Positions 1 to 64,000 of a DNA stretch of 64,000 nt are shown in pieces (position 1 is the first letter of the stretch; the number at the start of each line of letters is the position of its first letter). The stretch lies in the IMG/VR virus record IMGVR_UViG_3300045988_098422; one strand, 5' to 3'. The notes below the pieces were generated by a model that saw nothing but the letters and a program-made list of their open reading frames with translations, searched no databases and was not told the DNA's origin. The stretch is from a virus. The position numbers and the translations under genes are program-made.

Positions 1-1
1 G

Positions 2-277
2 CTCATAGAACGTGAAATTTGTAGCACCGATATAGTACTTCAGCCGTACAGTGATGATGCCTTAAAGAAGGGAATGACCGACTTACAGCACCGATTGTTT
101 AAGATGTGTGATTATTTGGACTTATGGATATTTTGCAAAAACGAAATAGCGTTGGGAAATGCCTGTAAGAAGATAAAGATGTGCCTAAATAATTGTGAGG
201 TTGCGTTGTGCCGTATTTCCAACGATTTTAAAGATTTTAAGAGTATAAAGAAATTCATGGAACAGTATGAGCCATAA
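2..277 (+). CDS. hypothetical protein, 5' partial (continues upstream of window)
   Basis: Frame of tracked ORF 74..277 stays open back to nt 2; stop 275-277 overlaps next start at 267. Confidence 0.4.
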   Translation, partial: LIEREICSTDIVLQPYSDDALKKGMTDLQHRLFKMCDYLDLWIFCKNEIALGNACKKIKMCLNNCEVALCRISNDFKDFKSIKKFMEQYEP

Positions 278-911
278 AGGAAAGATATATGGAATAGTAG
301 GTGTTATCGGTAGCGGTAAGACTTACAGGGCTGAACAGTTACAATATGACGCAGCAGTTGAAGAACGCCCAATGATACTTGGTGATTTTAGCGAGGGTAT
401 CCGTCAGACGTTAATGAACATTTTCACAGGTAGAAACAGGGGTGTTCAGTTGGATAGTAGTGTCTATGCAGGTTGGAAGAATGCCCAACAGTCAATTCTA
501 TTACCAACTTCTGGGAATGGGTTGTTACCCGATACTGTTAAAGTAACGGGTCGTGAAATGTTGCAGCGTACCGGAGAATATTTAAAAATGTTGGCGGGCG
601 AAGATGTTTGGGCAAAATGGACGGCTCAAGATATTTTGAACCGTTGGTCAAAAATAGATATTGATAAAAGAGAACAGTGTGATATCGTGTTTGGTTCTTT
701 GCGGTTTGATTGCGAAGCGGCACAACTGTTTAACTTGTCTAAAGCCACAGAAAAAGAAGTAGAAATTATTTTCTGCAATTTTAAAAGTGGCAAGTACGAA
801 TTGAACGACCATGTTAGCGAAGACTTTGCAAGGTATTTCCTAGACAAAGGCTGCAAGGACGGTGAGAATATTACTGATTTGGTAAAAGAAAAATTGCATG
901 GAAGAATTTAA
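267..911 (+). CDS. P-loop NTPase, putative nucleotide kinase
   Basis: Walker A at N-terminus (IYGIVGVIGSGKTY); 214 aa; overlaps both neighbours; kinase role is inference. Confidence 0.5.
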   Translation: MSHKGKIYGIVGVIGSGKTYRAEQLQYDAAVEERPMILGDFSEGIRQTLMNIFTGRNRGVQLDSSVYAGWKNAQQSILLPTSGNGLLPDTVKVTGREMLQRTGEYLKMLAGEDVWAKWTAQDILNRWSKIDIDKREQCDIVFGSLRFDCEAAQLFNLSKATEKEVEIIFCNFKSGKYELNDHVSEDFARYFLDKGCKDGENITDLVKEKLHGRI

Positions 912-3900
912 AGCATATTTGACGAACAACCTAATGTCGTTTACGCAAGTTTCTGACTATGTTGTAGAAATTGGTGGGAAGACATTTGAGTTGTACCAGC
1001 CCGCCTACGATGGTGCATTGTTTGACGACGACTTTAATTTTGTTGGAGTACCTATGCACGAACGAGGTGAGGATATTACAACGGAGTGCGACTTTTATGC
1101 TTATAAATTTGGGGGCGTATATTATATGCTTGAAAAGGGGAAGGAAAACGCTGTTAAGTTAACCCGTCTGAAGTATGTGGGGGAAGCACAACAGGAAATT
1201 CCAACCCCTGTCTTTTTGGGCGTACATGGGCAGTATGAAATGATGAGTGGGACGGGTACATATAGTGAATGGTGCAAGAAAGCCAAATTTTTAGGCGTGC
1301 ATACATTGGGTATATGTGAACGGAACAGTTTGGCAGGTGCGTTGAAATTTCAAACAGAATGCAAGGCAAACGGCTTGAAAAGTGTTATTGGAATGGAGTG
1401 CACCGTGTATGATATTCCAAACGATTATCGTTTTACTGTTAAAGTGTATGCGATGAATGAAAATGGTTGGCGTGACTTGCTGACTATAAATAAGTTCATT
1501 AATTGCGATAACCCCAAATATATAAGTCTGGAGGACTTTAGGGCGATAACCCTGCATAATGATAACCTGATGTTGTTTATAGACCCAAAGACTTTGGACT
1601 ACGACAAACTAGCGGGATTGAAATTAGATGTTGGGGTATATCAATTAGACCCCTGTGAATATGTAGACGACAGCCGTGATGAATGGTACTTAAAGAACTT
1701 GAAAAAGTTTTTTAAAGACAGAAACTTGATGCCCGTGCCAATGGGTGACGCATGGTATTTGGATGAGGAGTATTGTTGCATTCGCCCTCGGTTACATAGT
1801 ATTGGCGGTACAACTGCTTATGAAAGCGAAAACCAATACTTTAAATCTAATGACCAACTTTTCTTGGAGTTGGCAGCTATGTTTCCAGATACTGACGAGG
1901 GGTTTGAGGACGCCTATCAGCGTTTCACAGACGCAGCTAGTTTGTTGGAAGACATTGCATTGGGAATTGATTTTACAGTTAATGTGAAACAGCGACATTT
2001 ACCACATTATAAGATGACTCCTGATGAGGCAAAAGTGTACGATACTAATGAAGACCTCTTTTGGGCTCTTATTGCCGAGGGGCTTGATAAGCATCCTGAC
2101 TTACTTGCAACATGGGGCGAAGATGTAATTATGGAACGCATAGACCGTGAAGTGGGGGTTATAAAGCTAGGCGAGGCAATTGATTACTTTTTAATTACAT
2201 GGGATATCATTAATTGGTGTCACCGTAATGGAATAATGACAGGAATAAGTCGTGGTTCAGCGGGTGGATGCTTGGTGTCGTATCTATTGGGAATTACCAA
2301 ACTTGACCCAATGCGTTATGACTTACTTTTTGAGCGTTTCTTGAACGCAGGACGTGTTAAGGTTTCACTCCCCGATATTGACTGTGACTATCCAGGAGAA
2401 GACCGACCCCGTGTAAAGAAATACATGGAAGAACGTTACGGGTGGCAACAGGTTTGTTCTGTGGGAACTTATAGTGCATTGCAACTACGGGCAGCGATTA
2501 AGGATATGGCACGAGTGTACGGGCTTGACTTTCAGGAAATGAACGACATGATGAAAGCGTTTGACGTTAAAGACCGTAAACCTGAAGACCTGTTTAAAAT
2601 TGCGTGTGCCAACAGCCGTGTCAAAGATTTCGTAAAAACGTATCCAGATTTAATTAACGAAGTAATGTTGATTATGCCTGCACCTAAGGCACAAAGTATC
2701 CATGCGTGTGCGATGATGGTTTTCCCAGATGAGCACGATATGTTCAGGTGGGTTCCTATTCGTAAACAGGGTGACGATTATGTGACAGAATGGGAAGGCG
2801 GTGAAATGGATGCAGCCGGATTTTTGAAAGAGGACGTTTTGGGGGTAGCCCAATTTGATAAATTTCAAGACATGGTACGCCTCATCAAAGAGCACGAAAA
2901 TGTGGATTTGGATATATTTAGTGTACCGCTTGATGACAAAGAGGTTTACAGGTTTTTCCAGAACGGGTGGAATGAAGATAATTTTCACTTCGGTAGCCGT
3001 GGATTAACGGGTTATTGCCGTCAGATGAAACCTGAAAATATTGAAGACCTGATTGCCGCTATTTCGTTGTATCGTCCGGGAGCAATGGAAAACAACTTCC
3101 ATAATGAGTACGTGTTGCGTAAAGAGGGCAAAAAGACGGTGGAGTATTTTACAGGCACACAAGATATTCTTAAGAACACGTATGGAGTATTTGCCTATCA
3201 GGAGCAAATTATGCAACTTTGTCGGGAGCTAGGCGGGTTGTCTTTGGTAGAAGCTGATGACGTGCGTAAAGCAATGGTAAAGAAGAAGTACGAGGCACTG
3301 CAACAGTACAAAGAACGGTTTATTCCGTATTACCGTGATACCTATCATGTAACACAGGAATACAGTGAAAATGTGTGGGATGCTATTGATAAGGCTAGTA
3401 CTTATCTTTTCAATCGTAGCCATGCCGCAGCGTATGCAATAACAGGTTATATTTCTCAATGGATTAAAGTACATTATCCAATAGAATACTGGAGTGTGGC
3501 GTTTAAATATGCACAGGACTTTGACTATTCCCGTTATATTGCGGAAATCAATAAGACTGGGATGTGTACGGTTCGGCAGGTGGACATAAACATATCCAGC
3601 ACGGATGTAGTTATCAACTTTACGGAAAAGGCTCTATATTGGGCTATAACCGGAGTTAAGCAGGTTGCCGAAAAAGCGGCTACGCAAATATTAAAAGAGC
3701 GTGACGAAAATGGACAGTACTTTTCACTAAGCGATTTTATTAGTCGCCATAAATGGAAAGGCTCGGCAGTAAATAGCCGTGTAATTAGAAACCTTATATT
3801 GGCAGGTGCATTTGACAAACTTGAAGGAGTTACCAAAGCTAAGGACAGAATTGACCTGTTAGTGGAATATTTGGGCAAAGCGAGTGTAGCCGTACGGGAA

Positions 3901-4365
3901 GATGATATTGTATTAACAGGGGCTGACCGCCATGCGAATGATGAATGGTGGTGGGCGTTATTACAAAAGAAAGTATCGGGTTTTGCGTTCTTTAATTACG
4001 AGAGCATTTATAAACGGTTTGTCGGTGAGTTCCCAGAGGAATATGAATACGCAACGTTTGAGGAGTGTTTAGACACGGAACATCTTGCTCACAATGGTTA
4101 TGTCGTGGTAGCGGGTTATATTGCTGAAATGGAGATTAAAAAGACCAAAAAAGGCGAAATGATGGCACGCTTAACACTCGAGGCTAACTACGAATTTTTG
4201 GAAGTAATGATATTCCAGCAAGAATATCAGCAGCTTTCCGACTTATTGGTGGCAGGGCGTGCTAACCTGCTATTAATTAATGGAGTTGTTTCTTATGATA
4301 AGCGCAAAGAAAGTAATATTCTACGGGCTAATTATGAAACCAACATTGTCACCTTAACGCTATGA
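898..4365 (+). CDS. dnaE: DNA polymerase III alpha subunit (DnaE-type replicative polymerase)
   Basis: 1155 aa; PHP-domain start FLGVHGQYEMMSGTG; core motifs GISRGSAGGCLVSYLLGITKLDP, FERFLN, LPDIDCDY, YQEQIMQ, FNRSHAAAYA. Confidence 0.9.
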   Translation: MEEFKAYLTNNLMSFTQVSDYVVEIGGKTFELYQPAYDGALFDDDFNFVGVPMHERGEDITTECDFYAYKFGGVYYMLEKGKENAVKLTRLKYVGEAQQEIPTPVFLGVHGQYEMMSGTGTYSEWCKKAKFLGVHTLGICERNSLAGALKFQTECKANGLKSVIGMECTVYDIPNDYRFTVKVYAMNENGWRDLLTINKFINCDNPKYISLEDFRAITLHNDNLMLFIDPKTLDYDKLAGLKLDVGVYQLDPCEYVDDSRDEWYLKNLKKFFKDRNLMPVPMGDAWYLDEEYCCIRPRLHSIGGTTAYESENQYFKSNDQLFLELAAMFPDTDEGFEDAYQRFTDAASLLEDIALGIDFTVNVKQRHLPHYKMTPDEAKVYDTNEDLFWALIAEGLDKHPDLLATWGEDVIMERIDREVGVIKLGEAIDYFLITWDIINWCHRNGIMTGISRGSAGGCLVSYLLGITKLDPMRYDLLFERFLNAGRVKVSLPDIDCDYPGEDRPRVKKYMEERYGWQQVCSVGTYSALQLRAAIKDMARVYGLDFQEMNDMMKAFDVKDRKPEDLFKIACANSRVKDFVKTYPDLINEVMLIMPAPKAQSIHACAMMVFPDEHDMFRWVPIRKQGDDYVTEWEGGEMDAAGFLKEDVLGVAQFDKFQDMVRLIKEHENVDLDIFSVPLDDKEVYRFFQNGWNEDNFHFGSRGLTGYCRQMKPENIEDLIAAISLYRPGAMENNFHNEYVLRKEGKKTVEYFTGTQDILKNTYGVFAYQEQIMQLCRELGGLSLVEADDVRKAMVKKKYEALQQYKERFIPYYRDTYHVTQEYSENVWDAIDKASTYLFNRSHAAAYAITGYISQWIKVHYPIEYWSVAFKYAQDFDYSRYIAEINKTGMCTVRQVDINISSTDVVINFTEKALYWAITGVKQVAEKAATQILKERDENGQYFSLSDFISRHKWKGSAVNSRVIRNLILAGAFDKLEGVTKAKDRIDLLVEYLGKASVAVREDDIVLTGADRHANDEWWWALLQKKVSGFAFFNYESIYKRFVGEFPEEYEYATFEECLDTEHLAHNGYVVVAGYIAEMEIKKTKKGEMMARLTLEANYEFLEVMIFQQEYQQLSDLLVAGRANLLLINGVVSYDKRKESNILRANYETNIVTLTL

Positions 4366-5018
4366 GTACAGTTATTGGACATATTTATTGTGTTGTTTGC
4401 AATAGAAATCAAAGAATGTATTTTGGGCAAACAATGCAGCAAGTAGAAAGTCGTTTTGAGGCTCACATACGTAGGGCAAAACGTGGTTCGCTTCTTAAGT
4501 TCCACCGAGCCATACGAAAGTATGGCGAGGATAACTTTGTCATTGAGGAAGTGATGTGGGTGGAAGCTCCTACGAAGAAGGAGCTGAAAGCCAAACTTGA
4601 TTTCCTTGAACGGCATTTCATCCAGCGTTACGACACCCGAAAGAATGGCTACAACATGACAGACGGTGGCGATAGTTGTCCAATGGTAGGTAAAAATCAT
4701 TCTGAAGAAACCAAATTAAAGATAGGAATGGCAACAAAGGGTCGCAAACATTTGAAAGCAACTAAAGATAAAATTTCAAAGGGAAACAAAGGTAAGAAAC
4801 TTTCTGAAGAAACCCGACGTAAAATTTCGGAAGCCAAGAAAGGCAAGACTTCTCCATTTAAGGGTAAACATTTATCTAAAGAAGTTAGGAAACATTTATC
4901 AGAATTGGCAATCGGTAGGCAAAGTCCATTTAAGGGACATCACCATTCTGAAGCCACTAAACGTAAAATGAGTGAAATAAAAATTATACAAAATCATGGA
5001 AATATTAGTACATTTTAG
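4362..5018 (+). CDS. free-standing GIY-YIG homing endonuclease with NUMOD3-like repeats
   Basis: GHIYCVVC..MYFGQT, YGEDNF, NGYNMTDGG (GIY-YIG core) followed by about 5 repeats of GKxHSEETKxKIS type; ATGA overlap with dnaE stop. Confidence 0.8.
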   Translation: MSTVIGHIYCVVCNRNQRMYFGQTMQQVESRFEAHIRRAKRGSLLKFHRAIRKYGEDNFVIEEVMWVEAPTKKELKAKLDFLERHFIQRYDTRKNGYNMTDGGDSCPMVGKNHSEETKLKIGMATKGRKHLKATKDKISKGNKGKKLSEETRRKISEAKKGKTSPFKGKHLSKEVRKHLSELAIGRQSPFKGHHHSEATKRKMSEIKIIQNHGNISTF

Positions 5019-5526
5019 TGGAGTACCCGTAACACTTGAAACAAACGGTTTTTCTGGACGCATAGATATAGACCAATTAACGTCTATTGATTATGGCAAT
5101 TTGTACGGTGAAGCCGTGACAGTTAGTGCTCTTCTAAATAAGGTTGGTTTGCTACGTGCCGAGGCAGAGCAGGCATTAGCCGAGAAGAAGTTGGAAAGGG
5201 ACGTGTGCGAGGCTGATACGAAGCGTAAATGGCGACAGCAAGCCAACGCCAACCAAGGAAAGTTCTGTTTTGAGGGTGAGTGGATAAAGCTGTCAGAAAA
5301 GGCGTTGGATGAGGCGTTGCTACTTGATGATGCTTATCAGGGATTGTGCTGTGAGTATATTGAGGCACAAAAGAACTTTAATGTCCTTGACGCTTTGCAA
5401 TGGGCGGTGCAAGATAAGTCTAAGAAACTTAATAACCTGTTAAAACCCGTGACACCTACTGAGTTGCTCGGGGAGTTGGTGGAGAGTAACGTAAATAGTT
5501 TTGTGATAACTAAAAAAGGATACTAA
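4996..5526 (+). CDS. hypothetical protein
   Basis: Tracked ORF, 176 aa, co-directional, 23-nt overlap with upstream gene; no motif recognised. Confidence 0.5.
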   Translation: MEILVHFSGVPVTLETNGFSGRIDIDQLTSIDYGNLYGEAVTVSALLNKVGLLRAEAEQALAEKKLERDVCEADTKRKWRQQANANQGKFCFEGEWIKLSEKALDEALLLDDAYQGLCCEYIEAQKNFNVLDALQWAVQDKSKKLNNLLKPVTPTELLGELVESNVNSFVITKKGY

Positions 5527-5527
5527 T

Positions 5528-5833
5528 ATGGCAACAACATCAACAATTTTTGACGGGTTTATTAAACTGGTAGGCAACATTTACATGAAGCCCTGTGAGG
5601 CTCATCCATCTGCATACGATTTGTATGTACACAAACCGAGTACAAGTGCTAGACACCCCGAGGGTAAAATGGACGACGTGGCATTTGGTTTGTCATTGGA
5701 GCTAGCTATTTCGTGGGCGTGTCATAAGGCAGCGGGCGAACGTGAAGTTAAAGACTTGCAGGGATTGTTGAAAGAACTGCATAAAGTAAACCAAGAAATT
5801 AGAGAGAACGTACTAAGTTTTATTAACGATTAA
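5528..5833 (+). CDS. hypothetical protein
   Basis: Tracked ORF, 101 aa, 1-nt gap to previous gene. Confidence 0.5.
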   Translation: MATTSTIFDGFIKLVGNIYMKPCEAHPSAYDLYVHKPSTSARHPEGKMDDVAFGLSLELAISWACHKAAGEREVKDLQGLLKELHKVNQEIRENVLSFIND

Positions 5834-5847
5834 TTTATAGAAAAATT

Positions 5848-7299
5848 ATGGCAGGATTTGACCGCAGCAAGTGGAAAGCTGCACCCCTAGCAACAGTGAA
5901 TTCAACAGTGAACGAAACAAAAAAGTTTGACACTTATTTTGAGAGTGGAAATAACGAATATGCTCGTTTTTGGGCAAATCGTGACGGCATTACGATAAAA
6001 CGTGTGCTGCCTGCACATGAGCCAGGAGATAGCCCTTATGTGCCTATGTTGACAGCCATGCTGAAAATTGAAGTAGACGATAAGGACAGCAATGGCACAG
6101 TGATTGGGAAGAAAGTCGCTAACAAGAAAATTTTTATTGGTACTTTGCACGGTGGTTATCCGTACGATATCATTGAGGAGTACATTAAACGGGTGTACGA
6201 AAAGGCTGATGCTTATCAGGGCGATGAGCGTGACCGTTATTTGAACCCTGTTAAAGGTTACAGAATGGGCGGTAAGAATGGCACATGGGTTCCGGGAATT
6301 AGACCTCAACTGGAGTATGTGTTTTATGCTCTTATTGAGGGTAAAATTTACCGTGACAGTTTGAAACCGAAGCAAATGGAAGCCTTGAATAAGGAAAGTG
6401 CTGACCTTTGTGCACAGAACGACACGGCTGCAATTGATATGTTTAGCGACCCGACAACAGGTTTTCCAATTCAGTGGAGTGTAGGAAAGGATAAGGATGG
6501 CAAAAAGGAAACCACTCTTAAATCTTTGCCGTTGAAAATGCAACAGACTTGGGATGAATACTTTGGTGAAAATGCAGTTCCTGACGCAATTTTGGAACAG
6601 CTTGAAAAGTTGCCAAGTTTGAAGAGCCTGTACGTTGACAGTTACAAAAAACGTGACTTTGACCTTGCATTGGAAGGACTGAAACGTTTTGATGAAGCCA
6701 ACGTTTACAAGATTTTTGCCGACGAAGAGTTTTTGGACATGGTTGAACAGATGGCTGAAATGGTGGCAGAAAAGACAGGGGATGACGGAAAGCCAAGCGG
6801 TACAGATGATTTGCCTTTTGGTGATGAAGCTCCTAGCGCAGCTCCGGCTCCAGCCGCTAAAAAGACGCCCGTAGCTAAAGCTCCAGCAGCTAAGAAAGCC
6901 GTAGCAAAGAAAAAACCCGCTGAACCGACACCTGAAGAAAAACTTGCTGTCATCAACACTGAATTTGTGCGCCAATACGGTGACGGTTACGATGAATTTA
7001 CACTTGAGGATATGGGCGATGAACTGGAAGAAACATACCAACTTGCACTCAAGAAAGAAGATTTGGGTTATGACATACCTCACGTTGACGGTTGGGATGG
7101 CGATGGTGATAATGGTGAGGACGAAACTCCAGCCGAAGACCCTGAACCGGAACAAGCTCCGGCAGTACCAGAAGTTCACACCGCAGTCGGTCCGGCAGCA
7201 GTGAAAGCTCCTGCAGACGCAAATAGCAAAAGTGCGATGAGTGCTGTTGAGCGCATACGTTTGCTTCGTGAACAAAAAGCCGCAGCCGCTAAGAAGTAA
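5848..7299 (+). CDS. hypothetical protein; possible gp32-like ssDNA-binding protein
   Basis: 483 aa. It sits between the polymerase and recombination genes. It has an Ala/Pro/Lys-rich linker (AAPAPAAKKTPVAKAPAAKKAVAKKKP) and an acidic tail (DGWDGDGDNGEDETPAEDPEPE), as in phage SSBs. The SSB role is inference only. Confidence 0.55.
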   Translation: MAGFDRSKWKAAPLATVNSTVNETKKFDTYFESGNNEYARFWANRDGITIKRVLPAHEPGDSPYVPMLTAMLKIEVDDKDSNGTVIGKKVANKKIFIGTLHGGYPYDIIEEYIKRVYEKADAYQGDERDRYLNPVKGYRMGGKNGTWVPGIRPQLEYVFYALIEGKIYRDSLKPKQMEALNKESADLCAQNDTAAIDMFSDPTTGFPIQWSVGKDKDGKKETTLKSLPLKMQQTWDEYFGENAVPDAILEQLEKLPSLKSLYVDSYKKRDFDLALEGLKRFDEANVYKIFADEEFLDMVEQMAEMVAEKTGDDGKPSGTDDLPFGDEAPSAAPAPAAKKTPVAKAPAAKKAVAKKKPAEPTPEEKLAVINTEFVRQYGDGYDEFTLEDMGDELEETYQLALKKEDLGYDIPHVDGWDGDGDNGEDETPAEDPEPEQAPAVPEVHTAVGPAAVKAPADANSKSAMSAVERIRLLREQKAAAAKK

Positions 7300-7317
7300 A
7301 TTTTATTCACCAATATA

Positions 7318-7340
7318 GGCGGGCTTTCGCCCGCCTTTTT
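7318..7340 (+). terminator. rho-independent terminator
   Basis: GGCGGGC-TTTC-GCCCGCC followed by TTTTT. Confidence 0.8.
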
Positions 7341-7351
7341 GCTTTTATACA

Positions 7352-8386
7352 ATGAAAAGAAACCCGATAGCCGTTATAAGTACAGACAGACATTTAAAGG
7401 AAGAAAACGCTTTAGACCTGTTAGATTTGTCTGAACAAGAAATTGCGCTTGCTCAAAAGCTGAAAGTTAAGACCGTTATTTGGTTGGGAGACATATTTGA
7501 TAGCCGCCTTAGTCAGCGTCAAGAATTGCTTAACTGTTTAACGTTGATGATACAAATGTATCACGAGGCAGGGCTGCAAATTATTTGTATTCCTGGAAAC
7601 CACGATAAGACAGATTATGAGGATGACGATAGCTTTTTGACCGCCTACAAATATCATCCCGGATTTGACCTAATTGAGACACCTCAAGCCCGTGTAATAG
7701 GTGGGGTTGATTTTGACTTTGTGCCGTTTTATTCGGTGGATATGTGGTTGGATAAGTTTGCGGAATTAGACCCGCCTCCGGGATTAAAATCAGTACTATG
7801 TAGTCATACAGCCGTACAAGGTTCTATCAATAACGACGGCAAAGTAGTAGAGAACCGCATTAAGACAAAGTTATTCAACAAATACGGAAAAGTATTGTTA
7901 GGGCATTATCACAATGCTCAACAACCCGCTTCAAATGTTTTTCACCTACCGTCTATAAGACAAAATAACTTTGGTGAAGATGAAGAAAAAGGCTTTACGG
8001 TGTTGTATGACGATGTAAGTTTTGATTTCGTTAAGTCTGATTTTGTGCCATACAGAGAAGTCAAAATTGATGTGGCGACTGTGACAAAGGCTGAACTTCA
8101 AAAGTTGCATACGGAAATTGATGATGGGGTACATTCCCGAGTGGTGCTTATTGGCGACCAACAGGCAGTGAAAGCGGTTAACAAGAAATGGTTTACGGAA
8201 CACGGAATAGCCGTAAAAGCTAAATACACCGATGTAGAAGTAACGGAAACCGAAGAAACAGAAGCGGTGCAGGAATTAAGCGGAGAAGACTTAAAAGATA
8301 AGTTTGAGGCGTTTTGTACTGAAAAGGGTTACGATTACAAAGAGGGGTTTAAACTATTAAAAGAAATAATGAAATGGCAGGAGTAA
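7352..8386 (+). CDS. sbcD: SbcD/Mre11-family nuclease
   Basis: Calcineurin-like phosphoesterase motifs VISTDRH, WLGDIFD, IPGNHD, GHYH. Confidence 0.8.
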   Translation: MKRNPIAVISTDRHLKEENALDLLDLSEQEIALAQKLKVKTVIWLGDIFDSRLSQRQELLNCLTLMIQMYHEAGLQIICIPGNHDKTDYEDDDSFLTAYKYHPGFDLIETPQARVIGGVDFDFVPFYSVDMWLDKFAELDPPPGLKSVLCSHTAVQGSINNDGKVVENRIKTKLFNKYGKVLLGHYHNAQQPASNVFHLPSIRQNNFGEDEEKGFTVLYDDVSFDFVKSDFVPYREVKIDVATVTKAELQKLHTEIDDGVHSRVVLIGDQQAVKAVNKKWFTEHGIAVKAKYTDVEVTETEETEAVQELSGEDLKDKFEAFCTEKGYDYKEGFKLLKEIMKWQE

Positions 8387-9333
8387 AAGATTTTGTGAAT
8401 ACCGTACAAAAGAAGTTCGGTAAAGAAGTAATTGCCGGAGATAACCGTGCAGGGGTAGAGTTTCTACCGTCAGGCAGCTTGTCTTTGGATTTAGCATTGG
8501 GCGGGGGTTATGCAAAGGGGCGCATTATTGAGCTCATGGGTTACGAAAGTTGTGGTAAAACGACACTAGCTTTACACGCTTGCTTGAGTGCCCAAAATGA
8601 GGGTAAAGCTGTTTTATACGTAGACCGTGAGAACGCTATTGATATTGATTATGTACAGAATTTAGGCATTGACACTGACCCTGAAAAGTTTATCTTGACA
8701 CAGCCCGGAGTAGCCGAGGAATGTTTTGAAATTATAAGGGAAGCAATTAAGACTGATGAAATTGGTGTTATTGTTTTGGACAGTGTTGCCGCTTTGTTCC
8801 CTAAATGTTACTTAGACGCTGATGTCGGTGATGCTAAGATGGGCACAGTCGCTCGCATTATGTCTACGTGGCTTCCTGGATTTGTGGGGGATATTAAACG
8901 TAATAACATCGTTGTAATATTCATCAACCAATATCGCGACAAAATTGGCGTAATGTTTGGTGACCCTCGCACAACTCCGGGAGGGAAAGCATTAGGGTTT
9001 TATTCTTCCCAGCGTCTGGATATTGCCCGTGCAGGTGCGGCAGGCGACAAGGGGGAAGAGTTTGCTAATCACGTTAAAGTTAAAGTGACGAAAAACAAGG
9101 TCGCCCCACCGTTCCGAAAAGCTGAATTTGATATACGTTTTGGCGAGGGTATTGATAAGGCATTGGATATCCTTAATCTGGCGGTTGAAAAAGGCGTAGT
9201 GGAAAAGGCAGGCTCGTTCTTTAAGTATGGGGGTAAAACCCTAGCACAAGGCGCAGAGAAAACTCGTGATGTGATAGCTGAGGACGAAGACCTTATGGCA
9301 CGCATTGAAGAAGAAATTATGCAAAATATTTAG
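8374..9333 (+). CDS. recA: RecA recombinase
   Basis: LPSGSLSLDLALGGGYAKGRIIELMGYESCGKTTLALH (RecA N-region plus Walker A), VIVLDSVAAL (Walker B), 319 aa. Confidence 0.9.
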   Translation: MAGVKDFVNTVQKKFGKEVIAGDNRAGVEFLPSGSLSLDLALGGGYAKGRIIELMGYESCGKTTLALHACLSAQNEGKAVLYVDRENAIDIDYVQNLGIDTDPEKFILTQPGVAEECFEIIREAIKTDEIGVIVLDSVAALFPKCYLDADVGDAKMGTVARIMSTWLPGFVGDIKRNNIVVIFINQYRDKIGVMFGDPRTTPGGKALGFYSSQRLDIARAGAAGDKGEEFANHVKVKVTKNKVAPPFRKAEFDIRFGEGIDKALDILNLAVEKGVVEKAGSFFKYGGKTLAQGAEKTRDVIAEDEDLMARIEEEIMQNI

Positions 9334-9336
9334 TTT

Positions 9337-11337
9337 ATGGAATTGAAGTATTTGCGTCTGCAGAATTTTTTGTCATTCAAGGATATGCAACACACATTTT
9401 TGAATGAGCCTGTTTTAATTAAAGGGAAGAACCTTACTGAGACGGAAAGCCAAGAAACCAACGGTGCAGGAAAGAGTACAATGGAAGCGGGGATTGCATT
9501 TGCAATTCTCGCCACTTCTTTGCGCAAACAAACCTTAGATAAAGACTTGATATATTGGGGTGCGGATGAAGCGCATATATGGCTTGACATCTATTGTCCT
9601 ATTCGCAAACAGACCCTAAATATTCATCGCACGTTGCGTACAAAGGGGTCACAACTGTTGGAATTGACTTTGAACGAGGAAGAGGGTAGTGTGCATTTTG
9701 CCACTGTATCAGATGGCAACAACTACATTCTTAATTGGATAGGTATATCAGCAGTGGATTTGAAGAATTACTACTTGATTAACAAGGAGAATTTTAAATC
9801 GTTTGTTTCAAGTAGTAATACTGAACGTTTGGCGTTGATAAGCCGTTTTATTAAAGCTGAACAGTTGGACACGGCTGATGATGTTATAAAAGCTAAGAAT
9901 AAACCACTTGAGGCACAGGCTAAAGAGGCAGCGTTTAAGGTCGCGACGATAGAGGGTGAATTAAGCGTCTATACGCAACAATTAGAGGCTGAGGCGGAGC
10001 GTAACTTGGAACAAGAGCGCAACGACAAATTAGAGGCTTTAAATATGCGTATGGATGGTGTGATTGCCCGCTATGATAAAGCGGAGCAAATAAAACAGAA
10101 TGCGACATTGGCTATAAAGTTGGCAGAAGATAACATTGCTAAAGAGAAACATAAACTTCAGGATTTTGAAAAGGCATTAGCCGAACTTAACAAGCAAGAT
10201 TTTACAGCCCGTTATAAAAGTATTCAGGAAGCCCGTGCCACCGCTGACAGCAAAGTAGACGCAGAACGCCAACAGTTAACAGATACGAAGAAAAATGTAC
10301 AGAGTTTAAGCCTTTCTATTCAACGTTTGTCAGGCATTTTGCAAGGGACGATAAAGTGCCCCAAATGTCAGCACGAGTTTGCTATTGCTGACCCCGATTT
10401 GGATTTGCAGGGGGTACGCAAGAAATTAGAGTTGGAAACTTCTAAGCGAACTTCTACGGAGCAACAGGTGGCATCACTACAAAAACGGCTTGAAACGCTA
10501 GCCACCCAATTGAAAACGTTTGATGAAGAAACTGGACAGGTACGTGAGGAAGAACGTGAACATTTGAAATCTGTAAGGGCTTTGCAGTCCCAAGTATTTG
10601 AAGTCCAAGACACTATTAAAAGACACGAACAATTGATTAAAAGTAATCAACGTGACATTGAGCAAATGGACGTGGAACTTGAAAACTGCAATTCCCAAAG
10701 TGAAAAATTACTTGAGGAAATTGAAAAGGTTGAAAAAGAAGAGTTAGAAACCCGTGAAGCCGAGTTAAAAGGGATTATAGCTTTAACCGAAAAGAAGTTA
10801 CAGAAAGCTCAAAAAGAACGTGACAAATACGAAGCCGAGGTATCTAACAATGTGCAATGGGGGCTGAGAATGAAAGAATTTAAGATGTCCCTAGCGTGCG
10901 AACAGTTGCGCATCATTCAAAATTTTGCTAATTTGGCTCTCCAAAAACAAAGGTCAGATTTACGTTTAAGTATTGACGGTTTTAAACGTAACGCCAACGG
11001 TAAAGTAAAAGAAGAGATTACTGTTACAGTCATTAACAGTGAGGGCGAGTATAAACCATTTTGGTCTTTCAGTGGCGGTGAGCGTGCCCGTATAGAAGTT
11101 GCACTTATACAGGCTTTCCAGGAAATGATAAACGGAACGAATGAGTGGGGTGGTTTGCATTTCCTAATGATTGATGAAGTATTGGAAGGGACAGACCCGT
11201 TGGGATTGGCTTTGTTGCTAGAAAGTTTGAACGATGTTGGACATCCGGTGTATATAATAAGTCACGTGATGAATATACGTGCCGGAGTCCGCACATTAAC
11301 AGTCGTAAAAGAAAATGGCGAAAGTTACATTGAGTAA
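9337..11337 (+). CDS. sbcC: SbcC/Rad50-family ATPase
   Basis: Walker A NGAGKST, long coiled coil with CPKCQ zinc-hook, signature FSGGERARIEVAL, Walker B FLMIDEVLEG. Confidence 0.85.
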   Translation: MELKYLRLQNFLSFKDMQHTFLNEPVLIKGKNLTETESQETNGAGKSTMEAGIAFAILATSLRKQTLDKDLIYWGADEAHIWLDIYCPIRKQTLNIHRTLRTKGSQLLELTLNEEEGSVHFATVSDGNNYILNWIGISAVDLKNYYLINKENFKSFVSSSNTERLALISRFIKAEQLDTADDVIKAKNKPLEAQAKEAAFKVATIEGELSVYTQQLEAEAERNLEQERNDKLEALNMRMDGVIARYDKAEQIKQNATLAIKLAEDNIAKEKHKLQDFEKALAELNKQDFTARYKSIQEARATADSKVDAERQQLTDTKKNVQSLSLSIQRLSGILQGTIKCPKCQHEFAIADPDLDLQGVRKKLELETSKRTSTEQQVASLQKRLETLATQLKTFDEETGQVREEEREHLKSVRALQSQVFEVQDTIKRHEQLIKSNQRDIEQMDVELENCNSQSEKLLEEIEKVEKEELETREAELKGIIALTEKKLQKAQKERDKYEAEVSNNVQWGLRMKEFKMSLACEQLRIIQNFANLALQKQRSDLRLSIDGFKRNANGKVKEEITVTVINSEGEYKPFWSFSGGERARIEVALIQAFQEMINGTNEWGGLHFLMIDEVLEGTDPLGLALLLESLNDVGHPVYIISHVMNIRAGVRTLTVVKENGESYIE

Positions 11338-11833
11338 AGAAATAGATTGGACAGCAATTGGAATTGACCCCGGAAAAGAGGGGTTTATTACAGTAATGCG
11401 ACGGGGTTTTATACACAGTTACCCTGTTCCAAAAGTAAAGGATGTTATTGATGAGGAAGGATTGGCAGCGTTGGTTTTAGAAATCGCTGAACAGTGTGAC
11501 CCTCAATACACTCACATAGCGATAGAGGACGTACACGCTTTGCACGGTTCATCAGCGCAGGGGACATTCAACTTTGGTGGGATAACATGGGCTCTCCGTA
11601 TGGCGTTTATTGTGTGCGGGCTACCTGTTCATCGGGTAGCCCCTAAAAAGTGGCAAAAAGAGATGCACGAGGGAGTTAAACCGTGCGCAGATAAGAAACA
11701 GATGTCTATATTAGCGGCTAAACGGTTGTTCCCTAATTACAATCTTTTACGGACGCCAAACTGCAAGAAGCCTGATGACAATCTTGTGGACAGTTTGTTG
11801 ATTGCTGAATATTGTAGGAGAAATTATTTATGA
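11315..11833 (+). CDS. ruvC: RuvC-like Holliday junction resolvase
   Basis: IGIDPGKEG, IAIEDV and DDNLVDSLLIAEY acidic motifs of the RuvC/RNase H fold; 172 aa. Confidence 0.65.
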   Translation: MAKVTLSKEIDWTAIGIDPGKEGFITVMRRGFIHSYPVPKVKDVIDEEGLAALVLEIAEQCDPQYTHIAIEDVHALHGSSAQGTFNFGGITWALRMAFIVCGLPVHRVAPKKWQKEMHEGVKPCADKKQMSILAAKRLFPNYNLLRTPNCKKPDDNLVDSLLIAEYCRRNYL

Positions 11834-12174
11834 AATACGTATTGGTTTGCCCGAATACGGGCTGCATAGAGCATAATAAGCCTGTGGATGCGGGTACTTA
11901 TTGCATGAAGTATGACAAAGCAACCAAACAGATGAAACCCGAATTTAAGGGGGAAATTCAGCGGTGTGTGGTTTGTGGTGAAGAATTACAGTTTACCGAA
12001 GCCCCAAGCGTTATTCCGGAATTTAGTGTAGGCACGTTCAAAGGATTGCCGGATGACAAGAAGAAAGAAGTGCTGCATAAACGTTTCCAAAAGGGGATGA
12101 CTAAGGGTGGTAATGATGAGAACGAATTAAGAAAAAGAGGTGCGGTTAAAAAATTAATTGGATATGATGACTAG
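11830..12174 (+). CDS. zinc-ribbon protein, function unknown
   Basis: CPNTGC ... CVVCGEEL Cys pairs; ATGA overlap with ruvC-like gene. Confidence 0.5.
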   Translation: MKYVLVCPNTGCIEHNKPVDAGTYCMKYDKATKQMKPEFKGEIQRCVVCGEELQFTEAPSVIPEFSVGTFKGLPDDKKKEVLHKRFQKGMTKGGNDENELRKRGAVKKLIGYDD

Positions 12175-12496
12175 TGAACAAATTAAAATGATGCTGGACG
12201 GTGTTAAAGGTCTGGCGATGAATTGTGAAGTTAACGTTTTGGTACTGAAAGTACTGGATGAGTACCGTGTTTATTTGGCTCCTGAAGTGCGCCTAAAGAC
12301 ACGTGAGTGCCGTTATAACGAAGTACGGGATGCTCAAGATATTACCGTATTGGTGAAGAACGTGGGGGTGAACTTTGCGCTTGGTATGACGCATCAGACA
12401 TTAATGGAAAAGGCACAGTCCATTCACAAGGAAAGTTTCAAGTTCGGTACTGATGATTATATGTGGTTTACGAAAGTTGATTTAAACCGTGGTTAA
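12158..12496 (+). CDS. hypothetical protein
   Basis: Tracked ORF, 112 aa, 17-nt overlap upstream. Confidence 0.5.
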   Translation: MDMMTSEQIKMMLDGVKGLAMNCEVNVLVLKVLDEYRVYLAPEVRLKTRECRYNEVRDAQDITVLVKNVGVNFALGMTHQTLMEKAQSIHKESFKFGTDDYMWFTKVDLNRG

Positions 12497-12528
12497 GAAG
12501 AAAAGTGCAAATGTTTGCTGAGGATTTC

Positions 12529-12559
12529 TTTGGAATGTCATTTTAAGTTGCTACATTTG
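12529..12559 (+). promoter_or_regulatory. Bacteroidota-type promoter (-33 TTTG / -7 TAcaTTTG)
   Basis: TTTG 12529-12532, 19-nt spacer, TACATTTG 12552-12559. Confidence 0.6.
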
Positions 12560-12579
12560 TGCAGTTAATTAACAACATC

Positions 12580-13665
12580 ATGGAAAATTTAACAGATATC
12601 TTTTTAAAATCCAGAGGGCACAAATATTTACGCAAAGTGCCGAACGGTAAAGGCGGTTATCGTTACATATACGAAGAACCGAGCCTGAAAACTACTTCGG
12701 TAGTCACACGTGAACAAAAGTACAAACAGAACGGGTGGGATTACAATACCCCATCAACGGTTGAGTACGCAAACGACCCACAGCGTAAACGGCTGCATCG
12801 TAAAACAGTTGCCGAGTACATTAAACGTTCAAGCCGACAGGGTGAAACGCCTCGTGCGGTGTTTACATTAGGCGGTTCGGGTGCGGGTAAAAGTACCGTT
12901 CTTAGAATGTTAGGTGAGCAAGACCCGTCCTTTAACAAAATTGTTACTGTTGATAGTGACGATATTAAGACAAAAACGTTTAAGGAAGATTTTGACGCTT
13001 ACAACAAACAAAAGAAGATGAGTGCCGCAGGGCGTTTGCATGAAGAGAGTAGCGAATTGGCTGATAAAATTGTTGACGGTATATTAAGCGTAAATAATGA
13101 CTACTTAAAGGATGGTACGATGAAAACGTATGCTTCTGCCGCAGCGGAAATTGAAAAAGCTAAGAAGAAAGGCTACCGGACTGATGTAGTAGGTGTGACA
13201 ATTTCGGTGGAAGAAGCCATTCGTCGGGCATATTCTAGAGCAGCTAAATCTGGTCGTCACGTTGAACCTGAAGTAATTGTAAAGGCTCATGTCGGTTCTA
13301 CGGAAACATTTTTGAAGTTAATTGAAACAGGTTTGGCAGATAGTTTGAAATTGTATGATAATTCGAGTAGTTCGCCAATACTAATCTATGATAGTGAGGA
13401 TGAAAATCCTATTAAGAACGTTAAGTTATTTGAGGAATTTAAAAATAAGAGGAATTACACTATGGCAAAGAAAGACAACAACATTGAAAAATCTTATGAT
13501 TTTGGTAAAAGTGAGTTTAACCGAAAAATGAAAAAGATATACCAAGAGCGAGAGGCTAAAGGTCTTCCAAATAGTGTGGATATACCAAACGACGCAGATG
13601 CGGACGACTTGGCACGCTTAAGAGCTTTTGGGGAATGGTTGAGCGATGGGCAACCCGTAGATTAA
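12580..13665 (+). CDS. zeta-toxin-like P-loop kinase domain protein
   Basis: Walker A LGGSGAGKSTV then VDSDDIK and HEESSEL. The N-terminus carries HKYLRKVPNGKGGYRYIYEEP. Start moved to ATG 12580 because the tracked GTG 12559 lies inside the -7 box. Confidence 0.55.
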   Translation: MENLTDIFLKSRGHKYLRKVPNGKGGYRYIYEEPSLKTTSVVTREQKYKQNGWDYNTPSTVEYANDPQRKRLHRKTVAEYIKRSSRQGETPRAVFTLGGSGAGKSTVLRMLGEQDPSFNKIVTVDSDDIKTKTFKEDFDAYNKQKKMSAAGRLHEESSELADKIVDGILSVNNDYLKDGTMKTYASAAAEIEKAKKKGYRTDVVGVTISVEEAIRRAYSRAAKSGRHVEPEVIVKAHVGSTETFLKLIETGLADSLKLYDNSSSSPILIYDSEDENPIKNVKLFEEFKNKRNYTMAKKDNNIEKSYDFGKSEFNRKMKKIYQEREAKGLPNSVDIPNDADADDLARLRAFGEWLSDGQPVD

Positions 13666-13689
13666 TCTAAAGATTTTTCGGCTAGTTCC

Positions 13690-13719
13690 TTGCATAATTC
13701 AAAATTATGACTACCTTTG
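13690..13719 (+). promoter_or_regulatory. Bacteroidota-type promoter in conserved cassette
   Basis: TTG 13690-13692, 19-nt spacer, TACCTTTG 13712-13719, then leader TAGTGTCAATCAATAAAAC. Confidence 0.7.
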
Positions 13720-13747
13720 TAGTGTCAATCAATAAAACAAGGTAGTC

Positions 13748-14050
13748 ATGAAAAGAAAAGTATTAACAGTCAGTGAAGTTAACCAAATGTTAATCCGCAA
13801 GGGATATAGAAGTTGTGAAACTATTCACATAGATATAGAAAATTCTTGGGAAGCGGATACTTTAGTATTTGAAGAATACAAAGATGGACACAGCGTTTGC
13901 GGGCTTTATAAGTTTCATCAATCTGAAGGCTGTCCAGTAGGTTGCGGCAATTTAACTAGAGTGGCAACCTACCGTAAATTAAAGGTTGCTGAAAAATACG
14001 AAATTATTGGTATTGTGGCACGTTTACCCAAACAAGAAAATAAAAATTGA
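13748..14050 (+). CDS. hypothetical protein
   Basis: Tracked ORF, 100 aa, directly downstream of promoter cassette. Confidence 0.55.
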   Translation: MKRKVLTVSEVNQMLIRKGYRSCETIHIDIENSWEADTLVFEEYKDGHSVCGLYKFHQSEGCPVGCGNLTRVATYRKLKVAEKYEIIGIVARLPKQENKN

Positions 14051-14057
14051 TTTAGTT

Positions 14058-16022
14058 ATGGCAAAGAAAGTTAGTTGTGAAGAATTAAGAAACCAACTGT
14101 TAGCCGCAAATGCGGCTTACAGAAGCGGTGAAAGTATTATGTCCGATGTGGAATACGATGCGTTGGTGGAAAAGCTACGTAAACTAGACCCGTCGGACAT
14201 CTTTTTTAATAAAGGAATAGTTGAAGCAGCCGATGACAGAATGGAAGAGTTGCCTGTTCCTATGTACAGTCTTGAAAAGATTAAGGAAATTAAACCGTTG
14301 CGCAAGTGGTTGAAAAAGATGTTGGATGCTGGAGCTTGCGAAGTTGTGGCGATGCCAAAATTTGACGGAATAAGCCTGTTGACCTACGATATGGATGGCG
14401 ACCAAGCGTGGACACGTGGTGACGGTATTGAGGGGCAACGAAGTGACGCACATTTTACTCGCATGAATAACGGCAAGCCCAAAGGATATTTCTGTAACGT
14501 GCATACATGGGGCGAAGCCATTTGTAAGAAAACCACCTTTGCACACTTAAAGGATGAATTGAATGTAGCGTACAAGAACGCCCGAAACATGGTGGCGGGC
14601 GTGTTTAATTCTTCGGACGGTTTTAAGAACTCTGTAATTGCCTATATTGATTTTGTGCGATATGGTATTGATGAACCAATTGACAAGGATGACCAATTGC
14701 GGGTGTTGCGCAATCGTTACCAGAATGTCACACCATCCAGAACCTACTTAATTGAAGAATTATTGGAGCTTGATGATGCAGACTTGAACGACCTTATTGA
14801 TTTGGAACTGCATGATGAATTTGACGCAGAGTACAAGATAGACGGTATTGTATTGGAAATTAATGAATGGGCGGTGAAACAACAGCTTGGAAGACTACCG
14901 AATGGAAACCCCGCTTATTCGGTTGCATTTAAGCGTGAAGAATGGTGTGACATTTATCAAACTAAAGTGACAGGGATTGAAAAAGGTATTGGCAAAACAG
15001 GTGTTTTGAACCCTGTTATCCTAATTGAACCCGTGGAAATAAATGGTGCGACAGTGAGCCGTGCTACCGCTTATAACGCTGCCTATTTGGTTGAAAACAA
15101 CATTTGTGAGGGGGCTGTGATAGAGGTTACTCGTGGGGGTGATGTAATACCCAAACACTTGAAAACATTGGAATATAACGAAACAATGTTTGAAAAGATG
15201 TGTGATGACCTTGTTATCTGTCCTTCGTGTGGGAAACCGTTAAAATGGAATGAAACAAATGTTGATTTAGTGTGTACGAATGACAAATGTAAAGAAATGG
15301 TAATCAGTGAAATGGTTTACTTTTTCCGTACAATGGGGTGTGAACAGTTTGAAGAACCTACAATACGTCGTTTGTATAATTTTGGCTACCGTAGTGTAGA
15401 AACGATTTTAGAGTCTCATGTAGCCGAGTTCCAAAAGTTGCTCGGCAAGGCTAAGGGTAAAACGGTTTACGACCAAATACAGAAAGTGTTGACTGAAGGC
15501 GTGCCGATGGCACGTTACATGACGGCACTAAATATTTTTGATGGCAAAATTGCCGAAGCCACCTGTCAGAAAATTTTTGATGCAGCGAATCCGGAAATGG
15601 TGGAAAGAGTAAAAACTGTTTCGTACGAAATTGGTAGCATAGCGGAAGCCACCTATTTAGCCAAGTCTTTAGAACAGGTTAACGGGGTAGGCGAGATATT
15701 GGCACGCTCATTCGTTAAGGGGCTGATAAAACTTCAACACATAGGTATATATCCGGGAGTAAATATTACCTATGTTCAGACGCCTGAAACTACACCGCTT
15801 GCAGAAAATGCGATGGTTGTATGTATGACAGGTTTTAGGGATAAGGAAATGGAAGTGCAACTCAATAAACTTGGACACAGGGTTGTTGATGGCGTTACTA
15901 AAGAATGCAATGTGCTCGTAGTTGCTGATTTGAACAGCAATAGCAGCAAGATGAAAAAGGCAAAAGAAAAAGGACTTAGAATTGTAGAACGTATGGAATT
16001 TAGACGTGAATTACTATTATAA
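14058..16022 (+). CDS. ligA: NAD-dependent DNA ligase
   Basis: Adenylation motif AMPKFDGIS (KxDG), Zn finger CPSCGKPLKW..VCTNDKC and a C-terminal BRCT-like VVCMTGF. Start moved to ATG 14058 (MAKKVSCEEL), after the stop of the upstream gene. Confidence 0.9.
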   Translation: MAKKVSCEELRNQLLAANAAYRSGESIMSDVEYDALVEKLRKLDPSDIFFNKGIVEAADDRMEELPVPMYSLEKIKEIKPLRKWLKKMLDAGACEVVAMPKFDGISLLTYDMDGDQAWTRGDGIEGQRSDAHFTRMNNGKPKGYFCNVHTWGEAICKKTTFAHLKDELNVAYKNARNMVAGVFNSSDGFKNSVIAYIDFVRYGIDEPIDKDDQLRVLRNRYQNVTPSRTYLIEELLELDDADLNDLIDLELHDEFDAEYKIDGIVLEINEWAVKQQLGRLPNGNPAYSVAFKREEWCDIYQTKVTGIEKGIGKTGVLNPVILIEPVEINGATVSRATAYNAAYLVENNICEGAVIEVTRGGDVIPKHLKTLEYNETMFEKMCDDLVICPSCGKPLKWNETNVDLVCTNDKCKEMVISEMVYFFRTMGCEQFEEPTIRRLYNFGYRSVETILESHVAEFQKLLGKAKGKTVYDQIQKVLTEGVPMARYMTALNIFDGKIAEATCQKIFDAANPEMVERVKTVSYEIGSIAEATYLAKSLEQVNGVGEILARSFVKGLIKLQHIGIYPGVNITYVQTPETTPLAENAMVVCMTGFRDKEMEVQLNKLGHRVVDGVTKECNVLVVADLNSNSSKMKKAKEKGLRIVERMEFRRELLL

Positions 16023-17670
16023 GGACAATCAATATTGGTACGTAGGATTTCGCTACGACGAACGCTTGGTTAAAGAAATCAAGCGTTTTGTTGGAGCGGG
16101 GTATAATCCCGAGAATAAAGAATGGTACATTCCTTTCACATTACCAACTGTCGCACCGTTGCAAAAATGGTTACACGACAATGGATTTGTGGAAGGGATG
16201 AATTATTACCCCTCTAAACGGGTGCTGGAGTATCAGGAACCCCCTGTAATTATTACCCCTGAAGATGTGGCTATTGCTTGTAAAGAGCTAGGGTTTAAGC
16301 GAATGCCACGTCCATATCAATGTGAGGGTATTGCTTACATGATAAATCATGGCAACTGCATAAACGGGGATGATTGTGGCTTAGGGAAAACAGGGCAAAC
16401 GATTGCGACATTAGAATTAATGGATGCTTTTCCAGCTTTGGTTATCACTCCTGCATCTGTGAAATACAACTGGAAAAAGGAGTGGGAAAAATGGAACCCG
16501 ACCCGCACTGTTGGGGTAGTTGGGCGCAAAAAGAAGTTTGACGAAAATGTATGGCAGAATGACGTGATTATTATTAATTACGATATACTAGGTGAGCGGG
16601 GCTTAGATAAGCCAACAGCGAAGTTCAAAGAGCTCCTAAAGAAGCGATGGGCGTCTTGTGTGATGGATGAAATACATTTCTTGAAGAGCGAAAAGGCGTT
16701 ACGAACCAAAATGGCGAAGAAAATTGTAAAAACAGTTCCGCATGTATGGGGGTTAACAGGCACATTGACACAGAACAAACCCGCAGACTTAATACAGCCG
16801 TTTACGATAATACGTAGGTTTGAGGACATTTTTGGCAGTACGAAAGAATTTAAGTATCGTTATTGCAATGCGAAAATGACAGTATTTGGAATGGATTGTA
16901 GTGGGTTTAGCAATTTGGAAGAGCTACATGAATTGTTGCGAATGGGTGGGTACATCAGGCGTAATAAAAGAGATGTGCTGGATGAATTGCCGCCAATGGT
17001 GGAACAAACTATTGACGTGCCTATTAGCAATACTAGAGAATACCGTAAAGCGGAAAATAACCTGTTGGAATACTTGGAAAAGATAGATATAAACAAGGTG
17101 AACAGCGCAGTCAATGCTCCACACTTGGTAATGATACAAACGTTGAAACAATTAAGTATAGAGGGCAAACTTCCATTTATCACCACTTATATAAAAGAAT
17201 GGTTGGAAGCAAACGAGGGCGAGCAATTGCTTGTCTTTGGCGTGCACCGGATGCCTCTGCAACAGTTAGCCGAGTACTTCAAAGCCCCGCTTATACAAGG
17301 CGGAGTAAGTGCCGACAAGAAGCAACAAATCGTAAATGAATTCAGTAACGGGGGTCATCGCCTATTGTTTGCCAATATTCAGTCAGCCGGAACAGGTACG
17401 GACGGTCTACAAGATAATTGCAGCAACTTAGTATATATAGAGCTACCCGACAAAAGTACCGAGCTAGAGCAAGCAAATGCAAGACTTGAGCGGATGGGGC
17501 AACGGAATAGTATAAATATAACTTACTTGCTGTCACCGGACACGATAGATGCTGATATCAAAGAGATGGTTGCTGATAAAGGGATGATTACAGGCTTGGT
17601 GAACAAAGGTGGCAATGAAAACGAATTATTAACTAAGAAATTCTTATTAAAGAAAAATGGCAAAATTTGA
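16006..17670 (+). CDS. SNF2-family helicase
   Basis: DDCGLGKTGQ (motif I), MDEIHFLKS (DExH), LLFANIQSAGTGTDGLQ, ARLERMGQ. Confidence 0.85.
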   Translation: MNYYYKDNQYWYVGFRYDERLVKEIKRFVGAGYNPENKEWYIPFTLPTVAPLQKWLHDNGFVEGMNYYPSKRVLEYQEPPVIITPEDVAIACKELGFKRMPRPYQCEGIAYMINHGNCINGDDCGLGKTGQTIATLELMDAFPALVITPASVKYNWKKEWEKWNPTRTVGVVGRKKKFDENVWQNDVIIINYDILGERGLDKPTAKFKELLKKRWASCVMDEIHFLKSEKALRTKMAKKIVKTVPHVWGLTGTLTQNKPADLIQPFTIIRRFEDIFGSTKEFKYRYCNAKMTVFGMDCSGFSNLEELHELLRMGGYIRRNKRDVLDELPPMVEQTIDVPISNTREYRKAENNLLEYLEKIDINKVNSAVNAPHLVMIQTLKQLSIEGKLPFITTYIKEWLEANEGEQLLVFGVHRMPLQQLAEYFKAPLIQGGVSADKKQQIVNEFSNGGHRLLFANIQSAGTGTDGLQDNCSNLVYIELPDKSTELEQANARLERMGQRNSINITYLLSPDTIDADIKEMVADKGMITGLVNKGGNENELLTKKFLLKKNGKI

Positions 17671-17851
17671 AGCAAAGTTTTGGGGCACAAAAGAGAAGCG
17701 AGGACAGCTTGCTAAAGAAGTGGAAATTGTTGAGGCTACCACCCGAGGTGAGGTGGAGGGCAAGCTGTATGCTCGTGGATGGCTAAAAATTAACGGTTTA
17801 AAAGTAAGAGAAGCAAAGAATGAACCGAGTACCGATAACAATATGGACTGA
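17657..17851 (+). CDS. hypothetical small protein
   Basis: Tracked ORF, 64 aa, overlaps both neighbours (14 and 32 nt). Confidence 0.35.
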   Translation: MAKFEAKFWGTKEKRGQLAKEVEIVEATTRGEVEGKLYARGWLKINGLKVREAKNEPSTDNNMD

Positions 17852-18518
17852 TGGCAGTTGTACCACTAAAGACGACCGAAAAGGTGGAATGGGTGTGTAC
17901 CTACTTGCAGACGGATGCGAAGTAGCTTTGCGACGTGGTTATTGGAACACCACTACACCACGCATGGAACAGCGTGCGTTGATTGCAGCCGTGCAAATGA
18001 TAAACGTTGACATTCCTACTGATGTGTTGATTTGGTGCGACAGCAAGTTTATTGTAGAAGCGATAATGAACGGGGGTGTGCGACAATGGCGTGCCGATGG
18101 CTGGAAAGGTGTTGCAAACGTTGAACTTTGGAAGGAATTTGTTACCGAGGTTGAAAAACGTAGAAAGATGCGCTTATGCGTGCGTCATATCAATGGACAC
18201 CAAAAAGACTTGTTGAACCCTGTTATTTATGGGAATAATGTGGCTGATGCCCTTGCTGATTACCACACGCAAGATTCCTATGTGCAGGATAAGCCCCTAG
18301 AGGGGTTTAGTTGGTACGTTCACGACCCTAGTAGTTTGATATTTATTGCTAAAAACGAGGAACACGAGTATTTGGTTACACATGACGATATTGTGTTGTT
18401 AGGAGATTGCCATTATGCAACAGAAGAAGACCTTGTGAACTGCATAAATGGAAAATGGATTTTTGATGGTTACTACAACGGTGACTACGAAATAAATACC
18501 GAAATAAAAACGATTTAG
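17820..18518 (+). CDS. rnhA: RNase H (type I) with C-terminal extension
   Basis: ITIWTDGSC..GGMGVYL, EQRALIAAV, CDSKFIV, NNVADALA. Confidence 0.75.
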   Translation: MNRVPITIWTDGSCTTKDDRKGGMGVYLLADGCEVALRRGYWNTTTPRMEQRALIAAVQMINVDIPTDVLIWCDSKFIVEAIMNGGVRQWRADGWKGVANVELWKEFVTEVEKRRKMRLCVRHINGHQKDLLNPVIYGNNVADALADYHTQDSYVQDKPLEGFSWYVHDPSSLIFIAKNEEHEYLVTHDDIVLLGDCHYATEEDLVNCINGKWIFDGYYNGDYEINTEIKTI

Positions 18519-18521
18519 TAT

Positions 18522-19976
18522 ATGGCTGACTTGGATAAGTATAAACAAGCGATTGTGGATGTTTATGACACCACTAATAAAAATATTTTTGTGAATGCAA
18601 CCGCAGGCAGTGGGAAAACATTTACTTTGTGCACACTTGCTGACCGCACACCACCTATAAAATCGTCCATATTCCTAGCCTTTAACAAGTCAATAGCTCA
18701 AGAATTGGGGGCACGTTTGCCTCGCACAGTTAAAGCGTCAACACTACATTCGTGTTCGTTGTCGGCTTTATTGAAAGCATTTAAAATGGATTTCGCTATA
18801 AGTGAAAACAAATACTTTGGAATGGCTAGGGAGTGTTTGGATTTTAAAGGAATAGCCGCTAAAAGAATTAACGGGTTATGCGGCAGAGCTTGCACTCTGT
18901 ATGACCTTATGCGGTTCAACCTGATTACAGACGATTTTGACAAGGTTACAGAGTTGGGGGAAAGGTACGGTGTTGACGCAGACGAAGAAAGCGTACAGAG
19001 AGCCCTAGAGCTTTATAGGGTCGCAAAACACAAAGCCGATAGATACTTTGAGGGTTCAGTAGGTGGAAAATTACGTATGGATTTTACTGATATGCTATAT
19101 TATGCCGCCAATTACATAGACATGAAAGACTTTAAACAATACAATGTCGTAATGCTGGATGAGTGCCAAGATATCAGCCCGTTACAGTTTGAGGTCGTGA
19201 AGCGGTGCAAGACACCACGAGGCAGACTGATAGCCGTAGGTGATGAAAAACAAAGTATTTACAGTTTCATGGGAAGTAATTTGGACAGTTTGCACGCTAT
19301 AAAGAATTCCCCGAATACGATTGAATTACCTTTGTCTATGACATACCGTTGTGCGGTGAATATTGTAGACGAAGCCCGTAAAGTGTTTCCGGACGGTATT
19401 GAGGCAGCTCCGGGAGCTGTATTGGGGAGTGTTGATTGTGGTAGTTTTAGAGATGCCAAAGATGGCGACTTTATATTGTGCCGAAACAATGCACCCCTGA
19501 TGGAAACGTTTATAGAATTATTGAAACTAGGCAAACGGTGCGCCATTATGGGTAAAGATTACGGTGATGAGTTGGTGTACCTAATAGATAGCATTAAAGA
19601 TATTTGGGGGCTGGAAGCTAAGTTAGAAAAGCTAAGTGAAAGCCTTGCGAAGAAAGGTGTTAAAATGCCGACCAAAGTGCCTGCATACGCCCAATTGGAA
19701 GAAAAAGTACACGTCTTGCTCACCCTGTATGAATATTTTGGCGACTTAGAGGTGGTGCGTAATCGCATTTATGATATATTCACAGATACGCAGAGCAAGG
19801 GGGTGACGTTGAGTACGATACATAAATCTAAAGGTTTAGAGGCTGATAACGTATATTTCTTGCAACCGGATTTATTACCGAGCAAGTATGCGGTTACGGA
19901 GTTAGCCTTGTATGCGGAAAAATGTTTAAAATTTGTGGCAATAACGAGGAGTAGAAAGAATTTAATATATTGTTAA
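18522..19976 (+). CDS. UvrD/PcrA-like SF1 DNA helicase
   Basis: Walker A ATAGSGKTFTL, MLDECQD, LSTIHKSKGLEADNVY, VAITRSRKNL. Confidence 0.8.
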   Translation: MADLDKYKQAIVDVYDTTNKNIFVNATAGSGKTFTLCTLADRTPPIKSSIFLAFNKSIAQELGARLPRTVKASTLHSCSLSALLKAFKMDFAISENKYFGMARECLDFKGIAAKRINGLCGRACTLYDLMRFNLITDDFDKVTELGERYGVDADEESVQRALELYRVAKHKADRYFEGSVGGKLRMDFTDMLYYAANYIDMKDFKQYNVVMLDECQDISPLQFEVVKRCKTPRGRLIAVGDEKQSIYSFMGSNLDSLHAIKNSPNTIELPLSMTYRCAVNIVDEARKVFPDGIEAAPGAVLGSVDCGSFRDAKDGDFILCRNNAPLMETFIELLKLGKRCAIMGKDYGDELVYLIDSIKDIWGLEAKLEKLSESLAKKGVKMPTKVPAYAQLEEKVHVLLTLYEYFGDLEVVRNRIYDIFTDTQSKGVTLSTIHKSKGLEADNVYFLQPDLLPSKYAVTELALYAEKCLKFVAITRSRKNLIYC

Positions 19977-19994
19977 ACGAATTAAATTAATTTC

Positions 19995-20456
19995 ATGGAA
20001 GAACAAGAAAAACAAGCGGTAAAACAAACTCCCGCTGATTTATATTTGATGGTTCCTAAAAATTCAAAGACAGGGGTGCGGATTTCATTCCTTAGTGTAA
20101 AGAAAATTAAATCCTTTTTTGGGATTGCGCCCACAAGGGAAATTCTTGAAGCTCACTTTCAGGCGGAGCATGTGCGAATGGAAATAGCCGATGCCGAAGC
20201 TAAAAAGGCGGGAAAGAATGCAAAATATTTACCTCAACCCTTGTATTTGCAAATACAAAGTAGTATATTTGCAACTATTGTTGAAGAAGCCCGTGGCAAA
20301 GACAAGGATGTGGATGGTAAAGCCTTGTGTCTAACTCTTGGTTCGCAGATACCCTGTTGTGTAATTACACCTATGCCGGAAGCACCTGTTGAGGACGAGC
20401 AACCAAAACAAGTTCGTAAAAAGAGAACCCCAAAAATTGTTATTAACAATGATTAG
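19995..20456 (+). CDS. hypothetical protein
   Basis: Tracked ORF, 153 aa, basic C-terminus. Confidence 0.5.
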   Translation: MEEQEKQAVKQTPADLYLMVPKNSKTGVRISFLSVKKIKSFFGIAPTREILEAHFQAEHVRMEIADAEAKKAGKNAKYLPQPLYLQIQSSIFATIVEEARGKDKDVDGKALCLTLGSQIPCCVITPMPEAPVEDEQPKQVRKKRTPKIVINND

Positions 20457-22785
20457 TAAAGACAGTAGAAAGGTCGTAGGTGAATACGTGTTTTTGAGCA
20501 AGTATTCACAGACACACAACGGTGTTAAAGAAACATGGGACGAGGCTGTTAACCGTGTCATGACAATGCACTGGAACCGTTACAAAGAGATAGTTAATGA
20601 GGCAGATATGCCCGAGTTTGAACGTTTGTTTGGATTTGCTGAAAAGTTGTATCATCAGCAACATATTTTAGGGGCACAAAGAGCCTTACAATATGGGGGT
20701 GAGTTGATGCTTGAAAAACACGCTCGGTTTTACAACTGTTCAAGCACTTATATTGACCGTGTGGAAGTGTTTGAGGAAATTATGTATTTGCTCTTATGTG
20801 GGGCGGGTACAGGGTACAGTGTTCAACATATCCACACCGAACAATTGCCTATCCCCAAAGGGTTTAATCCCAAACTTGAGAAAAAGATATTTGTAATACC
20901 CGATACGATTGAGGGGTGGGCAAAGGCGGCAGGCGAGTTGATTGGAGCTTACTATTATGGACGTGCCGAAGTGTTGTTTGACTATTCCCAAATCCGCCCG
21001 AAAGGTGCTTACATACGAGGTGGATTTAGAGCTCCAGGACCCGAACCATTGCGGGAAGCACTGGACAAAGTAAGAAGCCTCTTGTGCAAAGTTCAGAAGC
21101 GTAAATTGAGACCGTTTGAGCTTCATTATATTATTTGCGTTTTAGCGAATAGTGTGGTAACAGGTGGTGTTCGTCGCAGTGCGATGATAAGTATTTTTGA
21201 CGCTGACGATGTGGAAATGGCAGGTTGTAAAGTTGGGGCGTGGATTAGCACACATCCTGAACTATGCCGAAGCAATAATTCCGCAGCTATTTTGCCCAAT
21301 ACCCCAAAAGAAACATTTGACATGATTTACGAGTTTACCCGTAAATTTGGGGAACCCGGATTTGTGTTTATAGACAGTCCGTGGTTTGTCTATAATCCGT
21401 GCGGGGAAGTGGGTATGTACCCTCGCATCCAGGACGAAAACGGTGCATGGAAATCAGGATGGGGCTTTTGTAACCTATCTGAAATAAACGGGGGTAAAAT
21501 ACAAACCGAACAAGATTTCTATGATGCTTGTGTGGGTGCGTCTGTTATATGTACGTTGCAAGCGGGTTACACGAATTTTAAAGTGTTACAGCCGTGGTCG
21601 CAAAAAATTGCAGAGCGTGACGCCCTGATTGGAGTAGGTATTACGGGGCTATGTGAGAACCCTGACTTATTGTTTGACCCTATTATTCAACGCAAAGGGG
21701 CGATGTTGGTAAAGGAAACGAACCAGAAGATAGCCCGCATGATTGGGATAAATTCAGCGGCACGATGTACCGTTGTCAAGCCGTCGGGTAACAGTTCTCA
21801 ATTACTTGGTACACTGTCAGGTATTACTCCAGGACACGCCCGCCATTACATACGTCATATTCAGGCGGCAGACACCGAACAGGCGGTTCAACTATGGGAA
21901 AAGATAAACCCGAATTGTGTTGAACCGAGTGCATGGAACCCGACCCGTGAAAAAGTACTTGCTTTCCCCGTTACATTGCCAGAGGGTGCAATTCTTAAAC
22001 AAAACCTTTCTGCCATTGAATTCTTGAAATTTGTGCTGATTACCAAACAAAATTGGATAGAGTACGGTACAAACTTTGACCATCCGAGCACTAAAGAAAA
22101 TCCAACGCTACGTATGAATGTTTCTAATACTTGTACGGTAAAACCGGACGAGTGGGATGAAGTACGTGAATTTTTGTGGGAACACCGTGGTGAGTTTGGC
22201 GGAATTAGCCTGTTGTCATCATTCGGTGATTTGGATTACCCTCAAGCACCATACACCGAAGTTCTTGACGAGGTGGAATTGGCTGAACGATACGGTGCAG
22301 GTGCAATTCTGTCCAGTGGTTTAATAGTGGATGCAGCTGATGTCTTTAAGGACGTTTGGGAAGGCTGCAACGCTGCAACAGGCTTAGCTCCTAATTTACT
22401 GACTCTTACTGATGCAGACATTGCTAAATACATTACAGATAATATTAAGGACGGCAAGTTTTTAGTAGATATTGACGGGGTGTGTTTTAGCGATGTGAAT
22501 TGCGTAATTGACTATTTGAAACGTAGGGTTGTGAAACGTCTTGAATGGGTGCGCAGGTTCAACAGTTTTGCTGACAAATATATGGAGGGTGACCGTTTAA
22601 AGACCGCCTATTGTTTGAAGCACGTAAACGCCTTTCACAAATGGCAGTTGATTTGCAGGATGAAACCTGTTGATTACTCCGGGATTGTATGGGAAGAGCC
22701 ACTGAAACAAGCAGGCAGTGAGATTGCGACAGCTTGTGCGGGTGGAGCTTGTAGTTTGGAAGAATATAGACGTAGTAAAGAATAA
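20449..22785 (+). CDS. nrdJ: ribonucleotide reductase, class II (B12-dependent) type
   Basis: About 778 aa. It has VYNPCGEVGM (NPCGE active-site loop), AGTGYSVQ and a C-terminal Cys pair ATACAGGACS. Start set at ATG 20449 (MISKDSRK), which overlaps the upstream stop by 8 nt. The class assignment comes from motif memory. Confidence 0.8.
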   Translation: MISKDSRKVVGEYVFLSKYSQTHNGVKETWDEAVNRVMTMHWNRYKEIVNEADMPEFERLFGFAEKLYHQQHILGAQRALQYGGELMLEKHARFYNCSSTYIDRVEVFEEIMYLLLCGAGTGYSVQHIHTEQLPIPKGFNPKLEKKIFVIPDTIEGWAKAAGELIGAYYYGRAEVLFDYSQIRPKGAYIRGGFRAPGPEPLREALDKVRSLLCKVQKRKLRPFELHYIICVLANSVVTGGVRRSAMISIFDADDVEMAGCKVGAWISTHPELCRSNNSAAILPNTPKETFDMIYEFTRKFGEPGFVFIDSPWFVYNPCGEVGMYPRIQDENGAWKSGWGFCNLSEINGGKIQTEQDFYDACVGASVICTLQAGYTNFKVLQPWSQKIAERDALIGVGITGLCENPDLLFDPIIQRKGAMLVKETNQKIARMIGINSAARCTVVKPSGNSSQLLGTLSGITPGHARHYIRHIQAADTEQAVQLWEKINPNCVEPSAWNPTREKVLAFPVTLPEGAILKQNLSAIEFLKFVLITKQNWIEYGTNFDHPSTKENPTLRMNVSNTCTVKPDEWDEVREFLWEHRGEFGGISLLSSFGDLDYPQAPYTEVLDEVELAERYGAGAILSSGLIVDAADVFKDVWEGCNAATGLAPNLLTLTDADIAKYITDNIKDGKFLVDIDGVCFSDVNCVIDYLKRRVVKRLEWVRRFNSFADKYMEGDRLKTAYCLKHVNAFHKWQLICRMKPVDYSGIVWEEPLKQAGSEIATACAGGACSLEEYRRSKE

Positions 22786-22790
22786 TTTTG

Positions 22791-22798
22791 TATATTTG
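22791..22798 (+). promoter_or_regulatory. possible -7 box (TATATTTG) ahead of homing endonuclease gene
   Basis: TAnnTTTG match; no -33 TTG at proper spacing; overlaps terminator stem. Confidence 0.3.
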
Positions 22799-22828
22799 CA
22801 CCCTATAAACAAATAGGGTGCATTTATT
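22798..22828 (+). terminator. terminator hairpin after nrdJ
   Basis: GCACCCTAT-6 nt-ATAGGGTGC perfect 9-bp stem then ATTTATT. Confidence 0.6.
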
Positions 22829-23527
22829 ATGAAAGAAAAGACTTTAGGTGAGGTTTATTTGGTTACGTGCTTAGTAACAGGTAAACAATACGTTGGAATA
22901 ACTGCAAGAGGTTATTTAAATCGCTGGAAGAAGCATGTTGCAATGTCTAAAACAAAAGCAACAGGTCTTCACGAGGATATTGCTAAGTTTGGGGAAGATA
23001 ACTTTAAAATAGAAGTTATAGAGAGCAAATTATATGCAAATCGTGATAGAATGGCTAAATGGCTATTTAAAAGAGAGCGTTATTGGATTGCTTATTACGG
23101 TACTTATGAAAATGGATATAATTTGACCGCAGGTGGTGACGGTGTGGCAGGCGCACATAAATCAAAAGTTATTAGAGAGCTTATGGCTGAAATGATGAAG
23201 GATTTGTACGAAAACCACCCAGAAGAAAAGATTAAGCGATTGGAAAAGGCTCACGCCAAATTGCGCGACCCCGAATATCGCAAAATTAATTCTGAGAGGG
23301 TAAAAGCCCGTTTTGCTAATCCAGCGGAAAGACAAAGAACTAGCCGCCTAACGAAAGAAGCGATGGATAAATTACCAAAATACAAGAAAGATAAAATTAA
23401 GGAGAAACAGTTTAAGAAGGGATTAATACCTTGGAATAAAGGAAAATCTATGTCTGAAGAACAGAAAAACAAAATTTCTGAAAGCTGCAAAGGCAGAAAG
23501 GCATGGAACAAAGGTTTGAGGAATTGA
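22829..23527 (+). CDS. free-standing GIY-YIG homing endonuclease
   Basis: GEVYLVTCLVTGKQYVGIT, FGEDNF, YWIAYYGTYENGYNLTAGGDG; C-terminal basic NUMOD-like repeats (IPWNKGKSMSEEQKNKISE, GRKAWNKG). Confidence 0.8.
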   Translation: MKEKTLGEVYLVTCLVTGKQYVGITARGYLNRWKKHVAMSKTKATGLHEDIAKFGEDNFKIEVIESKLYANRDRMAKWLFKRERYWIAYYGTYENGYNLTAGGDGVAGAHKSKVIRELMAEMMKDLYENHPEEKIKRLEKAHAKLRDPEYRKINSERVKARFANPAERQRTSRLTKEAMDKLPKYKKDKIKEKQFKKGLIPWNKGKSMSEEQKNKISESCKGRKAWNKGLRN

Positions 23528-23568
23528 TTTGTTTTTAAACGTATTAAAATAAAAACGATTAAATAATT

Positions 23569-25179
23569 ATGAACGTACAGATTTTATTTAATGATGACGC
23601 CCGAAAGAAAATGTTTGAGGGGGTTGAAGAGTTGGCAAATGCAGTGTCGTCCACGCTCGGACCAAAAGGGCACTCGGTTATCCTGGATAAAGGCTATGGA
23701 ATACCCCACATCACCAAAGACGGTGTGACAGTTGCCCGTGCCTACGATACGGATGATACGATGAAGCGTATGGGTGCGACGCTTGTGAAGACCGTTGCTG
23801 CAAAAACATGTGATGAGGCGGGGGATGGCACTACGACAGCCACCATTTTAACCCGTGCATTAATGAAAGAGGGGATGGCAACATTAGCCCGTGTGTCTAA
23901 TCCACAGCGTTTTAAAGAGGGTATTGAAGCCGCTAAATGCGAAGCCGTGAAGTTTATGCAACAGATGAGCAAAGAAATTGGTGAAAACGATTTTGAGCGT
24001 ATCAGACAGATTGCGACAATAAGTGCCAACGGTGATGAGGAAATTGGGGCTATTATCACTGAAGCTATTGGCAAAGTAGGCAACGACGGAGTAATTACTG
24101 TTGAAGAAAGTAGCAAGAGCGAAACCACCGTAGAGGTGACGACAGGCTTCCAATGGGAAAAGGGGCTGTTGAACCCGTATTTTGTGACTGACCCCGAACG
24201 AATAGAATGTGTACTGAACAAACCATACATTTTGCTCTTTGGGCAAAACATAAACTACCCCGATGAAATATTGGGTGTATGTCGCAAGGTGTACGATAGT
24301 CACCGTTCTCTTTTGGTTGTTGCTCCTAATGCGTCTAACGACGTAGTGAATTTCTTGGTGCAGAATGTTAAACAAGCCAATGGACTGAAAGCCTGTTTCG
24401 TTAAAGCTCCGGGATATGGGCAGATGCAAAAGGATTTGATTATGGATTTGGGCGTTAAGATTGGCGCACACGTAATCGGAGAAGAGTATGGCAATCGTGT
24501 AGAAGAAATTGGCGTGGATTGGCTTGGTGAGTGTGAGCGTGTTGTGGTAAATAGCACTCGTACTATACTCACAGGGGGCGCAGGTTCGCCAGATGAGGTA
24601 AATACACAGGTAGCCGCAATTAAGCACCAATTAGACGACAGTACGAACGCTTTTGACATTGAAAAGTACCGTGAACGTATTGCACGCCTGACAGGTGGTG
24701 CGGCTGTTATTTATGTAGGCGCAGACAGTGACGTAGAAATGAAGGAACGGAAAGACCGTGTTGATGATGCTATTGCCGCAACTCGTGCAGCATTGGAAGA
24801 GGGGTACGTTCCGGGAGGCGGCACAATTCAGCTTCGTGCCTCTGAACTGCTTGTGCACCAACTTGCAGACTTGAATGAAAAACCAGCCGATTTCAGAGCT
24901 GGATGGTGTGTAGTGGCTGAGGCTTTGCGTTACCCGTTCCGTCAATTATGCGAAAATGCTAGTGCGAACGCAGTACGTATTCAAGTGGATATGGAACTTC
25001 AACCGTGGATGCACGGTTATGACCCTATAAAGGAAGAAGTTTGTGATATGTATGATGCAGGAATTATTGACCCGACAAAGGTGGCACGCTTGACGCTTGA
25101 GAACGCTACGTCGGTTGCAATTCAATTCCTCAATACTTCATGTGCAATGGCAGCTAGTAATGATGAGAAAGGGAGTTAA
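23569..25179 (+). CDS. groEL: GroEL-type chaperonin
   Basis: 536 aa; LGPKGHSVIL, ITKDGVTVA, AGDGTTTATIL, KAPGYG, GGGTIQL. Confidence 0.95.
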   Translation: MNVQILFNDDARKKMFEGVEELANAVSSTLGPKGHSVILDKGYGIPHITKDGVTVARAYDTDDTMKRMGATLVKTVAAKTCDEAGDGTTTATILTRALMKEGMATLARVSNPQRFKEGIEAAKCEAVKFMQQMSKEIGENDFERIRQIATISANGDEEIGAIITEAIGKVGNDGVITVEESSKSETTVEVTTGFQWEKGLLNPYFVTDPERIECVLNKPYILLFGQNINYPDEILGVCRKVYDSHRSLLVVAPNASNDVVNFLVQNVKQANGLKACFVKAPGYGQMQKDLIMDLGVKIGAHVIGEEYGNRVEEIGVDWLGECERVVVNSTRTILTGGAGSPDEVNTQVAAIKHQLDDSTNAFDIEKYRERIARLTGGAAVIYVGADSDVEMKERKDRVDDAIAATRAALEEGYVPGGGTIQLRASELLVHQLADLNEKPADFRAGWCVVAEALRYPFRQLCENASANAVRIQVDMELQPWMHGYDPIKEEVCDMYDAGIIDPTKVARLTLENATSVAIQFLNTSCAMAASNDEKGS

Positions 25180-25181
25180 CC

Positions 25182-25406
25182 ATGAGCCAAAAAACCATTC
25201 GGAAAGGCGACATTTGCCGCATCCGGCACAATACTAGCCTACACGGATTTCCGGAAAATACGCTAGTAATAATAAAAGAGTGCCGTCCTCGTAGGGCGGA
25301 GTTCCCACACCTATTTAAAGCCGCCACAGCGAAAGAGTGGTGGTGGGTGGATATTGCTGATATTACCTTGTTTGAACGAGGCAATTATGATGAAGACGAT
25401 TGGTAA
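25182..25406 (+). CDS. hypothetical protein tightly coupled to groEL
   Basis: Tracked ORF, 74 aa, 2-nt gap; not GroES-like by eye. Confidence 0.5.
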   Translation: MSQKTIRKGDICRIRHNTSLHGFPENTLVIIKECRPRRAEFPHLFKAATAKEWWWVDIADITLFERGNYDEDDW

Positions 25407-25412
25407 ATTAAA

Positions 25413-25433
25413 GCCCGTGCGCATTGCACGGGC
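25413..25433 (+). terminator. hairpin (weak terminator, no T-run)
   Basis: GCCCGTGC-GCATT-GCACGGGC. Confidence 0.4.
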
Positions 25434-25448
25434 ACAATATTAAAAATA

Positions 25449-25850
25449 ATGGATGCTCACATTTTACACGTTGTTTTCTTTGCCACGGTGATAGCTTTAG
25501 GGGGCTTGTTAATGTGGTGGAAAAAGAATAGAAAGAGATTTGCTTGCAGGCGAATGAGAAAGCATTTGTTGAAACACCCGTCAAACGGTATTCCATCAGA
25601 TTACCTGTTAAATGCTTTAGAAAGGGAATTTAAAGGAATAACCTTTCAGGAGTATTCCTTTGGGGTATTCATTTATAACGAAATGGGTGGAAACATTGCA
25701 TATTTATGCTGTAAAGATGGAATTTTGAGCGGTACGGCTTCAACGGATAAAATGCCTTGTTTGGCAAAATTTGTTGAAGAATTTAAAGGGAAACCAGAAT
25801 GGCAGGCAGTGTCGTCCCTAATGAAGTGCGGCTGTTATTGTACAAAATGA
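25449..25850 (+). CDS. membrane-anchored hypothetical protein
   Basis: N-terminal hydrophobic helix HVVFFATVIALGGLLMWW; 133 aa. Confidence 0.5.
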   Translation: MDAHILHVVFFATVIALGGLLMWWKKNRKRFACRRMRKHLLKHPSNGIPSDYLLNALEREFKGITFQEYSFGVFIYNEMGGNIAYLCCKDGILSGTASTDKMPCLAKFVEEFKGKPEWQAVSSLMKCGCYCTK

Positions 25851-25851
25851 T

Positions 25852-27285
25852 ATGGCAGAAGAAAAAAGACTGATACAGGAAGAAGACATTGAGCGCATTA
25901 TGCACAATGCGCCTGACTATATATTGGATGCTACTGATGAGATAAAGGATTTATGGGTAGCGTCTGAATGGGCTAAGGAAGAACGTGACTTGACCCCTAA
26001 ACGCTATTATGAGGTAGTGTTGTTTGAGGGTGAAGACAAAGAAAAACGTATTGAAATAGACTTCCAGCAAACAGTTAATCCAGGGACTATTGTAAAGGCG
26101 GCAGGCGGAAGTGTTACTGACGTGCGTAGTGTTAATGCAAAACGATTGCAGTACCTAAAATACGAACGTGAGTACCAACGTTTAGTCAAGGAGCTAAACA
26201 AGGCTATCGGCAAAAGAACTCACCGTCCTCGTAATATAGTGGATTATACGGGGAATATTTTGGAGCTATTTGGCAAGTTCTACACTATTGCGGACGTTGC
26301 TAAGATAATGGCGAAAGAATACCGTATAAAGATACCTGAAGACGAATTAAAGAAGTTCTATGTTGAACACCGTGATTTAGTTACTCGCAGGCGAGCTGAA
26401 TACGTATTGCAGAACAAAGACTTTCGGGTTGCCACTGAAACGGGGCGTCTGGAAGTGCTGAACCAGATGCTAGTAGAGGTTGAAATAAAGAACCGAGCGT
26501 GTGGTGGTAGCAATGTAGACTATTGCAACCTGATACTTCGTATTATTGAGCAGGCACGCAAAGAAGTTAAGGGGAACGAAATAAAGATGACCGTAGATGG
26601 CAAGATAGACATTAATGCGACCATACAGGCAGAAACGAATGTTATGTCGGTAATGAAGCAAATGTCTATTAATGCGCTTGTCGTTGGTCTTACAGCCGCA
26701 AAAGCAGGGTTGAATCCAGCCGTTCTTATCGCACAACTTGCTAACAGTTGGTATTCACAATTCAATGGGTTTAATGGCAACGTCATGGACGGTGTACAGG
26801 TGCAACTCCCATCCGCACTTATCAAACAGTACGATTGGGGTGCAATGGAAAAACAGAGCAAACAGTTTGTGAACGATTTTACCCCGATAGCGGAAATTAT
26901 AGAAGAGCCCGAAGAAGTTGCAAACAACGAGGCAGAAAATACCCGTAAGAAGCTGTTAGAGCAATTAAAGAACATGAGGCGGGCGAAACATACCGAAGAC
27001 GGGAAAGCGAACGTTATTACACCTGACAGCCCTGATATGGAATTGCGTGACACGGGTGTAGTGTTGGCGGCTGAACCTGTTGATGAGGAAGAACCTACGC
27101 AGGAATTTGAGATTGATTACAATGCACGCAAACAGAAGAAGGGGATGCGTATAAAAGGTAAGATAAAAGAGAGTGTAGCACGTCATAAAGCGAAAGCCGA
27201 GGCAGAAGAGGCGGACTTAACGGCTGCCGAATTAGCTGCAAGGCAGAGACGTAAAGAAAGACGGGCGGCTCGTAAAAAGAAATAA
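25852..27285 (+). CDS. hypothetical protein with basic C-terminal tail
   Basis: Tracked ORF, 477 aa, C-terminus AARQRRKERRAARKKK; no family recognised. Confidence 0.6.
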   Translation: MAEEKRLIQEEDIERIMHNAPDYILDATDEIKDLWVASEWAKEERDLTPKRYYEVVLFEGEDKEKRIEIDFQQTVNPGTIVKAAGGSVTDVRSVNAKRLQYLKYEREYQRLVKELNKAIGKRTHRPRNIVDYTGNILELFGKFYTIADVAKIMAKEYRIKIPEDELKKFYVEHRDLVTRRRAEYVLQNKDFRVATETGRLEVLNQMLVEVEIKNRACGGSNVDYCNLILRIIEQARKEVKGNEIKMTVDGKIDINATIQAETNVMSVMKQMSINALVVGLTAAKAGLNPAVLIAQLANSWYSQFNGFNGNVMDGVQVQLPSALIKQYDWGAMEKQSKQFVNDFTPIAEIIEEPEEVANNEAENTRKKLLEQLKNMRRAKHTEDGKANVITPDSPDMELRDTGVVLAAEPVDEEEPTQEFEIDYNARKQKKGMRIKGKIKESVARHKAKAEAEEADLTAAELAARQRRKERRAARKKK

Positions 27286-27290
27286 TAGAA

Positions 27291-27311
27291 AGACGGGTAT
27301 AGTGCCCGTCT
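27291..27311 (+). terminator. terminator hairpin
   Basis: AGACGGG-TATAGTG-CCCGTCT. Confidence 0.5.
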
Positions 27312-27328
27312 AATTAAATATTAAAATT

Positions 27329-27946
27329 ATGAAGAAAGATTTCCTTAATGTTTCTCCTGATACAGGGGGGGGTAGCGGAACGGTAACTGTCACCGCTGAC
27401 CCTAATTTAAACTTTGCTAGTCGTACGACAACTTTGAATTTTAATGCTGATGGAGAAGTATTAAAAGAGGTTGAAGCGTTACAGTTTGGGAATACCATTA
27501 TTCCGCAATTTTATTTAAGTCCAACCGTTTCAAGTAACAATGACTTATGGGCGTTGAAAATTACAACAACCTTAGAACTAGAAGAATTTGCGGCTGGAGC
27601 TTATAATTTCTTGGTGGATTGTACCGCTAATAAGAAGATAGCTACGGAAGGGACAGCTCCTAATGTAACTATTTGTATTTCGGTGATTAATAGTGTTATC
27701 ATACCGAGTGGTGGAAGTAACATAAATAACCGAGAATACGATATGTATTACAGTAAAGACAACGGTACTAAGACTAAGATGACAGTAAGTAAAGACCAAT
27801 ACAGTCAGTTTATTTCTTTCCGTTTTATGGAGAGGGCTACATTTGAAGAACTAACTGTTTCTAATTATCGCTTTTGGCTTCGCAATATAAACGATGCAAG
27901 TGAAATAGAACTTCCAGTTAGGTTTAGATTAGCTTATCATTATTAA
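27329..27946 (+). CDS. poly-G paralog family member A (G8, in frame, ON); BACON/Ig-like N-module (inference)
   Basis: MKKDFLNVSPDTGGGSGTVTVTADPNLNFASRTTTLNFNADGEVLKEVEALQ shared with 4 paralogs; 205 aa. Confidence 0.75.
   Translation: MKKDFLNVSPDTGGGSGTVTVTADPNLNFASRTTTLNFNADGEVLKEVEALQFGNTIIPQFYLSPTVSSNNDLWALKITTTLELEEFAAGAYNFLVDCTANKKIATEGTAPNVTICISVINSVIIPSGGSNINNREYDMYYSKDNGTKTKMTVSKDQYSQFISFRFMERATFEELTVSNYRFWLRNINDASEIELPVRFRLAYHY
27365..27372 (+). repeat. G8 homopolymer encoding Gly-Gly-Gly
   Basis: ACA GGG GGG GGT counted directly. Confidence 0.95.
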
Positions 27947-27951
27947 AATAA

Positions 27952-27971
27952 GGGGAGCCAAATGGCTCCCC
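27952..27971. terminator. bidirectional terminator between convergent genes
   Basis: GGGGAGCC-AAAT-GGCTCCCC between + gene end 27946 and - gene end 27979. Confidence 0.7.
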
Positions 27972-27978
27972 GATTTGT

Positions 27979-28458
27979 TTACCGCATTTCGTTATAACTA
28001 CGGTTCATCCACGCTTCTTTTTCCATGCTTTCAATCATGTCCTCAAGGAAATTTAAGGTTCCTTGGTCAGCGGGTGGCACTTGGTCATGAATTTCACGGA
28101 TGCGTCTAATTACCGTGTCCCAGTCGGCAGAAATAATTTTCCACATTTCCATGTCCGTCGGGAGTGGCTGAGACATTTCAAACTCCTGAATGTGGTTTGC
28201 CTGTAACATAGCTTCCATACTACCGAGCGGTCTGCCACCTAAAGCCCGCACACGTTCAGCAACGTCATCAACACGTTCAATTTCGGCTTCATAAAGTTTC
28301 AGCATAGCTTCGTGATAGCTGCCAAAAGAAGAACCAATAACGTTCCAATGGAACTGCCATGTTTTTAGCAACAGGGTAAAGTGGTCGGCTAATAAGCCGT
28401 TCAACAGGACAAGACTTTTAGCTATGTCCTCTGATGTTAATCCAATGTTTACTTTCAT
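27979..28458 (-). CDS. dps: Dps (DNA-binding ferritin-like protein)
   Basis: LLADHFTLLLKTWQFHWNVIGSSFGSYHEAMLKLYEAEIERVDDVAERVRALGG. Start set at MKVNIG (28458; alternative start 28467) because the tracked upstream Mets run into the promoter box. Confidence 0.85.
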   Translation of the reverse strand: MKVNIGLTSEDIAKSLVLLNGLLADHFTLLLKTWQFHWNVIGSSFGSYHEAMLKLYEAEIERVDDVAERVRALGGRPLGSMEAMLQANHIQEFEMSQPLPTDMEMWKIISADWDTVIRRIREIHDQVPPADQGTLNFLEDMIESMEKEAWMNRSYNEMR

Positions 28459-28493
28459 AATGTACATTTTAAAAAGTTGATGTATATACGCCA

Positions 28494-28501
28494 CAAAGGT
28501 A
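28494..28501 (-). promoter_or_regulatory. -7 box TACCTTTG for dps (minus strand)
   Basis: Minus-strand GACTACCTTTGT, same 12-mer as the + strand promoters at 13710 and 28570. Confidence 0.55.
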
Positions 28502-28549
28502 GTCAAAAGAAAATTATTAGAAAAATCTTAGAAAAAGTCCGGTGAAGTC

Positions 28550-28579
28550 TTGTTATTTCAAAAATTATGACTACCTTTG
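28550..28579 (+). promoter_or_regulatory. Bacteroidota-type promoter in conserved cassette
   Basis: TTG 28550-52, 19-nt spacer, TACCTTTG 28572-79; about 30 nt nearly identical to 13700-13733. Confidence 0.7.
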
Positions 28580-28618
28580 TAGTGTCAATAAACAATAACT
28601 CATTAAAAATTCAAAATT

Positions 28619-28906
28619 ATGGCAACAACAGTAAATAACAAAAGAACTTTTGCAAAAGACATTGCAACTATTAGCACAGCTTTAGACGGCATAGTAGAAT
28701 TTCAAAGTATTGAATTTAGCCAAATACTTATTACGGAACATGGGCAAAGCATTAACGATTTACAGTATGTGAACAAAATACGTGGTATTTACTTTTATAC
28801 AAGCCGCAGCAAAGTAGAAAATATTGTTTGTGCTTTATGGCGTAATGAAACCCTACCGACTTATGTAGTTTGCGCTGACAGCAAAAACGTTTACGAACTT
28901 AAATGA
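28619..28906 (+). CDS. hypothetical protein
   Basis: Tracked ORF, 95 aa, downstream of promoter cassette. Confidence 0.55.
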   Translation: MATTVNNKRTFAKDIATISTALDGIVEFQSIEFSQILITEHGQSINDLQYVNKIRGIYFYTSRSKVENIVCALWRNETLPTYVVCADSKNVYELK

Positions 28907-28912
28907 TAACCC

Positions 28913-28930
28913 GTGGGGCGCAAGCCCCGC
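28913..28930 (+). terminator. hairpin terminator
   Basis: GTGGGGC-GCAA-GCCCCGC (one G-U pair). Confidence 0.45.
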
Positions 28931-28944
28931 ACAACTTTTGAATT

Positions 28945-29388
28945 ATGGAACATAACAGATGTATGATATGTGGAGCGGTTATTAGCGATAACAATACGGA
29001 CGGTATTGGTTGGGGCTGTATGGCAAATGTTGTGAAACCCGCTATTAAAGAAACTATGTGGGAAGTGTACGGGTTGGACATTTGGGTGGCAAAAGCCAAC
29101 AGAATAAAGGAAGCGTTTTTGAACGCTTATGCAGGCGTAAAATTCCGTAATGAATTTAAACGGGGGTTTTACGAAAGTATGGCGAAAGCCGAAAGGGTGA
29201 GCAAGAAACAACTGGAAATTATGAACCAGATGCTGGACGATAAATGTGTTTTGCTGGACTTTAAAGACATTTTTGAACGTTACGAGGGAATGGCACAGAG
29301 TAGCGAATGTAAAGCCCAATTTCAGGCTAATATTGCGAAATACAAGAAGATTTATTTAAGTGGACGTAAAAATAAAACGGAGGAATAA
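28945..29388 (+). CDS. hypothetical protein (Cys-rich N-terminus)
   Basis: Tracked ORF, 147 aa, CMICG...GWGC. Confidence 0.5.
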   Translation: MEHNRCMICGAVISDNNTDGIGWGCMANVVKPAIKETMWEVYGLDIWVAKANRIKEAFLNAYAGVKFRNEFKRGFYESMAKAERVSKKQLEIMNQMLDDKCVLLDFKDIFERYEGMAQSSECKAQFQANIAKYKKIYLSGRKNKTEE

Positions 29389-29390
29389 TT

Positions 29391-29711
29391 ATGAAGCCAA
29401 CTGTTGAGAATTTTCAGGTTATTAATTCAACGAGCACAGAATTGGAAGTTGAATTAACCCCAACGATACGTTTGAAGTGCCTACGTCATTCTAATCGCAG
29501 GACGGGTTCTTCGGTTTGGGAAGCTCGCTTGTACCAATTTGGGAAGTGGAGGGTGTTTAACAACCCGTTTGACCGCAAAGATTATGAGGTGGTTGAAAAA
29601 TGGGGGAAGATAAAGGCAAACGCTTTTCGGGGCGTGATTATTGCCAAAAGTTATTCCTACAAAAAGGATATTATAAGTGCTTTAAATAGCGTACCACTAA
29701 AAATAAATTGA
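29391..29711 (+). CDS. hypothetical protein
   Basis: Tracked ORF, 106 aa, 2-nt gap. Confidence 0.5.
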   Translation: MKPTVENFQVINSTSTELEVELTPTIRLKCLRHSNRRTGSSVWEARLYQFGKWRVFNNPFDRKDYEVVEKWGKIKANAFRGVIIAKSYSYKKDIISALNSVPLKIN

Positions 29712-29717
29712 TTGAAT

Positions 29718-30014
29718 ATGGCAAAGAAACAGAAAAGAGCGTTGCTAGCCGCTGAAATAGCACAGCTATGCACCAATAAAGGGTATAACAGTTTTAGTGA
29801 TTATATTCCGATTGCACCTAATAAATGGGGTGCGACACATGTTGATTTTGTGGATAACCTGAATGGATATACATGGCTTTATTTGCGTAAATTAGAGAAA
29901 CGGTTTGGCATTAAACATTATACCACCGTAGTAGAATATACTAAGCTGAACGCAGACGATAAACGTTTGGTTGAGGCTTTAATTAGGGAAGCACCTGATA
30001 AAGAAACTAAATAA
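29718..30014 (+). CDS. hypothetical protein
   Basis: Tracked ORF; start moved from TTG 29712 to ATG 29718. Confidence 0.5.
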   Translation: MAKKQKRALLAAEIAQLCTNKGYNSFSDYIPIAPNKWGATHVDFVDNLNGYTWLYLRKLEKRFGIKHYTTVVEYTKLNADDKRLVEALIREAPDKETK

Positions 30015-30023
30015 AAGAAGATT

Positions 30024-30587
30024 ATGTATTTAAAGAAAAATTTGTGGCAAAGAATTAAGTTTGCTTTTAAAACATTGTTAAGCGACGCACCGCTTGAAGA
30101 AATGTACACAACCGGATACAAAGCCGGAGTGGACGAAGTGATTAACGATTATCGTTTGTTGAAAGAAAAGTTGGTTCCGATACTGACAGAGCTAGCCACA
30201 CCACCGCAAAAGTTGGATGATAATTTTATCACGTATCCGGATATGTCGGTACGGCAACTAAGTTTCTTTAATGTTGAACACCCTACCCCACGATTTTTGC
30301 ATAACGACATTAACAGCCCTTATCCAATAGAAAGGGTAACGGTGGAAAGGGTTATATACACAGCGAACCAAGTGCAAGTGACAGCAATGTCAGACCCTAT
30401 GGTTAAACAGTTGCAGGGTGACGCCCGTTATGCTAAGTATTTGGAGCATGAGCAACGCAATGCAGCCCAACGACTAGGGGAATACCTGTTGAAGAATGGG
30501 TTTATTAGGGCGACCCGATTGGCTAGTACAAATCCCCATGACATGAGAGTTATGTACTGGACATTAACTTATACTAAGTTGCAGTAA
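30024..30587 (+). CDS. hypothetical protein
   Basis: Tracked ORF, 187 aa. Confidence 0.5.
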   Translation: MYLKKNLWQRIKFAFKTLLSDAPLEEMYTTGYKAGVDEVINDYRLLKEKLVPILTELATPPQKLDDNFITYPDMSVRQLSFFNVEHPTPRFLHNDINSPYPIERVTVERVIYTANQVQVTAMSDPMVKQLQGDARYAKYLEHEQRNAAQRLGEYLLKNGFIRATRLASTNPHDMRVMYWTLTYTKLQ

Positions 30588-30604
30588 AACAAATCTATGA
30601 ATAA

Positions 30605-30631
30605 GCCGGAAAATTTTCCGGCTTTTCTTTT
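30605..30631 (+). terminator. terminator hairpin of cassette
   Basis: GCCGGAAAATTTTCCGGC perfect palindrome then TTTTCTTTT; identical hairpin at 55340. Confidence 0.75.
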
Positions 30632-30658
30632 GCAGTTTAAATTAAAGTATTATATTTG
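30629..30658 (+). promoter_or_regulatory. Bacteroidota-type promoter in conserved cassette
   Basis: TTTG 30629-32, 18-nt spacer, TATATTTG 30651-58, leader CGGTGTCAATAAAAAC. Confidence 0.65.
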
Positions 30659-30683
30659 CGGTGTCAATAAAAACTTAATAGTT

Positions 30684-31292
30684 ATGTCAACAGAAAATTT
30701 AGTACCCGCAGCAATACTCTTAAAGATTAAGAAGTTGCAAGAACTAGCCTTGAGAGGCGTAGGTGGTGAGGCGCAAAATGCTCAAAGAGTTTTAGAAGCC
30801 TTGTGTGAAAAATATGGTTTAACCCTTGAGGATTTAGACCAAGATGCAAAAGTAACTTATGAATTTCCACTACGAGCTTCTATTCGTTCGCTGTTTGTTA
30901 ATTGTTTTACGTACATGTTTGGGGCGAATACCCGCTTTAAAGAAGACTACACGGCTTATCGTGGCTGTGATACAAAGAAAGAATGGGTGGAATTAAATCT
31001 GACACCTAGCGAATATATAGAATTTTCACAGTTCTGGGAATGGCATAAACATAATTTTCTTAAAGAACGTGCTGCCATGCGTGAAGCGTTTAAGAGTGCC
31101 TATTGTGAAAAGCACCAATTATTTACAAACGATTTTGCCGACGATATACGTGAGGAGCTAGATAGCCGTAAAGAACCGACCTTAGAGGAAATAATGGCGA
31201 TTAAAGCACTGGCGGGGACGCTTAAAAATAATACCTATCATAAACAGATTGGGAGCAGTGCAAACGCTTATAACGAGGAGGACGAAGAATGA
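30684..31292 (+). CDS. hypothetical protein, DUF2786-like N-terminus (tentative)
   Basis: Start moved to ATG 30684 because the tracked start 30597 runs through the terminator and promoter. The N-terminus LLKIKKLQELALRGVGGEAQNAQRVLEALCEKYGL resembles DUF2786. ATGA overlap with the sigma gene. Confidence 0.45.
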   Translation: MSTENLVPAAILLKIKKLQELALRGVGGEAQNAQRVLEALCEKYGLTLEDLDQDAKVTYEFPLRASIRSLFVNCFTYMFGANTRFKEDYTAYRGCDTKKEWVELNLTPSEYIEFSQFWEWHKHNFLKERAAMREAFKSAYCEKHQLFTNDFADDIREELDSRKEPTLEEIMAIKALAGTLKNNTYHKQIGSSANAYNEEDEE

Positions 31293-31930
31293 TGACTACA
31301 AAAGAGCGTGACTTCCATTTAGTACAAAAGGCTTTAGGTGGAGATAACAAGGCTTGTGAAACAATATACAACAGGTTTAACAGGGCGGTAAATTATCAGA
31401 TAGGCAAGATAGTGATGGACACCGAAATAGCCTTAGACCTTACAATGGAAACATTTGAAAAGATATTTACCCGTTTGCACCGCTATCAGCCGGATTACTG
31501 TTTAAGCACATGGGTGAGCCGCATAGCTACTAACACCGCATTAGATTACACCCGAAAAGTAAGGCGTGTTACAATTGTAAGTATAGAAGCAAGTATAGAA
31601 AACGAGGATGGGGCAGATATACAGGTGATGGACGACGAACCAACTCCCGATGAGCGTATAATCTTAACACAAAAGATGACCTACCTTACAGGGCTGATGC
31701 GGTACATGCAGCCGAATGAATGTAGGCTGTTGCAACTGTATTACGTGAACGACATGGGTTATACCGAAATAGCTGACGAAATGGATATTTCGGTGCGTGT
31801 TGTCAGGCAGTATATCAGGGATGCACGCAATAAACTACGCAAGTTGACGCAGGAAATAAGCATGCGGGAAGTATTAACCAAAGAACAAAGAAGATATGAA
31901 AAAGAATTACAGAGCCAAGTTACAGGGTGA
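31289..31930 (+). CDS. RNA polymerase sigma-70 family factor (ECF-like, two-domain)
   Basis: Region 2 TWVSRIATNTALDYTRK; region 4 HTH MGYTEIADEMDISVRVVRQYIRDARNKLRK; 213 aa. Confidence 0.8.
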   Translation: MMTTKERDFHLVQKALGGDNKACETIYNRFNRAVNYQIGKIVMDTEIALDLTMETFEKIFTRLHRYQPDYCLSTWVSRIATNTALDYTRKVRRVTIVSIEASIENEDGADIQVMDDEPTPDERIILTQKMTYLTGLMRYMQPNECRLLQLYYVNDMGYTEIADEMDISVRVVRQYIRDARNKLRKLTQEISMREVLTKEQRRYEKELQSQVTG

Positions 31931-32171
31931 ATTTGACATTATACAATTAACCGATGACAATTATGAGGAAGTGGTAGCCTTTATCGCCAGAAAGGATGAA
32001 TATGCTGTTTTTGACGAAACCTTTTGCAACAGTTCTACTCCTTACATAGAATTTATACAAGATGCACGCATGAAATGCGTGCAACGAGGCGATTATGTAT
32101 TTACAACTCCTGACGGCACGTTGCATATAATGTCCAAGGAAAAATTTGAGAGCACTTATGAGGAGATTTAG
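31896..32171 (+). CDS. hypothetical protein
   Basis: Tracked ORF, 91 aa, 35-nt overlap. Confidence 0.45.
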   Translation: MKKNYRAKLQGEFDIIQLTDDNYEEVVAFIARKDEYAVFDETFCNSSTPYIEFIQDARMKCVQRGDYVFTTPDGTLHIMSKEKFESTYEEI

Positions 32172-32173
32172 CT

Positions 32174-32413
32174 ATGGAACTGCTAGAAAGAGAAAATACG
32201 GTTACGGCATGGGGCGTGAAAGATGGTGTAGTCACTGTAATAGGCGTTGACTTTGGGCATAAGAACGATTATGCTGTTAAGACAACGTTAAAGAAATATC
32301 CGGATGGTAGAGTTGAAGTTGCAAGTTCTGAACATATTGGGCGGGCAATTGACTTTAACGACCCCACCCGCAAACAAAAAGTTATTGACGAAATTAGAAA
32401 CTTTAAATTATAG
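32174..32413 (+). CDS. hypothetical protein
   Basis: Tracked ORF, 79 aa. Confidence 0.5.
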   Translation: MELLERENTVTAWGVKDGVVTVIGVDFGHKNDYAVKTTLKKYPDGRVEVASSEHIGRAIDFNDPTRKQKVIDEIRNFKL

Positions 32414-32417
32414 AAAA

Positions 32418-32795
32418 ATGGAAAAATTGATTTTGTTTGTATTGATTGGATTAGTGCTTGTTTTGGCGTGTTGCAAAATGTATTTTAAAGTGCGTTTTGA
32501 GTATTTGTTGCGTGAAATGGCTAAGTACCAAAAGAGAAAATTGCAAGTAGACAAGAGAGTATATATGGTGTATTATGTGCCATTAGTTCCAGACTTATGT
32601 GATAGTCGGGTGGTTGCCCAAATGGTGAATGAAAAAGATTGGGGAATATTTTGTCAACCAGATTGTGAAGCGATTGAGTTGTATATACAGGCGAATCCCA
32701 ATTGCCGAGTATTTAATATTCCGACGGTACTGTTCAATCCCGATAATGTGGAATTAAACTTTAGAGCTATTTACAAAGTAGTACGAGTAAAATGA
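32418..32795 (+). CDS. membrane/secreted hypothetical protein
   Basis: Start moved to ATG 32418 (MEKLILFVLIGLVLVLACC hydrophobic N-terminus), 4 nt after previous stop. Confidence 0.5.
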   Translation: MEKLILFVLIGLVLVLACCKMYFKVRFEYLLREMAKYQKRKLQVDKRVYMVYYVPLVPDLCDSRVVAQMVNEKDWGIFCQPDCEAIELYIQANPNCRVFNIPTVLFNPDNVELNFRAIYKVVRVK

Positions 32796-33145
32796 AAACA
32801 GAAGTAACAAGAACGGTTGTAACGTTGGTTGAAGTACATACCCGTGAAATGGGTGACGCCACTGTAAAGGGTGTGGGCAAAGTATCTAATGATTCCACAT
32901 TGTCAAGAAAAATATGGATTAATGGGGAAGAAGTGTATGCTGAACAGTACCCGACACGTTGCATAGACAAATTTGCACAGCCAGAACTCCAAGCGTTTGT
33001 AGAAATGTTGAGTAAGTATGAAGTCCCACGCAAAAGGAGCGTGCACCTATCTACGGGCTTCTATAAGACATTATGTATAGTCTTGGCGTGTATTTGGCTA
33101 GTTACATTATTATTCTTTCTATATAGACCTAATTTGAGCTTATGA
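32792..33145 (+). CDS. hypothetical protein with C-terminal TM helix
   Basis: ATGA overlap; C-terminus LCIVLACIWLVTLLFFLY. Confidence 0.5.
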   Translation: MKTEVTRTVVTLVEVHTREMGDATVKGVGKVSNDSTLSRKIWINGEEVYAEQYPTRCIDKFAQPELQAFVEMLSKYEVPRKRSVHLSTGFYKTLCIVLACIWLVTLLFFLYRPNLSL

Positions 33146-33351
33146 GAAAACAATTGCCACCACCCCCGCCAAAGCCAAGAGAGGGGCAAACAAGAGTAAG
33201 AAGTTGGTTTGCTTGAAAGCCTGTAACAATTGGATACGAACAACGTTGGTTGGAAAAAGTAACTGTATTAGAAGTGTGCCGTTACCATAGTCTTCCACAT
33301 ATTGGGGAAGTACCTGAATGGGACAAAGTTAAATTTATAGATGAATAAAAT

Positions 33352-33558
33352 ATGGATTGGAGTTTTATGATAGTAGTCGGACCGCTTGTGATACTAATAG
33401 TATTTGGGTGGAACATTTGGTATTGGAATAACGAGGAGTGCCCTAAATGTGGCAGTCATAGAAACGATTACTTGGGTGGTGCGGGGCACTGTAAAGATAA
33501 GTACCAATGCAAGAAATGTGGAAAAGAATTTATTAAAAGACACGCTTTTTATGATTAA
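33352..33558 (+). CDS. small membrane protein with zinc ribbon
   Basis: N-terminal TM FMIVVGPLVILIVFGW; CPKCGSH...CKKCGKEF. Confidence 0.5.
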   Translation: MDWSFMIVVGPLVILIVFGWNIWYWNNEECPKCGSHRNDYLGGAGHCKDKYQCKKCGKEFIKRHAFYD

Positions 33559-33889
33559 ATATTATTGGTTTGAAAATAGCCAACTTCTACCCTATTGTGA
33601 AACAGGCAAATGTCAGGTTGCTAGTGCAGCGTGTCACGATTGTCCTATGTGCTTGGGAATAAATAAAGTTGAGCGACAGGTGCAATGTGGAGCAGATGGT
33701 ACAGGCTATCATGAAACCCCGTTTGAGAAATTAACAGTGGGGCAAGAGTTCAGCTTGCATCAGACGTTGCTTGAGCCTATTTACACCGTGTTAGAAAAAC
33801 AAGGGGTTGAGACCCTGTTGGTTCAGTCACACGTAACTGGCATAAGCCAGATGCGATATAGTGGAAACGTGTTTGTAATAAGAAAGTGA
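33551..33889 (+). CDS. hypothetical Cys-rich protein
   Basis: Start moved to ATG 33551 (8-nt overlap with previous gene); CETGKC..CHDCPMC. Confidence 0.45.
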   Translation: MIKYYWFENSQLLPYCETGKCQVASAACHDCPMCLGINKVERQVQCGADGTGYHETPFEKLTVGQEFSLHQTLLEPIYTVLEKQGVETLLVQSHVTGISQMRYSGNVFVIRK

Positions 33890-33896
33890 GGGTATA

Positions 33897-34142
33897 ATGA
33901 AAAATATTTGTTATCTATTGGCTATAATGTTCTTAAACAAGGACGGAATGGTGGGGCATCAGAATGTATATGTAAATGTCAAAGGAGACGAGTTTATATT
34001 ATCAAAGGTTGTTGCTCGCCTTTGTCAAGATTATGGTTTTCAAAAAGTAACTGTTCTATATAGAACGGAAGTAGCCAAGACGGAGTTTGAAGCAAACTTT
34101 GCTGAAAATCCAGAGATATGTTGTTTTGTCTATCCTAAATAA
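33897..34142 (+). CDS. hypothetical protein
   Basis: Tracked ORF, 81 aa. Confidence 0.45.
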   Translation: MKNICYLLAIMFLNKDGMVGHQNVYVNVKGDEFILSKVVARLCQDYGFQKVTVLYRTEVAKTEFEANFAENPEICCFVYPK

Positions 34143-34153
34143 ATTGAGGGCGT

Positions 34154-34345
34154 ATGTTTTTAGATGTAAACAGAAGAGAAATACAGCTAGGCGATAAGCT
34201 AGCTGATGTAAGCGGTGAATGGTATGCGGATGACGAAACACCCGTAGTGGAAAGTGAGGGTGATGAGTTGTGTATTTGCGTGGACGGTACTACGATTTAC
34301 TTGAGTGAAATAGAAACAGAGAAAACATGTTTAATAGTGGATTAA
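34154..34345 (+). CDS. hypothetical protein
   Basis: Tracked ORF, 63 aa. Confidence 0.45.
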   Translation: MFLDVNRREIQLGDKLADVSGEWYADDETPVVESEGDELCICVDGTTIYLSEIETEKTCLIVD

Positions 34346-34346
34346 T

Positions 34347-34649
34347 ATGAAAATACAAGAAGTGACATTGAATATTCCACTGCAATATAAGGCGGTGCAG
34401 TATTGTGAAGGACATTTTGATGAGTTGCGTGAATGGGTGGAAAAAGAAAGTCTTGGGATTTTACAAGTGATGTTCACCCGTAGTACAACTCCAGGGAAAC
34501 CGTTTGTGTATATTTATGATACACAGAGGGACAGATGTGTGCCTGTTGAGGCTGAGGATTGGGTATTGTTACCTATTACGACCTCGCATGGGGTATATCC
34601 GACTTATCATGTGGTAGTGGACGAACTGTTTAAAAGGATGTATAAATAG
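34347..34649 (+). CDS. hypothetical protein
   Basis: Tracked ORF, 100 aa, 1-nt gap. Confidence 0.5.
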   Translation: MKIQEVTLNIPLQYKAVQYCEGHFDELREWVEKESLGILQVMFTRSTTPGKPFVYIYDTQRDRCVPVEAEDWVLLPITTSHGVYPTYHVVVDELFKRMYK

Positions 34650-34657
34650 AAAATATT

Positions 34658-34966
34658 ATGGCAGAAAAAGAAACAGGGGAGAGCATATTGCATCTCCCTA
34701 TTCCGCAAGAGGCGGTAAATGTAATATTAGAACCAAGCCGTCAGCAGGACGTCTATTTGGTTATCAAATTGGGTGGGGGTGAAAACCGTACTGTGACGTA
34801 TGTGGCAGCAGCCAAAGAGAACCCCGATGAGATACTAAGACAGATGAAGAGTGCGCTGAATAAACCGAAGGGAAGCATATTTGCAGCCATGCAACAGTTG
34901 AGCAAATTGTTTGAGAAGTACTTTGGTACAAGAGTACGGGGTGAGAACGATGGGGTAGCAGATTGA
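34658..34966 (+). CDS. hypothetical protein
   Basis: Tracked ORF, 102 aa. Confidence 0.5.
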   Translation: MAEKETGESILHLPIPQEAVNVILEPSRQQDVYLVIKLGGGENRTVTYVAAAKENPDEILRQMKSALNKPKGSIFAAMQQLSKLFEKYFGTRVRGENDGVAD

Positions 34967-34979
34967 TGAATTTTGGTAT

Positions 34980-35174
34980 ATGAGTGATGTGTTATTCATT
35001 ATGTGGACATCGGCTTTGTTGGCATATATAGCCCTCATCGTGCTGATAGTTTTAGCACTGTTCAATAAAAGAATAGCGGGGTGGAAATTGTTCCCTGTTC
35101 TAATATCTTGGCTGTTTGTAATAGGGGTTCTGCTTGATTTCACAGGGTTCCTTATATGGCACACTATAAGGTAA
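34980..35174 (+). CDS. small two-TM membrane protein
   Basis: Tracked ORF, 64 aa, two hydrophobic helices. Confidence 0.45.
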   Translation: MSDVLFIMWTSALLAYIALIVLIVLALFNKRIAGWKLFPVLISWLFVIGVLLDFTGFLIWHTIR

Positions 35175-35757
35175 TCGACGGTGGATACAGGTAGTCTACG
35201 AAAATTGAAATTGTAAATTCGAGTGGGATGTCAGTAGGGGTGATTTGGACGTGATAGAGCCGGATCACTCCTATTGATGTCTTAAATAAAAAGGCAGGGT
35301 GGATACATCGTAATCGTCTGACAGTTAAAATTGTAGGTACTCAAAAGAAATAAGGGGTGGGGCACATAATCAGTGATGAATAATAGGGAGTAACACAGGT
35401 ATAAGACATATAGTAGGTAGTATAGAGGGTGGATAGGTACAGGGGTGTAGCGGGGAGTGAGGTGGTTCGGGGGTGGTGGGTTGGGTGGTTATATAGTGGT
35501 TACAGGAGTTTTGAGGCGAAATTCCCGCCCGCATCAATATCCCCGAAGACCGAGGGCTGTCGTGTGGAGCAGATGCGAAAACAGGCAAGATTTAGAGCTC
35601 CTAATGTCTTATATACAATTTGACGCTCATGCTCCGGACACTTACATCTATTTGTGAGTACTGACACATCCATATTTAAGAAAGTGCCGCTCCCGTTCCG
35701 GGCGAGTGTAACAAAACGATAGATAAGATATAAAAGTCTGGTTTAAGAAAAATCAAA
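35175..35757. other. about 580-nt non-coding, purine/G-rich region with degenerate direct repeats (candidate origin/iterons or ncRNA)
   Basis: No credible ORF. GGTGGATAC occurs at 35179 and 35297 and GGTGGATAG at 35427. AAATTGTA lies 28-30 nt into units 1 and 2. A G-run cluster spans 35441-35487. Confidence 0.5.
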
Positions 35758-35786
35758 ATAATTCTAAGAAAAACTCCGGGCAACTC

Positions 35787-35816
35787 TTGTTTATTCAAGA
35801 ATTATATGTACCTTTG
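35787..35816 (+). promoter_or_regulatory. Bacteroidota-type promoter in conserved cassette
   Basis: TTG 35787-89, 19-nt spacer, TACCTTTG 35809-16; upstream TTCTAAGAAAAACTCCGGGCAACTC cassette arm. Confidence 0.7.
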
Positions 35817-35881
35817 CAGTGTTGATAAAGGTTATCAACGGTGTGGGTGGCACATTCCACTCGGTTTTAATACTTGGTATT

Positions 35882-36163
35882 ATGAAGGCAAGTTCAGTTT
35901 TAGTTTCCAGAGTTAAAGAAATCGTTGCTATTAACGGTGAAGTTAAACTTAATAATCCAGTAACGATTAGTTACCAAAGATACATCGGGTATAATTACAC
36001 TACTAAACAACATGAATACGTGCCGACAACGGTGCAAATAAGAGAAGTGTACCGTTACGGTAAGAGAGGCGAGGTTAGACTTAGTGAAGGCTTTAACTAC
36101 TGGAGACCTACTGAATTAACAGCCAAAGAATGTGAGGCAATATTGGCACAGCTCCCCAACTAG
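35882..36163 (+). CDS. hypothetical protein
   Basis: Start moved to ATG 35882 (MKASSVLV); tracked GTG 35819 lies just after the -7 box. Confidence 0.5.
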   Translation: MKASSVLVSRVKEIVAINGEVKLNNPVTISYQRYIGYNYTTKQHEYVPTTVQIREVYRYGKRGEVRLSEGFNYWRPTELTAKECEAILAQLPN

Positions 36164-36173
36164 GGAGCTTTTA
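36150..36173 (+). terminator. terminator hairpin overlapping stop codon
   Basis: AGCTCCC-CAACTA-GGGAGCT then TTTTA. Confidence 0.6.
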
Positions 36174-36181
36174 TACCTTTG
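36174..36181 (+). promoter_or_regulatory. -7 box TACCTTTG (no clear -33)
   Basis: TAnnTTTG followed by leader TACCACCAATCAATAAAAAC. Confidence 0.45.
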
Positions 36182-36209
36182 TACCACCAATCAATAAAAA
36201 CTCATAATC

Positions 36210-36581
36210 ATGGAAAAGTACATTTTAAAGAAAACCAAAGTAAGAGGCACTAACTTATACACAGTTGTCAACGAACAAGGAGTGGTTATATCCACGACGA
36301 AGGACAAAAGGGATTTTGTGGCTTGCACGATTAAGGGGCACTACTTTTTCGGTCGTAAGGACTTAATAGGTAAAGGGGAACATGGGAAGCAACTGAAGTA
36401 CTGGAAAGCGGTGCTCGCCAATCCAGAACAAGCCTACGAAAGTTTTATACGTGGCTATTACAAGAGTGCCAGAGAAAAGATACGTAAAGAGTACTATTAT
36501 GAAAAATGGCTGGAAGAAAGCATAAAACGAGCTCCAGAACTTGTGGAAGTGTTTGGCACTATTGCCTATTTAGAGGAATAA
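36210..36581 (+). CDS. hypothetical protein
   Basis: Tracked ORF, 123 aa. Confidence 0.55.
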   Translation: MEKYILKKTKVRGTNLYTVVNEQGVVISTTKDKRDFVACTIKGHYFFGRKDLIGKGEHGKQLKYWKAVLANPEQAYESFIRGYYKSAREKIRKEYYYEKWLEESIKRAPELVEVFGTIAYLEE

Positions 36582-36604
36582 GCGGGGAAACCCGCTTTTA
36601 TTTT
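36581..36604 (+). terminator. rho-independent terminator
   Basis: AGCGGG-GAAA-CCCGCT then TTTATTTT. Confidence 0.75.
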
Positions 36605-36636
36605 GAATAAATTCTAAGAATTTCCCCGAGCACTCC

Positions 36637-36666
36637 TTGGATATTCAAATAAAAAGACTACCTTTG
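36637..36666 (+). promoter_or_regulatory. Bacteroidota-type promoter in conserved cassette
   Basis: TTG 36637-39, 19-nt spacer, TACCTTTG 36659-66; upstream TTCTAAGAATTTCCCCGAGCACTCC. Confidence 0.7.
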
Positions 36667-36697
36667 CAACATCAAAATCAATAAAACGTTTAAGACT

Positions 36698-36958
36698 ATG
36701 TTAACGAAAGAACAGTACATCGCAAAAGAAATTGAGCTTACAGCCGCTTACGAGGCTGCCGATAAAGCCTTTGATAAGAACCCGTGCAAAGAAACAGCAA
36801 CAGCACTTTCTAACAGTCGTCAGGCTTTAAAAACGTTGCGTGCCGAGGGTTATGTAGGGCGTGACCGTGAATTAAGCCGCCAACTTGCTAAGGACGTGGC
36901 ACAGGTGTTTGATTATGCAGCCGGAAGAACTAACGAATTACCAACAGTATTTAAATAA
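36698..36958 (+). CDS. hypothetical protein
   Basis: Tracked ORF, 86 aa. Confidence 0.55.
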   Translation: MLTKEQYIAKEIELTAAYEAADKAFDKNPCKETATALSNSRQALKTLRAEGYVGRDRELSRQLAKDVAQVFDYAAGRTNELPTVFK

Positions 36959-36972
36959 TAGGAGATAACGAT

Positions 36973-37455
36973 ATGGCAACTAGAGACGAATTAGTAGCAA
37001 TGAACAGTAAGCAACTAGAAGAAATTTGCGGGTTAATACAAAAAGAGTGCCCGCTCGCAAAACAAGTGCGATACAGTTGCACCAACTTTTACCCGAACAT
37101 TTGTTTTATTGTAGTGGACGCTTTGAACCCGCAGGACTACCCGAACGGTATTAGCGACAACAGCGTTTTCTTGATGTTCCGTGTGGATTTTGAGGCAAAG
37201 ACGGTGGAGTACAAACGTAGCGGATTTATTTACCTGTCAGAAAAAGACAAGCGTGAAAACCCGAAACTCCGCTATTTGGCGATGAACAGCATGGTTGAGA
37301 TAGCTACACGAGCAGGCGTTAAAAAGATGCGTAGAAGCCAACATAAGGACAACGCAACGTCGGCTCACAAGATGGCTACCTACTTTAATGAGGTGATGGG
37401 AAAAGTGGTGGAATATACTAATGGCTACCCGTACAAACAGGGTGTTGAAAAATAA
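36973..37455 (+). CDS. hypothetical protein
   Basis: Tracked ORF, 160 aa. Confidence 0.55.
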   Translation: MATRDELVAMNSKQLEEICGLIQKECPLAKQVRYSCTNFYPNICFIVVDALNPQDYPNGISDNSVFLMFRVDFEAKTVEYKRSGFIYLSEKDKRENPKLRYLAMNSMVEIATRAGVKKMRRSQHKDNATSAHKMATYFNEVMGKVVEYTNGYPYKQGVEK

Positions 37456-37478
37456 TTTTGAGTTTTATTGATGAATTT

Positions 37479-37517
37479 ATAGGGGCAGGTCTTGGATATT
37501 CCAGATTTTGCCCCTAT
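37479..37517 (+). terminator. long-loop hairpin enclosing the next promoter's -33 element
   Basis: ATAGGGGCA-21 nt-TGCCCCTAT; loop contains CTTGGATATTC. Confidence 0.45.
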
Positions 37518-37522
37518 ATTTG
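37492..37522 (+). promoter_or_regulatory. Bacteroidota-type promoter in conserved cassette
   Basis: TTG 37492-94, 20-nt spacer, TATATTTG 37515-22. Confidence 0.65.
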
Positions 37523-37562
37523 TACTATCAAATTAAATCAATAACAATTAAAACTCAAAATT

Positions 37563-37793
37563 ATGAAAGCAATTGTAACAGCCTATTTAACAAGAGAGAC
37601 CCGTAATGGTAATTTAAGCGTGTCAACTGAAATTCCGGTGGGTGGATTTGATGTTAACAAAGCACGAGCAGCAGCAAGAGGATTTATAGACATGCGTAAC
37701 CGCAATAAGAACTATATACCCGCTACTCACTTCAGAGTGCAGATTGTTACTTGTAGAGGCGTTGTTAAAGAGGATTATACTGTTAAGAATTAA
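37563..37793 (+). CDS. hypothetical protein
   Basis: Tracked ORF, 76 aa. Confidence 0.5.
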   Translation: MKAIVTAYLTRETRNGNLSVSTEIPVGGFDVNKARAAARGFIDMRNRNKNYIPATHFRVQIVTCRGVVKEDYTVKN

Positions 37794-37816
37794 CTTTAAT
37801 AAGGGAGGATATTACT

Positions 37817-38008
37817 ATGGCAGAAAAGATTTACAACTTCATTTGCGGACGGTTCGGTAGCCGCATGTTGAAACCCCGTTACCGTAACGTGTGGATAAAG
37901 TTTTGGACGAGCGTTATTATAAGCCTGTTCCTATTGGTATTATACTTCATTGTACAGGCGTGGAGCGTTGTGGTTGAGTGTTTAAACAGAGTTATTTGGA
38001 ATTATTAA
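37817..38008 (+). CDS. small membrane protein
   Basis: Tracked ORF, 63 aa, TM WTSVIISLFLLVLYFIV. Confidence 0.45.
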   Translation: MAEKIYNFICGRFGSRMLKPRYRNVWIKFWTSVIISLFLLVLYFIVQAWSVVVECLNRVIWNY

Positions 38009-38019
38009 ATTTGGGTATT

Positions 38020-38313
38020 ATGAAACTACTTACATTAAAAGAAATCGGCAAATTATTCTTTGAAACGAGCCGTATTAGCGAAATTGAGGAATGCTTGTGG
38101 GAAGGCTGTGACGGTGACGGCTACTATTACCCCTACGACGAAAACGGTATGAGCGAGGAAAACGTGTTGGAGCTTGTACAAAAGCTTAAAACCAACTACC
38201 CCGACACCGTTATTGACAGTGAGGAAGAGGGTTACAAAGAGATAGCCATTTACCCGCAGAGTGTTGAGGCTTGGGCGTACATTTACAGCTACATATACGA
38301 AAAATGTTGGTGA
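38020..38313 (+). CDS. hypothetical acidic protein
   Basis: Start moved to ATG 38020, after the previous stop at 38008. Confidence 0.5.
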   Translation: MKLLTLKEIGKLFFETSRISEIEECLWEGCDGDGYYYPYDENGMSEENVLELVQKLKTNYPDTVIDSEEEGYKEIAIYPQSVEAWAYIYSYIYEKCW

Positions 38314-38314
38314 C

Positions 38315-38908
38315 ATGGACAATTATATCCCCTACTACAAAAGAGACCTGCAAGGGCTAAATAAAAGTGAATGCGTGGATGTGGGCTATGCAGAGGTTCG
38401 CAAGTTCTGTGAGGTGAACCACATTACACCCCCGCAACTTGTAAAGAAAGACACCCGTGGGAATGGGTGTTGCGGGCTTTATTATTGGGGAAGCAACCGT
38501 ATAACGGTGTATGCTCCAAGCGTAGCAAACATAAGTCTACATCCAGCTCCTGGAAACCGCCAATGGAGCTATCCGGGGTACAGGGTTGACCGTACAGGTG
38601 TGGGAGTAACGTGTCACGAAACTGGACATTACTTGGACAACGTGCTACGTATTGGCAAGCGTCGGGGCTTTCCCTAAAAAACAGAGCGGGTGAGCAGTTA
38701 CGAGCCATTTTTAGGAGAAGCCATTGCCGAAACTCTGCGCATTTTCATACTCAACCCCTGTTTGCTTCACATATATGCGCCCGAACGTTGTGAGTTCCTA
38801 ATTAACGAGGTAGGGCTAAAACCACATATAGAAGCTGACTGGGACGAGGTGCTAGCCAATGCGCCCAACCGATATACAGGCGTACTCAAAAGATTTTTGC
38901 AGAAATAG
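38315..38908 (+). CDS. zincin metallopeptidase (HExxH; SprT/MPTase-like) interrupted by one in-frame TAA at 38675-38677
   Basis: VTCHETGHYLD in the first ORF (38315-38677). The second tracked ORF (38690-38908) is in the same frame and carries YEPFLGEAIAETLRIF, the expected downstream Glu helix. Only one stop separates them. Confidence 0.5.
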
Positions 38909-38920
38909 TCCGGTAAAGTC

Positions 38921-38950
38921 TTGGAAATTCAATTATAAACCGTATATTTG
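38921..38950 (+). promoter_or_regulatory. Bacteroidota-type promoter in conserved cassette
   Basis: TTG 38921-23, 19-nt spacer, TATATTTG 38943-50, leader CAGGGTCAATCAGTAATAAC. Confidence 0.7.
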
Positions 38951-38987
38951 CAGGGTCAATCAGTAATAACAATTAAATCTTAGAATT

Positions 38988-39380
38988 ATGGTAACGAAAT
39001 TTATGACGACAAAGGAATTTTTACAGTGGTGCACCAATTACGTAAAAGAGGACATTCAGGCTCTTATAGACAAGGGTGATTTTAAAGCGGTGGTAGAAAA
39101 GTATTACAGCTTTCACTTTCCATTGGTGACAGTATTTGGGGCACACGTTGCAAACGGTTACTTTTACGACAGCCCGACAGAGCACACTCCTGACCACATT
39201 ATCGCACCTATTTGCGCACGTCTGGAACAGGAAATTAATCTGGTTATTGAGGAAGTTTACGAGGATTTTAATGACGAATACTACGAGGATTTTGAAGCAC
39301 CCGAAAATGAAAGCGACGAGTTGTTTGACGACCGCTTTGAGGGTATGGATGTTTGTTGGTTACAGGATATAGACGATTAA
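38988..39380 (+). CDS. hypothetical acidic protein
   Basis: Tracked ORF, 130 aa, very acidic C-terminal half. Confidence 0.55.
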   Translation: MVTKFMTTKEFLQWCTNYVKEDIQALIDKGDFKAVVEKYYSFHFPLVTVFGAHVANGYFYDSPTEHTPDHIIAPICARLEQEINLVIEEVYEDFNDEYYEDFEAPENESDELFDDRFEGMDVCWLQDIDD

Positions 39381-39384
39381 CGAT

Positions 39385-39585
39385 ATGGCAAAAGAATTTA
39401 AAAATGGTGAACGGGTGGAATTTCGCCCGTGGGAAACCGCTCCTGCAAAAGACAGGGTTGCGGGGGAAATTGTTGGTGGCGTGGTTGAGGGTGAATACTA
39501 CATGCTGCTCCCAGATTGGGCAAAACGTAAAGGAGAATTCACTAACCTTAAGAAAATTCATTGGTCACAACTTTATTCTATTTAA
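39385..39585 (+). CDS. hypothetical protein
   Basis: Tracked ORF, 66 aa; preferred over overlapping frame 39353. Confidence 0.5.
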   Translation: MAKEFKNGERVEFRPWETAPAKDRVAGEIVGGVVEGEYYMLLPDWAKRKGEFTNLKKIHWSQLYSI

Positions 39586-39586
39586 T

Positions 39587-39847
39587 ATGGCGGTAGTTAG
39601 TGCCTATATAGGCAAAACAAGTGAGAGTGGACGGGCGACAATGTATAATGTCGCCTTTCGTTATAATGGGCGTGACTATTTGCAGAACGTTTGGGTTCCG
39701 AAGTCAGCCGTGTACTATTACAGGGCGAGCACCTGTAAATTGAGCGTTGATGATTGGGTACTCAAAAAGGTCGTGGAGCTAGCCGTGGCAAACCCTAATA
39801 AACCGTTCGTAGACCGAGGAGCATTGCTGAACGGTGTGGAATGGTAG
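39587..39847 (+). CDS. hypothetical protein
   Basis: Internal ATG 39587 of tracked ORF 39353..39847, 1 nt after previous stop. Confidence 0.5.
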   Translation: MAVVSAYIGKTSESGRATMYNVAFRYNGRDYLQNVWVPKSAVYYYRASTCKLSVDDWVLKKVVELAVANPNKPFVDRGALLNGVEW

Positions 39848-39876
39848 TATAATAACCAAACTAATAAATAAGAATT

Positions 39877-40308
39877 ATGATGGTGAATTTAAACAGCGTG
39901 CCCGAGCGCACGTGGATGCGAGTAATACAGGCGTGTGGAGAACAGTGGGTGCATCGTTCAGCGTGTGGTCGTTACCTATTGACAAGACAACGGGTGTACA
40001 CTCCAGGACATGACTACCAAATCCACATCCGACCCCTGTTGGGTGGTGGCAGCATGGGAATGAGAAACTGTTACCTACGTGCAAATGAGGACAACTGTTG
40101 GGAGATAACCGTTTGCGACGATTTGCGGCACGGACGCCTCGTGACAGTGCATTGTTATCACCCTAATGCTTTAAACGTCATGTTGACCACTTTAGAGCGT
40201 GATACAACATACTTTAAGAGCCTACGTACACACGAGCCAACACCAGACGCTCGCAGGGAACTGGAAGAACGCTTTGCGAACTATGTTATCAACGAAATCT
40301 TTGGATGA
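39877..40308 (+). CDS. hypothetical protein
   Basis: Tracked ORF, 143 aa. Confidence 0.5.
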   Translation: MMVNLNSVPERTWMRVIQACGEQWVHRSACGRYLLTRQRVYTPGHDYQIHIRPLLGGGSMGMRNCYLRANEDNCWEITVCDDLRHGRLVTVHCYHPNALNVMLTTLERDTTYFKSLRTHEPTPDARRELEERFANYVINEIFG

Positions 40309-40370
40309 CCCTCTACACGGGACTTGCAGGCATAAAATCAAAATATTTTGAAGAATTTACGGATAAACTC

Positions 40371-40401
40371 TTGCACAATTCAATTGAAGTAACTACATTT
40401 G
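40371..40401 (+). promoter_or_regulatory. Bacteroidota-type promoter in conserved cassette
   Basis: TTG 40371-73, 20-nt spacer, TACATTTG 40394-401, leader CAATGTCAAATTAATTCAATAAAC. Confidence 0.7.
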
Positions 40402-40444
40402 CAATGTCAAATTAATTCAATAAACAATTTAAAATTCAATAGTT

Positions 40445-41071
40445 ATGAAAGCAACAGTAAACAATTCCGCAAATTTCGTGATTAACAACGATATGTTGAA
40501 CGAAACAAAATGTCTGAAGTATGTAAGCAAACCAACTATGTTGGAAGAAATTGTTAATATACAGGTAGCACTTGCCAAGCTAAACAGCAACTACACGCCA
40601 CGCCAATACACCGAAAAGAACAGCAAAAAGGAACTGTTTGAGGGTTATGGACGCCTCGTTACCATTTACAAGGAGTTAAGCGAAAAGCGTGAAGCCGAAA
40701 TTGCTAAGAACGTGGCAACTTGCATTAAGACGGCTGACGTATTGGCAGAGGAAGCCCGTGTAAAGGCTGAGGCTGAAGCCGCTAAGAAAGCTGAAGAAGA
40801 GGCTAAGCGGGCGAAAAAGGCTGCAAAGGTAGCCAAGCAAGAGGCAGAACCAAAAGCCGCTAAAAAGAACCCCAAAGAGAACGTAAACACTGATAAAAAG
40901 GCACGTCGCGGGGATGCCCAAGAACGGTTGGACAAGTACACGGCTGAACTTAAAGAAAAAGAAGCCATTGCCGAACCCTCTAAAGAGGTTAAACACCGCA
41001 TTGCAAGCCTGAAACGTAAAATTGCTCGTGCCGAAAAGGCTCTGGGCAACGTAACAGTTACTAACGAATAA
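40445..41071 (+). CDS. hypothetical Lys/Ala/Glu-rich protein
   Basis: Tracked ORF, 208 aa, low-complexity AEAAKKAEEEAKRAKKAAKVAKQEAEPKAAKK. Confidence 0.55.
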   Translation: MKATVNNSANFVINNDMLNETKCLKYVSKPTMLEEIVNIQVALAKLNSNYTPRQYTEKNSKKELFEGYGRLVTIYKELSEKREAEIAKNVATCIKTADVLAEEARVKAEAEAAKKAEEEAKRAKKAAKVAKQEAEPKAAKKNPKENVNTDKKARRGDAQERLDKYTAELKEKEAIAEPSKEVKHRIASLKRKIARAEKALGNVTVTNE

Positions 41072-41081
41072 TCTACTTGAC

Positions 41082-41339
41082 ATGGGAACAGCAACAAAGA
41101 GCCCCGAAATTGGGGCTCGTTATTATAGAGTGTACGTGTTAAACAGTGACGGAACCCGTTTTAAGACACTGGACAAGGTATATCGCAAGTCAGCTCAAGC
41201 GGCTGCAAATAAAGCCGCCCGAATTGTAGCCGCTAACGACCGTAACATTACCGCTGAAGCATTGTTGTGTCGTGTGTACTGTATGCCGAGCGGGCGACAT
41301 AGCGGTTTATATTATGGAAAAACAGGAATTAAAAGATAA
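41082..41339 (+). CDS. hypothetical protein
   Basis: Tracked ORF, 85 aa. Confidence 0.5.
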   Translation: MGTATKSPEIGARYYRVYVLNSDGTRFKTLDKVYRKSAQAAANKAARIVAANDRNITAEALLCRVYCMPSGRHSGLYYGKTGIKR

Positions 41340-41352
41340 GGAGAAATAGATT

Positions 41353-41787
41353 ATGGCAAAGAAAAAGGAAAGAAAGGGTTTTACGCCCGAACTTCACGAG
41401 TTATTTGATACCCTTTATGCGAAACTTCGTGAATATGGACAGTGTTGCGCATTTATCGCTATTTGTGACAACAAAAACGAAATCACTAAACGCATCGGAA
41501 TTATAGATGAGGTAACGCATCAAGAAGAGGGCGGGGTCATATTGCCTGACACAGCCATTGCGAACGCTATGGGTGGGGATAGCCCACAGGATATCGCTGG
41601 ACGACACTTGGTATATAATGCGGTTCTGTCGTACTTACACGAATACCCCGATGAGATACCCGATTTTTTAATGAATTTCCAAGAAATGGTGAAAGACATA
41701 CGTGAAGAGATGGATGATAATGATACTCCAGAGGTAGAAATTCCTATTGTTATAAACAGCAATAACAACCCGAATGGAGACTGCTAG
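41353..41787 (+). CDS. hypothetical protein
   Basis: Tracked ORF, 144 aa. Confidence 0.5.
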   Translation: MAKKKERKGFTPELHELFDTLYAKLREYGQCCAFIAICDNKNEITKRIGIIDEVTHQEEGGVILPDTAIANAMGGDSPQDIAGRHLVYNAVLSYLHEYPDEIPDFLMNFQEMVKDIREEMDDNDTPEVEIPIVINSNNNPNGDC

Positions 41788-42025
41788 TAGAATGCACTTA
41801 GTCACACCGCAAACAGTGTGGCAGGTGACAACCGAGTTCTTTATTGAACGGCACGTGCCGTTTCATTTAACGTTTGGAATTAACCCCGTAGGCGAACCCG
41901 CACTGATATACACGGTTGTAGCCGACGGAGTAGTTACAGAGCAACAGCTCGCAGACCTGATATTGGAAGTCCAGGGATATTTGACCTCCTACGATGTTAC
42001 ACCTATAATTCATTTACAACCATGA
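41774..42025 (+). CDS. hypothetical protein
   Basis: Tracked ORF, 83 aa, 14-nt overlap. Confidence 0.45.
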   Translation: METASRMHLVTPQTVWQVTTEFFIERHVPFHLTFGINPVGEPALIYTVVADGVVTEQQLADLILEVQGYLTSYDVTPIIHLQP

Positions 42026-42300
42026 TTTACGGACTTTATTTAGCTTATAGCAAATGGGAAGTATTACCCGATGAAGAATGTGCTAACCCTACGGTTCCTC
42101 GTTACCCCGCTTCTGTTGCTCGTGTACGAGCGTATAACAACAAACGTGACCAGATAGAAGCGTATGCGAATACAATGTGCCCCGCCTCGCAGATGTTTGA
42201 GGCTGAAACTAAAGAAGAATTTGACGTCAAAGTCGCAGAATTTAAAAAGAATTTTGAGGACGAGGCGTGGCTTGCTGAAAACATTGACCCGTTCCTGTAA
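42022..42300 (+). CDS. hypothetical protein
   Basis: Tracked ORF, 92 aa, ATGA overlap. Confidence 0.5.
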   Translation: MIYGLYLAYSKWEVLPDEECANPTVPRYPASVARVRAYNNKRDQIEAYANTMCPASQMFEAETKEEFDVKVAEFKKNFEDEAWLAENIDPFL

Positions 42301-42302
42301 TT

Positions 42303-42473
42303 ATGAGAAAGATGTGGAAATATTATATCCCTATCATTGGGATAGGTATTATGTTCAGCAACTGGACAAAGTTTTCCGAAAACGACCCTACGGGTATTCA
42401 TTGGGCGATGACTGCATTTTGGCAGTCTATCTGGACAACTGTTATATTAATAATTTTGTTATTTGAGCCATGA
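42303..42473 (+). CDS. small two-TM membrane protein (below ORF-track size cutoff)
   Basis: ATG 42303 lies 2 nt after the previous stop and its TGA overlaps the next ATG (ATGA). I translated MRKMWKYYIPIIGIGIMFSNW...SIWTTVILIILLFEP by hand (56 aa). Confidence 0.5.
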   Translation: MRKMWKYYIPIIGIGIMFSNWTKFSENDPTGIHWAMTAFWQSIWTTVILIILLFEP

Positions 42474-42889
42474 AACCAATAAAGATAATAAGAGTAAAGA
42501 TGCACGCTGCAACTCGTAAAAGACGTCTAGTTAACCGTTTGATTCGCAAGGTAAACAAACTAACAGCTGAGGCGCAACATTGGCGCAAACGAGCTAAGAA
42601 GCTAGCTAGCGGGGCGATAGAAGTTGAGGACGATGCACCACCTACTAATAAATCGGTATGGCAGAACCCGCCTGACACCATGCGAAGAAACCTGTTGGTC
42701 TGCATAATTAATAACATATCGGGCGAAAGGTTGTATCAAACAGTACGCAGTGTGTCACATACCCGAATTTTAATAGACGTTGCTAGCCCTGTCGCAGGGT
42801 GTATTATTCCATTTGAATGGAATGGCACTATGTACGTGAGTGCCACTAAGGATGAAGACTGTAACCCAATTTACCGACTAGAAATTTAG
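42470..42889 (+). CDS. hypothetical protein with basic N-terminus
   Basis: Tracked ORF, 139 aa. Confidence 0.5.
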   Translation: MKPIKIIRVKMHAATRKRRLVNRLIRKVNKLTAEAQHWRKRAKKLASGAIEVEDDAPPTNKSVWQNPPDTMRRNLLVCIINNISGERLYQTVRSVSHTRILIDVASPVAGCIIPFEWNGTMYVSATKDEDCNPIYRLEI

Positions 42890-42913
42890 GTCAATTGTTA
42901 AATCTTAGGAATT

Positions 42914-42933
42914 TCCCGGAAATATTTCCGGGA
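42914..42933 (+). terminator. terminator hairpin of cassette
   Basis: TCCCGGAAATATTTCCGGGA perfect palindrome then TTTCTTG. Confidence 0.7.
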
Positions 42934-42937
42934 TTTC

Positions 42938-42968
42938 TTGTTTATATAAATCACTCCCACTATATTTG
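42938..42968 (+). promoter_or_regulatory. Bacteroidota-type promoter in conserved cassette
   Basis: TTG 42938-40, 20-nt spacer, TATATTTG 42961-68, leader CGCTGTCAATCAATAAAAAC. Confidence 0.7.
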
Positions 42969-42997
42969 CGCTGTCAATCAATAAAAACAAAGAAATT

Positions 42998-43519
42998 ATG
43001 AAGATAACAGACATTACCTTAGAAATACGTACCGAGGACGGACAGAGCCACTTGGTAGTCTTTGACAAATGGGATTTCGCTCCTGACGGTGCGGTGGTGC
43101 TAGCTGGACAACTCGTACGTGAGAAGTGGCGTGCCATATTTGGCGACAGCAGTCAATTACAGGACGGACAGATACGCTCTGTCATGGATTGTAGTGCGTT
43201 GGTGCGTTTTTACTATAATGACGCTATGCGAACAGCCGCTATCACGCATATCACGAACAAGGCGTTTCGCATCATTAACAACGATTTGGGTGTGACATGG
43301 ATACCGAAGAACATACTACGTTGGAGCCGAGTAGCGCAACAGTTCGTAGTCGTGGATGAAACCTATAAGCCGGACTTTACGATGGTAGTGGCAGAGGGTA
43401 TGGACGAATATCCAACCGAGTTTGATGCTCACGATGAACTTATTGACGCATTGGACACACCCGTAACTATACCAACAGATGATAATATTACTAACGATAA
43501 TGAGGAGAACCAATTATGA
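42998..43519 (+). CDS. hypothetical protein
   Basis: Tracked ORF, 173 aa. Confidence 0.55.
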   Translation: MKITDITLEIRTEDGQSHLVVFDKWDFAPDGAVVLAGQLVREKWRAIFGDSSQLQDGQIRSVMDCSALVRFYYNDAMRTAAITHITNKAFRIINNDLGVTWIPKNILRWSRVAQQFVVVDETYKPDFTMVVAEGMDEYPTEFDAHDELIDALDTPVTIPTDDNITNDNEENQL

Positions 43520-44049
43520 GAACAAGAATTTTGCTAGGTCTATTTACAGTCCTGATGCTTGGTGCAAGCTGCACCACTGCACAAAACAGTAAAGAAACGT
43601 TTTACGACAAAGTGCTGTCCTTGAATCTGGACGATGAAATGTTGCGTGATGACGGGACAACTCTTAAGATTACTGAACTCGCACCCCAACAGTTCAGGTT
43701 AAGAGTGTGCAAGGGTGATGACCTTATGTTTGTTGCATGGGTGGAATTACGAGCCGTGGAGAACACCGTGAATAACAGGGTGTTCAGAAATAAATTTGGT
43801 ATGCTCGGCACTTATACCGCTCCAGTAGTTTATATCTACACAGGCGAAGCCGTGCAATTTGACCGCAAGGATAAAAGCGTAGCGACCACGATTATAACTT
43901 CTACACGGCTGGAGAACTACGTAGCCCGAAAGACGGTAAATATAGAACAGCAAGACGGATGCGGCAACTGTATTTTCGTTGACAACCGCCCGTTTAATCA
44001 TCCGGAAGAGAAAGGTCAGGTTTCCTATTTATTCCCCTTAAATCAGTAG
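43516..44049 (+). CDS. predicted lipoprotein
   Basis: Signal peptide plus lipobox MRTRILLGLFTVLMLGASC; ATGA overlap. Confidence 0.6.
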   Translation: MRTRILLGLFTVLMLGASCTTAQNSKETFYDKVLSLNLDDEMLRDDGTTLKITELAPQQFRLRVCKGDDLMFVAWVELRAVENTVNNRVFRNKFGMLGTYTAPVVYIYTGEAVQFDRKDKSVATTIITSTRLENYVARKTVNIEQQDGCGNCIFVDNRPFNHPEEKGQVSYLFPLNQ

Positions 44050-44054
44050 AAGCT

Positions 44055-44612
44055 ATGGGAATACGATTTTACTCTTTCTATCCTGGAAGAGCCAACAGGT
44101 TACGTTTCAAGAAACGTTTGGGAATTGTTTGGTGGGTGACGTGGCACATGGTTGTTCTTGCCTTATTTGTCATCCTAATCAATAAAGCGTGTATTGGAAC
44201 GCAATGCAGCAAACCAATAGTTACCCCGACTGACAGCACGAACGTCGCCACAACGCTCCAAGATAGCGTGTACGGGGCGATATACGCTTTGCGAATACAG
44301 CATCCAGACATTGTGATGGCACAATGTATTGAAGAAAGCGGACACTTTACGAGCCGTCTATTCGTAGACGGGCACAACTGCACCGGAATGAAAGTACCCT
44401 CTACCCGCCCGACGCTTGCTGTTGGGGTATTGTATGGGCACGCCTGTTTTAATAGTTGGTACGAATGTCTTGTGGATTATGCACTTTGGCAGACAGCATT
44501 TGCCCGCAAGCTGTCACGTGACGAATATTTCGCCTATTTAGACAGAGTTTATGCAGAGAAGAAAAATTACTCACAACGTATAAAAGCCATAATTAAAACC
44601 AATGGATTATGA
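44055..44612 (+). CDS. peptidoglycan hydrolase, glucosaminidase-family (candidate signal-anchored endolysin)
   Basis: AQCIEESGHFTSRLFVDGHNCTGMK resembles the FlgJ/LytD-type glucosaminidase catalytic motif; N-terminal TM WWVTWHMVVLALFVILI. Confidence 0.6.
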   Translation: MGIRFYSFYPGRANRLRFKKRLGIVWWVTWHMVVLALFVILINKACIGTQCSKPIVTPTDSTNVATTLQDSVYGAIYALRIQHPDIVMAQCIEESGHFTSRLFVDGHNCTGMKVPSTRPTLAVGVLYGHACFNSWYECLVDYALWQTAFARKLSRDEYFAYLDRVYAEKKNYSQRIKAIIKTNGL

Positions 44613-44851
44613 ATTTAGAGGAAATTAAGAAACTGTACGAAGAGTGCGAACTAAACGTGGACGCTCTTGCTTTTGAAATGGCTATTCCCGTAGCCGAGTT
44701 ATTGGCACGGGGCGAAAATGAAGCCGCTGACAAACTTGACAAGGAGAACCGAGCTAACTTGGAAGACTTTATGCGAAACCATGTTGGCGGCTTATGTGAC
44801 GCAGACGTGGAAGAAGTACTGGAAGAATATGCGTATAACACTTTAAAATAG
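44609..44851 (+). CDS. hypothetical acidic protein
   Basis: Tracked ORF, 80 aa, ATGA overlap. Confidence 0.5.
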   Translation: MNLEEIKKLYEECELNVDALAFEMAIPVAELLARGENEAADKLDKENRANLEDFMRNHVGGLCDADVEEVLEEYAYNTLK

Positions 44852-44858
44852 ATAGATT

Positions 44859-45035
44859 ATGGATGAAGCTGAAAAATTTTTGTGGGAAGAGATAGCACAG
44901 CTTCCCGAACATAAAAGAACATTTGACACTGATGTGTTTAATGCTATTATTGCAGCGATGAAACGTTATGCCGCTGAAAAGTGTGATGAGTTAAAGCAAG
45001 ATTTTGCAGAGTTTCACAGTGATGATTGTAGATAG
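44859..45035 (+). CDS. hypothetical small protein (below ORF-track cutoff)
   Basis: Hand-translated MDEAEKFLWEEIAQLPEHKRTFDTDVFNAIIAAMKRYAAEKCDELKQDFAEFHSDDCR (58 aa); fills the gap between two genes exactly. Confidence 0.5.
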   Translation: MDEAEKFLWEEIAQLPEHKRTFDTDVFNAIIAAMKRYAAEKCDELKQDFAEFHSDDCR

Positions 45036-45037
45036 CT

Positions 45038-45238
45038 ATGTCAATGATAGATGATGGTGAATGCCGTGCGTGTGGCTGCACTAACGAGGAAGCGTGCGCA
45101 CGTTGCCAACAGGCAAAGAACGAAGAGAATGTACGGGAAATGCAGAAAGGATGTGCCTATCTGGGTTGTTTCGTATTTATCGGTATGATAATCGGAATAA
45201 TTATTACTTTGTTTATGATACTGCCTGTACCTAATTAA
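45038..45238 (+). CDS. small protein with C-terminal TM helix (holin-like candidate)
   Basis: Tracked ORF, 66 aa; CRACGC..CARC then LGCFVFIGMIIGIIITLFMIL. Confidence 0.45.
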   Translation: MSMIDDGECRACGCTNEEACARCQQAKNEENVREMQKGCAYLGCFVFIGMIIGIIITLFMILPVPN

Positions 45239-45316
45239 AGAAACCGGATAAGACACGTGATATCACGTATATAATAACCAAAAGTTTCTATTTTATTAAT
45301 TAAATTAAAGACGAAA

Positions 45317-45613
45317 ATGAGAAAATCAGAATTTATTAAGGCTTTAGCCGAAAACAGTGGTTTGAGCCAAAGAGATTGCGAAAAGGTGGTGGATTCGATG
45401 ACCCCTGTTATTGTTACCGAATGTGTTGAAAACGGTGGTGAAATCAGCCTGCCATTCGGTAAATTCAAACAGAAAATCAACCCTGCGAAAGTTGGTAACA
45501 ACCCGTTAACTAACAAACCGCTTGACATCCCGGAAAGTCATACACTTGGCTTCAAGCCGTCAAAGACAATTAAGGTTGTCATTGAACCGAAGAAAGCCGC
45601 TAAAAAGAACTAG
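45317..45613 (+). CDS. hup: HU/IHF-family DNA-binding protein
   Basis: MRKSEFIKALAENSGLSQRDCEKVVDSM...FGKFKQKINPAKVGNNPLTNKPLDIPESHTLGFKPSK matches the HU fold and arm pattern. Confidence 0.85.
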   Translation: MRKSEFIKALAENSGLSQRDCEKVVDSMTPVIVTECVENGGEISLPFGKFKQKINPAKVGNNPLTNKPLDIPESHTLGFKPSKTIKVVIEPKKAAKKN

Positions 45614-45728
45614 TATTGTGTTTACATAATACAATTATTTTCATATTTTTATATTCTTAATTTAATTGTTGCCATCTAAAAGTGCGTGAGCATAAGTAGG
45701 GTGTTTAATGTTGAAATCATATTTTCGG

Positions 45729-45762
45729 AGCCGTTGCCCGTGAGGGTTGCGGCTTTTATTTT
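45729..45762 (+). terminator. rho-independent terminator
   Basis: AGCCGTTGCCC-GTGA-GGGTTGCGGCT (GNRA loop, 2 wobbles and 1 mismatch) then TTTTATTTT. Confidence 0.6.
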
Positions 45763-45794
45763 GAATTTATGTAAAGAATTTCCCGAGTGTTTCC

Positions 45795-45824
45795 TTGGAT
45801 ATTCCATAAGAACCCGTACATTTG
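45795..45824 (+). promoter_or_regulatory. Bacteroidota-type promoter in conserved cassette
   Basis: TTG 45795-97, 19-nt spacer, TACATTTG 45817-24; upstream AAGAATTTCCCGAGTGTTTCC arm. Confidence 0.7.
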
Positions 45825-45864
45825 CGTAGTCAATTAATTTGGGTGATACTATAAAATAGAATAT

Positions 45865-46182
45865 ATGGACTACAAAGAATTTAGAGCTGAAATGGAAGAC
45901 TTGGAAGAACAGTACAAGTTGGAAAAGAAACGCATTTTAACCGAGTACGTAATGTCGTGGTGTCCCTATAAAGTCGGGGACTTGGTACGTGACCACATTG
46001 GATACGTAAAAATTCTCAGCATTCACCCTATTATCGGCATCTGCAATAAAGTGGATATAATGATGAAAGGTGTGGAATATACCGTTAAGAAAGAACCTAA
46101 AAAGAACGGGGTAACTCGTCAAATTTATCACAGTAATATTGAACAGTATGAAAACAGCACCAAGAAAGAAAACAACAAGTAA
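45865..46182 (+). CDS. hypothetical protein
   Basis: Tracked ORF, 105 aa. Confidence 0.55.
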   Translation: MDYKEFRAEMEDLEEQYKLEKKRILTEYVMSWCPYKVGDLVRDHIGYVKILSIHPIIGICNKVDIMMKGVEYTVKKEPKKNGVTRQIYHSNIEQYENSTKKENNK

Positions 46183-46633
46183 GCCCCAGACAGTTCCTGA
46201 CAGCGGGCAACCATGTATTATCTATTCCCCCACAAAAGTAAAAACGGCTACTCATGGAGATTTTTGCCGTAGGTGGTTTGGCGTGGTAGATATGAGTGAT
46301 GCGATAGGAAAGCATTATGCCCCTATATTGAGCACTCACGGAGAACATTTTGAGTTTCGTGTAGCACGGTTTCATAATTTTAGAGATATCAAAACAGAGG
46401 AACCCCGCACGATAGTGCGATGTGTGGAAACAGGCGAAGTTTGGATACTTAAACCTAATTGGGCAAAATCCTTGACTAAGACTGATGAAGATACCAAACA
46501 AACCATCATTCTCATTCCGCAGCCTGTTAAAAACTACCGTCAGGTATTGGACTTTATGAAACTATTTTACAGTGACGGAGAAACGATGAAACGTTTAATT
46601 AGTATCGGCAGAATTAAAGAGATACTGAAATAA
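46148..46633 (+). CDS. hypothetical protein
   Basis: Tracked ORF; start moved from TTG 46139 to ATG 46148 (35-nt overlap remains). Confidence 0.5.
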   Translation: MKTAPRKKTTSKPQTVPDSGQPCIIYSPTKVKTATHGDFCRRWFGVVDMSDAIGKHYAPILSTHGEHFEFRVARFHNFRDIKTEEPRTIVRCVETGEVWILKPNWAKSLTKTDEDTKQTIILIPQPVKNYRQVLDFMKLFYSDGETMKRLISIGRIKEILK

Positions 46634-46645
46634 TACCAAAAGATT

Positions 46646-47413
46646 ATGGAAAAGGAATTAAAAACACTGTTGCGCAAGTTGGCAGCCGAATATGAAACAA
46701 AAGATTTCATAAACGATGACCCCGTGCGCTTTGCTCATGCCTATGCTGACAAACAGGATATGGAAATCGTAGGGTTCATCGCTTCTTGGTTGGCGTATGG
46801 CAATCGCAAGGTTATTGTTACCACTATACAGGCACTTATCAACGAAATGAATTACCTGTCATCAGGTAGCCCGTTTGTCTTTATAGTGGAACGCAGGTGG
46901 GAACAGATGGAGCACCTAAAAGATGCCACCCTGTACCGCTTCTACAAATGGAGTGATTTCTACGACTTGTGCGAACGCCTGTATGACATTTACCAGAACT
47001 TCACCACTATGGAACAGGCAGTTTGCAAACAGTACGATGAAATTAAGAACCCTGATTGGGTGCAATCAGTTCTAAACCTGTTTCCAGGAGTTAAGGGCGT
47101 GCCAAAAGATACGAAGAGTGCCTGCAAGCGGGTTTGCATGTTCATGCGTTGGATGGTGCGGTGGGGCAGCGATGTTGACCTCGGTATATGGTCTTTCGTT
47201 CCTACTAGCAAACTAATCGTACCACTGGACACTCACGTCGCTCGTATGGCTCGTCAATTGGGTCTTATTGCCGTAAAAGGCAATAACATGAGAGCAGCGT
47301 ACCAATTAACACAGCAATGTCGTCTAGCGTTCCCAAACGACCCCGCAAAAGCTGACTTCGCATTATTCGGATATGGTATAACACATAAAGACAAGAAAAA
47401 TGAATTGTACTAA
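46646..47413 (+). CDS. TIGR02757/DUF2400-family protein
   Basis: FINDDPVRFAHAYADKQDMEIVGFIASWLAYGNRKVIV matches my recollection of the family N-terminal signature (DPI..h.f....D.E..gf.a...a.G.R..I); 255 aa. Confidence 0.6.
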   Translation: MEKELKTLLRKLAAEYETKDFINDDPVRFAHAYADKQDMEIVGFIASWLAYGNRKVIVTTIQALINEMNYLSSGSPFVFIVERRWEQMEHLKDATLYRFYKWSDFYDLCERLYDIYQNFTTMEQAVCKQYDEIKNPDWVQSVLNLFPGVKGVPKDTKSACKRVCMFMRWMVRWGSDVDLGIWSFVPTSKLIVPLDTHVARMARQLGLIAVKGNNMRAAYQLTQQCRLAFPNDPAKADFALFGYGITHKDKKNELY

Positions 47414-47621
47414 CGAAACTATATTCTTGATTATCGTCCTGTTATTTGCAGGTGTATTCATTGTATTGCGACACCTGTACGCAGAACGTCACCCTCGGTG
47501 CATACATTGCGGCAAACGTAGCCGTCGCAAGAATTGGCGACCTGTAAATTATTACAAGAGTAAAAATTCCGGACATCACATTTGTCCAAAGTGTAACCGC
47601 ATCAGCAAAATTGAATTTTAG
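47400..47621 (+). CDS. small membrane protein with zinc ribbon
   Basis: TM IFLIIVLLFAGVFIVL; CIHCGK...CPKCNR. Confidence 0.5.
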   Translation: MNCTNETIFLIIVLLFAGVFIVLRHLYAERHPRCIHCGKRSRRKNWRPVNYYKSKNSGHHICPKCNRISKIEF

Positions 47622-47622
47622 T

Positions 47623-47886
47623 ATGCTCAAAGTTCACGGATTTCACATAAAATTCACCGTGCATACCATTATGTCAGAGGGCGGTGATGTAGCCATGGAA
47701 GAGGATTATACACTTTCCTATCGCACGGAAGAATGGGAACCGGAAAGCCCAAACAATCTAAAGCTCTCTAAAACGCACATTCAGGGCGCAACGGGTATAA
47801 TTGCTAAGGATTTGGGCGTTCATCGTTCACAGATAAGAGTGACCGACATTTACAAAGTACATAACAGCTTAATAATAGAAGAATGA
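47623..47886 (+). CDS. hypothetical protein
   Basis: Start moved from TTG 47611 to ATG 47623, 1 nt after previous stop. Confidence 0.5.
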   Translation: MLKVHGFHIKFTVHTIMSEGGDVAMEEDYTLSYRTEEWEPESPNNLKLSKTHIQGATGIIAKDLGVHRSQIRVTDIYKVHNSLIIEE

Positions 47887-47984
47887 AAAGGTTATTGAAA
47901 TTAATGTTTGGGGATTGGGCTGAAATAAAGCTCGTTCTTTTCGCAGCTATTATTCTATTTATATTGGCTTTAATTTTGGTATAA
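47883..47984 (+). CDS. very small TM peptide (33 aa)
   Basis: ATGA overlap with the previous stop; hand-translated MKRLLKLMFGDWAEIKLVLFAAIILFILALILV; ends 2 nt before the next ATG. Confidence 0.35.
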   Translation: MKRLLKLMFGDWAEIKLVLFAAIILFILALILV

Positions 47985-47986
47985 TT

Positions 47987-48316
47987 ATGAACGATGAACT
48001 ATTAAAGATGCTACCTATGTCAGAAATTGATGCTGACATTCACAGTTCGGCTCCGGGTTATTGGCAACAAACTAAGCGTCCAAGCATTTGGAGTGCGTGG
48101 AAACAAGGGGCACAATGGGAACGCAACAGAGCTAAGAAAGAGGGTGGCTGGATATCAGTAAAGGAAAGCCCGCCTACGACTGACGGTTTGTATTTTACAA
48201 AGGGTGGATTCAGAAAGTACAATATTATGTACTTTCGTGATGGCAAGTTTTTCACACACCGTCACAGTGACACCTACGATAGTGGAATTGAATTTTATAA
48301 ACCCGTAGAAAATTAA
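47987..48316 (+). CDS. hypothetical protein
   Basis: Tracked ORF, 109 aa. Confidence 0.5.
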   Translation: MNDELLKMLPMSEIDADIHSSAPGYWQQTKRPSIWSAWKQGAQWERNRAKKEGGWISVKESPPTTDGLYFTKGGFRKYNIMYFRDGKFFTHRHSDTYDSGIEFYKPVEN

Positions 48317-48321
48317 TAATT

Positions 48322-48711
48322 ATGGACAAGAAACAAAGAAAAGCAAATCAGAAACTGCAACAGGCGCAGAACTTTGCGGAAAATTTACGAGCGAATCAGA
48401 ATTTACCTTTAGAGGAAAAGGCACGTAGAACTAAAGTTATCAGCCCCGAAATAGGCAAACACTTGAAATTCGCTATTTTAAAAGAAAATATTTACTTTGA
48501 TTCCTATTGGGCTCTTCCGACAAAGCGTAGAAACCTACCGTCTTTAAGCGGAAATATCGCCCCATTTATGCGTAAAGGGACTCTTGTGAGTTATGAGCAT
48601 ATCATCAATGATGAATGTGCTTTTACGGACAGCAACCACAACATTATCATCGGGAAATGTTGGCAGGCTAAAACCGTAATATCCGAAACCACTTTAACAC
48701 CACAGCCATGA
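48322..48711 (+). CDS. hypothetical protein
   Basis: Tracked ORF, 129 aa. Confidence 0.5.
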   Translation: MDKKQRKANQKLQQAQNFAENLRANQNLPLEEKARRTKVISPEIGKHLKFAILKENIYFDSYWALPTKRRNLPSLSGNIAPFMRKGTLVSYEHIINDECAFTDSNHNIIIGKCWQAKTVISETTLTPQP

Positions 48712-48981
48712 CAAGAACAGAAAGAAATTTACACATGGGAAAATTTGCTACCGCACATCCCGAAAAGTCGCTAACTTATAGTGAAGCGTATGCGCTGGCT
48801 CAAAAAAGGCGCAAAGATAACTCACCGTTATATGGCAGCTAACGAATGGATGACCGTATTACCGAATGGGCGCATTTGTTTTGAGGACGGATGTGAGCAA
48901 ACTATTGTTGAATTTTGGGCTGCACGTCGCAACCAAACAGGATGGACAGACGGTTGGAGCGTATTTAACGAAGCCAAATAG
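48708..48981 (+). CDS. DUF2829-like protein, frame broken at A6 tract (48802-48807)
   Basis: Frame 0 from ATG 48708 (or 48735) gives ...LTYSEAYALAQK and stops at 48845. Frame +1 (tracked ORF 48781..48981) gives KGAKITHRYMAANEWMTVLPNGRICFEDG... With A5 the two join as SEAYALAQKGAKITHR, resembling the F.EAl.alk.GkkvrR signature. Confidence 0.45.
48802..48807 (+). repeat. A6 tract at frame junction
   Basis: CTC/CAA AAA AGG counted directly. Confidence 0.9.
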
Positions 48982-49039
48982 TGAGGAAAGTGCACGCTTC
49001 ACTATAAGGGTAGATTATTAATAACTAAATTTTAGTAAA

Positions 49040-49661
49040 ATGAAGAAAGATTTTATTACAGTTCTTCCCGAATCGGGGGGGGGGTGACGCACAGGTTCAA
49101 GTAACCGCTGACGTCAATCCAAGTTTCGCAAGTCGTGAAACTACTATCAATTTTAACGCCAACGGGCAAGTTCTTAAAAGTATTCGGGCTGTTCAGGACG
49201 GTATGCCGTTTGTTTGTCAATTAGGTTTTGATGCACCTGCTAATTTAAGTCAAGGGTTCTTTATTCAATATTTTGGGCTTACTCGTACAGGTGGAACTAA
49301 TGGCTGTCCGCTAATAAATGGAATTATAGCCAGAATTATAAAGTTAGACAACGACTTTAAATTAATTCCTATGTTTGGTTGTTTGCGTTCATTTTGGAAA
49401 GAAACCGATGATAAAGAATTAATTGCCGAGCTTAGATGGACGGACAATACAGGGTATGAAGTTGGGAAAACGTACCTAAATTTTACTTTTGACAACGAAG
49501 ACGGTGAGGAGTGGGCTAATTATACCGCTGAATTTAGCGGGTCGGATTTAGTTGTGCCGAGTGATGCTTACAGATTAAGAGTGAGTGTTGGCTTTGGACG
49601 TGGTGATGTTGGTATCGAAGATAATAATTACATTTGGCAGTATTATTTATCTTTCCAATAA
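49040..49661 (+). CDS. poly-G paralog family member B (G10, frame-shifted OFF as written)
   Basis: ATG 49040 gives MKKDFITVLPESGGG then TGA. With G9 it reads SGGGDAQVQVTADVNPSFASRETTINFNANGQVLKSIRAVQDGMPFVCQ..., in frame with tracked ORF 49203..49661. Confidence 0.7.
49075..49084 (+). repeat. G10 homopolymer
   Basis: aatcGGGGGG GGGGtgac counted directly. Confidence 0.95.
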
Positions 49662-49671
49662 AATCAGATTT

Positions 49672-49691
49672 TCCCGGAAGAAATTCCGGGA
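49672..49691 (+). terminator. terminator hairpin of cassette
   Basis: TCCCGGAA-GAAA-TTCCGGGA then TTTTCTTTG. Confidence 0.7.
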
Positions 49692-49696
49692 TTTTC

Positions 49697-49727
49697 TTTG
49701 ATATGTCAATTAGTCTGCCTACATTTG
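49697..49727 (+). promoter_or_regulatory. Bacteroidota-type promoter in conserved cassette
   Basis: TTTG 49697-700, 19-nt spacer, TACATTTG 49720-27, leader CAGTGTCAATCAATAG. Confidence 0.7.
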
Positions 49728-49768
49728 CAGTGTCAATCAATAGTTATTCACTTTAAAACTCAAATGTT

Positions 49769-50041
49769 ATGGCAAACTTACAAGAATTTCATTTTAGTAC
49801 AGGCGTTAAGCCTTACAGTCACATTCCAGCCGTTCCAGTAGGAAAACATGAATTTGTTGACGGCAACGGTGTAAAGATAATTCGCTTCTATTGTGAAGAT
49901 GTGCCACAGGGCGCACAGTTTCAATTCGCTTCACCTTATCCCAACTGCAAAGAAGCCGCTTATGAACATTGGATTGTTCGTGAAATTGTTGATGGTGGTT
50001 TAGCCTCTAAATATGCTTACTTTTATTTGCCAACGTTATGA
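49769..50041 (+). CDS. hypothetical protein
   Basis: Tracked ORF, 90 aa. Confidence 0.55.
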   Translation: MANLQEFHFSTGVKPYSHIPAVPVGKHEFVDGNGVKIIRFYCEDVPQGAQFQFASPYPNCKEAAYEHWIVREIVDGGLASKYAYFYLPTL

Positions 50042-50223
50042 AGAATACTGTAAAAATTCGCATTACAAAAATGGAATATAAACGTAACTGTGAAAACTTT
50101 TGTAATACGGTTTTAATGTTACGTAAAGCCCGCAATATAGGTGATGAAGAAACGGTTAATCATTACGTATTAAGCCGATTAAACAGCCAGAAAGGAGACA
50201 AATTTGATTTTGAAATTCTTTAA
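50038..50223 (+). CDS. hypothetical protein
   Basis: Tracked ORF, 61 aa, ATGA overlap. Confidence 0.45.
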   Translation: MKNTVKIRITKMEYKRNCENFCNTVLMLRKARNIGDEETVNHYVLSRLNSQKGDKFDFEIL

Positions 50224-50235
50224 TACTAAATAATC

Positions 50236-50484
50236 ATGAAAGCCATTGTAGAAAACCCGCTTTTGGATATGCGTGTCTACGCAGCTAGTTTATTCGTTGA
50301 AATTCTTAACGAAATAACTGCCTGTAAAAACGAAGAAGAATTACGTCGCTGTGTAAGGTTATTAGAAAAACGCCATAAATACGATAAACCAGAATTATCA
50401 TGGTATTTTAAATGGGGCTTCGGTCATAATCATTTTTGGGTGAGTGACCTTAACGGGGTTCGTCTGATATTTGTGGAGTTTTAA
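50236..50484 (+). CDS. hypothetical protein
   Basis: Tracked ORF, 82 aa. Confidence 0.5.
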   Translation: MKAIVENPLLDMRVYAASLFVEILNEITACKNEEELRRCVRLLEKRHKYDKPELSWYFKWGFGHNHFWVSDLNGVRLIFVEF

Positions 50485-50494
50485 GAAACTCCAC
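50473..50494 (+). terminator. hairpin overlapping stop codon
   Basis: GTGGAGTT-TTAAGA-AACTCCAC. Confidence 0.45.
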
Positions 50495-50500
50495 TACTTA

Positions 50501-50511
50501 TGCGTATATTT
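50501..50511 (+). promoter_or_regulatory. TGCGTATATTT motif, copy 1 (candidate second promoter class)
   Basis: Exact 11-mer shared with 53644 and 56825; 35 nt upstream of ATG 50546; no -33 TTG. Confidence 0.4.
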
Positions 50512-50545
50512 CACAAAATTTATTAACTTCCTAAAATAAAGAAAG

Positions 50546-51322
50546 ATGGATTTAAAAGACAAAAGAATTGTATTTGTAGGGCTGGACGATGTGCTTATTA
50601 AAACACATTCTAACAAAGAAAAGCCCGTGGGCGTATGGGACATGGAATTCAACCTGAATGTGTTGGAAAAGCTGAAACAACTCAACCCGATTGCTATCTT
50701 TGTTGTAAGCAACCAACCGGACATTCCTGCCAAATTGCACCCGTCACTGTTCCAAGCGAAGTTCGTGTATGTTATTGCGGCACTTCAGGAATACATTGGT
50801 ATGACGGTTTTCCCCGCTGGACAGTATGCGCCTGAAATGCCAGAGGGCGAAGCTCCTATCGCTATGCCGAATTCGACTATGTTGTTGACAATGTTTAATG
50901 AGTTCCTAGCAACGTCTCGTATGGAGCTTAATAGAGAGGATTGCGTAGTGATTGGTACGGGTGAAGAGTATGCGGGTGCGGCTCAAGCCTTTGGATGTGA
51001 TTATTTGGACGTGGCACATTTGTTGGAAGAAAATTTGGGCGAGCCTCTATTCAAGCTCGTATGGAATATTCCGTCCTACGATTTGGTGATTGACCCCGAA
51101 AATCAAGCTATTATGGAAAATCTACCGTGGGAATTTGCGGTTCACCGTGCGGAACAGATTAACAAGCTGCCATTTAAACAAGCAGATGTCCTTGTCGTGG
51201 CTCAAAAATGGGCAACTCCAAAACCTATGGAACATAAAGAATTTAAAGTAGATGCTCGCAAGTTGTCAAAAGGGGCTCAACGAAAAGTTGCGATGCAAAT
51301 TAAGAAAGGAGGGAAGAAGTAA
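50546..51322 (+). CDS. hypothetical protein; N-terminal HAD-IIIA-like region with non-canonical motif I (tentative)
   Basis: RIVFVGLDDVLIKT ... IFVVSNQPDI resembles PNKP/GmhB phosphatase motifs I and II, but the nucleophile Asp position is Gly. Confidence 0.4.
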   Translation: MDLKDKRIVFVGLDDVLIKTHSNKEKPVGVWDMEFNLNVLEKLKQLNPIAIFVVSNQPDIPAKLHPSLFQAKFVYVIAALQEYIGMTVFPAGQYAPEMPEGEAPIAMPNSTMLLTMFNEFLATSRMELNREDCVVIGTGEEYAGAAQAFGCDYLDVAHLLEENLGEPLFKLVWNIPSYDLVIDPENQAIMENLPWEFAVHRAEQINKLPFKQADVLVVAQKWATPKPMEHKEFKVDARKLSKGAQRKVAMQIKKGGKK

Positions 51323-51957
51323 TGGCTATAATTAACGTAGAACTCCGCATGATGATTGCCGAACGTTTGGCAAATGACAATTACCGTGAAGAAATTAAAG
51401 AGGTAAAAGAATCGTTACGCCTGCACCTATTAGCCTACCTCAAGGAGAATTATATTCCTAAAGAAGTACAAACAGTGTTTGAAAAGTATCCACAGTTTTT
51501 CAAGGCAGTTGAGGCAATTTACATAGCTTCCTACAACTTTAAGAATTATCTGCCTGCTGAATGGGGAAGCCGTACTCATCACGCAGATATTAATTTCCAT
51601 GAAAGTTTGCCCCTAGACAAAGAAGAGGTTTACACTTTACTGAAATCCATTCCTAAAGAAAACTATATCCACGAATTAATGCGCAAGTATTTTAAATTGG
51701 AAATGGACAGGTACTTTATGGAAAAGCGGTTGAAATGTATTATGCAGACCCAACGGTTCACACCAAAGACATTGGAGCAAGACTTTCCAGAGGCTTACAA
51801 AGTGTATTTGGACATTACGACTTCTGATGCTTACGACAGTGCCAAAGAACCAAACGGAGCAACCGCTACCCTCTGTGATAATATTGAAAATATTCGTGCC
51901 CAACTAAAAACGAACAGAAATGTTGAAGAAAAAGTACAAGCCAAGTCGGCTGAATAA
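51322..51957 (+). CDS. hypothetical protein
   Basis: Tracked ORF, 211 aa, TAATG overlap. Confidence 0.55.
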   Translation: MAIINVELRMMIAERLANDNYREEIKEVKESLRLHLLAYLKENYIPKEVQTVFEKYPQFFKAVEAIYIASYNFKNYLPAEWGSRTHHADINFHESLPLDKEEVYTLLKSIPKENYIHELMRKYFKLEMDRYFMEKRLKCIMQTQRFTPKTLEQDFPEAYKVYLDITTSDAYDSAKEPNGATATLCDNIENIRAQLKTNRNVEEKVQAKSAE

Positions 51958-51979
51958 ATGGTACACTAAACACTTCGTT

Positions 51980-52003
51980 CTGACCCCGTGTATGCGGGGT
52001 CAG
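51980..52003 (+). terminator. hairpin (9-bp perfect stem)
   Basis: CTGACCCCG-TGTATG-CGGGGTCAG; no T-run. Confidence 0.45.
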
Positions 52004-52042
52004 GCAGAAGTTACTGAAGTAGTGCTCGTTTGGTGGTGTTTT

Positions 52043-52270
52043 ATGTCGTTTTTATATAACGATAGTTTGCTCAATATAATTTGTGCGCATGGCGCAACCT
52101 TTATAGAAATATTAAAGAAGGAAAATGACACCTATACGCAACAATTTGTTTTTAATGCTAATGGTGAAACTATGTGTATTCCGTCCAGTAAAGGGCGAAG
52201 AGAAAGATATTTCAAACAAATCAACGGGATTATTTACGAAATTACGTATGATACCCCACCTGATGAATAA
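52043..52270 (+). CDS. hypothetical protein
   Basis: Start moved to ATG 52043 because tracked start 51920 overlaps the upstream gene and reads through the hairpin. Confidence 0.45.
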   Translation: MSFLYNDSLLNIICAHGATFIEILKKENDTYTQQFVFNANGETMCIPSSKGRRERYFKQINGIIYEITYDTPPDE

Positions 52271-52289
52271 CAATTAAATATCAACGATT

Positions 52290-52667
52290 ATGCTAATTTA
52301 TTTGAATGGAATACCCCTGCAAGGTAATGCACACGATGCACGGGTTCAATCCGCATTACCTTTGTCACGTATTGTTGAAGTGACGGAAGTGGAACAAATA
52401 CCTCGTTTTGGTGACAAATGGGTGTTTAGTATTCGTCTTGATGATGGGCAAGTTGTGTGCTCTGAACCTTGCGAAACTCAACAAGAGGCTGAAATGCACC
52501 AATTGTCCACAGTAAGTCAAATTAATGCTTTAGAAGTGTACGAGCACCGTTTAAAATGTGATTTGCCCGTGTCAAACATTGCTTGTCATTATGTGGATGT
52601 AGCTAAAAAACAATTGATACAATTTTCGTTAGACCCGTTGTATCCAGTATTCACTATTAAAATTTAA
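52290..52667 (+). CDS. hypothetical protein
   Basis: Tracked ORF, 125 aa. Confidence 0.5.
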   Translation: MLIYLNGIPLQGNAHDARVQSALPLSRIVEVTEVEQIPRFGDKWVFSIRLDDGQVVCSEPCETQQEAEMHQLSTVSQINALEVYEHRLKCDLPVSNIACHYVDVAKKQLIQFSLDPLYPVFTIKI

Positions 52668-52671
52668 TTTC

Positions 52672-53520
52672 ATGGAAGTAGTAAAATATGTTATAGCCTA
52701 TCAATTTTTGCCCGGAAAATTACCCAGATATATATCACGTTCTGTAAGCGTTGACGAAAGTCTTGATGCTGATGTTATGCTCCATCTTTGTGAAGTATTT
52801 GTAAACAGAGAAGAAACGACGGATGCAAGATACTTCGGCAAGCCTTATATTATTGGGGCTTTCACTAACAATTCAAAATTTCCTAATTTTTGCTTTGCAT
52901 GTAACACAAACGCTGATTTGAGTATTTGCCGCACATGCAAAATGAAGAAACAGGCGTTGCAGGCTTTAAAAGAGCAAGAGACTCCTGATAATTTAGGTCA
53001 GGAAGAAGAACAGAAAAACCAAAGTTTTGACCCGAATAATACGCCAAAAGAAAGAATGAAAGAGCCGTATTATTGCTTCGTTTACGAAGGAACATTTATG
53101 AAGATGTCAGAAAATGGTGACAATCCTCCTATCAGCAAGCTAATATTGAAATTTTACGAAAAGAAGCCTCTTGTTCTTAACGAATGGTTGCAGAACAAAT
53201 TCAAGGAAGAATTTGAAAAACAACAAAAAGAATTCGGCTGGAGCTTGGTAGGTTTGACCCTCGTTAATGTTGAGCCAACAGGCAGTTATTCTGACCCCTC
53301 GTGTTTCCACCCTAACGAACCTTACAGAATGTATTGGGTACGTGTGCAGGATATGTCTCAGAAAGAGGGCGGTGTAAACTGGATTCCAGGATTTGAACAG
53401 AACGGTAAAATGTGGAGTGTTATCGGTGAATTACTTGACCCCGACAGCCCAGATGACACCCGTCCTTTTAAGGATTCACCTTTTGAAGATTACGTAGTAG
53501 TCCGTAAACCTGGAAATTAG
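52672..53520 (+). CDS. hypothetical protein
   Basis: Tracked ORF, 282 aa; CFACN..CRTC Cys pairs. Confidence 0.55.
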   Translation: MEVVKYVIAYQFLPGKLPRYISRSVSVDESLDADVMLHLCEVFVNREETTDARYFGKPYIIGAFTNNSKFPNFCFACNTNADLSICRTCKMKKQALQALKEQETPDNLGQEEEQKNQSFDPNNTPKERMKEPYYCFVYEGTFMKMSENGDNPPISKLILKFYEKKPLVLNEWLQNKFKEEFEKQQKEFGWSLVGLTLVNVEPTGSYSDPSCFHPNEPYRMYWVRVQDMSQKEGGVNWIPGFEQNGKMWSVIGELLDPDSPDDTRPFKDSPFEDYVVVRKPGN

Positions 53521-53542
53521 CCCTCTATTGCCATTTTATATT

Positions 53543-53575
53543 GAGCACCGGACAATTGCTTCGGTGCTCTTTTTA
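53543..53575 (+). terminator. rho-independent terminator
   Basis: GAGCACCG-11 nt-CGGTGCTC then TTTTTATTT. Confidence 0.7.
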
Positions 53576-53643
53576 TTTGCCTGTATAGACGCTTAAAATG
53601 CGTTATGTTTTGTGGAACTTCTTTTGTGTTGACTGATGAAAAT

Positions 53644-53654
53644 TGCGTATATTT
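53644..53654 (+). promoter_or_regulatory. TGCGTATATTT motif, copy 2
   Basis: Exact 11-mer; 55 nt upstream of ATG 53709; flanked by related AAAATGCGT repeats at about 53597 and 53668. Confidence 0.4.
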
Positions 53655-53708
53655 ACACACTCTTAAAAATGCGTAGAAGAGTTAGTATTAACTTAAAATT
53701 ATCAAATC

Positions 53709-54596
53709 ATGTACAAAGACTTTGTAAATGTAACCCCTGAAAGCGGTGGCGCAGGCACTACTCCGATAGCTGTTGCCGCTGATGAAAACGAAGGAGCTGC
53801 ACGCAGCACTTCACTCAATATTGCGGGTGGCGGTGTGACACGAACTGTCTCTATCACTCAAAAGAAAATGCTTGTGGAAAACCAAATTGAAGTTAAATAT
53901 TGGTTAGACGCAGCAACTAGCGGGACAGGCAAGTCAATTTATTTGGAAGCCTATGCAAACAATGATGTAGCAAGCAACCTGAAAATTAACTTTAGCATTG
54001 ACCAACAGGGACCGACAGGCGAATGGGAAACCAACACTCCAGTAGAAATACTGATAAATACTGGAGATAACGCTTCCACAACTTATGAAATTCCATATTA
54101 TGATTACGGATGGCGTTTTCATGAAGAAGTGGCTACTATTACCCCTTCTCAAGATGAAGATTTTATTTATGATTTTGCAGGATTCATTGAAGAATTTAGG
54201 GCTCCAGAAATTGGTATCTGGAAAATAAACACGCTTACAGGAGAACCAAATGGAGGAGAAGCAACAAACCCATCAGCCGTTTATCAAGTTTCTTCAAACG
54301 CTGACTTCAAAAAAGTTTTGACTTTTGCTTCTTTGGGTGGAGTTACTTTTTATGATGAAAGCGGTTTAGCAAGTATGACACTTACTTGGTTACAAATCCA
54401 ATATTCAGATGAAATTGGGCAAAAGCCATACGCTATTTCTGTTCGGGGTGGCTTTACAGGAGTATCAGAATTAAACACTATGCTTTGGAGTGGTAAATTC
54501 CAAAATGGAGTTATTAATGCAACTTATCAAGCCCAATTTAAAATAGATGGCGTTATTCGCAATTTTAAATGGCGAATTCAAGGAGCACACATTTAA
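53709..54596 (+). CDS. poly-G paralog family member E (no tract; GG encoded GGT GGC; constitutively in frame)
   Basis: MYKDFVNVTPESGGAGTTPIAVAADENEGAARSTSLNIAGGG; 295 aa, longer divergent C-domain. Confidence 0.75.
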   Translation: MYKDFVNVTPESGGAGTTPIAVAADENEGAARSTSLNIAGGGVTRTVSITQKKMLVENQIEVKYWLDAATSGTGKSIYLEAYANNDVASNLKINFSIDQQGPTGEWETNTPVEILINTGDNASTTYEIPYYDYGWRFHEEVATITPSQDEDFIYDFAGFIEEFRAPEIGIWKINTLTGEPNGGEATNPSAVYQVSSNADFKKVLTFASLGGVTFYDESGLASMTLTWLQIQYSDEIGQKPYAISVRGGFTGVSELNTMLWSGKFQNGVINATYQAQFKIDGVIRNFKWRIQGAHI

Positions 54597-54608
54597 CGTA
54601 TAAATAAC

Positions 54609-54626
54609 GGGGAACTCCGGTTCCCC
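54609..54626 (+). terminator. terminator hairpin
   Basis: GGGGAAC-TCCG-GTTCCCC. Confidence 0.6.
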
Positions 54627-54652
54627 TATTGTTTCACTTAATAATTATAATT

Positions 54653-55304
54653 ATGAAGAAAGATTTTGTAACAATTACCCCAGATACGGGGGGGGGGCTC
54701 GGCTACTCCACAAGTAACCGCTGAACCCAATGTGACGGCACAGTCACGCTCAACAACTCTCAATTTTGATGCCAACGGAAAGCAGCTTAAATCCGTTCAA
54801 GTCAATCAACTCGGTATTCCATGGTTCATAAATGTGTGTACCGCCATTCAGGGCGAAATAACTGAAGCCAATACAAACGTCGGACATTCTTTAAAAGAAG
54901 TGGATTTTTCGCCTAGTGGCGATGGTGGTAGTATGCCAAATATTCCATTCTTTCAGTATGATTTTGAAATAAATAATTTCAATTACACCAGTAAGACGGT
55001 TTGGTATTTAGCTCTGGAAGCTAATATATTAGGTACTTTGATTGATACCAATACGGAATATTTAATTCTGGAATTTGATTTAGGCAAAGGAGATGGGTGG
55101 GAACGAATGGAATTTATGTGGGAAAATACCTTTGAGGGCTATCAATATTGGCGCAATACGACACCCAACGTTTACCCCAATGAATATCCGACAGTTAAAA
55201 CTGTCCAAATGCGAGTTGGAATTGGTGATAATACTGACCCAGAGCCTATTCATACTTATCTTGCTCAATTTACAGTAAATATCGTATTAAGCCCCCGACC
55301 CTAG
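54653..55304 (+). CDS. poly-G paralog family member C (G10, frame-shifted OFF as written)
   Basis: ATG 54653 gives MKKDFVTITPDTGGGLGYSTSNR then stop. With G9 it reads TGGGSATPQVTAEPNVTAQSRSTTLNFDANGKQLK, in frame with tracked ORF 54732..55304. Confidence 0.7.
54688..54697 (+). repeat. G10 homopolymer
   Basis: atacGGG GGGGGGGctc counted directly. Confidence 0.95.
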
Positions 55305-55339
55305 CGTAGCCAACATGATTTGATTACGCATTTGGATAA

Positions 55340-55357
55340 GCCGGAAAATTTTCCGGC
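55340..55357 (+). terminator. terminator hairpin of cassette
   Basis: GCCGGAAAATTTTCCGGC (identical to 30605) then TTTTTCTTTG. Confidence 0.75.
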
Positions 55358-55363
55358 TTTTTC

Positions 55364-55394
55364 TTTGCCAATCCAATTTATCTGCCTATCTTTG
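55364..55394 (+). promoter_or_regulatory. Bacteroidota-type promoter in conserved cassette
   Basis: TTTG 55364-67, 19-nt spacer, TATCTTTG 55387-94, leader GGGTGTCAAATTAAAA. Confidence 0.7.
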
Positions 55395-55410
55395 GGGTGT
55401 CAAATTAAAA

Positions 55411-55701
55411 ATGGATTTAGTTATGGAAGTACAAGTAGTTAAAACAACAGTAAAAGCCGCAGCTGGAGTTAAAGAAACGAATTATGCTGCAATTATAAAC
55501 AAGTATTGTAGACAAATCGGTTTCATTACTGATGATGGTATTTATTTAGAACTTTATGACCAAAACCTAAGAGGTTTTGGTATAGGTAGTTTTCAGAAAA
55601 TAGATACAGGCGATGCCAAACCGTTTAGATGGTTATGCAAAATAGTAGAAGATAATTGGGACGCTATGTACGACCGCTATACTTTGGCGATAAAAGGATA
55701 A
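55411..55701 (+). CDS. hypothetical protein
   Basis: Tracked ORF, 96 aa. Confidence 0.55.
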   Translation: MDLVMEVQVVKTTVKAAAGVKETNYAAIINKYCRQIGFITDDGIYLELYDQNLRGFGIGSFQKIDTGDAKPFRWLCKIVEDNWDAMYDRYTLAIKG

Positions 55702-55874
55702 GGAAAGATATTTAGATATACGTATAATAGACGTTGACATAACATTATTTTATTATTTAAGCGAATACTTTTTGTATTTTACCCGAAGCGTCGGGGTTAA
55801 CAAGATGAAACCCGTGAGGGCGGATATTGTCGTAGTAACACGAGTTTTAAAGATTATGTTTATTGATTGGCATG

Positions 55875-55896
55875 GGGCGGAGAATATTCTCCGCCC
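55875..55896 (+). terminator. terminator hairpin
   Basis: GGGCGGAGAATATTCTCCGCCC perfect 22-nt palindrome then TTGCTTTTT. Confidence 0.7.
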
Positions 55897-55927
55897 TTGC
55901 TTTTTCAAAGAAATTGATTTACCTTTG
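55897..55927 (+). promoter_or_regulatory. Bacteroidota-type promoter
   Basis: TTG 55897-99, 20-nt spacer, TACCTTTG 55920-27. Confidence 0.65.
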
Positions 55928-55944
55928 TATTTTAAACAACCAAA

Positions 55945-56400
55945 ATGATGAGACCTTTAGTAATAGTTGGAACCTGCAAAGAATTGCATAAGTGCGCTCG
56001 GTTGCTTGACAGGTTTGGATATATACCTGTCAATTGCCGGATACCTACGTGTGACAATCACGATGGGGGTTTCATTATACTCAATCGTGAGGGCGAGTTT
56101 AGGTTCTCAACATGCAATTTGTACGCAAATTTGGACTGCATGGTAACAGCCTCTGACTTCCTAAAGAATTACGGGGGTTTAGGAATACGCAGCCCGTACA
56201 GCCTAAAGAACATCTATTTTGCCTGCACACTTGGTTTGTTGGTTATGGGTATGGAAGGAAGCCTTCCTGTCGGTAGAATGTGGCTATTGGCTTTCTTTGC
56301 TATTAATATACCACTACATTTTAAAACGATTAAAACATGGTTTACACATGGGAAAGAAAGAAGATTTGGAAAGAGAAGAGCAAAAGCTGATAAAGATTAA
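55945..56400 (+). CDS. hypothetical membrane protein
   Basis: Tracked ORF, 151 aa; C-terminal TM segments IYFACTLGLLVMGM, WLLAFFAINIPL. Confidence 0.5.
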   Translation: MMRPLVIVGTCKELHKCARLLDRFGYIPVNCRIPTCDNHDGGFIILNREGEFRFSTCNLYANLDCMVTASDFLKNYGGLGIRSPYSLKNIYFACTLGLLVMGMEGSLPVGRMWLLAFFAINIPLHFKTIKTWFTHGKERRFGKRRAKADKD

Positions 56401-56824
56401 GTTATTGCTCGTAAAGGATTTTGAAGAACTGGATAAGGGGGAGTTACAAGTATTGCGTAACTACACCCGTGAAGTGTACCACATTGCGGGTGAAATAAAA
56501 TTGGGAGTAAATGAGTTGCTTAATGCTTATCTAATTTTTAAACGCAAGTTTATCACCACTTTGGAAACTGTTGCGGTATGTCCTTATCCGATGATAGAAG
56601 CGGGCGGGAGCTTCGTAGCTGCACAAACTACGTATGCCCCAATAGCTGTTACGACATTTGACGGAGTTTTTAGCTCTTCTAAGGAAACTTTTACTATTAA
56701 CGGATGGCAAAGTTTACCCGTACTCACAGTGTTCTATTTTGACGACAGTACCGAGGTGTGTTGTCTTGCTCCTAATGGACATTTTTGCCGGATAACGAGC
56801 AAGACTTTGCAGTTTGATATATAA
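56348..56824 (+). CDS. hypothetical protein
   Basis: First ATG (56348, MGKKEDLEREE) of tracked ORF 56219..56824 that gives a protein-like N-terminus; 53-nt overlap with the upstream gene remains. Confidence 0.4.
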   Translation: MGKKEDLEREEQKLIKIKLLLVKDFEELDKGELQVLRNYTREVYHIAGEIKLGVNELLNAYLIFKRKFITTLETVAVCPYPMIEAGGSFVAAQTTYAPIAVTTFDGVFSSSKETFTINGWQSLPVLTVFYFDDSTEVCCLAPNGHFCRITSKTLQFDI

Positions 56825-56835
56825 TGCGTATATTT
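56825..56835 (+). promoter_or_regulatory. TGCGTATATTT motif, copy 3
   Basis: Exact 11-mer, here followed by G (TATATTTG); 137 nt upstream of ATG 56972. Confidence 0.4.
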
Positions 56836-56881
56836 GTTGCATCAGTCATGAATGAATAAAGTTGAAATGGTGTTTGAAGGC

Positions 56882-56920
56882 GAGCCGCTTTGAGTAGTGA
56901 TACTAGAGGCGGCTCTTTTT
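56882..56920 (+). terminator. rho-independent terminator (long loop)
   Basis: GAGCCGC-20 nt-GCGGCTC then TTTTT. Confidence 0.5.
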
Positions 56921-56932
56921 AACGTATAATCA

Positions 56933-56953
56933 ATGACACGGCTACCGTGTCAT
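56933..56953 (+). other. perfect 9-bp hairpin just upstream of paralog D
   Basis: ATGACACGG-CTA-CCGTGTCAT. Confidence 0.5.
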
Positions 56954-56971
56954 AACTTAAATATTTTAGAT

Positions 56972-57594
56972 ATGAAGAAAGATTTTATTACTGTAACCCC
57001 TGAATCGGGGGGGGGGCAGGCACAACAGTAAACGTTGTTGCTGACCCTAATTTTGGCTCTATGCCTAGAAAAACAACCTTAAATTTTGCGGCAAATGGGC
57101 AACCGCTTAACAAAGGAATAGAAGTTTCTCAAATAGGAAGTTTCTTTCAATTATTTGCTTTTCCCAACTTTACTTTAGCAACAACCTCACCCAATCAACA
57201 GTACATGTTGAAAATGTTTTTGGATAGTTTGGACTATGATGAGGTTGAATTTCAAGGACAAACTTTTAATGTTCCTTATTATGGGGTACAAACTACCAAA
57301 GCCACGGGAGTAACTCTGTATGATGCCTTCTTAGACTTCCATTTATTATTTTCCACAGAAGCAATTAATAGCTTACAAATCACTGAATTTGTGGCTGATG
57401 TTGAATCAAATAATGGAGGGGTAAGCACTGTGTCTTTAACGCCCGCCCAAGTAGAAACAAATTTGGGTGTGTCAGAATTTACACTAAGCACTAAATCACT
57501 TAGTGGATTACAAACTTTGCATCAGGTCACTTTTTATGCCATTATAAACAATGCGAAAGTGCAAATTTGCAGAGTAGGAAATGCCGTTAGATAA
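56972..57594 (+). CDS. poly-G paralog family member D (G10, frame-shifted OFF as written)
   Basis: ATG 56972 gives MKKDFITVTPESGGGQAQQ then stop. With G11 (or G8) it reads SGG(G)AGTTVNVVADPNFGSMPRKTTLNFAANGQPLNK, in frame with tracked ORF 57061..57594. Confidence 0.7.
57007..57016 (+). repeat. G10 homopolymer
   Basis: aatcGGGG GGGGGGcagg counted directly. Confidence 0.95.
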
Positions 57595-57621
57595 TCTGAT
57601 TTGATAATTCTACGCATAAAA

Positions 57622-57648
57622 GAAGCCCGTTTCACAACGGGCTTTCTT
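57622..57648. terminator. bidirectional terminator between convergent + and - genes
   Basis: GAAGCCCGT-TTCACA-ACGGGCTTTC. Confidence 0.6.
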
Positions 57649-57710
57649 CGTCATAATCCATGATTATGGAAATAAAAGGAATTATTCTAAGAGATATTGT
57701 GTATCAGTAC

Positions 57711-57887
57711 CTAAAAGTATAATGGAGTAATCAATTTTTCTGCCACTTCATCATCATACCAACCACCACGCTTGCACCATTCAACCGGAACTTTTGGGTC
57801 TTCAAGAGGCAGACCTAAATCTTTTGCAACAGCTTCAAGTTCTGCCTTACATCCTTCAACTGTTGGTTTTCTATCAAATTGTTTCAT
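57711..57887 (-). CDS. small hypothetical protein (58 aa, below ORF-track cutoff), third gene of minus-strand cassette
   Basis: Hand-translated MKQFDRKPTVEGCKAELEAVAKDLGLPLEDPKVPVEWCKRGGWYDDEVAEKLITPLYF; ATGA overlap with the stop of the upstream minus-strand gene. Confidence 0.5.
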   Translation of the reverse strand: MKQFDRKPTVEGCKAELEAVAKDLGLPLEDPKVPVEWCKRGGWYDDEVAEKLITPLYF

Positions 57888-58456
57888 GATTTAAGAAGTT
57901 CTTTATATTCATCAATAGGGAAATACATACGCCCAAACTTTTCAGCCCACTTTTCAGGATAAATAGTAACGTACTTGTCATGGTCATGAATAGTGGCACA
58001 GGCGATGATACTTGGTAGCCCAATAATTAGCAAGTAGAACCACCCTGACCAACGGGAATTAATGTGATGCCCGTATTCGTGGCTAGCCGTATCCAATCTG
58101 TTGTAAGCCACCTCACTAATGAGGATAAAGTGACCGAGTGTGACGCTACTCGTACCGCCCTTTTTAAAGTAAAAAGCACCCCCACAGTACCCAATGTACC
58201 GCCAACGTGTGAAAATGGCTAATAGAAGCCCTAAGAGGCTTTGTGGCAGCATCCAAACAATGAGCAACAGGTGCACCAACACACAAGTGAGTTTCCCTTT
58301 CGGGTTGAACAGTGGAAAATCATCCTTTGTGACATCCACGCAAAAATTTTCATTCTGGGCGGTTTTGAAATCTTCGTGACCGCTTGCAGTCTTAGTTTGT
58401 AGTTTTTCTTTCATAAGCCAATAATTTTCGGCAAATTTACAAATTATTTTTCTCAA
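57884..58456 (-). CDS. membrane protein with HExxH zincin motif
   Basis: TM LTCVLVHLLLIVWMLPQSLLGLLLAIF, SHEYGHHINS, TM WFYLLIIGLPSIIACATI; alternative start 58414. Confidence 0.55.
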   Translation of the reverse strand: MRKIICKFAENYWLMKEKLQTKTASGHEDFKTAQNENFCVDVTKDDFPLFNPKGKLTCVLVHLLLIVWMLPQSLLGLLLAIFTRWRYIGYCGGAFYFKKGGTSSVTLGHFILISEVAYNRLDTASHEYGHHINSRWSGWFYLLIIGLPSIIACATIHDHDKYVTIYPEKWAEKFGRMYFPIDEYKELLKS

Positions 58457-58982
58457 TAAAATCCTCTACTTCACTGTCAGTAGCGGGTCTAATCTTTAGG
58501 ATATTCAGGTTATCCAAGTCAGATTGTAAAATAGGAAAAGGCAACCGAGTCCGTCCTGACGGAGTAATATACCACCTGTTTTCGTCATCTCGCAAAAGGA
58601 TGGTATCTGGCGTATCTTCGTCTACAAAGATTTCATCAGTGTAGGCTAACACCATTTCTGACCATTCCTTTTCTAGTCCTTCTTTTGGTGCTCGGTTCAG
58701 CCCTGTTCCACTGCCTAGTTTGGGGTTAAGGAAATCTTCTTTGGTTGGTGCAGGTGTTCCACTACCTTGCAAACCTGTTAGGAGAGTGGTGGTGTGATGT
58801 TGTGCGTTTTCCGCAGTAAGACGGGTCACCTCTGCCACTAGTTGCTCTTCTCTGATAGCGTAGTCATTCACTTCACGTTGGAGCTCCCTAATTTGTTTGT
58901 CCTTAACAAATATCTGTTTTTGTAGGCGGTCAATTTCCGCTTCCAAATTTAATTTCTGCAATATTTTTTCCTTTTCTGGCAT
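58437..58982 (-). CDS. coiled-coil hypothetical protein, first gene of minus-strand cassette
   Basis: Tracked ORF, 181 aa; N-terminal heptad-like LQKLNLEAEIDRLQKQIFVKDKQIRELQREV. Confidence 0.55.
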   Translation of the reverse strand: MPEKEKILQKLNLEAEIDRLQKQIFVKDKQIRELQREVNDYAIREEQLVAEVTRLTAENAQHHTTTLLTGLQGSGTPAPTKEDFLNPKLGSGTGLNRAPKEGLEKEWSEMVLAYTDEIFVDEDTPDTILLRDDENRWYITPSGRTRLPFPILQSDLDNLNILKIRPATDSEVEDFIEKNNL

Positions 58983-59580
58983 AATCTTTTTGGATTGTTA
59001 CAGAGCTTATACGTTGTCGGGGTTTATCTTTCCAAGACTTTTAGGAATCACCGCTGAGGATTTTTGTCGTAAGGGGGCTCCAGGGGTTTCTTTATATTAT
59101 TTATTTAACAGTGAATGAGGTATTACGTAGTAATACCGAAATGAGCTAGTAAATAAATAATATTTTATTATCATGATAATCAATTGATTGGGATTGACGT
59201 GCGTACGCGAGGCTCTTCCCAACCCCTTGTGCACGTGTATGTGAGGGGGCGTGCATGGACATGAGGACTGGACAGATAGGAAATATGGACTGACACCACG
59301 ATGATGCGTATAAGGGTCAAAAGCCAATTGGGAGCGTCACATCTGTGGCACTATCGGCTCCGGTAACTAGGCTCATGCAGATATTGACTTCAGGTTTATC
59401 TCACATTTGTCTTGTTTGAATTTTTAAGATTTGTTTTTATTTGACATTGATTGGGGCAGGGGGCGCACAGCCCCCAACTCTTGCCCGTTTCCCACCTAAT
59501 TAGACAGGACGTTTAGGAATTACCCAAATTTTATGTATCTTTACACCGATTAAATTGTTTTGAACTAAAACTTTAAAGAT
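58983..59580. other. about 600-nt divergent non-coding region with GC-rich core
   Basis: No credible ORF. AT-rich flanks surround a GC-rich core at about 59195-59370. Hairpin GGGGGC-GCACA-GCCCCC lies at about 59457-59473. Confidence 0.5.
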
Positions 59581-59931
59581 ATGAAAACAGTTTCACAAAA
59601 AGTAGAGGGTTTCCTTTATAAAACAGCTTTAGCAAATCCGGGAGGCATCCCAGTTCCGGTGTCTATCCAAAGAGCTTTTGCGGTGGGTGTTCCAACAGAA
59701 GATGTAACCGCTCAAAGTTTCGAGCCTGACACAATGCAACAGCCGGAAGGATTTTTGATAATCCCGTTAAAAGCGGGTACGGTGAAAGTGCATTTGGTTG
59801 GAGCTTCCACTTTTGAGGACTACACAATTAGTGAAGCAGAAATTTCTGCTTGGATTGGAAAACCAACTCCTTATCTGGTTGACAAAGTGTACAAAGATGG
59901 GACAACAGCCGAATTGAATATTGGATGGTAA
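59581..59931 (+). CDS. hypothetical protein (start of probable virion module)
   Basis: Tracked ORF, 116 aa. Confidence 0.55.
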   Translation: MKTVSQKVEGFLYKTALANPGGIPVPVSIQRAFAVGVPTEDVTAQSFEPDTMQQPEGFLIIPLKAGTVKVHLVGASTFEDYTISEAEISAWIGKPTPYLVDKVYKDGTTAELNIGW

Positions 59932-59949
59932 AATTAAAATAAGACAAGT

Positions 59950-61047
59950 ATGGAAAAGAAAATTTCTTTGGCTACATTTGAACAAGTAGCCGCAGATAAT
60001 GGTTATGAAGTGTTTACCGCTGAAGAGGTAGCCGCATATTACAAAGATGGCTTGCAGAAAAGCATGAAGAATGAATTAACTTCTGATGAAAAGGAGTTGT
60101 TTGCGGCTGACATTGCTTTCTTACAAAAAGCCGTTTGTGTTGATGAGAATGGTAAAGAGGTGACACGTTATTTCCGTCCGGAACAGGTTAACTGGGAAAA
60201 GACAGAAGATGGCGTGTTGTTGAAAGGTATTGCCGGAGTTTTTGCTGATACTCCTACTAACAGAAAATTGAATCGTGTTGGAGAGGCTTTTGTGCCTTCA
60301 CCGGATTTTATGAAGTCCTTGGAAAGCGAGGAAATTAACGAAGACATTATTAAAGCCATGAGAACAGGGCGTTACGCTGATACTCCTGAAAATCGTCGCT
60401 TACACCGTGTCGGTCAGCCCTATGCAAAGCGTGAGGGTAAAGGTACAGAAGAAACCGACAAAGAAAAGAAGCGTATTGGTGACACAAAAGCCGAAATTGA
60501 GAAGCTGGATGCCAAGTATGGTAAAGTATATACCGCTCTTGGAAAACGCAAACAAGAGGCTTTAGAGAGGGGCGATAAGGCAGAGGCAAAACGTATGTCG
60601 GAAGCCATTACCAGAATGGAAAATGAACACGATGCCGAAGTAGCTAAACTTAAAGAAAAAGAGGGTGGTGAAAAAGGTGACGAAAAACTACACGTAAAAG
60701 CCGACGAACGTAAAGGTGGCGAAAAGGGTGATAAAAAGCTACATGAGGAAGCTGAAAAGAAAAAGAAAGAGCCCAATCCGGGTTCCAAGAAAAATCCTTT
60801 GAAGATAGACAGCATTAAGGATATTCACAAAGATGCAGCCTATCAGAAAATTACCATTGACGGTCACGAAGCTACTATTGTGAACCGTGGCACATACGAC
60901 GAAGATACTCACAAGCCGATATATTATGTTGAAGCAGGCAGTCAGACGCACGCATATACAGGCTTGGACATGCTGAAAGAAAAGATTGAGGAATTTGTGC
61001 GTGTTGCCAATGGTGGAAAGGCAGACAGTGACGATAAAAAAAAGTGA
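59950..61047 (+). CDS. hypothetical Lys/Glu-rich protein with two ADTPxNRxLxRVG motifs (scaffold/internal-protein-like)
   Basis: FADTPTNRKLNRVGEAF and YADTPENRRLHRVGQPY; tandem KGGEKGD-KLH repeat; ends in GAT AAA AAA AAG TGA. Confidence 0.6.
   Translation: MEKKISLATFEQVAADNGYEVFTAEEVAAYYKDGLQKSMKNELTSDEKELFAADIAFLQKAVCVDENGKEVTRYFRPEQVNWEKTEDGVLLKGIAGVFADTPTNRKLNRVGEAFVPSPDFMKSLESEEINEDIIKAMRTGRYADTPENRRLHRVGQPYAKREGKGTEETDKEKKRIGDTKAEIEKLDAKYGKVYTALGKRKQEALERGDKAEAKRMSEAITRMENEHDAEVAKLKEKEGGEKGDEKLHVKADERKGGEKGDKKLHEEAEKKKKEPNPGSKKNPLKIDSIKDIHKDAAYQKITIDGHEATIVNRGTYDEDTHKPIYYVEAGSQTHAYTGLDMLKEKIEEFVRVANGGKADSDDKKK
61036..61043 (+). repeat. A8 homopolymer / A AAA AAG heptamer at gene end
   Basis: gatAAAAAAAAgtga counted directly. 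Confidence 0.95.
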
Positions 61048-61321
61048 AGTAACACCCTCTGACGCATCCAAATCTTTCTTTGAAAGCAAATTTAAGAATT
61101 TGAAATGGAAGGATGGAGGTGATAAAGATTACCCAAGTGTTGTCGCTCACAAGAAATTTAGAGGCGTGCCTATTGATATAGAAATTGATGAAGATGGGCA
61201 GGGAGAAATTATTATTGGTGATGCCGACGAAGGAATTGAGTTTGGGGCACTTACATCTGAAAAAGCCGCAAAGGAACTTTGGGATACTATTTTAGAGGAA
61301 CTTGAATATTACGAGGACTAA
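61043..61321 (+). CDS. 92-codon ORF in the +1 frame with no start codon of its own after the A8 tract: candidate recoded C-terminal extension
   Basis: SEVTPSDASKSFFESKFKNLKWKDGG...ILEELEYYED contains no Met. The only ATGs of tracked ORF 60986..61321 lie 38-62 nt inside the upstream gene and give a non-protein-like peptide. Confidence 0.45.
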   Translation, partial: SEVTPSDASKSFFESKFKNLKWKDGGDKDYPSVVAHKKFRGVPIDIEIDEDGQGEIIIGDADEGIEFGALTSEKAAKELWDTILEELEYYED

Positions 61322-61332
61322 AATTAAGAAAA

Positions 61333-61575
61333 ATGGAAGATTTATTAATGAAATCAGTGAATAAACATTACTTTCCTGAAAAGGAACGTAAAGAGCTAGC
61401 CAAAGAGGGCGAAGCCATGCCAGATGGTTCTTTTCCTATTCGTAATGAACAAGACTTGAAGGACGCCATACGTAGTGTCGGTAGAGCTAAAGACCCCGCA
61501 GCCGCTAGACGGTGGATAAAGAAGCGTGCCAAAGAAATGGGTAAAGAGGCAACGTTACCGGAAGATTGGAAATAA
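61333..61575 (+). CDS. conserved small phage protein
   Basis: Tracked ORF, 80 aa; AMPDGSFPIRNEQDLKDAIRSVGRA motif seen in many phage proteins (recollection). Confidence 0.55.
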   Translation: MEDLLMKSVNKHYFPEKERKELAKEGEAMPDGSFPIRNEQDLKDAIRSVGRAKDPAAARRWIKKRAKEMGKEATLPEDWK

Positions 61576-61599
61576 TTTAAGAATTTCGGTGGCACTATC

Positions 61600-61630
61600 T
61601 GGGATATTCGTTTTTAAATGTTTATCTTTG
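61600..61630 (+). promoter_or_regulatory. variant cassette promoter (TGG / TATCTTTG)
   Basis: TGG 61600-02, 20-nt spacer, TATCTTTG 61623-30; upstream TTAAGAATTTCGGTGGCACTATC arm. Confidence 0.5.
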
Positions 61631-61656
61631 TAGTGCCACTTTAATTTTGATTAGAT

Positions 61657-63483
61657 ATGGACGATATAGAAAAATCACGCCACGGTCGGTATGAAGACAA
61701 CGCTAAGAACAGGCGGCTTCATCGTGTAGGTCAAGAATATGGCAGTAAGAAGCAGGAAGACGAAACTGTTGACCCTAGCAAATTAACTCTTGACCAATTA
61801 CATAAGGAAATCAATGAGTTGGGGCACATATTAGGCGGTAGGATTAAGGATGGTAGACGTACAGAAGATGTAGAAAAGCGTATTTCTGATTTGCTTAAAT
61901 ATGCTCCCGATAAGGTATTGGAAAGCACCTTAGAAGCTCTTAGGACAAATGTCAAGCCAAACCCGACCGCAAAAATTGCCGCCAAACTGACGGAAATGGA
62001 AATTAACCGTCGCAAAACAGAGGGTTCTGCAAAACAGACTGAAAAGAAAGAGGAAACTCCTAAGGAAGAGCCAAAAGCTCAATCTGAAGAGCCTGAAACA
62101 TATACCCGTGTGAAGTTTGATGATGTGCCTCAAAGCGGAAAGGTAAATCTTAAGAAATACCTTTCTAATAAAATTAGGGCGGAGGTTGACAAGGCTTGGA
62201 AAGACAAGGCTAAAATCGGTGACAAAACTTTGCAGGACATGGAAAAGGGTATGGTCGCAGAGTTTAACAAAAACTTTGACAATCTAAGCAAGTCAAAACG
62301 AGCCGAAGCCCTGTACAGTATTATGACGGTTAAGGCAGAAATAGCCCGTCGGGGTAGAGGGGCTAAAAACGAGGAAAAACAAGGTGAGCAGCTTGCATCT
62401 AAACAGGAAACTCCAACGGAAAAGCCTAAAGTAGACTATAAGAAACCTGAATCCTTTAATGAGCTTTACACCAGAGTTCGAAACACATGGTCGGATATTA
62501 TGGAAACAAAGCCCAAGGAAGTAGATTTTACTAAGCCTAAAGAAGTGGCTGAAATGGCTTCTGCATTTTTTCCTGGAACAACTATATCTAAAGTAGACGG
62601 TGAAGAAGAATATATGGTTCAATATCCTGGGGATGCAAGTAGGTTTATGCGTATTGATAAATATACGAGTTCTCCTAAAGCCTTGAATGATAAAATAAGG
62701 ATGTTTTTATCTATGGATATGGACATGCGCACTAGACAGAATTTTTCAAATGATGAAAAAGAAAAATTTGATAGGATATTTGCGCTAGTTGCGGAAAGTG
62801 TGGCTGATAGGGCACTTGTTAAAGATATGAACGTTGCCCGCACAAAAGCATTTGAAGAACAGGTTGATGAAAACAATAGGAATATTTCAAGGAATGTTAG
62901 GGTAAGAAAGGGTAAACCGATGAGCTTTGAGGAAGCTAATCAAGGTCGTGGAAATCCTAAATATCGTTCTGATGAACTTTTTCGTATAAACTGTCAAACA
63001 TGTGTGGTAATTCATGAATTGCGATTAAGAGGATTTGATTTGGGTGCGAAGCCAAAAACAAGTTCTGCACAATTTGCAATGGCAAAAGATTCCTCCTATG
63101 CTTGGATAGACCCGTTGACAGGGCAGCAACCCGAAGCTGTGAGAATAACTTGTGCCCCAGAGAATAAAGTAATTAAGGTCAGAAAAAGCCAGAAATCAAA
63201 GTCGGATTTACGTAAAAATATTTTAGAAGCTACAAAAGAGGTAGGACGTTATAATTTTTCTTATGGATGGGAAAACGGTAAGGATAGTTCTGGACATATC
63301 ATAACCGCTGAAAGGCACGCTGATGGGAATTTGACATTTTACGACCCTCAAAATGGGAAGAGCGTGCCTATGGTAGAATTATTGGATGAGGTTAGTCCTA
63401 AATATTTGTGCAGGATAATTCGAGTAGATAATTTGCTTATTAAACCGGATATTGTTAAAGATTACGCAATGCAATATGAGTAA
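61657..63483 (+). CDS. large multidomain protein; N-terminal NRRLHRVG motif, C-terminal predicted papain-fold Cys-His-Asp domain
   Basis: GRYEDNAKNRRLHRVGQEYG at the N-terminus; C-terminus RINCQTCVVIHELRLRG ... SSGHIITAERHADGNLTFYDPQNG. Confidence 0.55.
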   Translation: MDDIEKSRHGRYEDNAKNRRLHRVGQEYGSKKQEDETVDPSKLTLDQLHKEINELGHILGGRIKDGRRTEDVEKRISDLLKYAPDKVLESTLEALRTNVKPNPTAKIAAKLTEMEINRRKTEGSAKQTEKKEETPKEEPKAQSEEPETYTRVKFDDVPQSGKVNLKKYLSNKIRAEVDKAWKDKAKIGDKTLQDMEKGMVAEFNKNFDNLSKSKRAEALYSIMTVKAEIARRGRGAKNEEKQGEQLASKQETPTEKPKVDYKKPESFNELYTRVRNTWSDIMETKPKEVDFTKPKEVAEMASAFFPGTTISKVDGEEEYMVQYPGDASRFMRIDKYTSSPKALNDKIRMFLSMDMDMRTRQNFSNDEKEKFDRIFALVAESVADRALVKDMNVARTKAFEEQVDENNRNISRNVRVRKGKPMSFEEANQGRGNPKYRSDELFRINCQTCVVIHELRLRGFDLGAKPKTSSAQFAMAKDSSYAWIDPLTGQQPEAVRITCAPENKVIKVRKSQKSKSDLRKNILEATKEVGRYNFSYGWENGKDSSGHIITAERHADGNLTFYDPQNGKSVPMVELLDEVSPKYLCRIIRVDNLLIKPDIVKDYAMQYE

Positions 63484-63484
63484 A

Positions 63485-63739
63485 ATGACAGAAGAGGTAA
63501 CTCGGGCGATAGCCACGAAGTTCCTAACAAGACCAGAAGATTTTGAATTGACTAAAGAAGAAAACTACAAAAATTATGTAGTCTATTTTGCGGCTTATAA
63601 AGAGGCGAACGGAAATGCAAATTATGGACTTCCTATTTTTGTGTTGATTGATGAATTGGGCAAAGCCCGATTTGCCGAACCTGACGAAACTCGTAAATTA
63701 ATGAGGCGTTGGGATGATAAGGGTGAGGAAGAGGACTAG
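63485..63739 (+). CDS. hypothetical protein
   Basis: Start moved to ATG 63485, 1 nt after the previous stop. Confidence 0.5.
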   Translation: MTEEVTRAIATKFLTRPEDFELTKEENYKNYVVYFAAYKEANGNANYGLPIFVLIDELGKARFAEPDETRKLMRRWDDKGEEED

Positions 63740-63743
63740 CGGC

Positions 63744-63774
63744 TTTCCAATTTACTCTTTTTATTATACATTTG
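63744..63774 (+). promoter_or_regulatory. variant promoter (TTTC / TACATTTG)
   Basis: TACATTTG 63767-74; -33 position reads TTTC. Confidence 0.4.
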
Positions 63775-63808
63775 TACCGTTTAAAGGTAGAACTAAAACA
63801 TAGAAAAG

Positions 63809-64000
63809 ATGAAGAAATATGTTTATTCAAAAGGTGAAGAAACAGTAACCGTTGAAACCGATGGTCTAGCGGCTATCAATAATTTTATGGTGACAGGTCT
63901 TATCGGTCAGAATTACGGTGGGTTGGTACACGCTGGATTGGCTTTTAAGATGGGTGATACAGTAAGCATTCCGGAAATGCTGAATGCGGCTAAAAGATGT
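63809..64000 (+). CDS. hypothetical protein, 3' partial (runs off window)
   Basis: ATG 63809 then 64 open codons to the window end (MKKYVYSKGEETVTVETDGLAAINNFMVTGLIGQNYGG...); preceded by a promoter-like box. Confidence 0.5.
   Translation, partial: MKKYVYSKGEETVTVETDGLAAINNFMVTGLIGQNYGGLVHAGLAFKMGDTVSIPEMLNAAKRC

Follow-up and report, generated by a model that had tools for sequence, protein, structure and literature searches.

T4 and SPO1 each carry a set of strong early promoters together with a cluster of small host-takeover genes. In T4-type phages, the promoter-early stem-loop (PeSL) cassette is defined by a consensus host promoter, an AT-rich element upstream of it and a variably placed stem-loop; PeSLs are enriched upstream of ORFans in a hyperplastic region, and chimeric elements remain after indels (PMC2839356). 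For the haloarchaeal myovirus HGTV-1, a review summarises a conserved TATA-like box and an inverted repeat before ORFs, which the authors of the original analysis likened to PeSLs (PMC3950731). Bacteroidota primary-sigma promoters (TTTG/TAnnTTTG) are known from transcription start site (TSS) maps of Flavobacterium johnsoniae and F. psychrophilum; in flavobacteria the –7 box is TAHHTTTG with the TSS 4–5 nt past its G, AT-rich motifs lie at –18 and –28, and the mean leader is 33 nt (PMC6847099; PMC9723704).

The window, a 64,000-nt stretch of DNA from IMG/VR record IMGVR_UViG_3300045988_098422, comes from an uncultured phage of Bacteroidota of about 108 kb. In the window we found a cassette of about 70–100 bp that is repeated in 16 near-identical copies, all in one orientation. 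The pattern TTG-N19-TAnnTTTG occurs 13 times as compared to 1.86 expected, with 11 of the 13 on the + strand, and none of 100 shuffles reached 13. A two-block PWM gave 15–16 sites on the + strand and none on the – strand or in shuffled sequence, in line with the at least 15 repeats claimed by the first-pass annotation of this DNA; the count is circular for the window itself, and in independent relatives the same PWM finds sites on the gene strand only. Anchored at the T of TAnnTTTG and numbered along the window, the cassettes lie at 12552 (1), 13712 (2), 28572 (3), 30651 (4), 35809 (5), 36174 (6, partial), 36659 (7), 37515 (8), 38943 (9), 40394 (10), 42961 (11), 45817 (12), 49720 (13), 55387 (14), 55920 (15) and 61623 (16). 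All 14 intergenic coordinates listed earlier are real sites, to which 12552 and 36174 are added. The earlier end coordinate, 63774, was rejected as a cassette and lies outside the set: it is a –7-only box (TACATTTG) and the other blocks are missing.

With positions numbered as in PMC6847099, the layout from 5' to 3' is an upstream element AAGAATTTCCGG (about –57 to –46), TTG at –33, an ATTCAA box near –28 (–28 to –23), the –7 box TAHHTTTG and a start box nAnTGTCAAT. The spacing from TTG to TAHHTTTG is 18–20 nt, close to the 19–20 nt read earlier. The start box, which the first-pass annotation missed, is strongly conserved as TAnnTTTG-nAnTGTCAAT(c)AATAA. Every cassette is on the gene strand, 12–61 nt ahead of an ATG, and the leaders are short and A-rich. 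We found no G at –10/–9 in 16/16 sites, a purine 5 nt past the –7 G in 15/16 and an AT-rich box at –28; the published Bacteroidota primary-sigma rules (PMC6847099) are obeyed by 16/16 sites, which supports the promoter type proposed earlier. The published sigma-A consensus does not include the upstream element, the exact sequence ATTCAA or the GTCAAT start box, so more than core polymerase contacts may be recognised.

Stem-loops scoring at least 12 are present in 10/16 cassettes, as compared to 1/53 ordinary gene boundaries and 16/300 random windows. The hairpin had been described as stereotyped: its enrichment holds, but its position varies and none was found at cassettes 1, 9 and 10. The four palindromes quoted earlier are all exact. 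In four cassettes the hairpin is fused upstream of –33. In cassette 4 (30603–30670), the T-tail of a terminator-like palindrome AAGCCGGAAAATTTTCCGGCTT (30603–30624) enters the –33 TTG, and the true start of the gene behind it is probably the ATG at 30684. Cassette 14 (55338–55406) begins with the same palindrome AAGCCGGAAAATTTTCCGGCTT (55338–55359), is 92% identical to cassette 4 over 36 nt and precedes a single ORF (55411–55701); in contig 105516 a deletion endpoint lies within it. Cassette 13 (49672–49739) has palindrome TCCCGGAAGAAATTCCGGGA (49672–49691) followed by a full core and start box, and cassette 11 (42903–42990) consists of the upstream element, palindrome TCCCGGAAATATTTCCGGGA (42914–42933), the core and leader CAATCAATAAAAAC.

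Elsewhere the hairpin moves into or around the promoter. A GC-rich hairpin GGGGCGGAGAATATTCTCCGCCC (55874–55897) overlaps the –33 TTG of cassette 15 (55874–55939), which has a weak start box. In partial cassette 6 (36150–36209), a terminator-like hairpin AGCTCCC..GGGAGCT (36150–36169) replaces the –33 and spacer and is followed by TACCTTTG, leader CAATCAATAAAAAC and a single ORF (36210–36581); at this locus the cassette of relative L069 is complete and chimeric. The –33 and spacer of cassette 8 (37478–37534) lie inside a 10-bp stem (37478–37487/37509–37518) whose T-rich tail doubles as the –7 box, and cassette 16 (61566–61642), with upstream element TTTAAGAATTTCGG and a degenerate –33 (CTGG), has its core inside a 9-bp inverted repeat (61589–61597/61631–61639) and precedes a 608-aa gene ahead of the structural module. 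Stem-loops are at the start site in cassette 5 (35752–35839; upstream element TTCTAAGAAAAACTCCGG, full core, stem 35821–35828/35832–35839, single ORF 35882–36163) and in cassette 2 (13655–13749), where upstream element TCTAAAGATTTTTCGG, CTTG, the ATTCAA box, TACCTTTG and GTGTCAATCAATAA precede a ligase-helicase-RNR-GroEL operon and an 11-bp inverted repeat (13707–13717/13739–13749) spans the start site. Putative separate terminators are found about 50 nt upstream in cassette 7 (36580–36678; GCGGGGAAACCCGC plus TTTTATTTTG at 36580–36597, then TTCTAAGAATTTCCCCGAG, CTTGGATATTCAA and TACCTTTG) and cassette 12 (45729–45836; about 45729–45755, then TGTAAAGAATTTCCCGAG and the core).

The cassettes lacking a hairpin are cassette 1 (12495–12571), with –33 TTG, a 19-nt spacer, TACATTTG, a weak start box and a single gene for a zeta-toxin-like kinase (12580–13665), and cassettes 9 (38886–38962) and 10 (40337–40413), both with the full layout. 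Cassette 9 and ORF 38988–39380 are jointly present in only some relatives; the cassette 10 boundary is kept in 10/10. Cassette 3 (28515–28591) also has the full layout, is without its own hairpin, and its core is 94% identical to cassette 2 over 35 nt. Divergent from it, a –7-only box TACCTTTG on the – strand (28494–28501) precedes a Dps/ferritin-like gene (27979–28506, – strand) and is not a full cassette. In the upstream stem-loops, the –33 region would form the T-tail and the upstream element the 3' arm, and the GC-rich stem-loop in or beside the promoter in about two-thirds of the copies probably ends or weakens transcription running in from the unit before.

The cassettes had been described as bracketing single small ORFs, which we found in only 4/15 intercassette intervals (after cassettes 1, 5, 6 and 14); in the remaining intervals there are between 2 and about 13 ORFs. 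Cassettes precede blocks of small genes without known function, with 13 sites in the 28–56 kb ORFan region; in the replication module they are at operon heads only, and there were none in 10 kb of portal-to-tail-fibre genes across 12 relatives. Judging from this gene content, replication operons plus a dense small-ORFan region, the cassettes are probably early or early/middle promoters.

Several lines of evidence agree with the host phylum proposed earlier. Among cultured phages, the best relatives all infect Bacteroidota, and Cbastvirus is the nearest cultured genus; the replicative polymerase is DnaE-like and nearest to those of Tenacibaculum, Cellulophaga, Chryseobacterium and Bacteroides phages; and the phage encodes BACON-domain proteins. 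When we searched bacterial genomes with the extended cassette pattern, about 45 of 70 matched genomes (about 64%) were Bacteroidota, at about 1 match per genome as compared to 16 in the phage. Together with the promoter type, these data support Bacteroidota as the predicted host phylum. Uncultured relatives keep the cassette, on the gene strand only, to about 53–68% polymerase identity, so the conservation expected by the first-pass annotation is present. The upstream element re-emerges from 53 non-redundant cassettes at positions outside the search model, and non-consensus positions of non-orthologous cassettes are 43–63% identical as compared to 28% for shuffled sequence. The stereotyped cassette was not found in the cultured relatives phiST and Larrie, and thus no tractable system is at hand.

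Close relatives differ by the presence or absence of cassette-plus-ORF units, with crossovers within shared blocks. In relative L071, the flank of cassette 5 is joined to cassette 7 within the shared 11-nt block AATTCTAAGAA; in L073 the junction is within a shared terminator tail. Chimeric cassettes in L068 (L068:4970) and L069 (L069:692) have a core 89–93% identical to one window cassette and a leader 94–100% identical to another. Variable slots lie behind cassettes 3, 8, 11 and 12: behind cassette 11 the content among relatives is 43.0, x20 43.0 or x26 43.0, and most relatives have an extra ORF (x6) right behind the cassette 12 start box.

We consider it likely that the cassettes are host-polymerase promoters with stem-loops, probably early, that also serve as exchange points. 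Each would be a strong promoter at which the host RNA polymerase is guided by the primary sigma factor of Bacteroidota; the 1.8 Mb of family loci yielded no phage RNA polymerase. AAGAATTTCCGG may be a UP-like upstream element, the most likely start of transcription would be the conserved G in TGTCAAT, which lies 5 nt past the –7 box, and the transcript would carry the short (12–61 nt) A-rich leader and then the first ORF of the unit. Because about 70–100 bp recur 16 times in the same orientation, the shared blocks could in addition provide short homologies for crossovers, by which relatives gain, lose or exchange units of a cassette and its ORF(s). The gain or loss of ORFs at cassette boundaries, which the first-pass annotation suggested comparing among relatives, is seen as variable units and chimeras, with a modest enrichment: boundaries were broken in at least one relative at 10/13 cassettes as compared to 24/53 others (mean broken fraction 0.43 vs 0.25; Fisher p about 0.04, with phylogenetically non-independent events). 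There is also a plainer reading, which we regard as possible although doubtful, that the cassettes are passive, ordinary strong host-type promoters, that mosaicism reflects generic boundary recombination plus selection, and that apparent breakpoints are alignments running into conserved promoter sequence and ending. The 24 broken non-cassette boundaries fit this, as do the location of only 16/67 breakpoint clusters within cassettes and the many small-ORF indels at ordinary gene boundaries (x4, x13–15, x21, x45/46). Several indels have a cassette on one edge only, as at 42961, 45817 and 37515, so recombination between two cassettes of the same genome cannot be their source. However, the chimeras take core and leader from two different, non-allelic cassettes, and with the L071 junction inside a block common to two cassettes they require crossovers inside cassettes, not just beside them; cassette boundaries are also broken more often than the others.

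The conserved blocks outside the core could instead bind a phage or host regulator at AAGAATTTCCGG and GTCAAT, making the cassettes factor-dependent promoters or operators switched together as a temporal class, like the activator-dependent T4 middle promoters. These blocks are informative in the 53 non-redundant cassettes though outside the search model, they persist across lineages, in some lineages the upstream element and spacer box flank –33 as imperfect inverted repeats, and about one extended match per bacterial genome indicates that host promoters are not commonly of the extended form. We nevertheless think this unlikely: –33 and –7 both come close to consensus at the optimal spacing, so in principle they require no activator; the window yielded no candidate regulator, its sole divergent gene being Dps/ferritin-like; and an element at –57 to –46 would equally well suit a UP-like interaction with the alpha subunit of the polymerase, a comparison drawn from E. 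coli promoters. It is very improbable that the repeats are copies of a MITE-like small mobile element or of a site for site-specific recombination comparable to integron attC. Palindromic arms in several copies and the variable presence of single-ORF units between copies would fit, but the orientation is uniform, each copy sits at a fixed place 12–61 nt ahead of a start codon, neither terminal inverted repeats nor target duplications are present, half of the copies lack a palindrome, its place varies in the others, and the crossover point varies by event (upstream element, –7 box, terminator tail or leader). Pfam and PHROG scans of about 40 window ORFs, a set with most small ORFs outside it, found no integrase or transposase.

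As promoters, the cassettes resemble those of Bacteroidota hosts in a –7 box without G at –10/–9, the distance to the predicted start, the AT-rich –28 and SD-less leaders of typical length; unlike host promoters, they have a nearly invariant TTG where the host –33 is weak (PMC6847099) and about 30 further conserved positions. HGTV-1 likewise repeats a promoter-like motif together with an inverted repeat, according to the review in front of most ORFs of one genome arm; its host and promoter type are archaeal. Like the early sets of T4 and SPO1, they are multiple near-consensus host promoters with extended conservation and many small genes without known function, although the sigma type differs and early timing is here a prediction. 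The parallel with T4-like PeSLs (Arbiol et al., 2010, PMC2839356; Comeau et al., 2014, PMC4122927), drawn in the first-pass annotation, goes furthest, and we checked each sequence-level PeSL feature in this phage and found it. Promoter strength, terminator activity and mini-circles are experimental for PeSLs, whereas the cassettes are known from sequence. The phage is unrelated to T4, it uses Bacteroidota –33/–7 boxes (TTG/TAHHTTTG) instead of sigma-70 –35/–10, its upstream element is the specific AAGAATTTCCGG that doubles as the terminator 3' arm, it has the extra GTCAAT start box, and its breakpoint excess is modest. In both systems, a primary-sigma promoter with a conserved upstream element has a stem-loop that is placed differently with respect to the boxes in different copies; about 70–100 bp are conserved in tens of copies of single orientation; the copies are concentrated in a hyperplastic region directly upstream of ORFans, with few in the replication module; and close relatives differ by cassette-bounded units, leaving chimeric cassettes behind. 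Taken together, these sequence features support the view that the cassettes would be a Bacteroidota analogue of the T4 PeSL cassettes.

The repeated promoter cassettes, each named by the coordinate of the first T of its TAnnTTTG box, lie at 12552, 13712, 28572, 30651, 35809, 36174 (a partial site), 36659, 37515, 38943, 40394, 42961, 45817, 49720, 55387, 55920 and 61623. We found that every entry in the coordinate list of the first-pass annotation is a real member of this set, to which we added 12552 and the partial site 36174. In the window, TTG-N19-TAnnTTTG occurs 13 times as compared to 1.86 expected, with 11 of the 13 on the plus strand, and a position matrix anchored on the –7 box finds 15–16 sites on the plus strand, none on the minus strand and none in shuffled sequence. 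With positions numbered as in the promoter study of Flavobacterium johnsoniae (PMC6847099), the cassettes share a conserved, AT-rich upstream element, AAGAATTTCCGG, spanning roughly –57 to –46; cTTG at –34 to –32; an ATTCAA box at –28 to –23; the –7 box cTAHHTTTG at –12 to –5; and a start box, nAnTGTCAAT(c)AATAA, across the predicted start. The start box, which the first-pass annotation left unmentioned, is among the most conserved blocks. That annotation also ran the series on to 63774; the site there (63767–63774, TACATTTG) is a –7 box alone that lacks the –33 element, the spacer box and the start box. It stands about 35 nt ahead of the gene that opens the structural module, and it may represent another promoter class, for late genes.

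In Bacteroidota, the –7 element reads T-12 A-11 .. T-8 T-7 T-6 G-5 with G essentially never found at –10/–9, transcription starts 4–5 nt after the G of the element, AT-rich motifs have their centres at –18 and –28, and the mean leader is 33 nt (PMC6847099); the position of the –7 box was confirmed in F. psychrophilum (PMC9723704). We found that all 16 sites keep the TAHHTTTG rule, with no G at –10/–9 and CC, CA, TA or TC as the variable pair. A TTG is present at 18–20 nt spacing in 14 of the 16 (36174 has no TTG and 61623 has CTGG), the ATTCAA box coincides with the published –28 motif, and a purine stands 5 nt beyond the G of the –7 box at 15 of the 16 sites (a G at 12). All sites are on the gene strand, and the predicted leader, which we ended at the first ATG opening an ORF of at least 40 codons, is 12–61 nt long, a typical length for leaders in this phylum, which need no Shine-Dalgarno sequence. 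A sigma-70 consensus scan of the same region stayed at background (57 matches vs 50.6 expected, and 55 vs 44.1).

When we searched 185,579 species genomes for exact matches to the extended pattern, we found 70 loci, at about one match per bacterial genome, and no matched locus was a phage relative. Thus, the pattern is a Bacteroidota promoter signature, and its stereotyped use in many copies is the phage's own. The same pattern in a strict form, run over IMG/VR, gave 35 contigs with one match each, which are uninformative on its spread because they were selected by the pattern itself. The host phylum proposed from sequence alone is supported by the promoter rules, by relatives that infect Bacteroidota, by BACON-domain proteins encoded by the phage with scores above the Pfam threshold, and by the genome loci, about 45 of the 70 being in Bacteroidota; the matches in bacterial genomes back the phylum, not a genus.

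The first-pass annotation had described a hairpin as the constant first element of each cassette; we found instead that its placement differs between copies, with at least five kinds, and that no stem-loop is present at 12552, 38943 and 40394. At 30651, 42961, 49720 and 55387, the stem is fused upstream of the –33 element with its T-tail running into –33, and at 55920 the stem overlaps –33. At 36174, a stem takes the place of –33 and the spacer, while at 37515 it encloses them and the –7 box serves as the T-rich tail, and at 61623 it encloses the whole core. The stem lies at the start site at 35809 and 13712, and a separate terminator stands about 50 nt upstream at 36659 and 45817. A simple stem score (pairs plus GC pairs) of at least 12 is reached at 10 of the 16 cassettes; among 53 ordinary gene boundaries one reaches it, and among 300 random windows 16 do. 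Seven stems, at 30603, 36580, 42914, 45738, 49672, 55338 and 55874, have the form of an intrinsic terminator, a GC-rich stem followed directly by a T-run; this form is arguably present at 36150 and 37478, and the remaining cassettes are without it. The palindromes quoted in the annotation are exact to the letter. The CCGGAAAATTTTCCGG palindrome is the upstream element GAAAATTTTCCGG with complementary CCGG put in front, so one stretch of bases is both the terminator's 3' arm and the promoter's upstream element. The proposal that cassettes bracket single small ORFs holds for 4 of the 15 intervals between successive cassettes; the rest contain from 2 to about 13 ORFs.

Nearly all long ORFs of the window are on the plus strand. 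The first 28 kb hold a module for replication and nucleotide metabolism (DnaE-like polymerase, SbcCD, NAD-ligase, helicases, ribonucleotide reductase and GroEL), and about 65 small ORFs lie within 28.5–57 kb. The chaperonin gene at 23569–25179 is full-length and of GroEL type (PHROG 5725, E = 2e-142), with no recognisable GroES adjoining it. Two genes encode GIY-YIG/NUMOD3 homing endonucleases: one (4362–5018) is directly 3' of the polymerase gene, and the other (22829–23527), between the ribonucleotide reductase and GroEL genes, is found in the window only; relatives join 22.75 kb straight to 23.54 kb. Rfam and tRNA scans of the window gave no matches.

A megablast search with 46 kb of the window matched no GenBank phage, and relatives were found through their proteins instead. 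The window polymerase is 39% identical to those of Tenacibaculum phage Larrie and the Cellulophaga phiST group (genus Cbastvirus), 36% to that of a Chryseobacterium phage and 30% to those of Bacteroides phages. Uncultured IMG/VR relatives are numerous, with polymerase identities of 45–99%, on contigs that reach about 110 kb. Contig 083254, from one of these relatives, is circularly permuted, which gives a genome type of about 108 kb; in this contig, portal, protease, major head and tail-fibre genes come beyond the window's right end, and terminase, DnaB, primase, dUTPase and thymidylate synthase genes precede the polymerase.

The ORFan region at 28–56 kb holds 13 of the 16 cassettes. For 9 of the 10 first-after-cassette ORFs that we tested there is no Pfam family, and the tenth has a sub-threshold match to DUF2786 only. 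The sites in the replication module (12552 and 13712) mark the heads of operons, and relatives have more cassettes before and after the polymerase. In 12 relatives, no cassette is present in the 10 kb of structural genes after a gene for a 608-aa protein. This distribution fits early or early/middle promoters, and from gene content we consider early timing moderately likely.

Between two cassettes of the replication module, 12580–13665 is a single-gene unit encoding a zeta-toxin-like kinase (Pfam Zeta_toxin, 92.7 bits). The 608-aa protein (61657–63483) has a C-terminal papain-fold glutamine-deamidase toxin domain; its gene, for which the last cassette is the predicted promoter, is the one immediately before the portal gene, so the product may be an injected or virion-associated effector. 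A Dps/ferritin-like protein is encoded at 27979–28506 on the minus strand, one of few probable minus-strand genes in the window, divergently from cassette 28572. It is served by a –7-only box at 28494–28501 that forms a 12-bp inverted repeat with the –7 region of this cassette. PHROG labels the product of this minus-strand gene a 'DNA binding protein', and we weighed it as a candidate regulator, but set it aside given its Dps/ferritin-like identity.

The cassette is conserved in related genomes, a point on which the proposal had been staked beforehand. When we scanned loci outside its training set with the same model, we found cassettes on the gene strand only, and cassettes are kept in relatives down to about 53–68% polymerase identity. 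The stereotyped cassettes were not found in relatives of 45–50% identity, nor in the cultured Cbastviruses phiST and Larrie; these phages have generic TTG-N18-20-TAHHTTTG promoters, some with a terminator hairpin fused to –33. Outside the positions used by the search model, the upstream element is seen in 53 non-redundant cassettes, with the consensus AAAA.TTTC.GG...A.TC.TTG. Non-orthologous cassettes, with the sigma-A consensus letters excluded, are 43–63% identical as compared to 28% for shuffled sequence. We also compared cassettes within and between lineages for signs of a 'house style' arising by concerted evolution, and cassettes of one lineage were slightly more alike (0.465) than those of different lineages (0.428), an excess that is clear in two lineages but absent as a clear signal from the lineage of the window. 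Lineages nevertheless seem to have a style each. A more distant lineage with 53% polymerase identity (L054) has its own, different stereotyped cassette, TTGCRCAATACAAATACACTWAC-TAYATTTG-TAA, at 2499, 5663, 14480 and 21527, with one copy following a terminator hairpin, and this cassette is also found in locus L060.

To follow gene exchange at the cassettes, we mapped 21 loci from about 10 close relatives (84–98% nucleotide identity) onto the window, and at this identity the 28–57 kb region is highly mosaic. Cassette windows, which make up 5% of the DNA, contain 16 of the 67 breakpoint clusters (p = 1e-7 in a naive test); since most of the other clusters are at ordinary gene boundaries, the gene boundary is the fair null, and we replaced the naive test. 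At 10 of 13 cassette boundaries, and at 24 of 53 others, adjacency is broken in one relative or more (one-sided Fisher p 0.04), with mean broken fractions of 0.43 and 0.25, an enrichment that is modest because the events are not phylogenetically independent. The gene-order map shows that the slot directly after the cassette is repeatedly variable at 28572, 37515, 42961 and 45817, and the units at 35.9, 36.2 and 36.7 kb are found in most combinations among relatives.

The sequences of individual junctions say more than these counts. In one relative (L071), the flank of 35809 is joined to the body of 36659 inside the common AATTCTAAGAA, so that two single-ORF units are lost and one cassette remains. 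In L069, one cassette combines the core of 35809 (89% identity) with the leader of 36174 (94%), with the crossover at the common TACCTTTG. L068 carries the core of 28572 (93% identity, vs 69% to 35809) in front of the 35809 leader (100%), and in L073 one unit is absent, with the junction in a common terminator tail. The contig of L068, 105516, had been a candidate for a clean cassette-to-cassette deletion of 36.2–43.0 kb; we rejected this, as the junction shows that a block was replaced by one with another small ORF and that the 42961 cassette is absent. The relatives have 61 distinct cassettes: in 47, both halves match the same window cassette, 11 keep one half joined to novel sequence, and 3 are flagged as chimeric (2 of them robustly).

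Taken together, these data make it very likely that the cassettes are promoters. The mechanism we propose is that they act as strong promoters for the host polymerase, that their built-in or adjoining terminators would insulate transcription units, and that the repeated blocks common to them would act as short-homology crossover points. The upstream element and start box are outside the published consensus; the polymerase may contact them, as parts of a strong promoter, or some further factor may bind them. A phage RNA polymerase is another conceivable reader of the motif. Of the cultured relatives, the nearest, Larrie, has a gene for a single-subunit RNA polymerase of T7 type (locus L123, 3715–6066, minus strand; Pfam RNA_pol, 156 bits), and we found no homologue of this enzyme in the window or in 1.8 Mb of family loci, with about 24 kb of the genome type outside them. 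On this coverage we set aside a phage polymerase as the reader. Its absence from these loci is consistent with the host polymerase reading the cassettes, and indicates that transcription strategy varies across the wider phage group.

How far the cassettes contribute to recombination is a separate matter, and we slightly favour a real role for them beyond that of any gene boundary. Small-ORF indels are often at plain gene boundaries, so cassettes are not exclusive sites, and several insertions beside cassettes are flanked by a cassette on one side only. Integron attC sites or a MITE-like mobile repeat do not fit, because the crossover points vary and there are no terminal repeats. In scans of about 40 window ORFs, which left most small ORFs outside, there was no integrase or transposase. 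The boldest reading is a dedicated platform for gene exchange among phages of Bacteroidota, in which units of a cassette and its ORFan would leave the genome as small circles and pass from one co-infecting phage to another, and a phage-encoded factor would recognise AAGAATTTCCGG and the GTCAAT start box to coordinate expression or exchange of the whole set; we regard it as improbable.

A different kind of variation is present in the BACON-domain genes. These begin MKKDF..TP..GGG, with the glycines encoded by a G8–G10 homopolymer near the 5' end in four genes (27329–27946, 49040–49661, 54653–55304 and 56972–57594) and by mixed codons in a fifth paralog without a tract (53709–54596). The tracts are the sole G runs of at least 7 in the 64-kb window, which has no C runs of that length. 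Among near-identical relatives, tract length ranges from G6 to G10 and toggles the reading frame on or off: in the 54653 paralog, G6 and G9 give 215–216 aa, while G7, G8 and G10 give 20–23 aa. Of the four genes with a tract, three are out of frame in the window. The tract is conserved at the same codon in a 74%-identity relative (L085). The pattern resembles phase variation by strand slippage in surface or binding proteins of the phage, and poly-G tracts are known to cause phase variation of this sort in Campylobacter phages; homopolymer assembly error may also lie behind the differences in tract length.

Together with their variants in relatives, the 16 copies offer a natural mutational series in which apparently strong Bacteroidota promoters are combined with compact terminators, and would be useful for genetic tools, as E. 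coli parts do not work in Bacteroidota. With the motif, the host phylum of uncultured phages in this clade can also be assigned from sequence alone; the motif delimits the probable early region and flags ORFans as candidate host-takeover or anti-defence genes.

The parallel drawn in the first-pass annotation, with the promoter-early stem-loop (PeSL) cassettes of T4-like phages, extends to every feature of PeSL that can be compared at the level of sequence. Both have a consensus promoter for the host primary sigma factor with a conserved AT-rich upstream element, and a stable stem-loop in or near the promoter whose position varies between copies; the variable placement here matches the five PeSL subclasses of phages phi1 and RB49 (PMC2839356). 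Both are concentrated in a hyperplastic region, directly upstream of ORFans, and have cassette-bounded indels or replacements that leave one chimeric cassette, here in L071, L069, L068 and L073, although not exclusively. Promoter and terminator activity of PeSL was established by reporter assays (PMC2839356), and mini-circles of a cassette and an ORF, formed during infection, have likewise been shown by experiment for PeSL. In contrast to the cassettes described here, the original PeSL has a sigma-70 –35/–10 promoter and belongs to T4-like myoviruses, and the phage studied here is not T4-like; its cassettes are thus an analogue of PeSL, neither homologous to it nor members by descent. Another PeSL-like motif, in the haloarchaeal virus HGTV-1, has been proposed (as summarised in PMC3950731), and we found no report of PeSL-like cassettes in phages of Bacteroidota in the searchable literature. 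The PeSL idea, so far confined to T4-like phages of Proteobacteria and one archaeal virus, would gain an unrelated phage lineage, and the very different Bacteroidota promoter grammar used by this lineage suggests convergent evolution of the same genome-plasticity device.

Follow-up and report, generated by a model that had tools for sequence, protein, structure and literature searches.

Poly-G tracts in a five-gene BACON-module family of a gut phage: candidate slipped-strand ON/OFF switches

Five genes and four poly-G tracts

The stretch of phage DNA under study (64 kb, hereafter the window) carries five genes, A to E, whose coordinates are listed in Table 1 together with those of associated features. 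A hidden Markov model of their N-terminal module, run against the six-frame translation of the window, matched exactly these five genes, and in C and D the match was split over two frames and broke at the tract of G residues described below. No profile-profile similarity was detected among the main types of C-terminal domain (hhalign probabilities all <4%). Both analyses agree with the initial annotation, which had described a common N-terminal module followed by unrelated C-terminal domains. Its suggestion that the module is BACON-like was also borne out, as Pfam BACON (PF13004) covers residues ~3-54 in all five proteins with E-values of 1e-7 to 2e-5. Four of the five genes score above the gathering cut-off of 25 bits (A 32.0, B 25.4, C 27.4, D 26.4), and E lies just under it with 24.6 bits. 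In concordance with the Pfam match, the module also aligns weakly to the BACON region of a solved GH16 structure (8va4_A).

Table 1. Positions of the family genes, their poly-G tracts and neighboring hairpins in the window
Feature	Position	Strand	Observation
Gene A: BACON N-module and unique C-domain	27329..27946	+	ON as written, G8, 205 aa
Poly-G tract of A, G8	27365..27372	+	homopolymer scan
Gene B	49040..49661	+	OFF as written: stop directly after tract, 15 aa
Poly-G tract of B, G10	49075..49084	+	homopolymer scan
Terminator-like hairpin after B	49672..49691		consensus scan only
Gene E: tract-free paralog, Gly-Gly = GGT GGC	53709..54596	+	295 aa, intact
Terminator-like hairpin between E and C	54609..54626	+	consensus scan only
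Gene C	54653..55304	+	OFF as written: stop 8 codons past tract, 23 aa
Poly-G tract of C, G10	54688..54697	+	homopolymer scan
Terminator-like hairpin after C	55338..55359		consensus scan only
Gene D	56972..57594	+	OFF as written: stop 4 codons past tract, 19 aa
Poly-G tract of D, G10	57007..57016	+	needs +1 or -2, direction opposite to B and C
Terminator-like hairpin after D	57623..57644		consensus scan only

A homopolymer scan of the window detected four runs of G or C of at least 6 nt, all of them G (one G8 and three G10). The next longest runs are 38 G5 and 7 C5, so that the tracts of A-D are the sole G/C homopolymers of at least 7 nt, as annotated initially. Under a first-order composition model, the expectation is 0.5 runs of at least 8 and 0.03 runs of at least 10. 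The model also predicts ~9 runs of at least 6, yet neither G6 nor G7 is found in the 64 kb outside the family tracts. The four tracts start 35-36 nt past the ATG of an MKKDF... ORF and occupy the homologous glycine codon of four paralogs; A-D hence display an uninterrupted homopolymer in the 5' part of the ORF, one of the features by which simple-sequence contingency loci are recognized. E is a recoded paralog in which Gly-Gly is written without a tract. GGG-GGG codons are used at none of the other Gly-Gly pairs of the window (0/74), and when window and relatives are considered together, at least 200 of the 226 tracts of G≥7 fall inside the BACON module. Nucleotide identity between paralogs within the module is 50-58%, with the same codon at about half of the identical residues. 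Retention of the G run despite such divergence argues that the homopolymer itself is under selection, beyond the glycines alone.

Translation reproduced the frame states assigned in the initial annotation, including the absence of a tract in E. The reading frame of B is restored at G9 or G12 (206 aa), that of C at G9 or G12 (216 aa), and that of D at G8 (206 aa) or G11 (207 aa). The tract of A, which is in frame, is preceded by ACA and not by ACG, and because of this replacement it is one G below the common G9 ON allele. Since similar hairpins follow B, E, C and D, each gene of the family looks, from this consensus scan, like a transcription unit of its own. A second variable homopolymer, A7-A11, was observed at an ORF overlap of the same phage.

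The phage encodes a DnaE-family polymerase related to that of Cellulophaga phage phiST, as well as SbcCD, a RecA-like ATPase, SF1/SF2 helicases and a ferritin-like protein. This gene set matches what Benler et al. 2021 (PMC8008677, section 19) describe for the candidate phage family 'Gratiaviridae'; the window does not reach the structural module. Assignment to a large, 'Gratiaviridae'-like phage of a gut Bacteroidota host is supported by the polymerase and the gene content, in keeping with the Bacteroidota-phage context proposed at the outset.

The view of the family as phage surface proteins, put forward in the title of the initial annotation, found no such backing. A PHROG search yielded no match to the family, a PDB sequence search nothing beyond BACON, and Foldseek no match against PDB and BFVD at E<1e-3; the C-terminal part of E, the only C-domain tested, is an orphan domain. 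In the window, the genes follow the replication genes and have small accessory ORFs as neighbors, with no virion module to be recognized around them; in some relatives, terminase or portal genes lie 1.4-6 kb downstream of family genes. The annotation had looked to profile searches and structure prediction for the nature of the module: the former identified BACON through Pfam, while the latter gave all-beta AF2 models with an N-module pLDDT <50 and no fold match.

Tract length and reading frame among relatives

A census of the family in more than 100 metagenome assemblies, most of them from human gut, gave 159 distinct alleles. Across orthologs with near-identical flanks, the tract ranges from G6 to G12, bearing in mind that all contigs are consensus assemblies and that any single assembly may miscount G9-G11 by one. 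Tract length is unequal in 20 of 31 allele pairs that differ by 1-3 substitutions across 600-nt flanks; frame-changing length polymorphism between close relatives, another feature that defines contingency loci, is therefore present. The 15 strict orthologs of A carry G6, G7, G8, G9 (8 alleles), G10 (3 alleles) or G12. In the 19 strict orthologs of C (8 ON, 11 OFF), lengths go from G6 to G11, and in the alignment of loci to the window the C tract ranks first for indels. All strict orthologs of E are intact (15/15), and no close ortholog of D was found among the relatives' loci compared.

The fraction of tracts in frame, 48 of 151 (31.8%), does not differ from the 1/3 expected by chance (binomial p=0.73). 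Alleles that lack a tract of at least 7 are nearly always ON (45 ON, 2 OFF). One-tract alleles are ON in 22 cases and OFF in 51 (30% ON), and two-tract alleles are ON in 6 and OFF in 33 (15% ON). Three alleles with an interrupted tract (L018, L042 and L045, the latter an GGGGAGGGG allele of B) are ON. Inside one genome, switch states are statistically independent.

A trivial explanation for the OFF alleles would be a sequencing or assembly artefact: the G runs would be real and their true lengths always in frame, and the OFF states and length differences would reflect short-read homopolymer errors. Poly-G is a known problem for Illumina chemistry, the data are all consensus contigs, and five contig ends fall exactly inside a tract when ~1 is expected. 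However, errors of this kind would have to affect ~70% of the tracts in the consensus, and would have to recur in more than 100 independent assemblies, some of which show OFF states at 61x, 531x and 581x coverage. Furthermore, lengths span 6 to 12, beyond ±1; the in-frame fraction fits 1/3, far from 1; and the indel rate per aligned copy, 0.65 at G10, is 30-fold lower (0.02) at G5/C5. An artefact is thus very improbable in our opinion.

The predominance of OFF states among tract-bearing alleles (84/112) might also be viewed as decay of a dispensable family, with the G runs acting as mutational hot spots that inactivate most copies. Further lesions found in a few alleles, such as a TAG nonsense codon in L048 or an additional C in L010, would fit this view. 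Downstream of the tracts, however, pN/pS is 0.04-0.35 in diverged pairs, OFF-OFF pairs included. Gene C pairs with enough divergence give 0.09-0.34, and an OFF-OFF pair shows 22 synonymous versus 7 nonsynonymous differences (pN/pS 0.09); at the B position, the genes of L023 and L029, also an OFF-OFF pair, differ by 15 synonymous and 2 nonsynonymous changes (pN/pS 0.04). In the first 30 loci, a ±1 change at each tract restores every complete tract gene except one, and only a handful of tract alleles in all loci are beyond rescue by ±1 or ±2. Both pN/pS and restorability indicate that OFF ORFs are maintained by selection, as contingency loci are. Conservation of the homopolymer across old paralogs, against the expectation from codon usage, is a further argument against pseudogenes, a view to which we give hardly any credence.

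A candidate switch and the paradox of G10

Our interpretation, which we hold to be quite probable, is that the poly-G tracts are slipped-strand contingency ON/OFF switches in a BACON-module family. The initial annotation had proposed a hypermutable switch family with one recoded copy, and the G6-G12 orthologs, the near-random frames, the purifying selection and the intactness of tract-free alleles are all in agreement.

The switch might operate as follows. The five genes would be old paralogs that encode phage accessory proteins, in which an N-terminal BACON (Ig-like) module of ~55 aa is followed by a beta-rich C-terminal domain drawn from many unrelated types. An uninterrupted G8-G10 encodes the Gly-Gly-Gly loop of BACON in four of these genes, and slipped-strand mispairing during phage DNA replication would add or remove G's. 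The resulting frame shift, 12-15 codons into the gene, would decide between a full-length protein (ON) and a 15-23 aa peptide (OFF), and each gene would flip in a stochastic, reversible and independent manner. The loop would tolerate 2-4 glycines, hence G6, G9 and G12 (or G8 and G11) would be functional frames. More distant members have another tract at the glycine turn that follows, which would lower the ON share to ~1/9, while interruption by a point change (GGGGAGGGG) or recoding (GGT GGC in E) would lock the gene ON. With this genome, up to 16 combinations of expressed genes could coexist in a phage population, which would amount to bet-hedging. The slippage rate within a lineage is one that we infer from sequence; the pay-off of switching would most likely be related to host or glycan interaction, or to evasion of host recognition.

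Two observations have a paradoxical side, and speak against the switch. One is that G10 is the modal tract length and yet only 2 of the 49 G10 tracts are in frame, a situation that a pure random walk does not obviously predict. The excess of out-of-frame G10 could hint at expression through RNA-level slippage, or at an OFF state that is favored. The other is that gene B and its positional counterparts L023, L029 and L030, which have the N-module in common with B and a diverged C-terminal part, all carry G10, as does L041 at the same position; this tract looks more stable than expected.

The abundance of G10 also counts in favor of programmed recoding, by which RNA-polymerase slippage or ribosomal frameshifting at the tracts would permit steady, low-level synthesis of full-length protein from DNA-OFF alleles, above all from G10. 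The tract would then act as a dimmer and not as a heritable switch, with variation in DNA length as a by-product. Homopolymers of at least 9 nt are known sites of RNA-polymerase slippage, and the variable A tract at the ORF overlap can be adduced as well. However, no single frameshift direction fits, because 25 of the G10 tracts need -1 to regain the frame and 22 need +1. Tract-length distributions are independent of the frame class (chi-square p=0.11), alleles with in-frame G6, G8, G9, G11 and G12 or with interrupted tracts exist, and a consistent stable RNA structure is not detected 3' of the tracts (z = -0.5, -3.4, -1.9, -0.9). Recoding in place of a switch seems improbable to us; recoding on its own account is compatible with DNA-level switching, and the two can coexist.

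A further speculation, and an unlikely one, is that the BACON half-module is a shared docking piece with swappable C-domain heads that confer specificity, or else that the nearly always out-of-frame G10 is a programmed, low-level RNA-polymerase-slippage dimmer on top of the DNA switch. If the docking version is true, virion adaptors or host-interaction factors would be available to a gut-phage population as a combinatorial repertoire, heritable yet reversible, in which one-tract genes would be ~1/3 switches and two-tract genes ~1/9 switches. Either version would be a regulatory logic new to gut phages and would offer a handle on their host range.

Relation to known contingency loci

Receptor-binding-protein genes of Campylobacter Fletchervirus are known to contain hypermutable poly-G tracts (Sorensen et al. 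2021, Cell Rep 35:109214, as reported in PMC10877375 and bioRxiv 10.1101/2025.10.21.683753), a precedent that the initial annotation cited correctly. As portrayed in those reports, Fletchervirus offers a close parallel: a lytic phage >100 kb with G7-G11 tracts in several ORFs per genome, in which ON/OFF frameshifts generate subpopulations and affect several paralogous or functionally parallel genes. Fletchervirus is, however, T4-like and infects Campylobacter, whereas the phage studied here is DnaE-type, 'Gratiaviridae'-like and associated with gut Bacteroidota. The family consists here of BACON-module proteins with orphan C-domains, and the tract lies in a conserved domain module, at the same codon in all tract-bearing paralogs, with two tracts in some. 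In the literature surveyed, poly-G switches over several genes per phage are otherwise found in Campylobacter Fletchervirus only; single poly-G tracts have also been noted in a methylase gene of BPP-1 and in a PB1-like baseplate gene.

Gomez, Barrick and Waters (bioRxiv 10.1101/2025.10.21.683753) describe contingency loci in T2 agt and T4 rIIA as well as in further coliphages and in vibriophages. According to the same preprint, polymerase slippage at simple-sequence repeats in phage ORFs is ~1000-fold elevated and reversible, and serves bet-hedging. These loci are likewise simple-sequence repeats in phage ORFs, but they are mostly poly-A of 6-9 scattered over ordinary genes with ON as the default, unlike the long poly-G found here, which is conserved at a single codon, belongs to a dedicated gene family and is mostly OFF in natural alleles. 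Because this 2025 preprint documents such loci in T-even phages, among others, the kind of phenomenon is less new than initially implied: the mechanism is already known from Fletchervirus and T2/T4, and the novelty lies in the phage group and in the BACON protein family.

Bacterial contingency families such as Neisseria opa with its pentamer repeats, lgt with its poly-G (PMC2192423) and the Campylobacter poly-G genes are also multi-copy, with the repeat in a conserved 5' part and the variable part downstream, and their copies switch independently to yield combinatorial expression. They reside, however, in cellular genomes and involve surface or glycosyltransferase genes of known function, while the carrier here is viral. 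For BACON domains (PF13004) of crAssphage and other gut phages, a role in adhesion to glycans or cells has been proposed (de Jonge et al. 2019, PMC6949934; Benler et al. 2021, PMC8008677). Gut Bacteroidota phages encode BACON modules in both cases, but the modules of those studies form tandem repeats in large structural-block proteins that evolve by repeat turnover, whereas here a single N-terminal BACON is found on small proteins (170-295 aa), outside a recognized structural block and under putative poly-G control.

In the arms race between gut phages and Bacteroides, phase variation is usually viewed as belonging to the bacterial side, in the form of capsule switching. Our analysis points to a widespread, uncultured group of human-gut phages with a poly-G contingency family of its own, whose alleles from more than 100 metagenomes resemble free-running switches. 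Population-genetic support is strong, and the tracts are concrete targets for amplicon sequencing. Automated gene callers will truncate or miss the family genes and assemblies break at the tracts; therefore, the family is systematically under-reported in gut-virome annotation.

Poly-G tracts and the paralogs that carry them

Of G or C homopolymers above 5 nt in length, the window (G+C content 41%; 97 of the 100 called ORFs on the + strand) has exactly four, as the initial annotation had proposed. The next longest are 38 runs of G5 and 7 of C5. Under a first-order composition model, 0.5 runs of 8 nt or more, 0.03 of 10 nt or more and about 9 of 6 nt or more are expected; none of length 6 or 7 is found. 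The lack of 6-7 nt runs, together with the presence of four long tracts, indicates that long G-runs are generally avoided and concentrated at four sites. In all four, the tract starts 35-36 nt downstream of the ATG of an ORF beginning with MKKDF.

The five-gene family and the frame states described in that annotation were also recovered. A hidden Markov model of the shared N-terminal module, searched against the six-frame translation of the window, matches exactly genes A to E, and the matches for C and D break across two frames at the tract. Gene A is in frame, B, C and D are off, and E is recoded. The Pfam BACON domain (PF13004) covers residues ~3-54 in the five proteins, four of which exceed the gathering score while E lies 0.4 bits under it. 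The main C-terminal domain types show no mutual relationship by hhalign profile-profile comparison.

Coordinates of the family genes, their tracts and neighbouring landmarks in the window
Feature	Position	Strand	Observation	Basis
Gene A	27329-27946		G8 keeps the frame, 205 aa	frame reading
G8 tract of A	27365-27372	+		homopolymer count
Gene B	49040-49661		G10: stop directly after tract; G9 or G12 gives 206 aa	
G10 tract of B	49075-49084	+		homopolymer count
Gene E	53709-54596		295 aa; module shared; Gly-Gly written GGT GGC	
Gene C	54653-55304		G10: stop 8 codons past tract; G9 or G12 gives 216 aa	
G10 tract of C	54688-54697	+		homopolymer count
Gene D	56972-57594		G10: stop 4 codons past tract; G8/G11 gives 206/207 aa	
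G10 tract of D	57007-57016	+		homopolymer count
GIY-YIG homing endonuclease	22829-23527		adjoins ribonucleotide reductase gene	
GroEL chaperonin	23569-25179			
Ferritin/DPS-like gene	27979-28467	-		
Sigma-70-family (r2/r4) factor	31289-31930			

Past codon 15, the modules of the window paralogs are just 50-58% identical in DNA, and the same codon is used at about half of the identical residues. The five paralogs are old, and gene conversion among them was rejected. Elsewhere GGG makes up 21% of glycine codons, and GGG-GGG is used at 0 of 74 other Gly-Gly pairs. About 29 C-domain types are found in the wider family, and most carry an uninterrupted run. That four diverged paralogs and the majority of C-domain types have kept the run, against codon usage, points to selection acting on the homopolymer itself.

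Tract length and frame in natural populations

Public viral and metagenome contigs were scanned for the start-of-gene DNA motif, with and then without the requirement of a G-run. Across more than 100 assemblies, the scan picked up 156 loci with 159 distinct family alleles; the loci of two ~108 kb contigs from the same sample (OGCO...163 and ...164) do not overlap each other. When alleles with downstream DNA more than 85% identical were compared as orthologs, gene A tracts were found as G6, G7, G8, G9 (8 alleles), G10 (3 alleles) and G12, and gene C tracts as G6 (2), G7 (3), G8 (2), G9 (6), G10 (5) and G11. All 15 orthologs of the tract-free gene E are intact.

Length differences arise between very close relatives: in 20 of the 31 allele pairs whose 600-nt flanks are 1-3 substitutions apart, tract length is unequal, compared with ~75% if lengths were fully randomised. 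Indels per aligned copy amount to 0.65 in the G10 tracts and 0.35 in the G8 tract, against 0.02 in G5/C5 runs. In-frame tracts (48/151, 31.8%) are as frequent as one third would predict (binomial test, p=0.73). Full-length frames are open (ON) in 22/73 alleles with one long tract, in 6/39 with two tracts and in 45/47 without a tract of at least 7. Among the first 75 alleles, the difference was already clear (ON in 20/20 tract-free and 11/52 tract-bearing alleles; Fisher p=3e-10). The interrupted-tract alleles GGGGAGGGG, GGGGAGGGGGG and GGGGGGAGGGGG are all ON. Across the census, frame states look free-running. Coordinated switching within genomes was ruled out, as the states of genes in one genome are independent.

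Classical contingency-locus behaviour is the best explanation for the family tracts. As the DNA is replicated, slipped-strand mispairing in the G-run would switch the individual genes ON or OFF; genes with two tracts would represent a stricter gate, and interruption or recoding of the tract would act as a lock.

If OFF states and length differences were instead wrong consensus calls at G-runs, about 70% of the calls would have to be false, with lengths spanning 6-12, and one pattern would have to recur across more than 100 assemblies, very deep ones among them: OFF alleles occur in assemblies at 61x, 531x and 581x coverage.

Decay of the family into pseudogenes is contradicted by purifying selection on the frame past the tract, where pN/pS is 0.04-0.35 in sufficiently diverged ortholog pairs, OFF-OFF pairs included. 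Gene C differs between locus L023 and the window by 22 synonymous and 7 nonsynonymous changes; between L023 and L029, the genes at the B position differ by 15 and 2. In the first 30 loci, a ±1 change at each tract restores an ORF of 170-226 aa in all complete tract genes but one, and only a handful of alleles in the full set bear further lesions. Maintenance of an uninterrupted run in old, diverged paralogs also argues against decay.

A third possibility is recoding, by RNA-polymerase slippage or ribosomal frameshifting at the tracts, which may add leaky expression without replacing the DNA-level switch. One point in its favour is that G10, the modal length (49/151 tracts), is in frame only twice. 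However, a -1 shift would be needed from G10 in 25 tracts and a +1 shift in 22, many different lengths have in-frame alleles, and RNA structure 3' of the tracts is inconsistent. In the window and loci L001-L165, 7 of 8 G11 tracts are in frame, and frame classes 0 and 2 prevail among gene 'designs'. This pattern and the predominance of an out-of-frame G10 were accounted for by none of the models tested. Tract-length distributions do not differ between the ON classes 0 and 2 (mod 3; chi-square p=0.11).

Five contigs (L013, L020, L025, L102 and L147) start or stop exactly within a family poly-G tract, compared with ~1 expected. This suggests that assembly graphs break at family tracts, as heterogeneity among reads or poor read quality in poly-G would cause. 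Many N-terminally truncated family proteins of 150-170 aa are also found among public gene calls (P0007-P0010, P0027-P0037). They look like internal-start calls on OFF alleles, and indicate that automated annotation systematically fragments the family.

Protein architecture and relation to known switches

The alignment with the BACON region of the GH16 structure 8va4_A (residues 71-121) is weak but concordant. In it, tract 1 falls within a loop whose length already differs by two residues, and the second tract of two-tract members within the turn preceding the last strand. Both positions should, on this alignment, tolerate 2-4 glycines. AlphaFold2 models of A and E are all-beta and of low confidence (pLDDT 56 and 53), and a pLDDT of ~75 is reached only in the last ~130 residues of E.

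The initial annotation had labelled these products surface proteins, a label that drew no support from our searches. PHROGs gave no family match for A-E and were uninformative for the 10 commonest neighbours; Foldseek of the A and E models against PDB and BFVD returned nothing below E=1e-3, only generic beta-sandwich or barrel noise; PDB sequence profiles gave a weak BACON match and nothing beyond. An ankyrin match from a single-sequence query against PDB was dismissed as chance. An exhaustive phmmer search of the non-BACON part of E against 1.84 billion representatives retrieved 12 proteins, all of them family members or fragments. No signal peptide is obvious in A-E on direct reading of the sequence (MKKDF..., without a hydrophobic stretch). 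The architecture nonetheless resembles that of modular host-recognition proteins, and might reflect such a role by analogy: a conserved N-module is fused to many unrelated C-domains, nonsynonymous differences between close alleles are bunched in the C-domain, and each copy is switched.

In one group of close alleles (G0: L026:4756, L027:8617 (-), L028:10205 (-) and relatives), nonsynonymous changes are many and synonymous ones almost absent (e.g., 15 vs 1). The changes bunch in the C-domain, around residues 115-150, as might be expected if a putative binding surface were recombining or under diversifying selection.

Switching of this kind is already known, with precedents in Fletchervirus, coliphages and bacterial families. 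The nearest one is Campylobacter Fletchervirus, in which several receptor-binding-protein genes carry hypermutable poly-G (G7-11) (Sorensen 2021, summarised in PMC10877375 and bioRxiv 10.1101/2025.10.21.683753). T2 agt and T4 rIIA are poly-A contingency loci, and poly-G tracts are also noted in a methylase gene of BPP-1 and in a baseplate gene of PB1-like type (bioRxiv 10.1101/2025.10.21.683753). As in the window family, every paralog of Neisseria opa and lgt has its repeat in the conserved 5' part. Our literature search found no poly-G switch of this sort reported in Bacteroidota phages. Four aspects are new: an uncultured group of "Gratiaviridae"-like human-gut phages as carrier; a protein family with one BACON module on orphan C-domains; the building of one or two tracts into glycine turns of the domain; and the breadth of natural-population evidence.

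The phage, its gene neighbourhoods and other candidate slippage sites

The first 27 kb of the window encode a DnaE-type polymerase, SbcCD, a UvsX/RecA-like protein, an NAD-dependent ligase, two helicases, ribonucleotide reductase and GroEL. The nearest kin of the polymerase, at only 30-39% identity, are found in phages that infect Tenacibaculum, Cellulophaga (phiST), Chryseobacterium and Bacteroides. The genes listed agree with what has been published on a candidate family, "Gratiaviridae", for which CRISPR data predict Bacteroides and Parabacteroides as hosts; poly-G tracts go unmentioned in that paper (PMC8008677). One relative, nearly identical, is a 150-kb contig; remoter ones are contigs of ~107-110 kb, which come from numerous assemblies labelled human gut. 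A scan with the start motif of 185,579 species of bacteria and archaea, at one genome or MAG per species, gave 9 matches, all chance, with no family member, prophage copy or host clue. No cultured phage was matched when 27-50 kb were searched by megablast, and no tRNA was detected by a tRNA scan.

Family genes of the window have small accessory ORFs as neighbours, and terminator-like hairpins flank every one of these family genes. In some relatives, the distance from the family block to terminase and portal genes downstream of it is 1.4-6 kb. Their upstream consensus is an A/T-rich leader and nothing else: the motif AACTWAAW is not enriched (23 matches vs 26 expected), and TAnnTTTG, mildly enriched in the window, does not separate family from other genes. 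A 96-kb relative carries, ~1.4 kb upstream of terminase and portal, a longer family-like gene (L033:9775-10728 (-); 317 aa when restored) with a tract at the second position only. Another G10 run is found in the same locus (reverse-complement position 5319), inside a BACON-like '...VSIA-GGG-ITKSLNISQ' loop. Window positions 61657-63483 encode a 608-aa protein that is conserved in relatives (L121) and has a glutamine-deamidase toxin domain of papain fold at its C terminus (Pfam Gln_amidase, E 7e-15).

The sole A/T homopolymer longer than 6 nt in the window is an A8 (...GAT AAA AAA AAG TGA; 61036-61043), located where a 365-aa ORF (59950-61047) overlaps a 103-aa ORF in the +1 frame (61010-61321). 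Relatives 97-99% identical there have A7, A8 (4 alleles), A9 and A11, and either A7 or A10 would join both ORFs. As a second candidate site of slippage or contingency, the run would switch a C-terminal extension on and off. Lastly, a non-family gene of relatives (L017:1025 (+), L068:1998 (-), L107:319 (-)) has G9 or G10 near its 3' end. Its ORF is at least 211 aa long, and a conserved 42-aa tail (MSVPFWDNFCDSPAFYA...) would be reached at G8 or G11; none of the three copies is in frame with it.

Follow-up and report, generated by a model that had tools for sequence, protein, structure and literature searches.

A candidate poly-G contingency locus in a family of BACON-domain genes of a human-gut Bacteroidota phage

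The locus described here lies in a 64,000-nucleotide stretch of viral DNA (IMG/VR record IMGVR_UViG_3300045988_098422), referred to in full as the window, and holds a gene, paralog B, whose reading frame is closed at a run of ten G residues. The features of the B locus are as follows.

49022-49030, plus strand: leader motif TAACTAAAT, approximately 10-18 nt upstream of the B ATG
49040-49087, plus strand: assembled start of B and its off product, an ATG-initiated ORF of 15 codons (MKKDFITVLPESGGG) and a TGA
49075-49084, plus strand: G10 homopolymer, the proposed slipped-strand switch, encoding the Gly run of the BACON module
49086-49661, plus strand: B frame beyond the tract, residues 16-206 of the restored protein and the stop codon
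49203-49661, plus strand: mechanically called ORF of 152 aa, beginning at Met55 of restored B
49672-49701, plus strand: terminator-like hairpin with a T-run, 11 nt past the B stop codon

The initial annotation held that the G10 tract truncates B, with an ATG at 49040, the tract at 49075-49084 and a TGA at 49085-49087. All of these positions were confirmed, the TGA lying directly 3′ of the tract and closing the MKKDFITVLPESGGG ORF. Editing of the tract opened the frame as had been proposed: deletion of one G (G9) resulted in a 206-aa ORF ending at 49661 and addition of two (G12) in one of 207 aa, while at G11 the frame was still closed. The tract corresponds to codons 12-15, and B is in frame at G6, G9 and G12. 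The restored protein reads ESGGGDAQVQVTADVNPSFASR across the junction, continues through the remainder of the BACON module to approximately residue 54, and ends in a β-sandwich C-terminal domain of about 150 aa. B also carries a conserved GRGD motif. The N-terminal module was correctly placed upstream of the ORF 49203-49661 and in another frame, and was identified here as Pfam BACON. Upstream of Met55, its frame contains no ATG, GTG or TTG. A designed internal start at Met55 was considered and rejected, since the family shows no conservation of this Met and paralogs D and E lack any counterpart. With the terminator-like hairpin past its stop codon, B looks like a self-contained transcription unit. 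Paralogs A, B, C and E are all preceded by the full TAACTAAAT leader, and D by a related one, ACTTAAT. Five further copies of the motif lie elsewhere in the window.

B had been described as one of two paralogs. A and B are related, but the family comprises five genes, and the window contains four tracts. The four other members are listed below.

27329-27946, plus strand: paralog A, 205 aa, tract ACA+G8 with the G8 at 27365-27372, in frame
53709-54596, plus strand: paralog C, 295 aa, Gly run spelled GGTGGCGCAGGC, no tract, always intact
54653-55304, plus strand: paralog D, G10 at 54688-54697, out of frame, requiring removal of one G or addition of two
56972-57594, plus strand: paralog E, G10 at 57007-57016, out of frame, requiring addition of one G or removal of two

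The correction proposed for B, one G fewer or two more, was the right one, but the correction required by E, which is opposite in direction to that of B and D, had been missed. Restored B and A were expected to align residue for residue; this was true of the N-terminal module, which aligned without gaps over residues 1-61 (56% identity, E = 6e-20), and did not extend to the C-terminal domains, which are unrelated.

G-runs of at least six occur just four times in the window, each time at codons 12-15 of one of these paralogous genes, and C-runs of that length do not occur. Every tract lies approximately 35 nt past an ATG, in the context MKKDF..(V/I).P(D/E)(S/T)GGG. Overlapping matches to G8 numbered 10, from the four tracts, against 0.8 in dinucleotide-preserving shuffles of the window. 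GGG accounts for 22% of Gly codons in the long ORFs of the window, and the other tri-Gly runs, located in three other genes and a second time later in C, are spelled in mixed codons. Paralog C, which has the same N-terminal module as the others, likewise encodes its glycines in mixed codons (GGT GGC GCA GGC). The tract is common to paralogs with unrelated C-terminal domains and to lineages of less than 70% nucleotide identity. The rarity of GGG, the mixed codons elsewhere and the shuffled controls indicate that the homopolymer is kept at the nucleotide level, beyond the needs of the protein sequence. In some relatives the same module holds a second G tract, at NFSA-GGG, approximately 87 nt further downstream.

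All five N-terminal modules matched Pfam BACON (PF13004) with E values of 1e-5 to 1e-7. Four of the five paralogs reached the gathering score of 25 bits (A 32.0, B 25.4, D 27.4 and E 26.4), and C, with 24.6 bits, fell just under it. The matches span profile positions 9 or 10 to 50-61 of 61, the first strand being missing. An AlphaFold (AF2) model of B built from 14 homologs had a mean pLDDT of 69 and a β-sandwich C-terminal domain; the BACON module was modelled with low confidence (pLDDT below 50 at residues 1-31 and 55-61 at residues 31-60). The best structural match in BFVD was a 'BACON domain-containing protein' of an uncultured myovirus (E = 1e-7, TM 0.44). A Foldseek search of the PDB gave no match at E ≤ 1e-3, only generic β-sandwiches and CBM21-like folds at TM ≤ 0.34, and a sequence profile search of the PDB gave none. 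PHROGs contains no family for B, A, C or E, an exact look-up of the 152-aa ORF of the window returned no record, and neither megablast of positions 48000-51000 nor tblastn of restored B matched any of 50,697 deposited phages.

The C-terminal domains appear from sequence comparison to be exchangeable cassettes on a shared N-terminal module. At the B locus, positions 49221-49562 could not be aligned at the nucleotide level with many relatives while the flanks were 94-97% identical, and the related protein P0057 is a fusion of a D-type N-terminal module to an E-type C-terminal domain; both observations point to such exchange. No signal peptide or lipobox was found in the family proteins. By analogy, we infer that the paralogs are virion-surface accessory proteins, either adhesins or auxiliary receptor-binding proteins: elsewhere, BACON modules are extracellular and associated with glycans, proteins without an export signal could reach the outside only on particles, the C-terminal domains are exchangeable, and adhesion to epithelium and mucus has been demonstrated for BACON and Ig-like proteins of gut phages (PMC13370021).

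The phage is of a human-gut Bacteroidota type, and the related contigs, of 106-113 kb, are from human gut metagenomes. The product of 898-4365 is a DnaE-type polymerase with PHP, Pol III alpha and HHH domains, and its best matches among cultured phages, at 39% identity, are Tenacibaculum phage Larrie and Cellulophaga phages phiST, phi13:1 and phi19:2. The window also encodes an NAD ligase, a class II ribonucleotide reductase, a GroEL-like chaperonin and the following.

7352-8386: metallophosphoesterase of the SbcCD set
9337-11337: SbcC-like protein
16006-17670: SNF2 (SF2) helicase
18522-19976: UvrD-like (SF1) helicase
27979-28506, minus strand: ferritin-like Dps protein

The terminase and structural module are outside the 64 kb. 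The gene content of the window fits the published description of the 'Gratiaviridae', a proposed family of contractile-tailed phages with predicted Bacteroides and Parabacteroides hosts (Benler et al. 2021, PMC8008677), and the phage, of approximately 108 kb, may be regarded as Gratiaviridae-like. On the same gene content the host is probably Bacteroides or Parabacteroides. The poly-G context pattern had no match in 185,579 species-representative bacterial and archaeal genomes, and there is thus no sign of a prophage or host copy.

Pattern and protein searches of IMG/VR, JGI, ENA and Logan assemblies yielded 73 related loci. The tract lengths compared are those of assembly consensus sequences, and the differences are differences between assemblies. 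The genomes compared for B and D are 94-99% identical with conserved flanks. Among related phage genomes at large, the run in this gene ranges from 5 to 11 G's, some copies being in frame and others not. The variable tract implied by the initial annotation was borne out at B, where orthologs with the same flanks carry G7, G8, G9, G10 and interrupted versions. The alleles of the B orthologs are given below.

G7: four copies, out of frame
G8: two copies, out of frame
G9: three copies (L003, L067 and L073), in frame
G10: 11 copies including the window, out of frame
GGGGAGGGG: one copy, in frame
G7AGT: L048 and L049, in frame
G9 with the ATG mutated to ATT: L070, which has lost its start codon, uncounted

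Unbroken B tracts with an intact ATG were thus out of frame in 17 of 20 copies. The G9 allele had been predicted from the window. Indeed, the sequence TC-G9-TGAC, encoding 206 aa, is present in L067 and L073. Among D orthologs, G6 and G9 were in frame and G7, G8 and G10 were out of frame; A orthologs carry AC followed by G7, G8, G9 or G10, with the frame following the length. The pattern of the E flanks had no match in IMG/VR, and the relatives of E came from the protein search; these include full-length proteins, such as P0056, in which the tract has shrunk to G5.

Across the 72 resolved copies, which come from independent gut metagenomes but are phylogenetically non-independent, unbroken tracts of at least seven G's were in frame in 12 and out of frame in 39, whereas short or interrupted tracts were in frame in 21 and out of frame in none (Fisher p = 4.6e-10). 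The in-frame share of the unbroken tracts, 23.5%, is indistinguishable from one third. Three or four extra copies, including L033, L054 and L058 (at 6517), were not repaired by tract correction, may carry a second lesion, and were excluded. Out-of-frame copies more commonly carry one extra G, 29 requiring removal of one and 11 addition of one; this excess could reflect selection for the off state, a mutational bias towards insertion, or expression by recoding. G7 looks inherited within a clade (L036, L043 and L058), which suggests that switching of short tracts may be slow. The effect on annotation can be seen in the B protein cluster, in which 3 of the 15 listed members are full-length (206 aa) and 12 are truncated (152 or 162 aa), the truncated entries being gene-caller output from out-of-frame genomes (for example, P0021).

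The interrupted frame bears the marks of selection. Pairwise dN/dS values of the tract-repaired ORFs for A, B and D were 0.08-0.31, including pairs in which both copies are out of frame (for B, 0.13 between the window and L057 and 0.10 between the window and L059; for D, 0.08 between the window and L042). Over the 39 codons from the tract to Met55, which no start codon reaches in out-of-frame genomes, 17 of 23 variable sites fall at third positions of the restored frame, and in this stretch the window and L059, both out of frame, differ by seven synonymous and no non-synonymous changes. No second disabling mutation was found in the resolved out-of-frame copies. The low dN/dS, the third-position variation and the lack of second lesions in resolved copies indicate, at the level of sequence evolution, that the restored frame is under purifying selection and that the genes are not decaying pseudogenes. 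If they were, they would be dispensable BACON duplicates in which the homopolymer is merely the site of the first inactivating mutation, and it is true that most copies are out of frame, that the B allele of L070 has also lost its ATG and that the genes sit among small accessory genes. This is nevertheless the least probable of the explanations considered, given that tract correction alone gives full length in 49 of 51 disrupted copies examined, that constraint is seen even between two out-of-frame genomes, and that paralogs and divergent lineages alike have kept the tract.

An error of sequencing or assembly, in which the true tract would be G9, B an intact 206-aa gene and G10 a consensus miscall, is very unlikely. 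Homopolymers of about ten are prone to error, all three out-of-frame tracts of the window are exactly G10, lengths tend to be alike within one contig (7,7 or 10,10,10), and a private A6 at 48802, where relatives have A5, splits a 90-aa gene in the window. Against this, the 39 out-of-frame copies were obtained in many studies with different assemblers (MEGAHIT, SPAdes and Logan) and have lengths of 7-10, and four more independent SRA runs contain the identical G10+TGAC allele of B, making a one-off error less likely. A single directional error bias does not fit the opposite corrections required by E and by B and D, and short or interrupted tracts are in frame without exception. The contigs with G7 have no excess of homopolymer indels at other sites; a noisy long-read assembly was rejected on the ground that no such excess exists elsewhere. 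In genomes of 96-99% identity, the tracts differ by 1-3 nt, and most other single-nucleotide indels checked were intergenic, many of them recurring at one and the same position in several relatives. Only two other frame-breaking indels were found, both in A-runs: the A6 at 48802 and an A8 at 61036, the latter common to the window and L043 (L042 has A7). Also unlikely, if less so, is recoding, in which DNA with one extra G would be the normal state and G10 would give low expression through RNA-polymerase slippage or a +1 ribosomal shift. The excess of copies with one G too many would agree with this, as would the dominance of out-of-frame genotypes whose ORFs are nonetheless intact; at B the run is followed by UGA-C, so that GGG-UGA-C resembles the prfB +1 site, and a hairpin is predicted just downstream (z = -2.7). 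However, the bases after the tract vary (CGAC, CTCG, TACG, TGAC and TAGC), no downstream structure is seen in D, E or A (z -1.2 to 0), the opposite shift is required by E and by the copies in which the tract follows a complete codon, and in-frame G9 and interrupted alleles are common, which would be unexpected for a fixed signal. Transcriptional slippage, moreover, is efficient on A or T runs and far less so on G runs. Programmed ribosomal frameshifting as a general mechanism was rejected, there being neither a conserved context or structure nor a single direction of shift.

The poly-G tract of B is probably a simple-sequence contingency locus, operated by slipped-strand mispairing, in a phage BACON family. 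During replication of phage DNA, mispairing would add or drop a G, and, with the tract at codons 12-15, each change of length could flip B on or off. The on state would be G6, G9 or G12, giving a protein of the 206-aa class, and the off state would give a peptide of 14-23 aa; the window assembly would have caught B in the off state. The Gly loop presumably tolerates two to four glycines, as encoded by the in-frame lengths G6, G9 and G12, and would thus be a cheap site for a switch. Within one population, such switching would be reversible and of high rate. The same device at the same codon position in A, D and E would give varied combinations of proteins in each population, up to 16 for four switched genes, and switching may serve as bet-hedging against variable host surfaces or mucosal conditions. 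More tentatively, and with rather less confidence than not, we suggest that a prevalent lineage of human-gut Bacteroidota phages, with genomes of about 108 kb, could carry at least four to five small BACON virion-surface proteins with interchangeable C-terminal domains, independently switched by poly-G tracts in the Gly loop of the module and mostly off in vivo.

Other diversifiers of phage tropism include diversity-generating retroelements (Mtd of Bordetella phage BPP-1, and those of gut phages) and the Gin and Cin inversions of Mu and P1. These similarly provide programmed, localised variation of host-interaction proteins within a phage population, but act by reverse-transcriptase mutagenesis or site-specific inversion, whereas replication slippage is proposed here; neither a reverse transcriptase nor an invertase was noticed beside the paralogs. 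Slippage itself has viral and bacterial precedents. Hypermutable poly-G tracts occur in Campylobacter Fletchervirus (Sorensen 2021, Cell Rep 35:109214), as relayed in PMC11959909 and PMC12823448. According to these accounts, the likeness extends to G homopolymers in coding regions, on/off control by length, phenotypic diversity and several tracts per genome; in Fletchervirus a role in host interaction was shown, and switching and phenotype were established experimentally, whereas both are inferred from sequence here. The present case differs also in concerning a gut Bacteroidota phage with a DnaE polymerase and small BACON-domain proteins, and in the single conserved domain position of the tract across paralogs, sometimes with the second, downstream tract. 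Bacterial poly-G contingency loci of Campylobacter jejuni, Haemophilus and Neisseria (reviewed in PMC11868660) share a 5′-proximal homopolymer whose length differs between close relatives, an ORF under selection, multiple independent loci and the locking on of a gene by an interrupted tract; the locus here, unlike these, is encoded by a virus. Contingency loci are also known from cultured phages, T-even phages among them (Gomez, Barrick and Waters 2025, bioRxiv 10.1101/2025.10.21.683753), with repeats of at least 6 nt, reversible frameshifts and bet-hedging in common with the present model. There, more than 100 mutable repeats per genome are scattered and are under-represented in infection proteins, whereas here the tracts are very few and long (G7-G11) and occur only in a single gene family, at one fixed codon, which speaks much more strongly for selection acting on the tract as such.

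BACON and Ig-like proteins of gut phages have been reported (de Jonge 2019, PMC6949934), as have modular adhesins (PMC13370021) and the Flandersviridae (PMC8008677). As here, these are modular proteins of Bacteroidota phages, for which adhesion to mucus, epithelium and bacterial glycans has been proposed or demonstrated; the proteins described here differ in having a single, slightly N-truncated module at the extreme N-terminus joined to an unrelated C-terminal domain. A term search of de Jonge 2019 brought up neither homopolymers nor slippage, and neither frameshifts nor phase variation; PMC13370021 does not mention homopolymers, its only frameshift being that of a K1F display construct. In full-text searches of the literature, neither BACON phage proteins nor Bacteroidota gut phages were found linked to homopolymer switching. 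The mechanism is already known from bacterial loci and Fletchervirus, and no new principle is involved. What is distinctive here, judged from the sequences compared, is the fixed domain position of the tract, its copying across a paralog family and the predominance of off states in natural samples.

A 2025 review (PMC11959909) regarded phase variation by repeat slippage in Campylobacter phages as 'an exceptional case'. The present findings would add widespread, uncultured gut Bacteroidota phages, and BACON/Ig-like proteins, to the known range of slippage phase variation. They also bear on annotation: in most assemblies these genes are called as truncated ORFs of 152 or 162 aa, and BACON is consequently undercounted by domain surveys. 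They provide a directly testable model of surface diversification in a phage population that needs neither recombination nor retroelements. If the reading of a switched repertoire is true, this would be the first simple-sequence phase-variable set of adhesins or receptor-binding proteins in phages of gut commensals, and a viral counterpart of the phase-variable capsules of Bacteroides that would tune adherence to mucus and epithelium.

A second poly-G tract (G7–G10) was found about 87 nt past the first, frame-setting tract in related loci from other assemblies (L010, L019, L021, L024, L026, L028, L031 and L040). In these family members it occupied the NFSA-GGG site in the BACON module that also holds the first tract, and in several of the two-tract copies both tracts need correction. 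Such members would place one gene under two independent switches. The second tract was absent from the window's own BACON paralogs (A–E). An alternative route to silenced or lowered expression of the B gene may be represented by its ortholog L070 (Logan ERR12023801), in which the G9 tract is in frame, yet the start codon at 437–439 is ATT rather than ATG.

Upstream of the paralogs, a TAA(C/T)T(A/T)AA(A/T) leader motif was common to A, B, C and E, 10–20 nt 5′ of the ATG, and a related motif preceded D:

27311, leader motif of A
49022, leader motif of B
53689, leader motif of C
56953, leader motif of E
54636, related leader of D, ACTTAAT

The window contained nine matches to the leader motif, and among the remaining ones only three lay directly 5′ of a gene start (5507, 44590 and 45297). 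A clear GC-rich hairpin also precedes A, D and E.

Homopolymer runs coincided with reading-frame breaks at two sites elsewhere in the window:

48802–48807, A6 run, ORFs 48708–48842 and 48781–48981
61036–61043, A8 run, genes 59950–61047 and 61010–61321

At the downstream site, a 365-aa ORF ending in DDKKK terminates at the A8 run; a 103-aa ORF in a different frame comes next. The related locus L042 has A7 in place of A8 and a single fused 456-aa ORF, and L043 has A8, as in the window. Two readings of this run are conceivable, a second homopolymer of variable length or a site of recoding, in either case where the probable structural module begins. The sequence A AAA AAG TGA at this site also resembles a slippery site. 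At the upstream site, the window's A6 corresponds to A5 in L036, and all other related loci aligned across the site likewise carry a one-base deletion; the relatives encode a single 90-aa gene, versus overlapping 44-aa and 66-aa ORFs in the window. Either the frameshift is private to the window or the A6 is an error in the consensus.

Other phage genes were as follows:

12559–13665, Zeta-toxin/AAA-domain protein
23569–25179, GroEL-like chaperonin, assigned from the translated sequence alone
27979–28506, minus strand, ferritin-like Dps
61657–63483, 608-aa protein whose C-terminal part is a papain-fold glutamine-deamidase toxin domain (PF15644)

The 608-aa product resembles the toxins carried as fused cargo by MuF-like head-morphogenesis proteins of phages, and the virion module probably begins at its gene. 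The Dps gene, immediately after paralog A on the opposite strand, is in keeping with the oxidative-stress genes described for 'Gratiaviridae' (PMC8008677).

The restored 206-aa B product contains an Arg-Gly-Asp motif:

49599–49607, Arg-Gly-Asp, residues 187–189 of restored B

This motif sits inside G-R-G-D-(V/I/T)-G and is kept in 11 of the 13 aligned B-family homologs, among them all nine at 41–50% identity; it is gone from the three most divergent (33%). Integrins classically bind RGD, and the occurrence of this motif in a gut-phage BACON protein is notable but may be coincidental.

The C-domain of B (49221–49562) gave no nucleotide alignment with many relatives despite flanks that were 94–97% identical, and the B proteins of these relatives were only 47–52% identical. 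Together, the non-alignment and the low protein identity imply that the B locus would harbor at least two allelic C-domain cassettes at the same site. The related protein P0057 was a chimera of the N-module of D and the C-domain of E, which suggests that C-domains may be shuffled via the conserved 5′ module.
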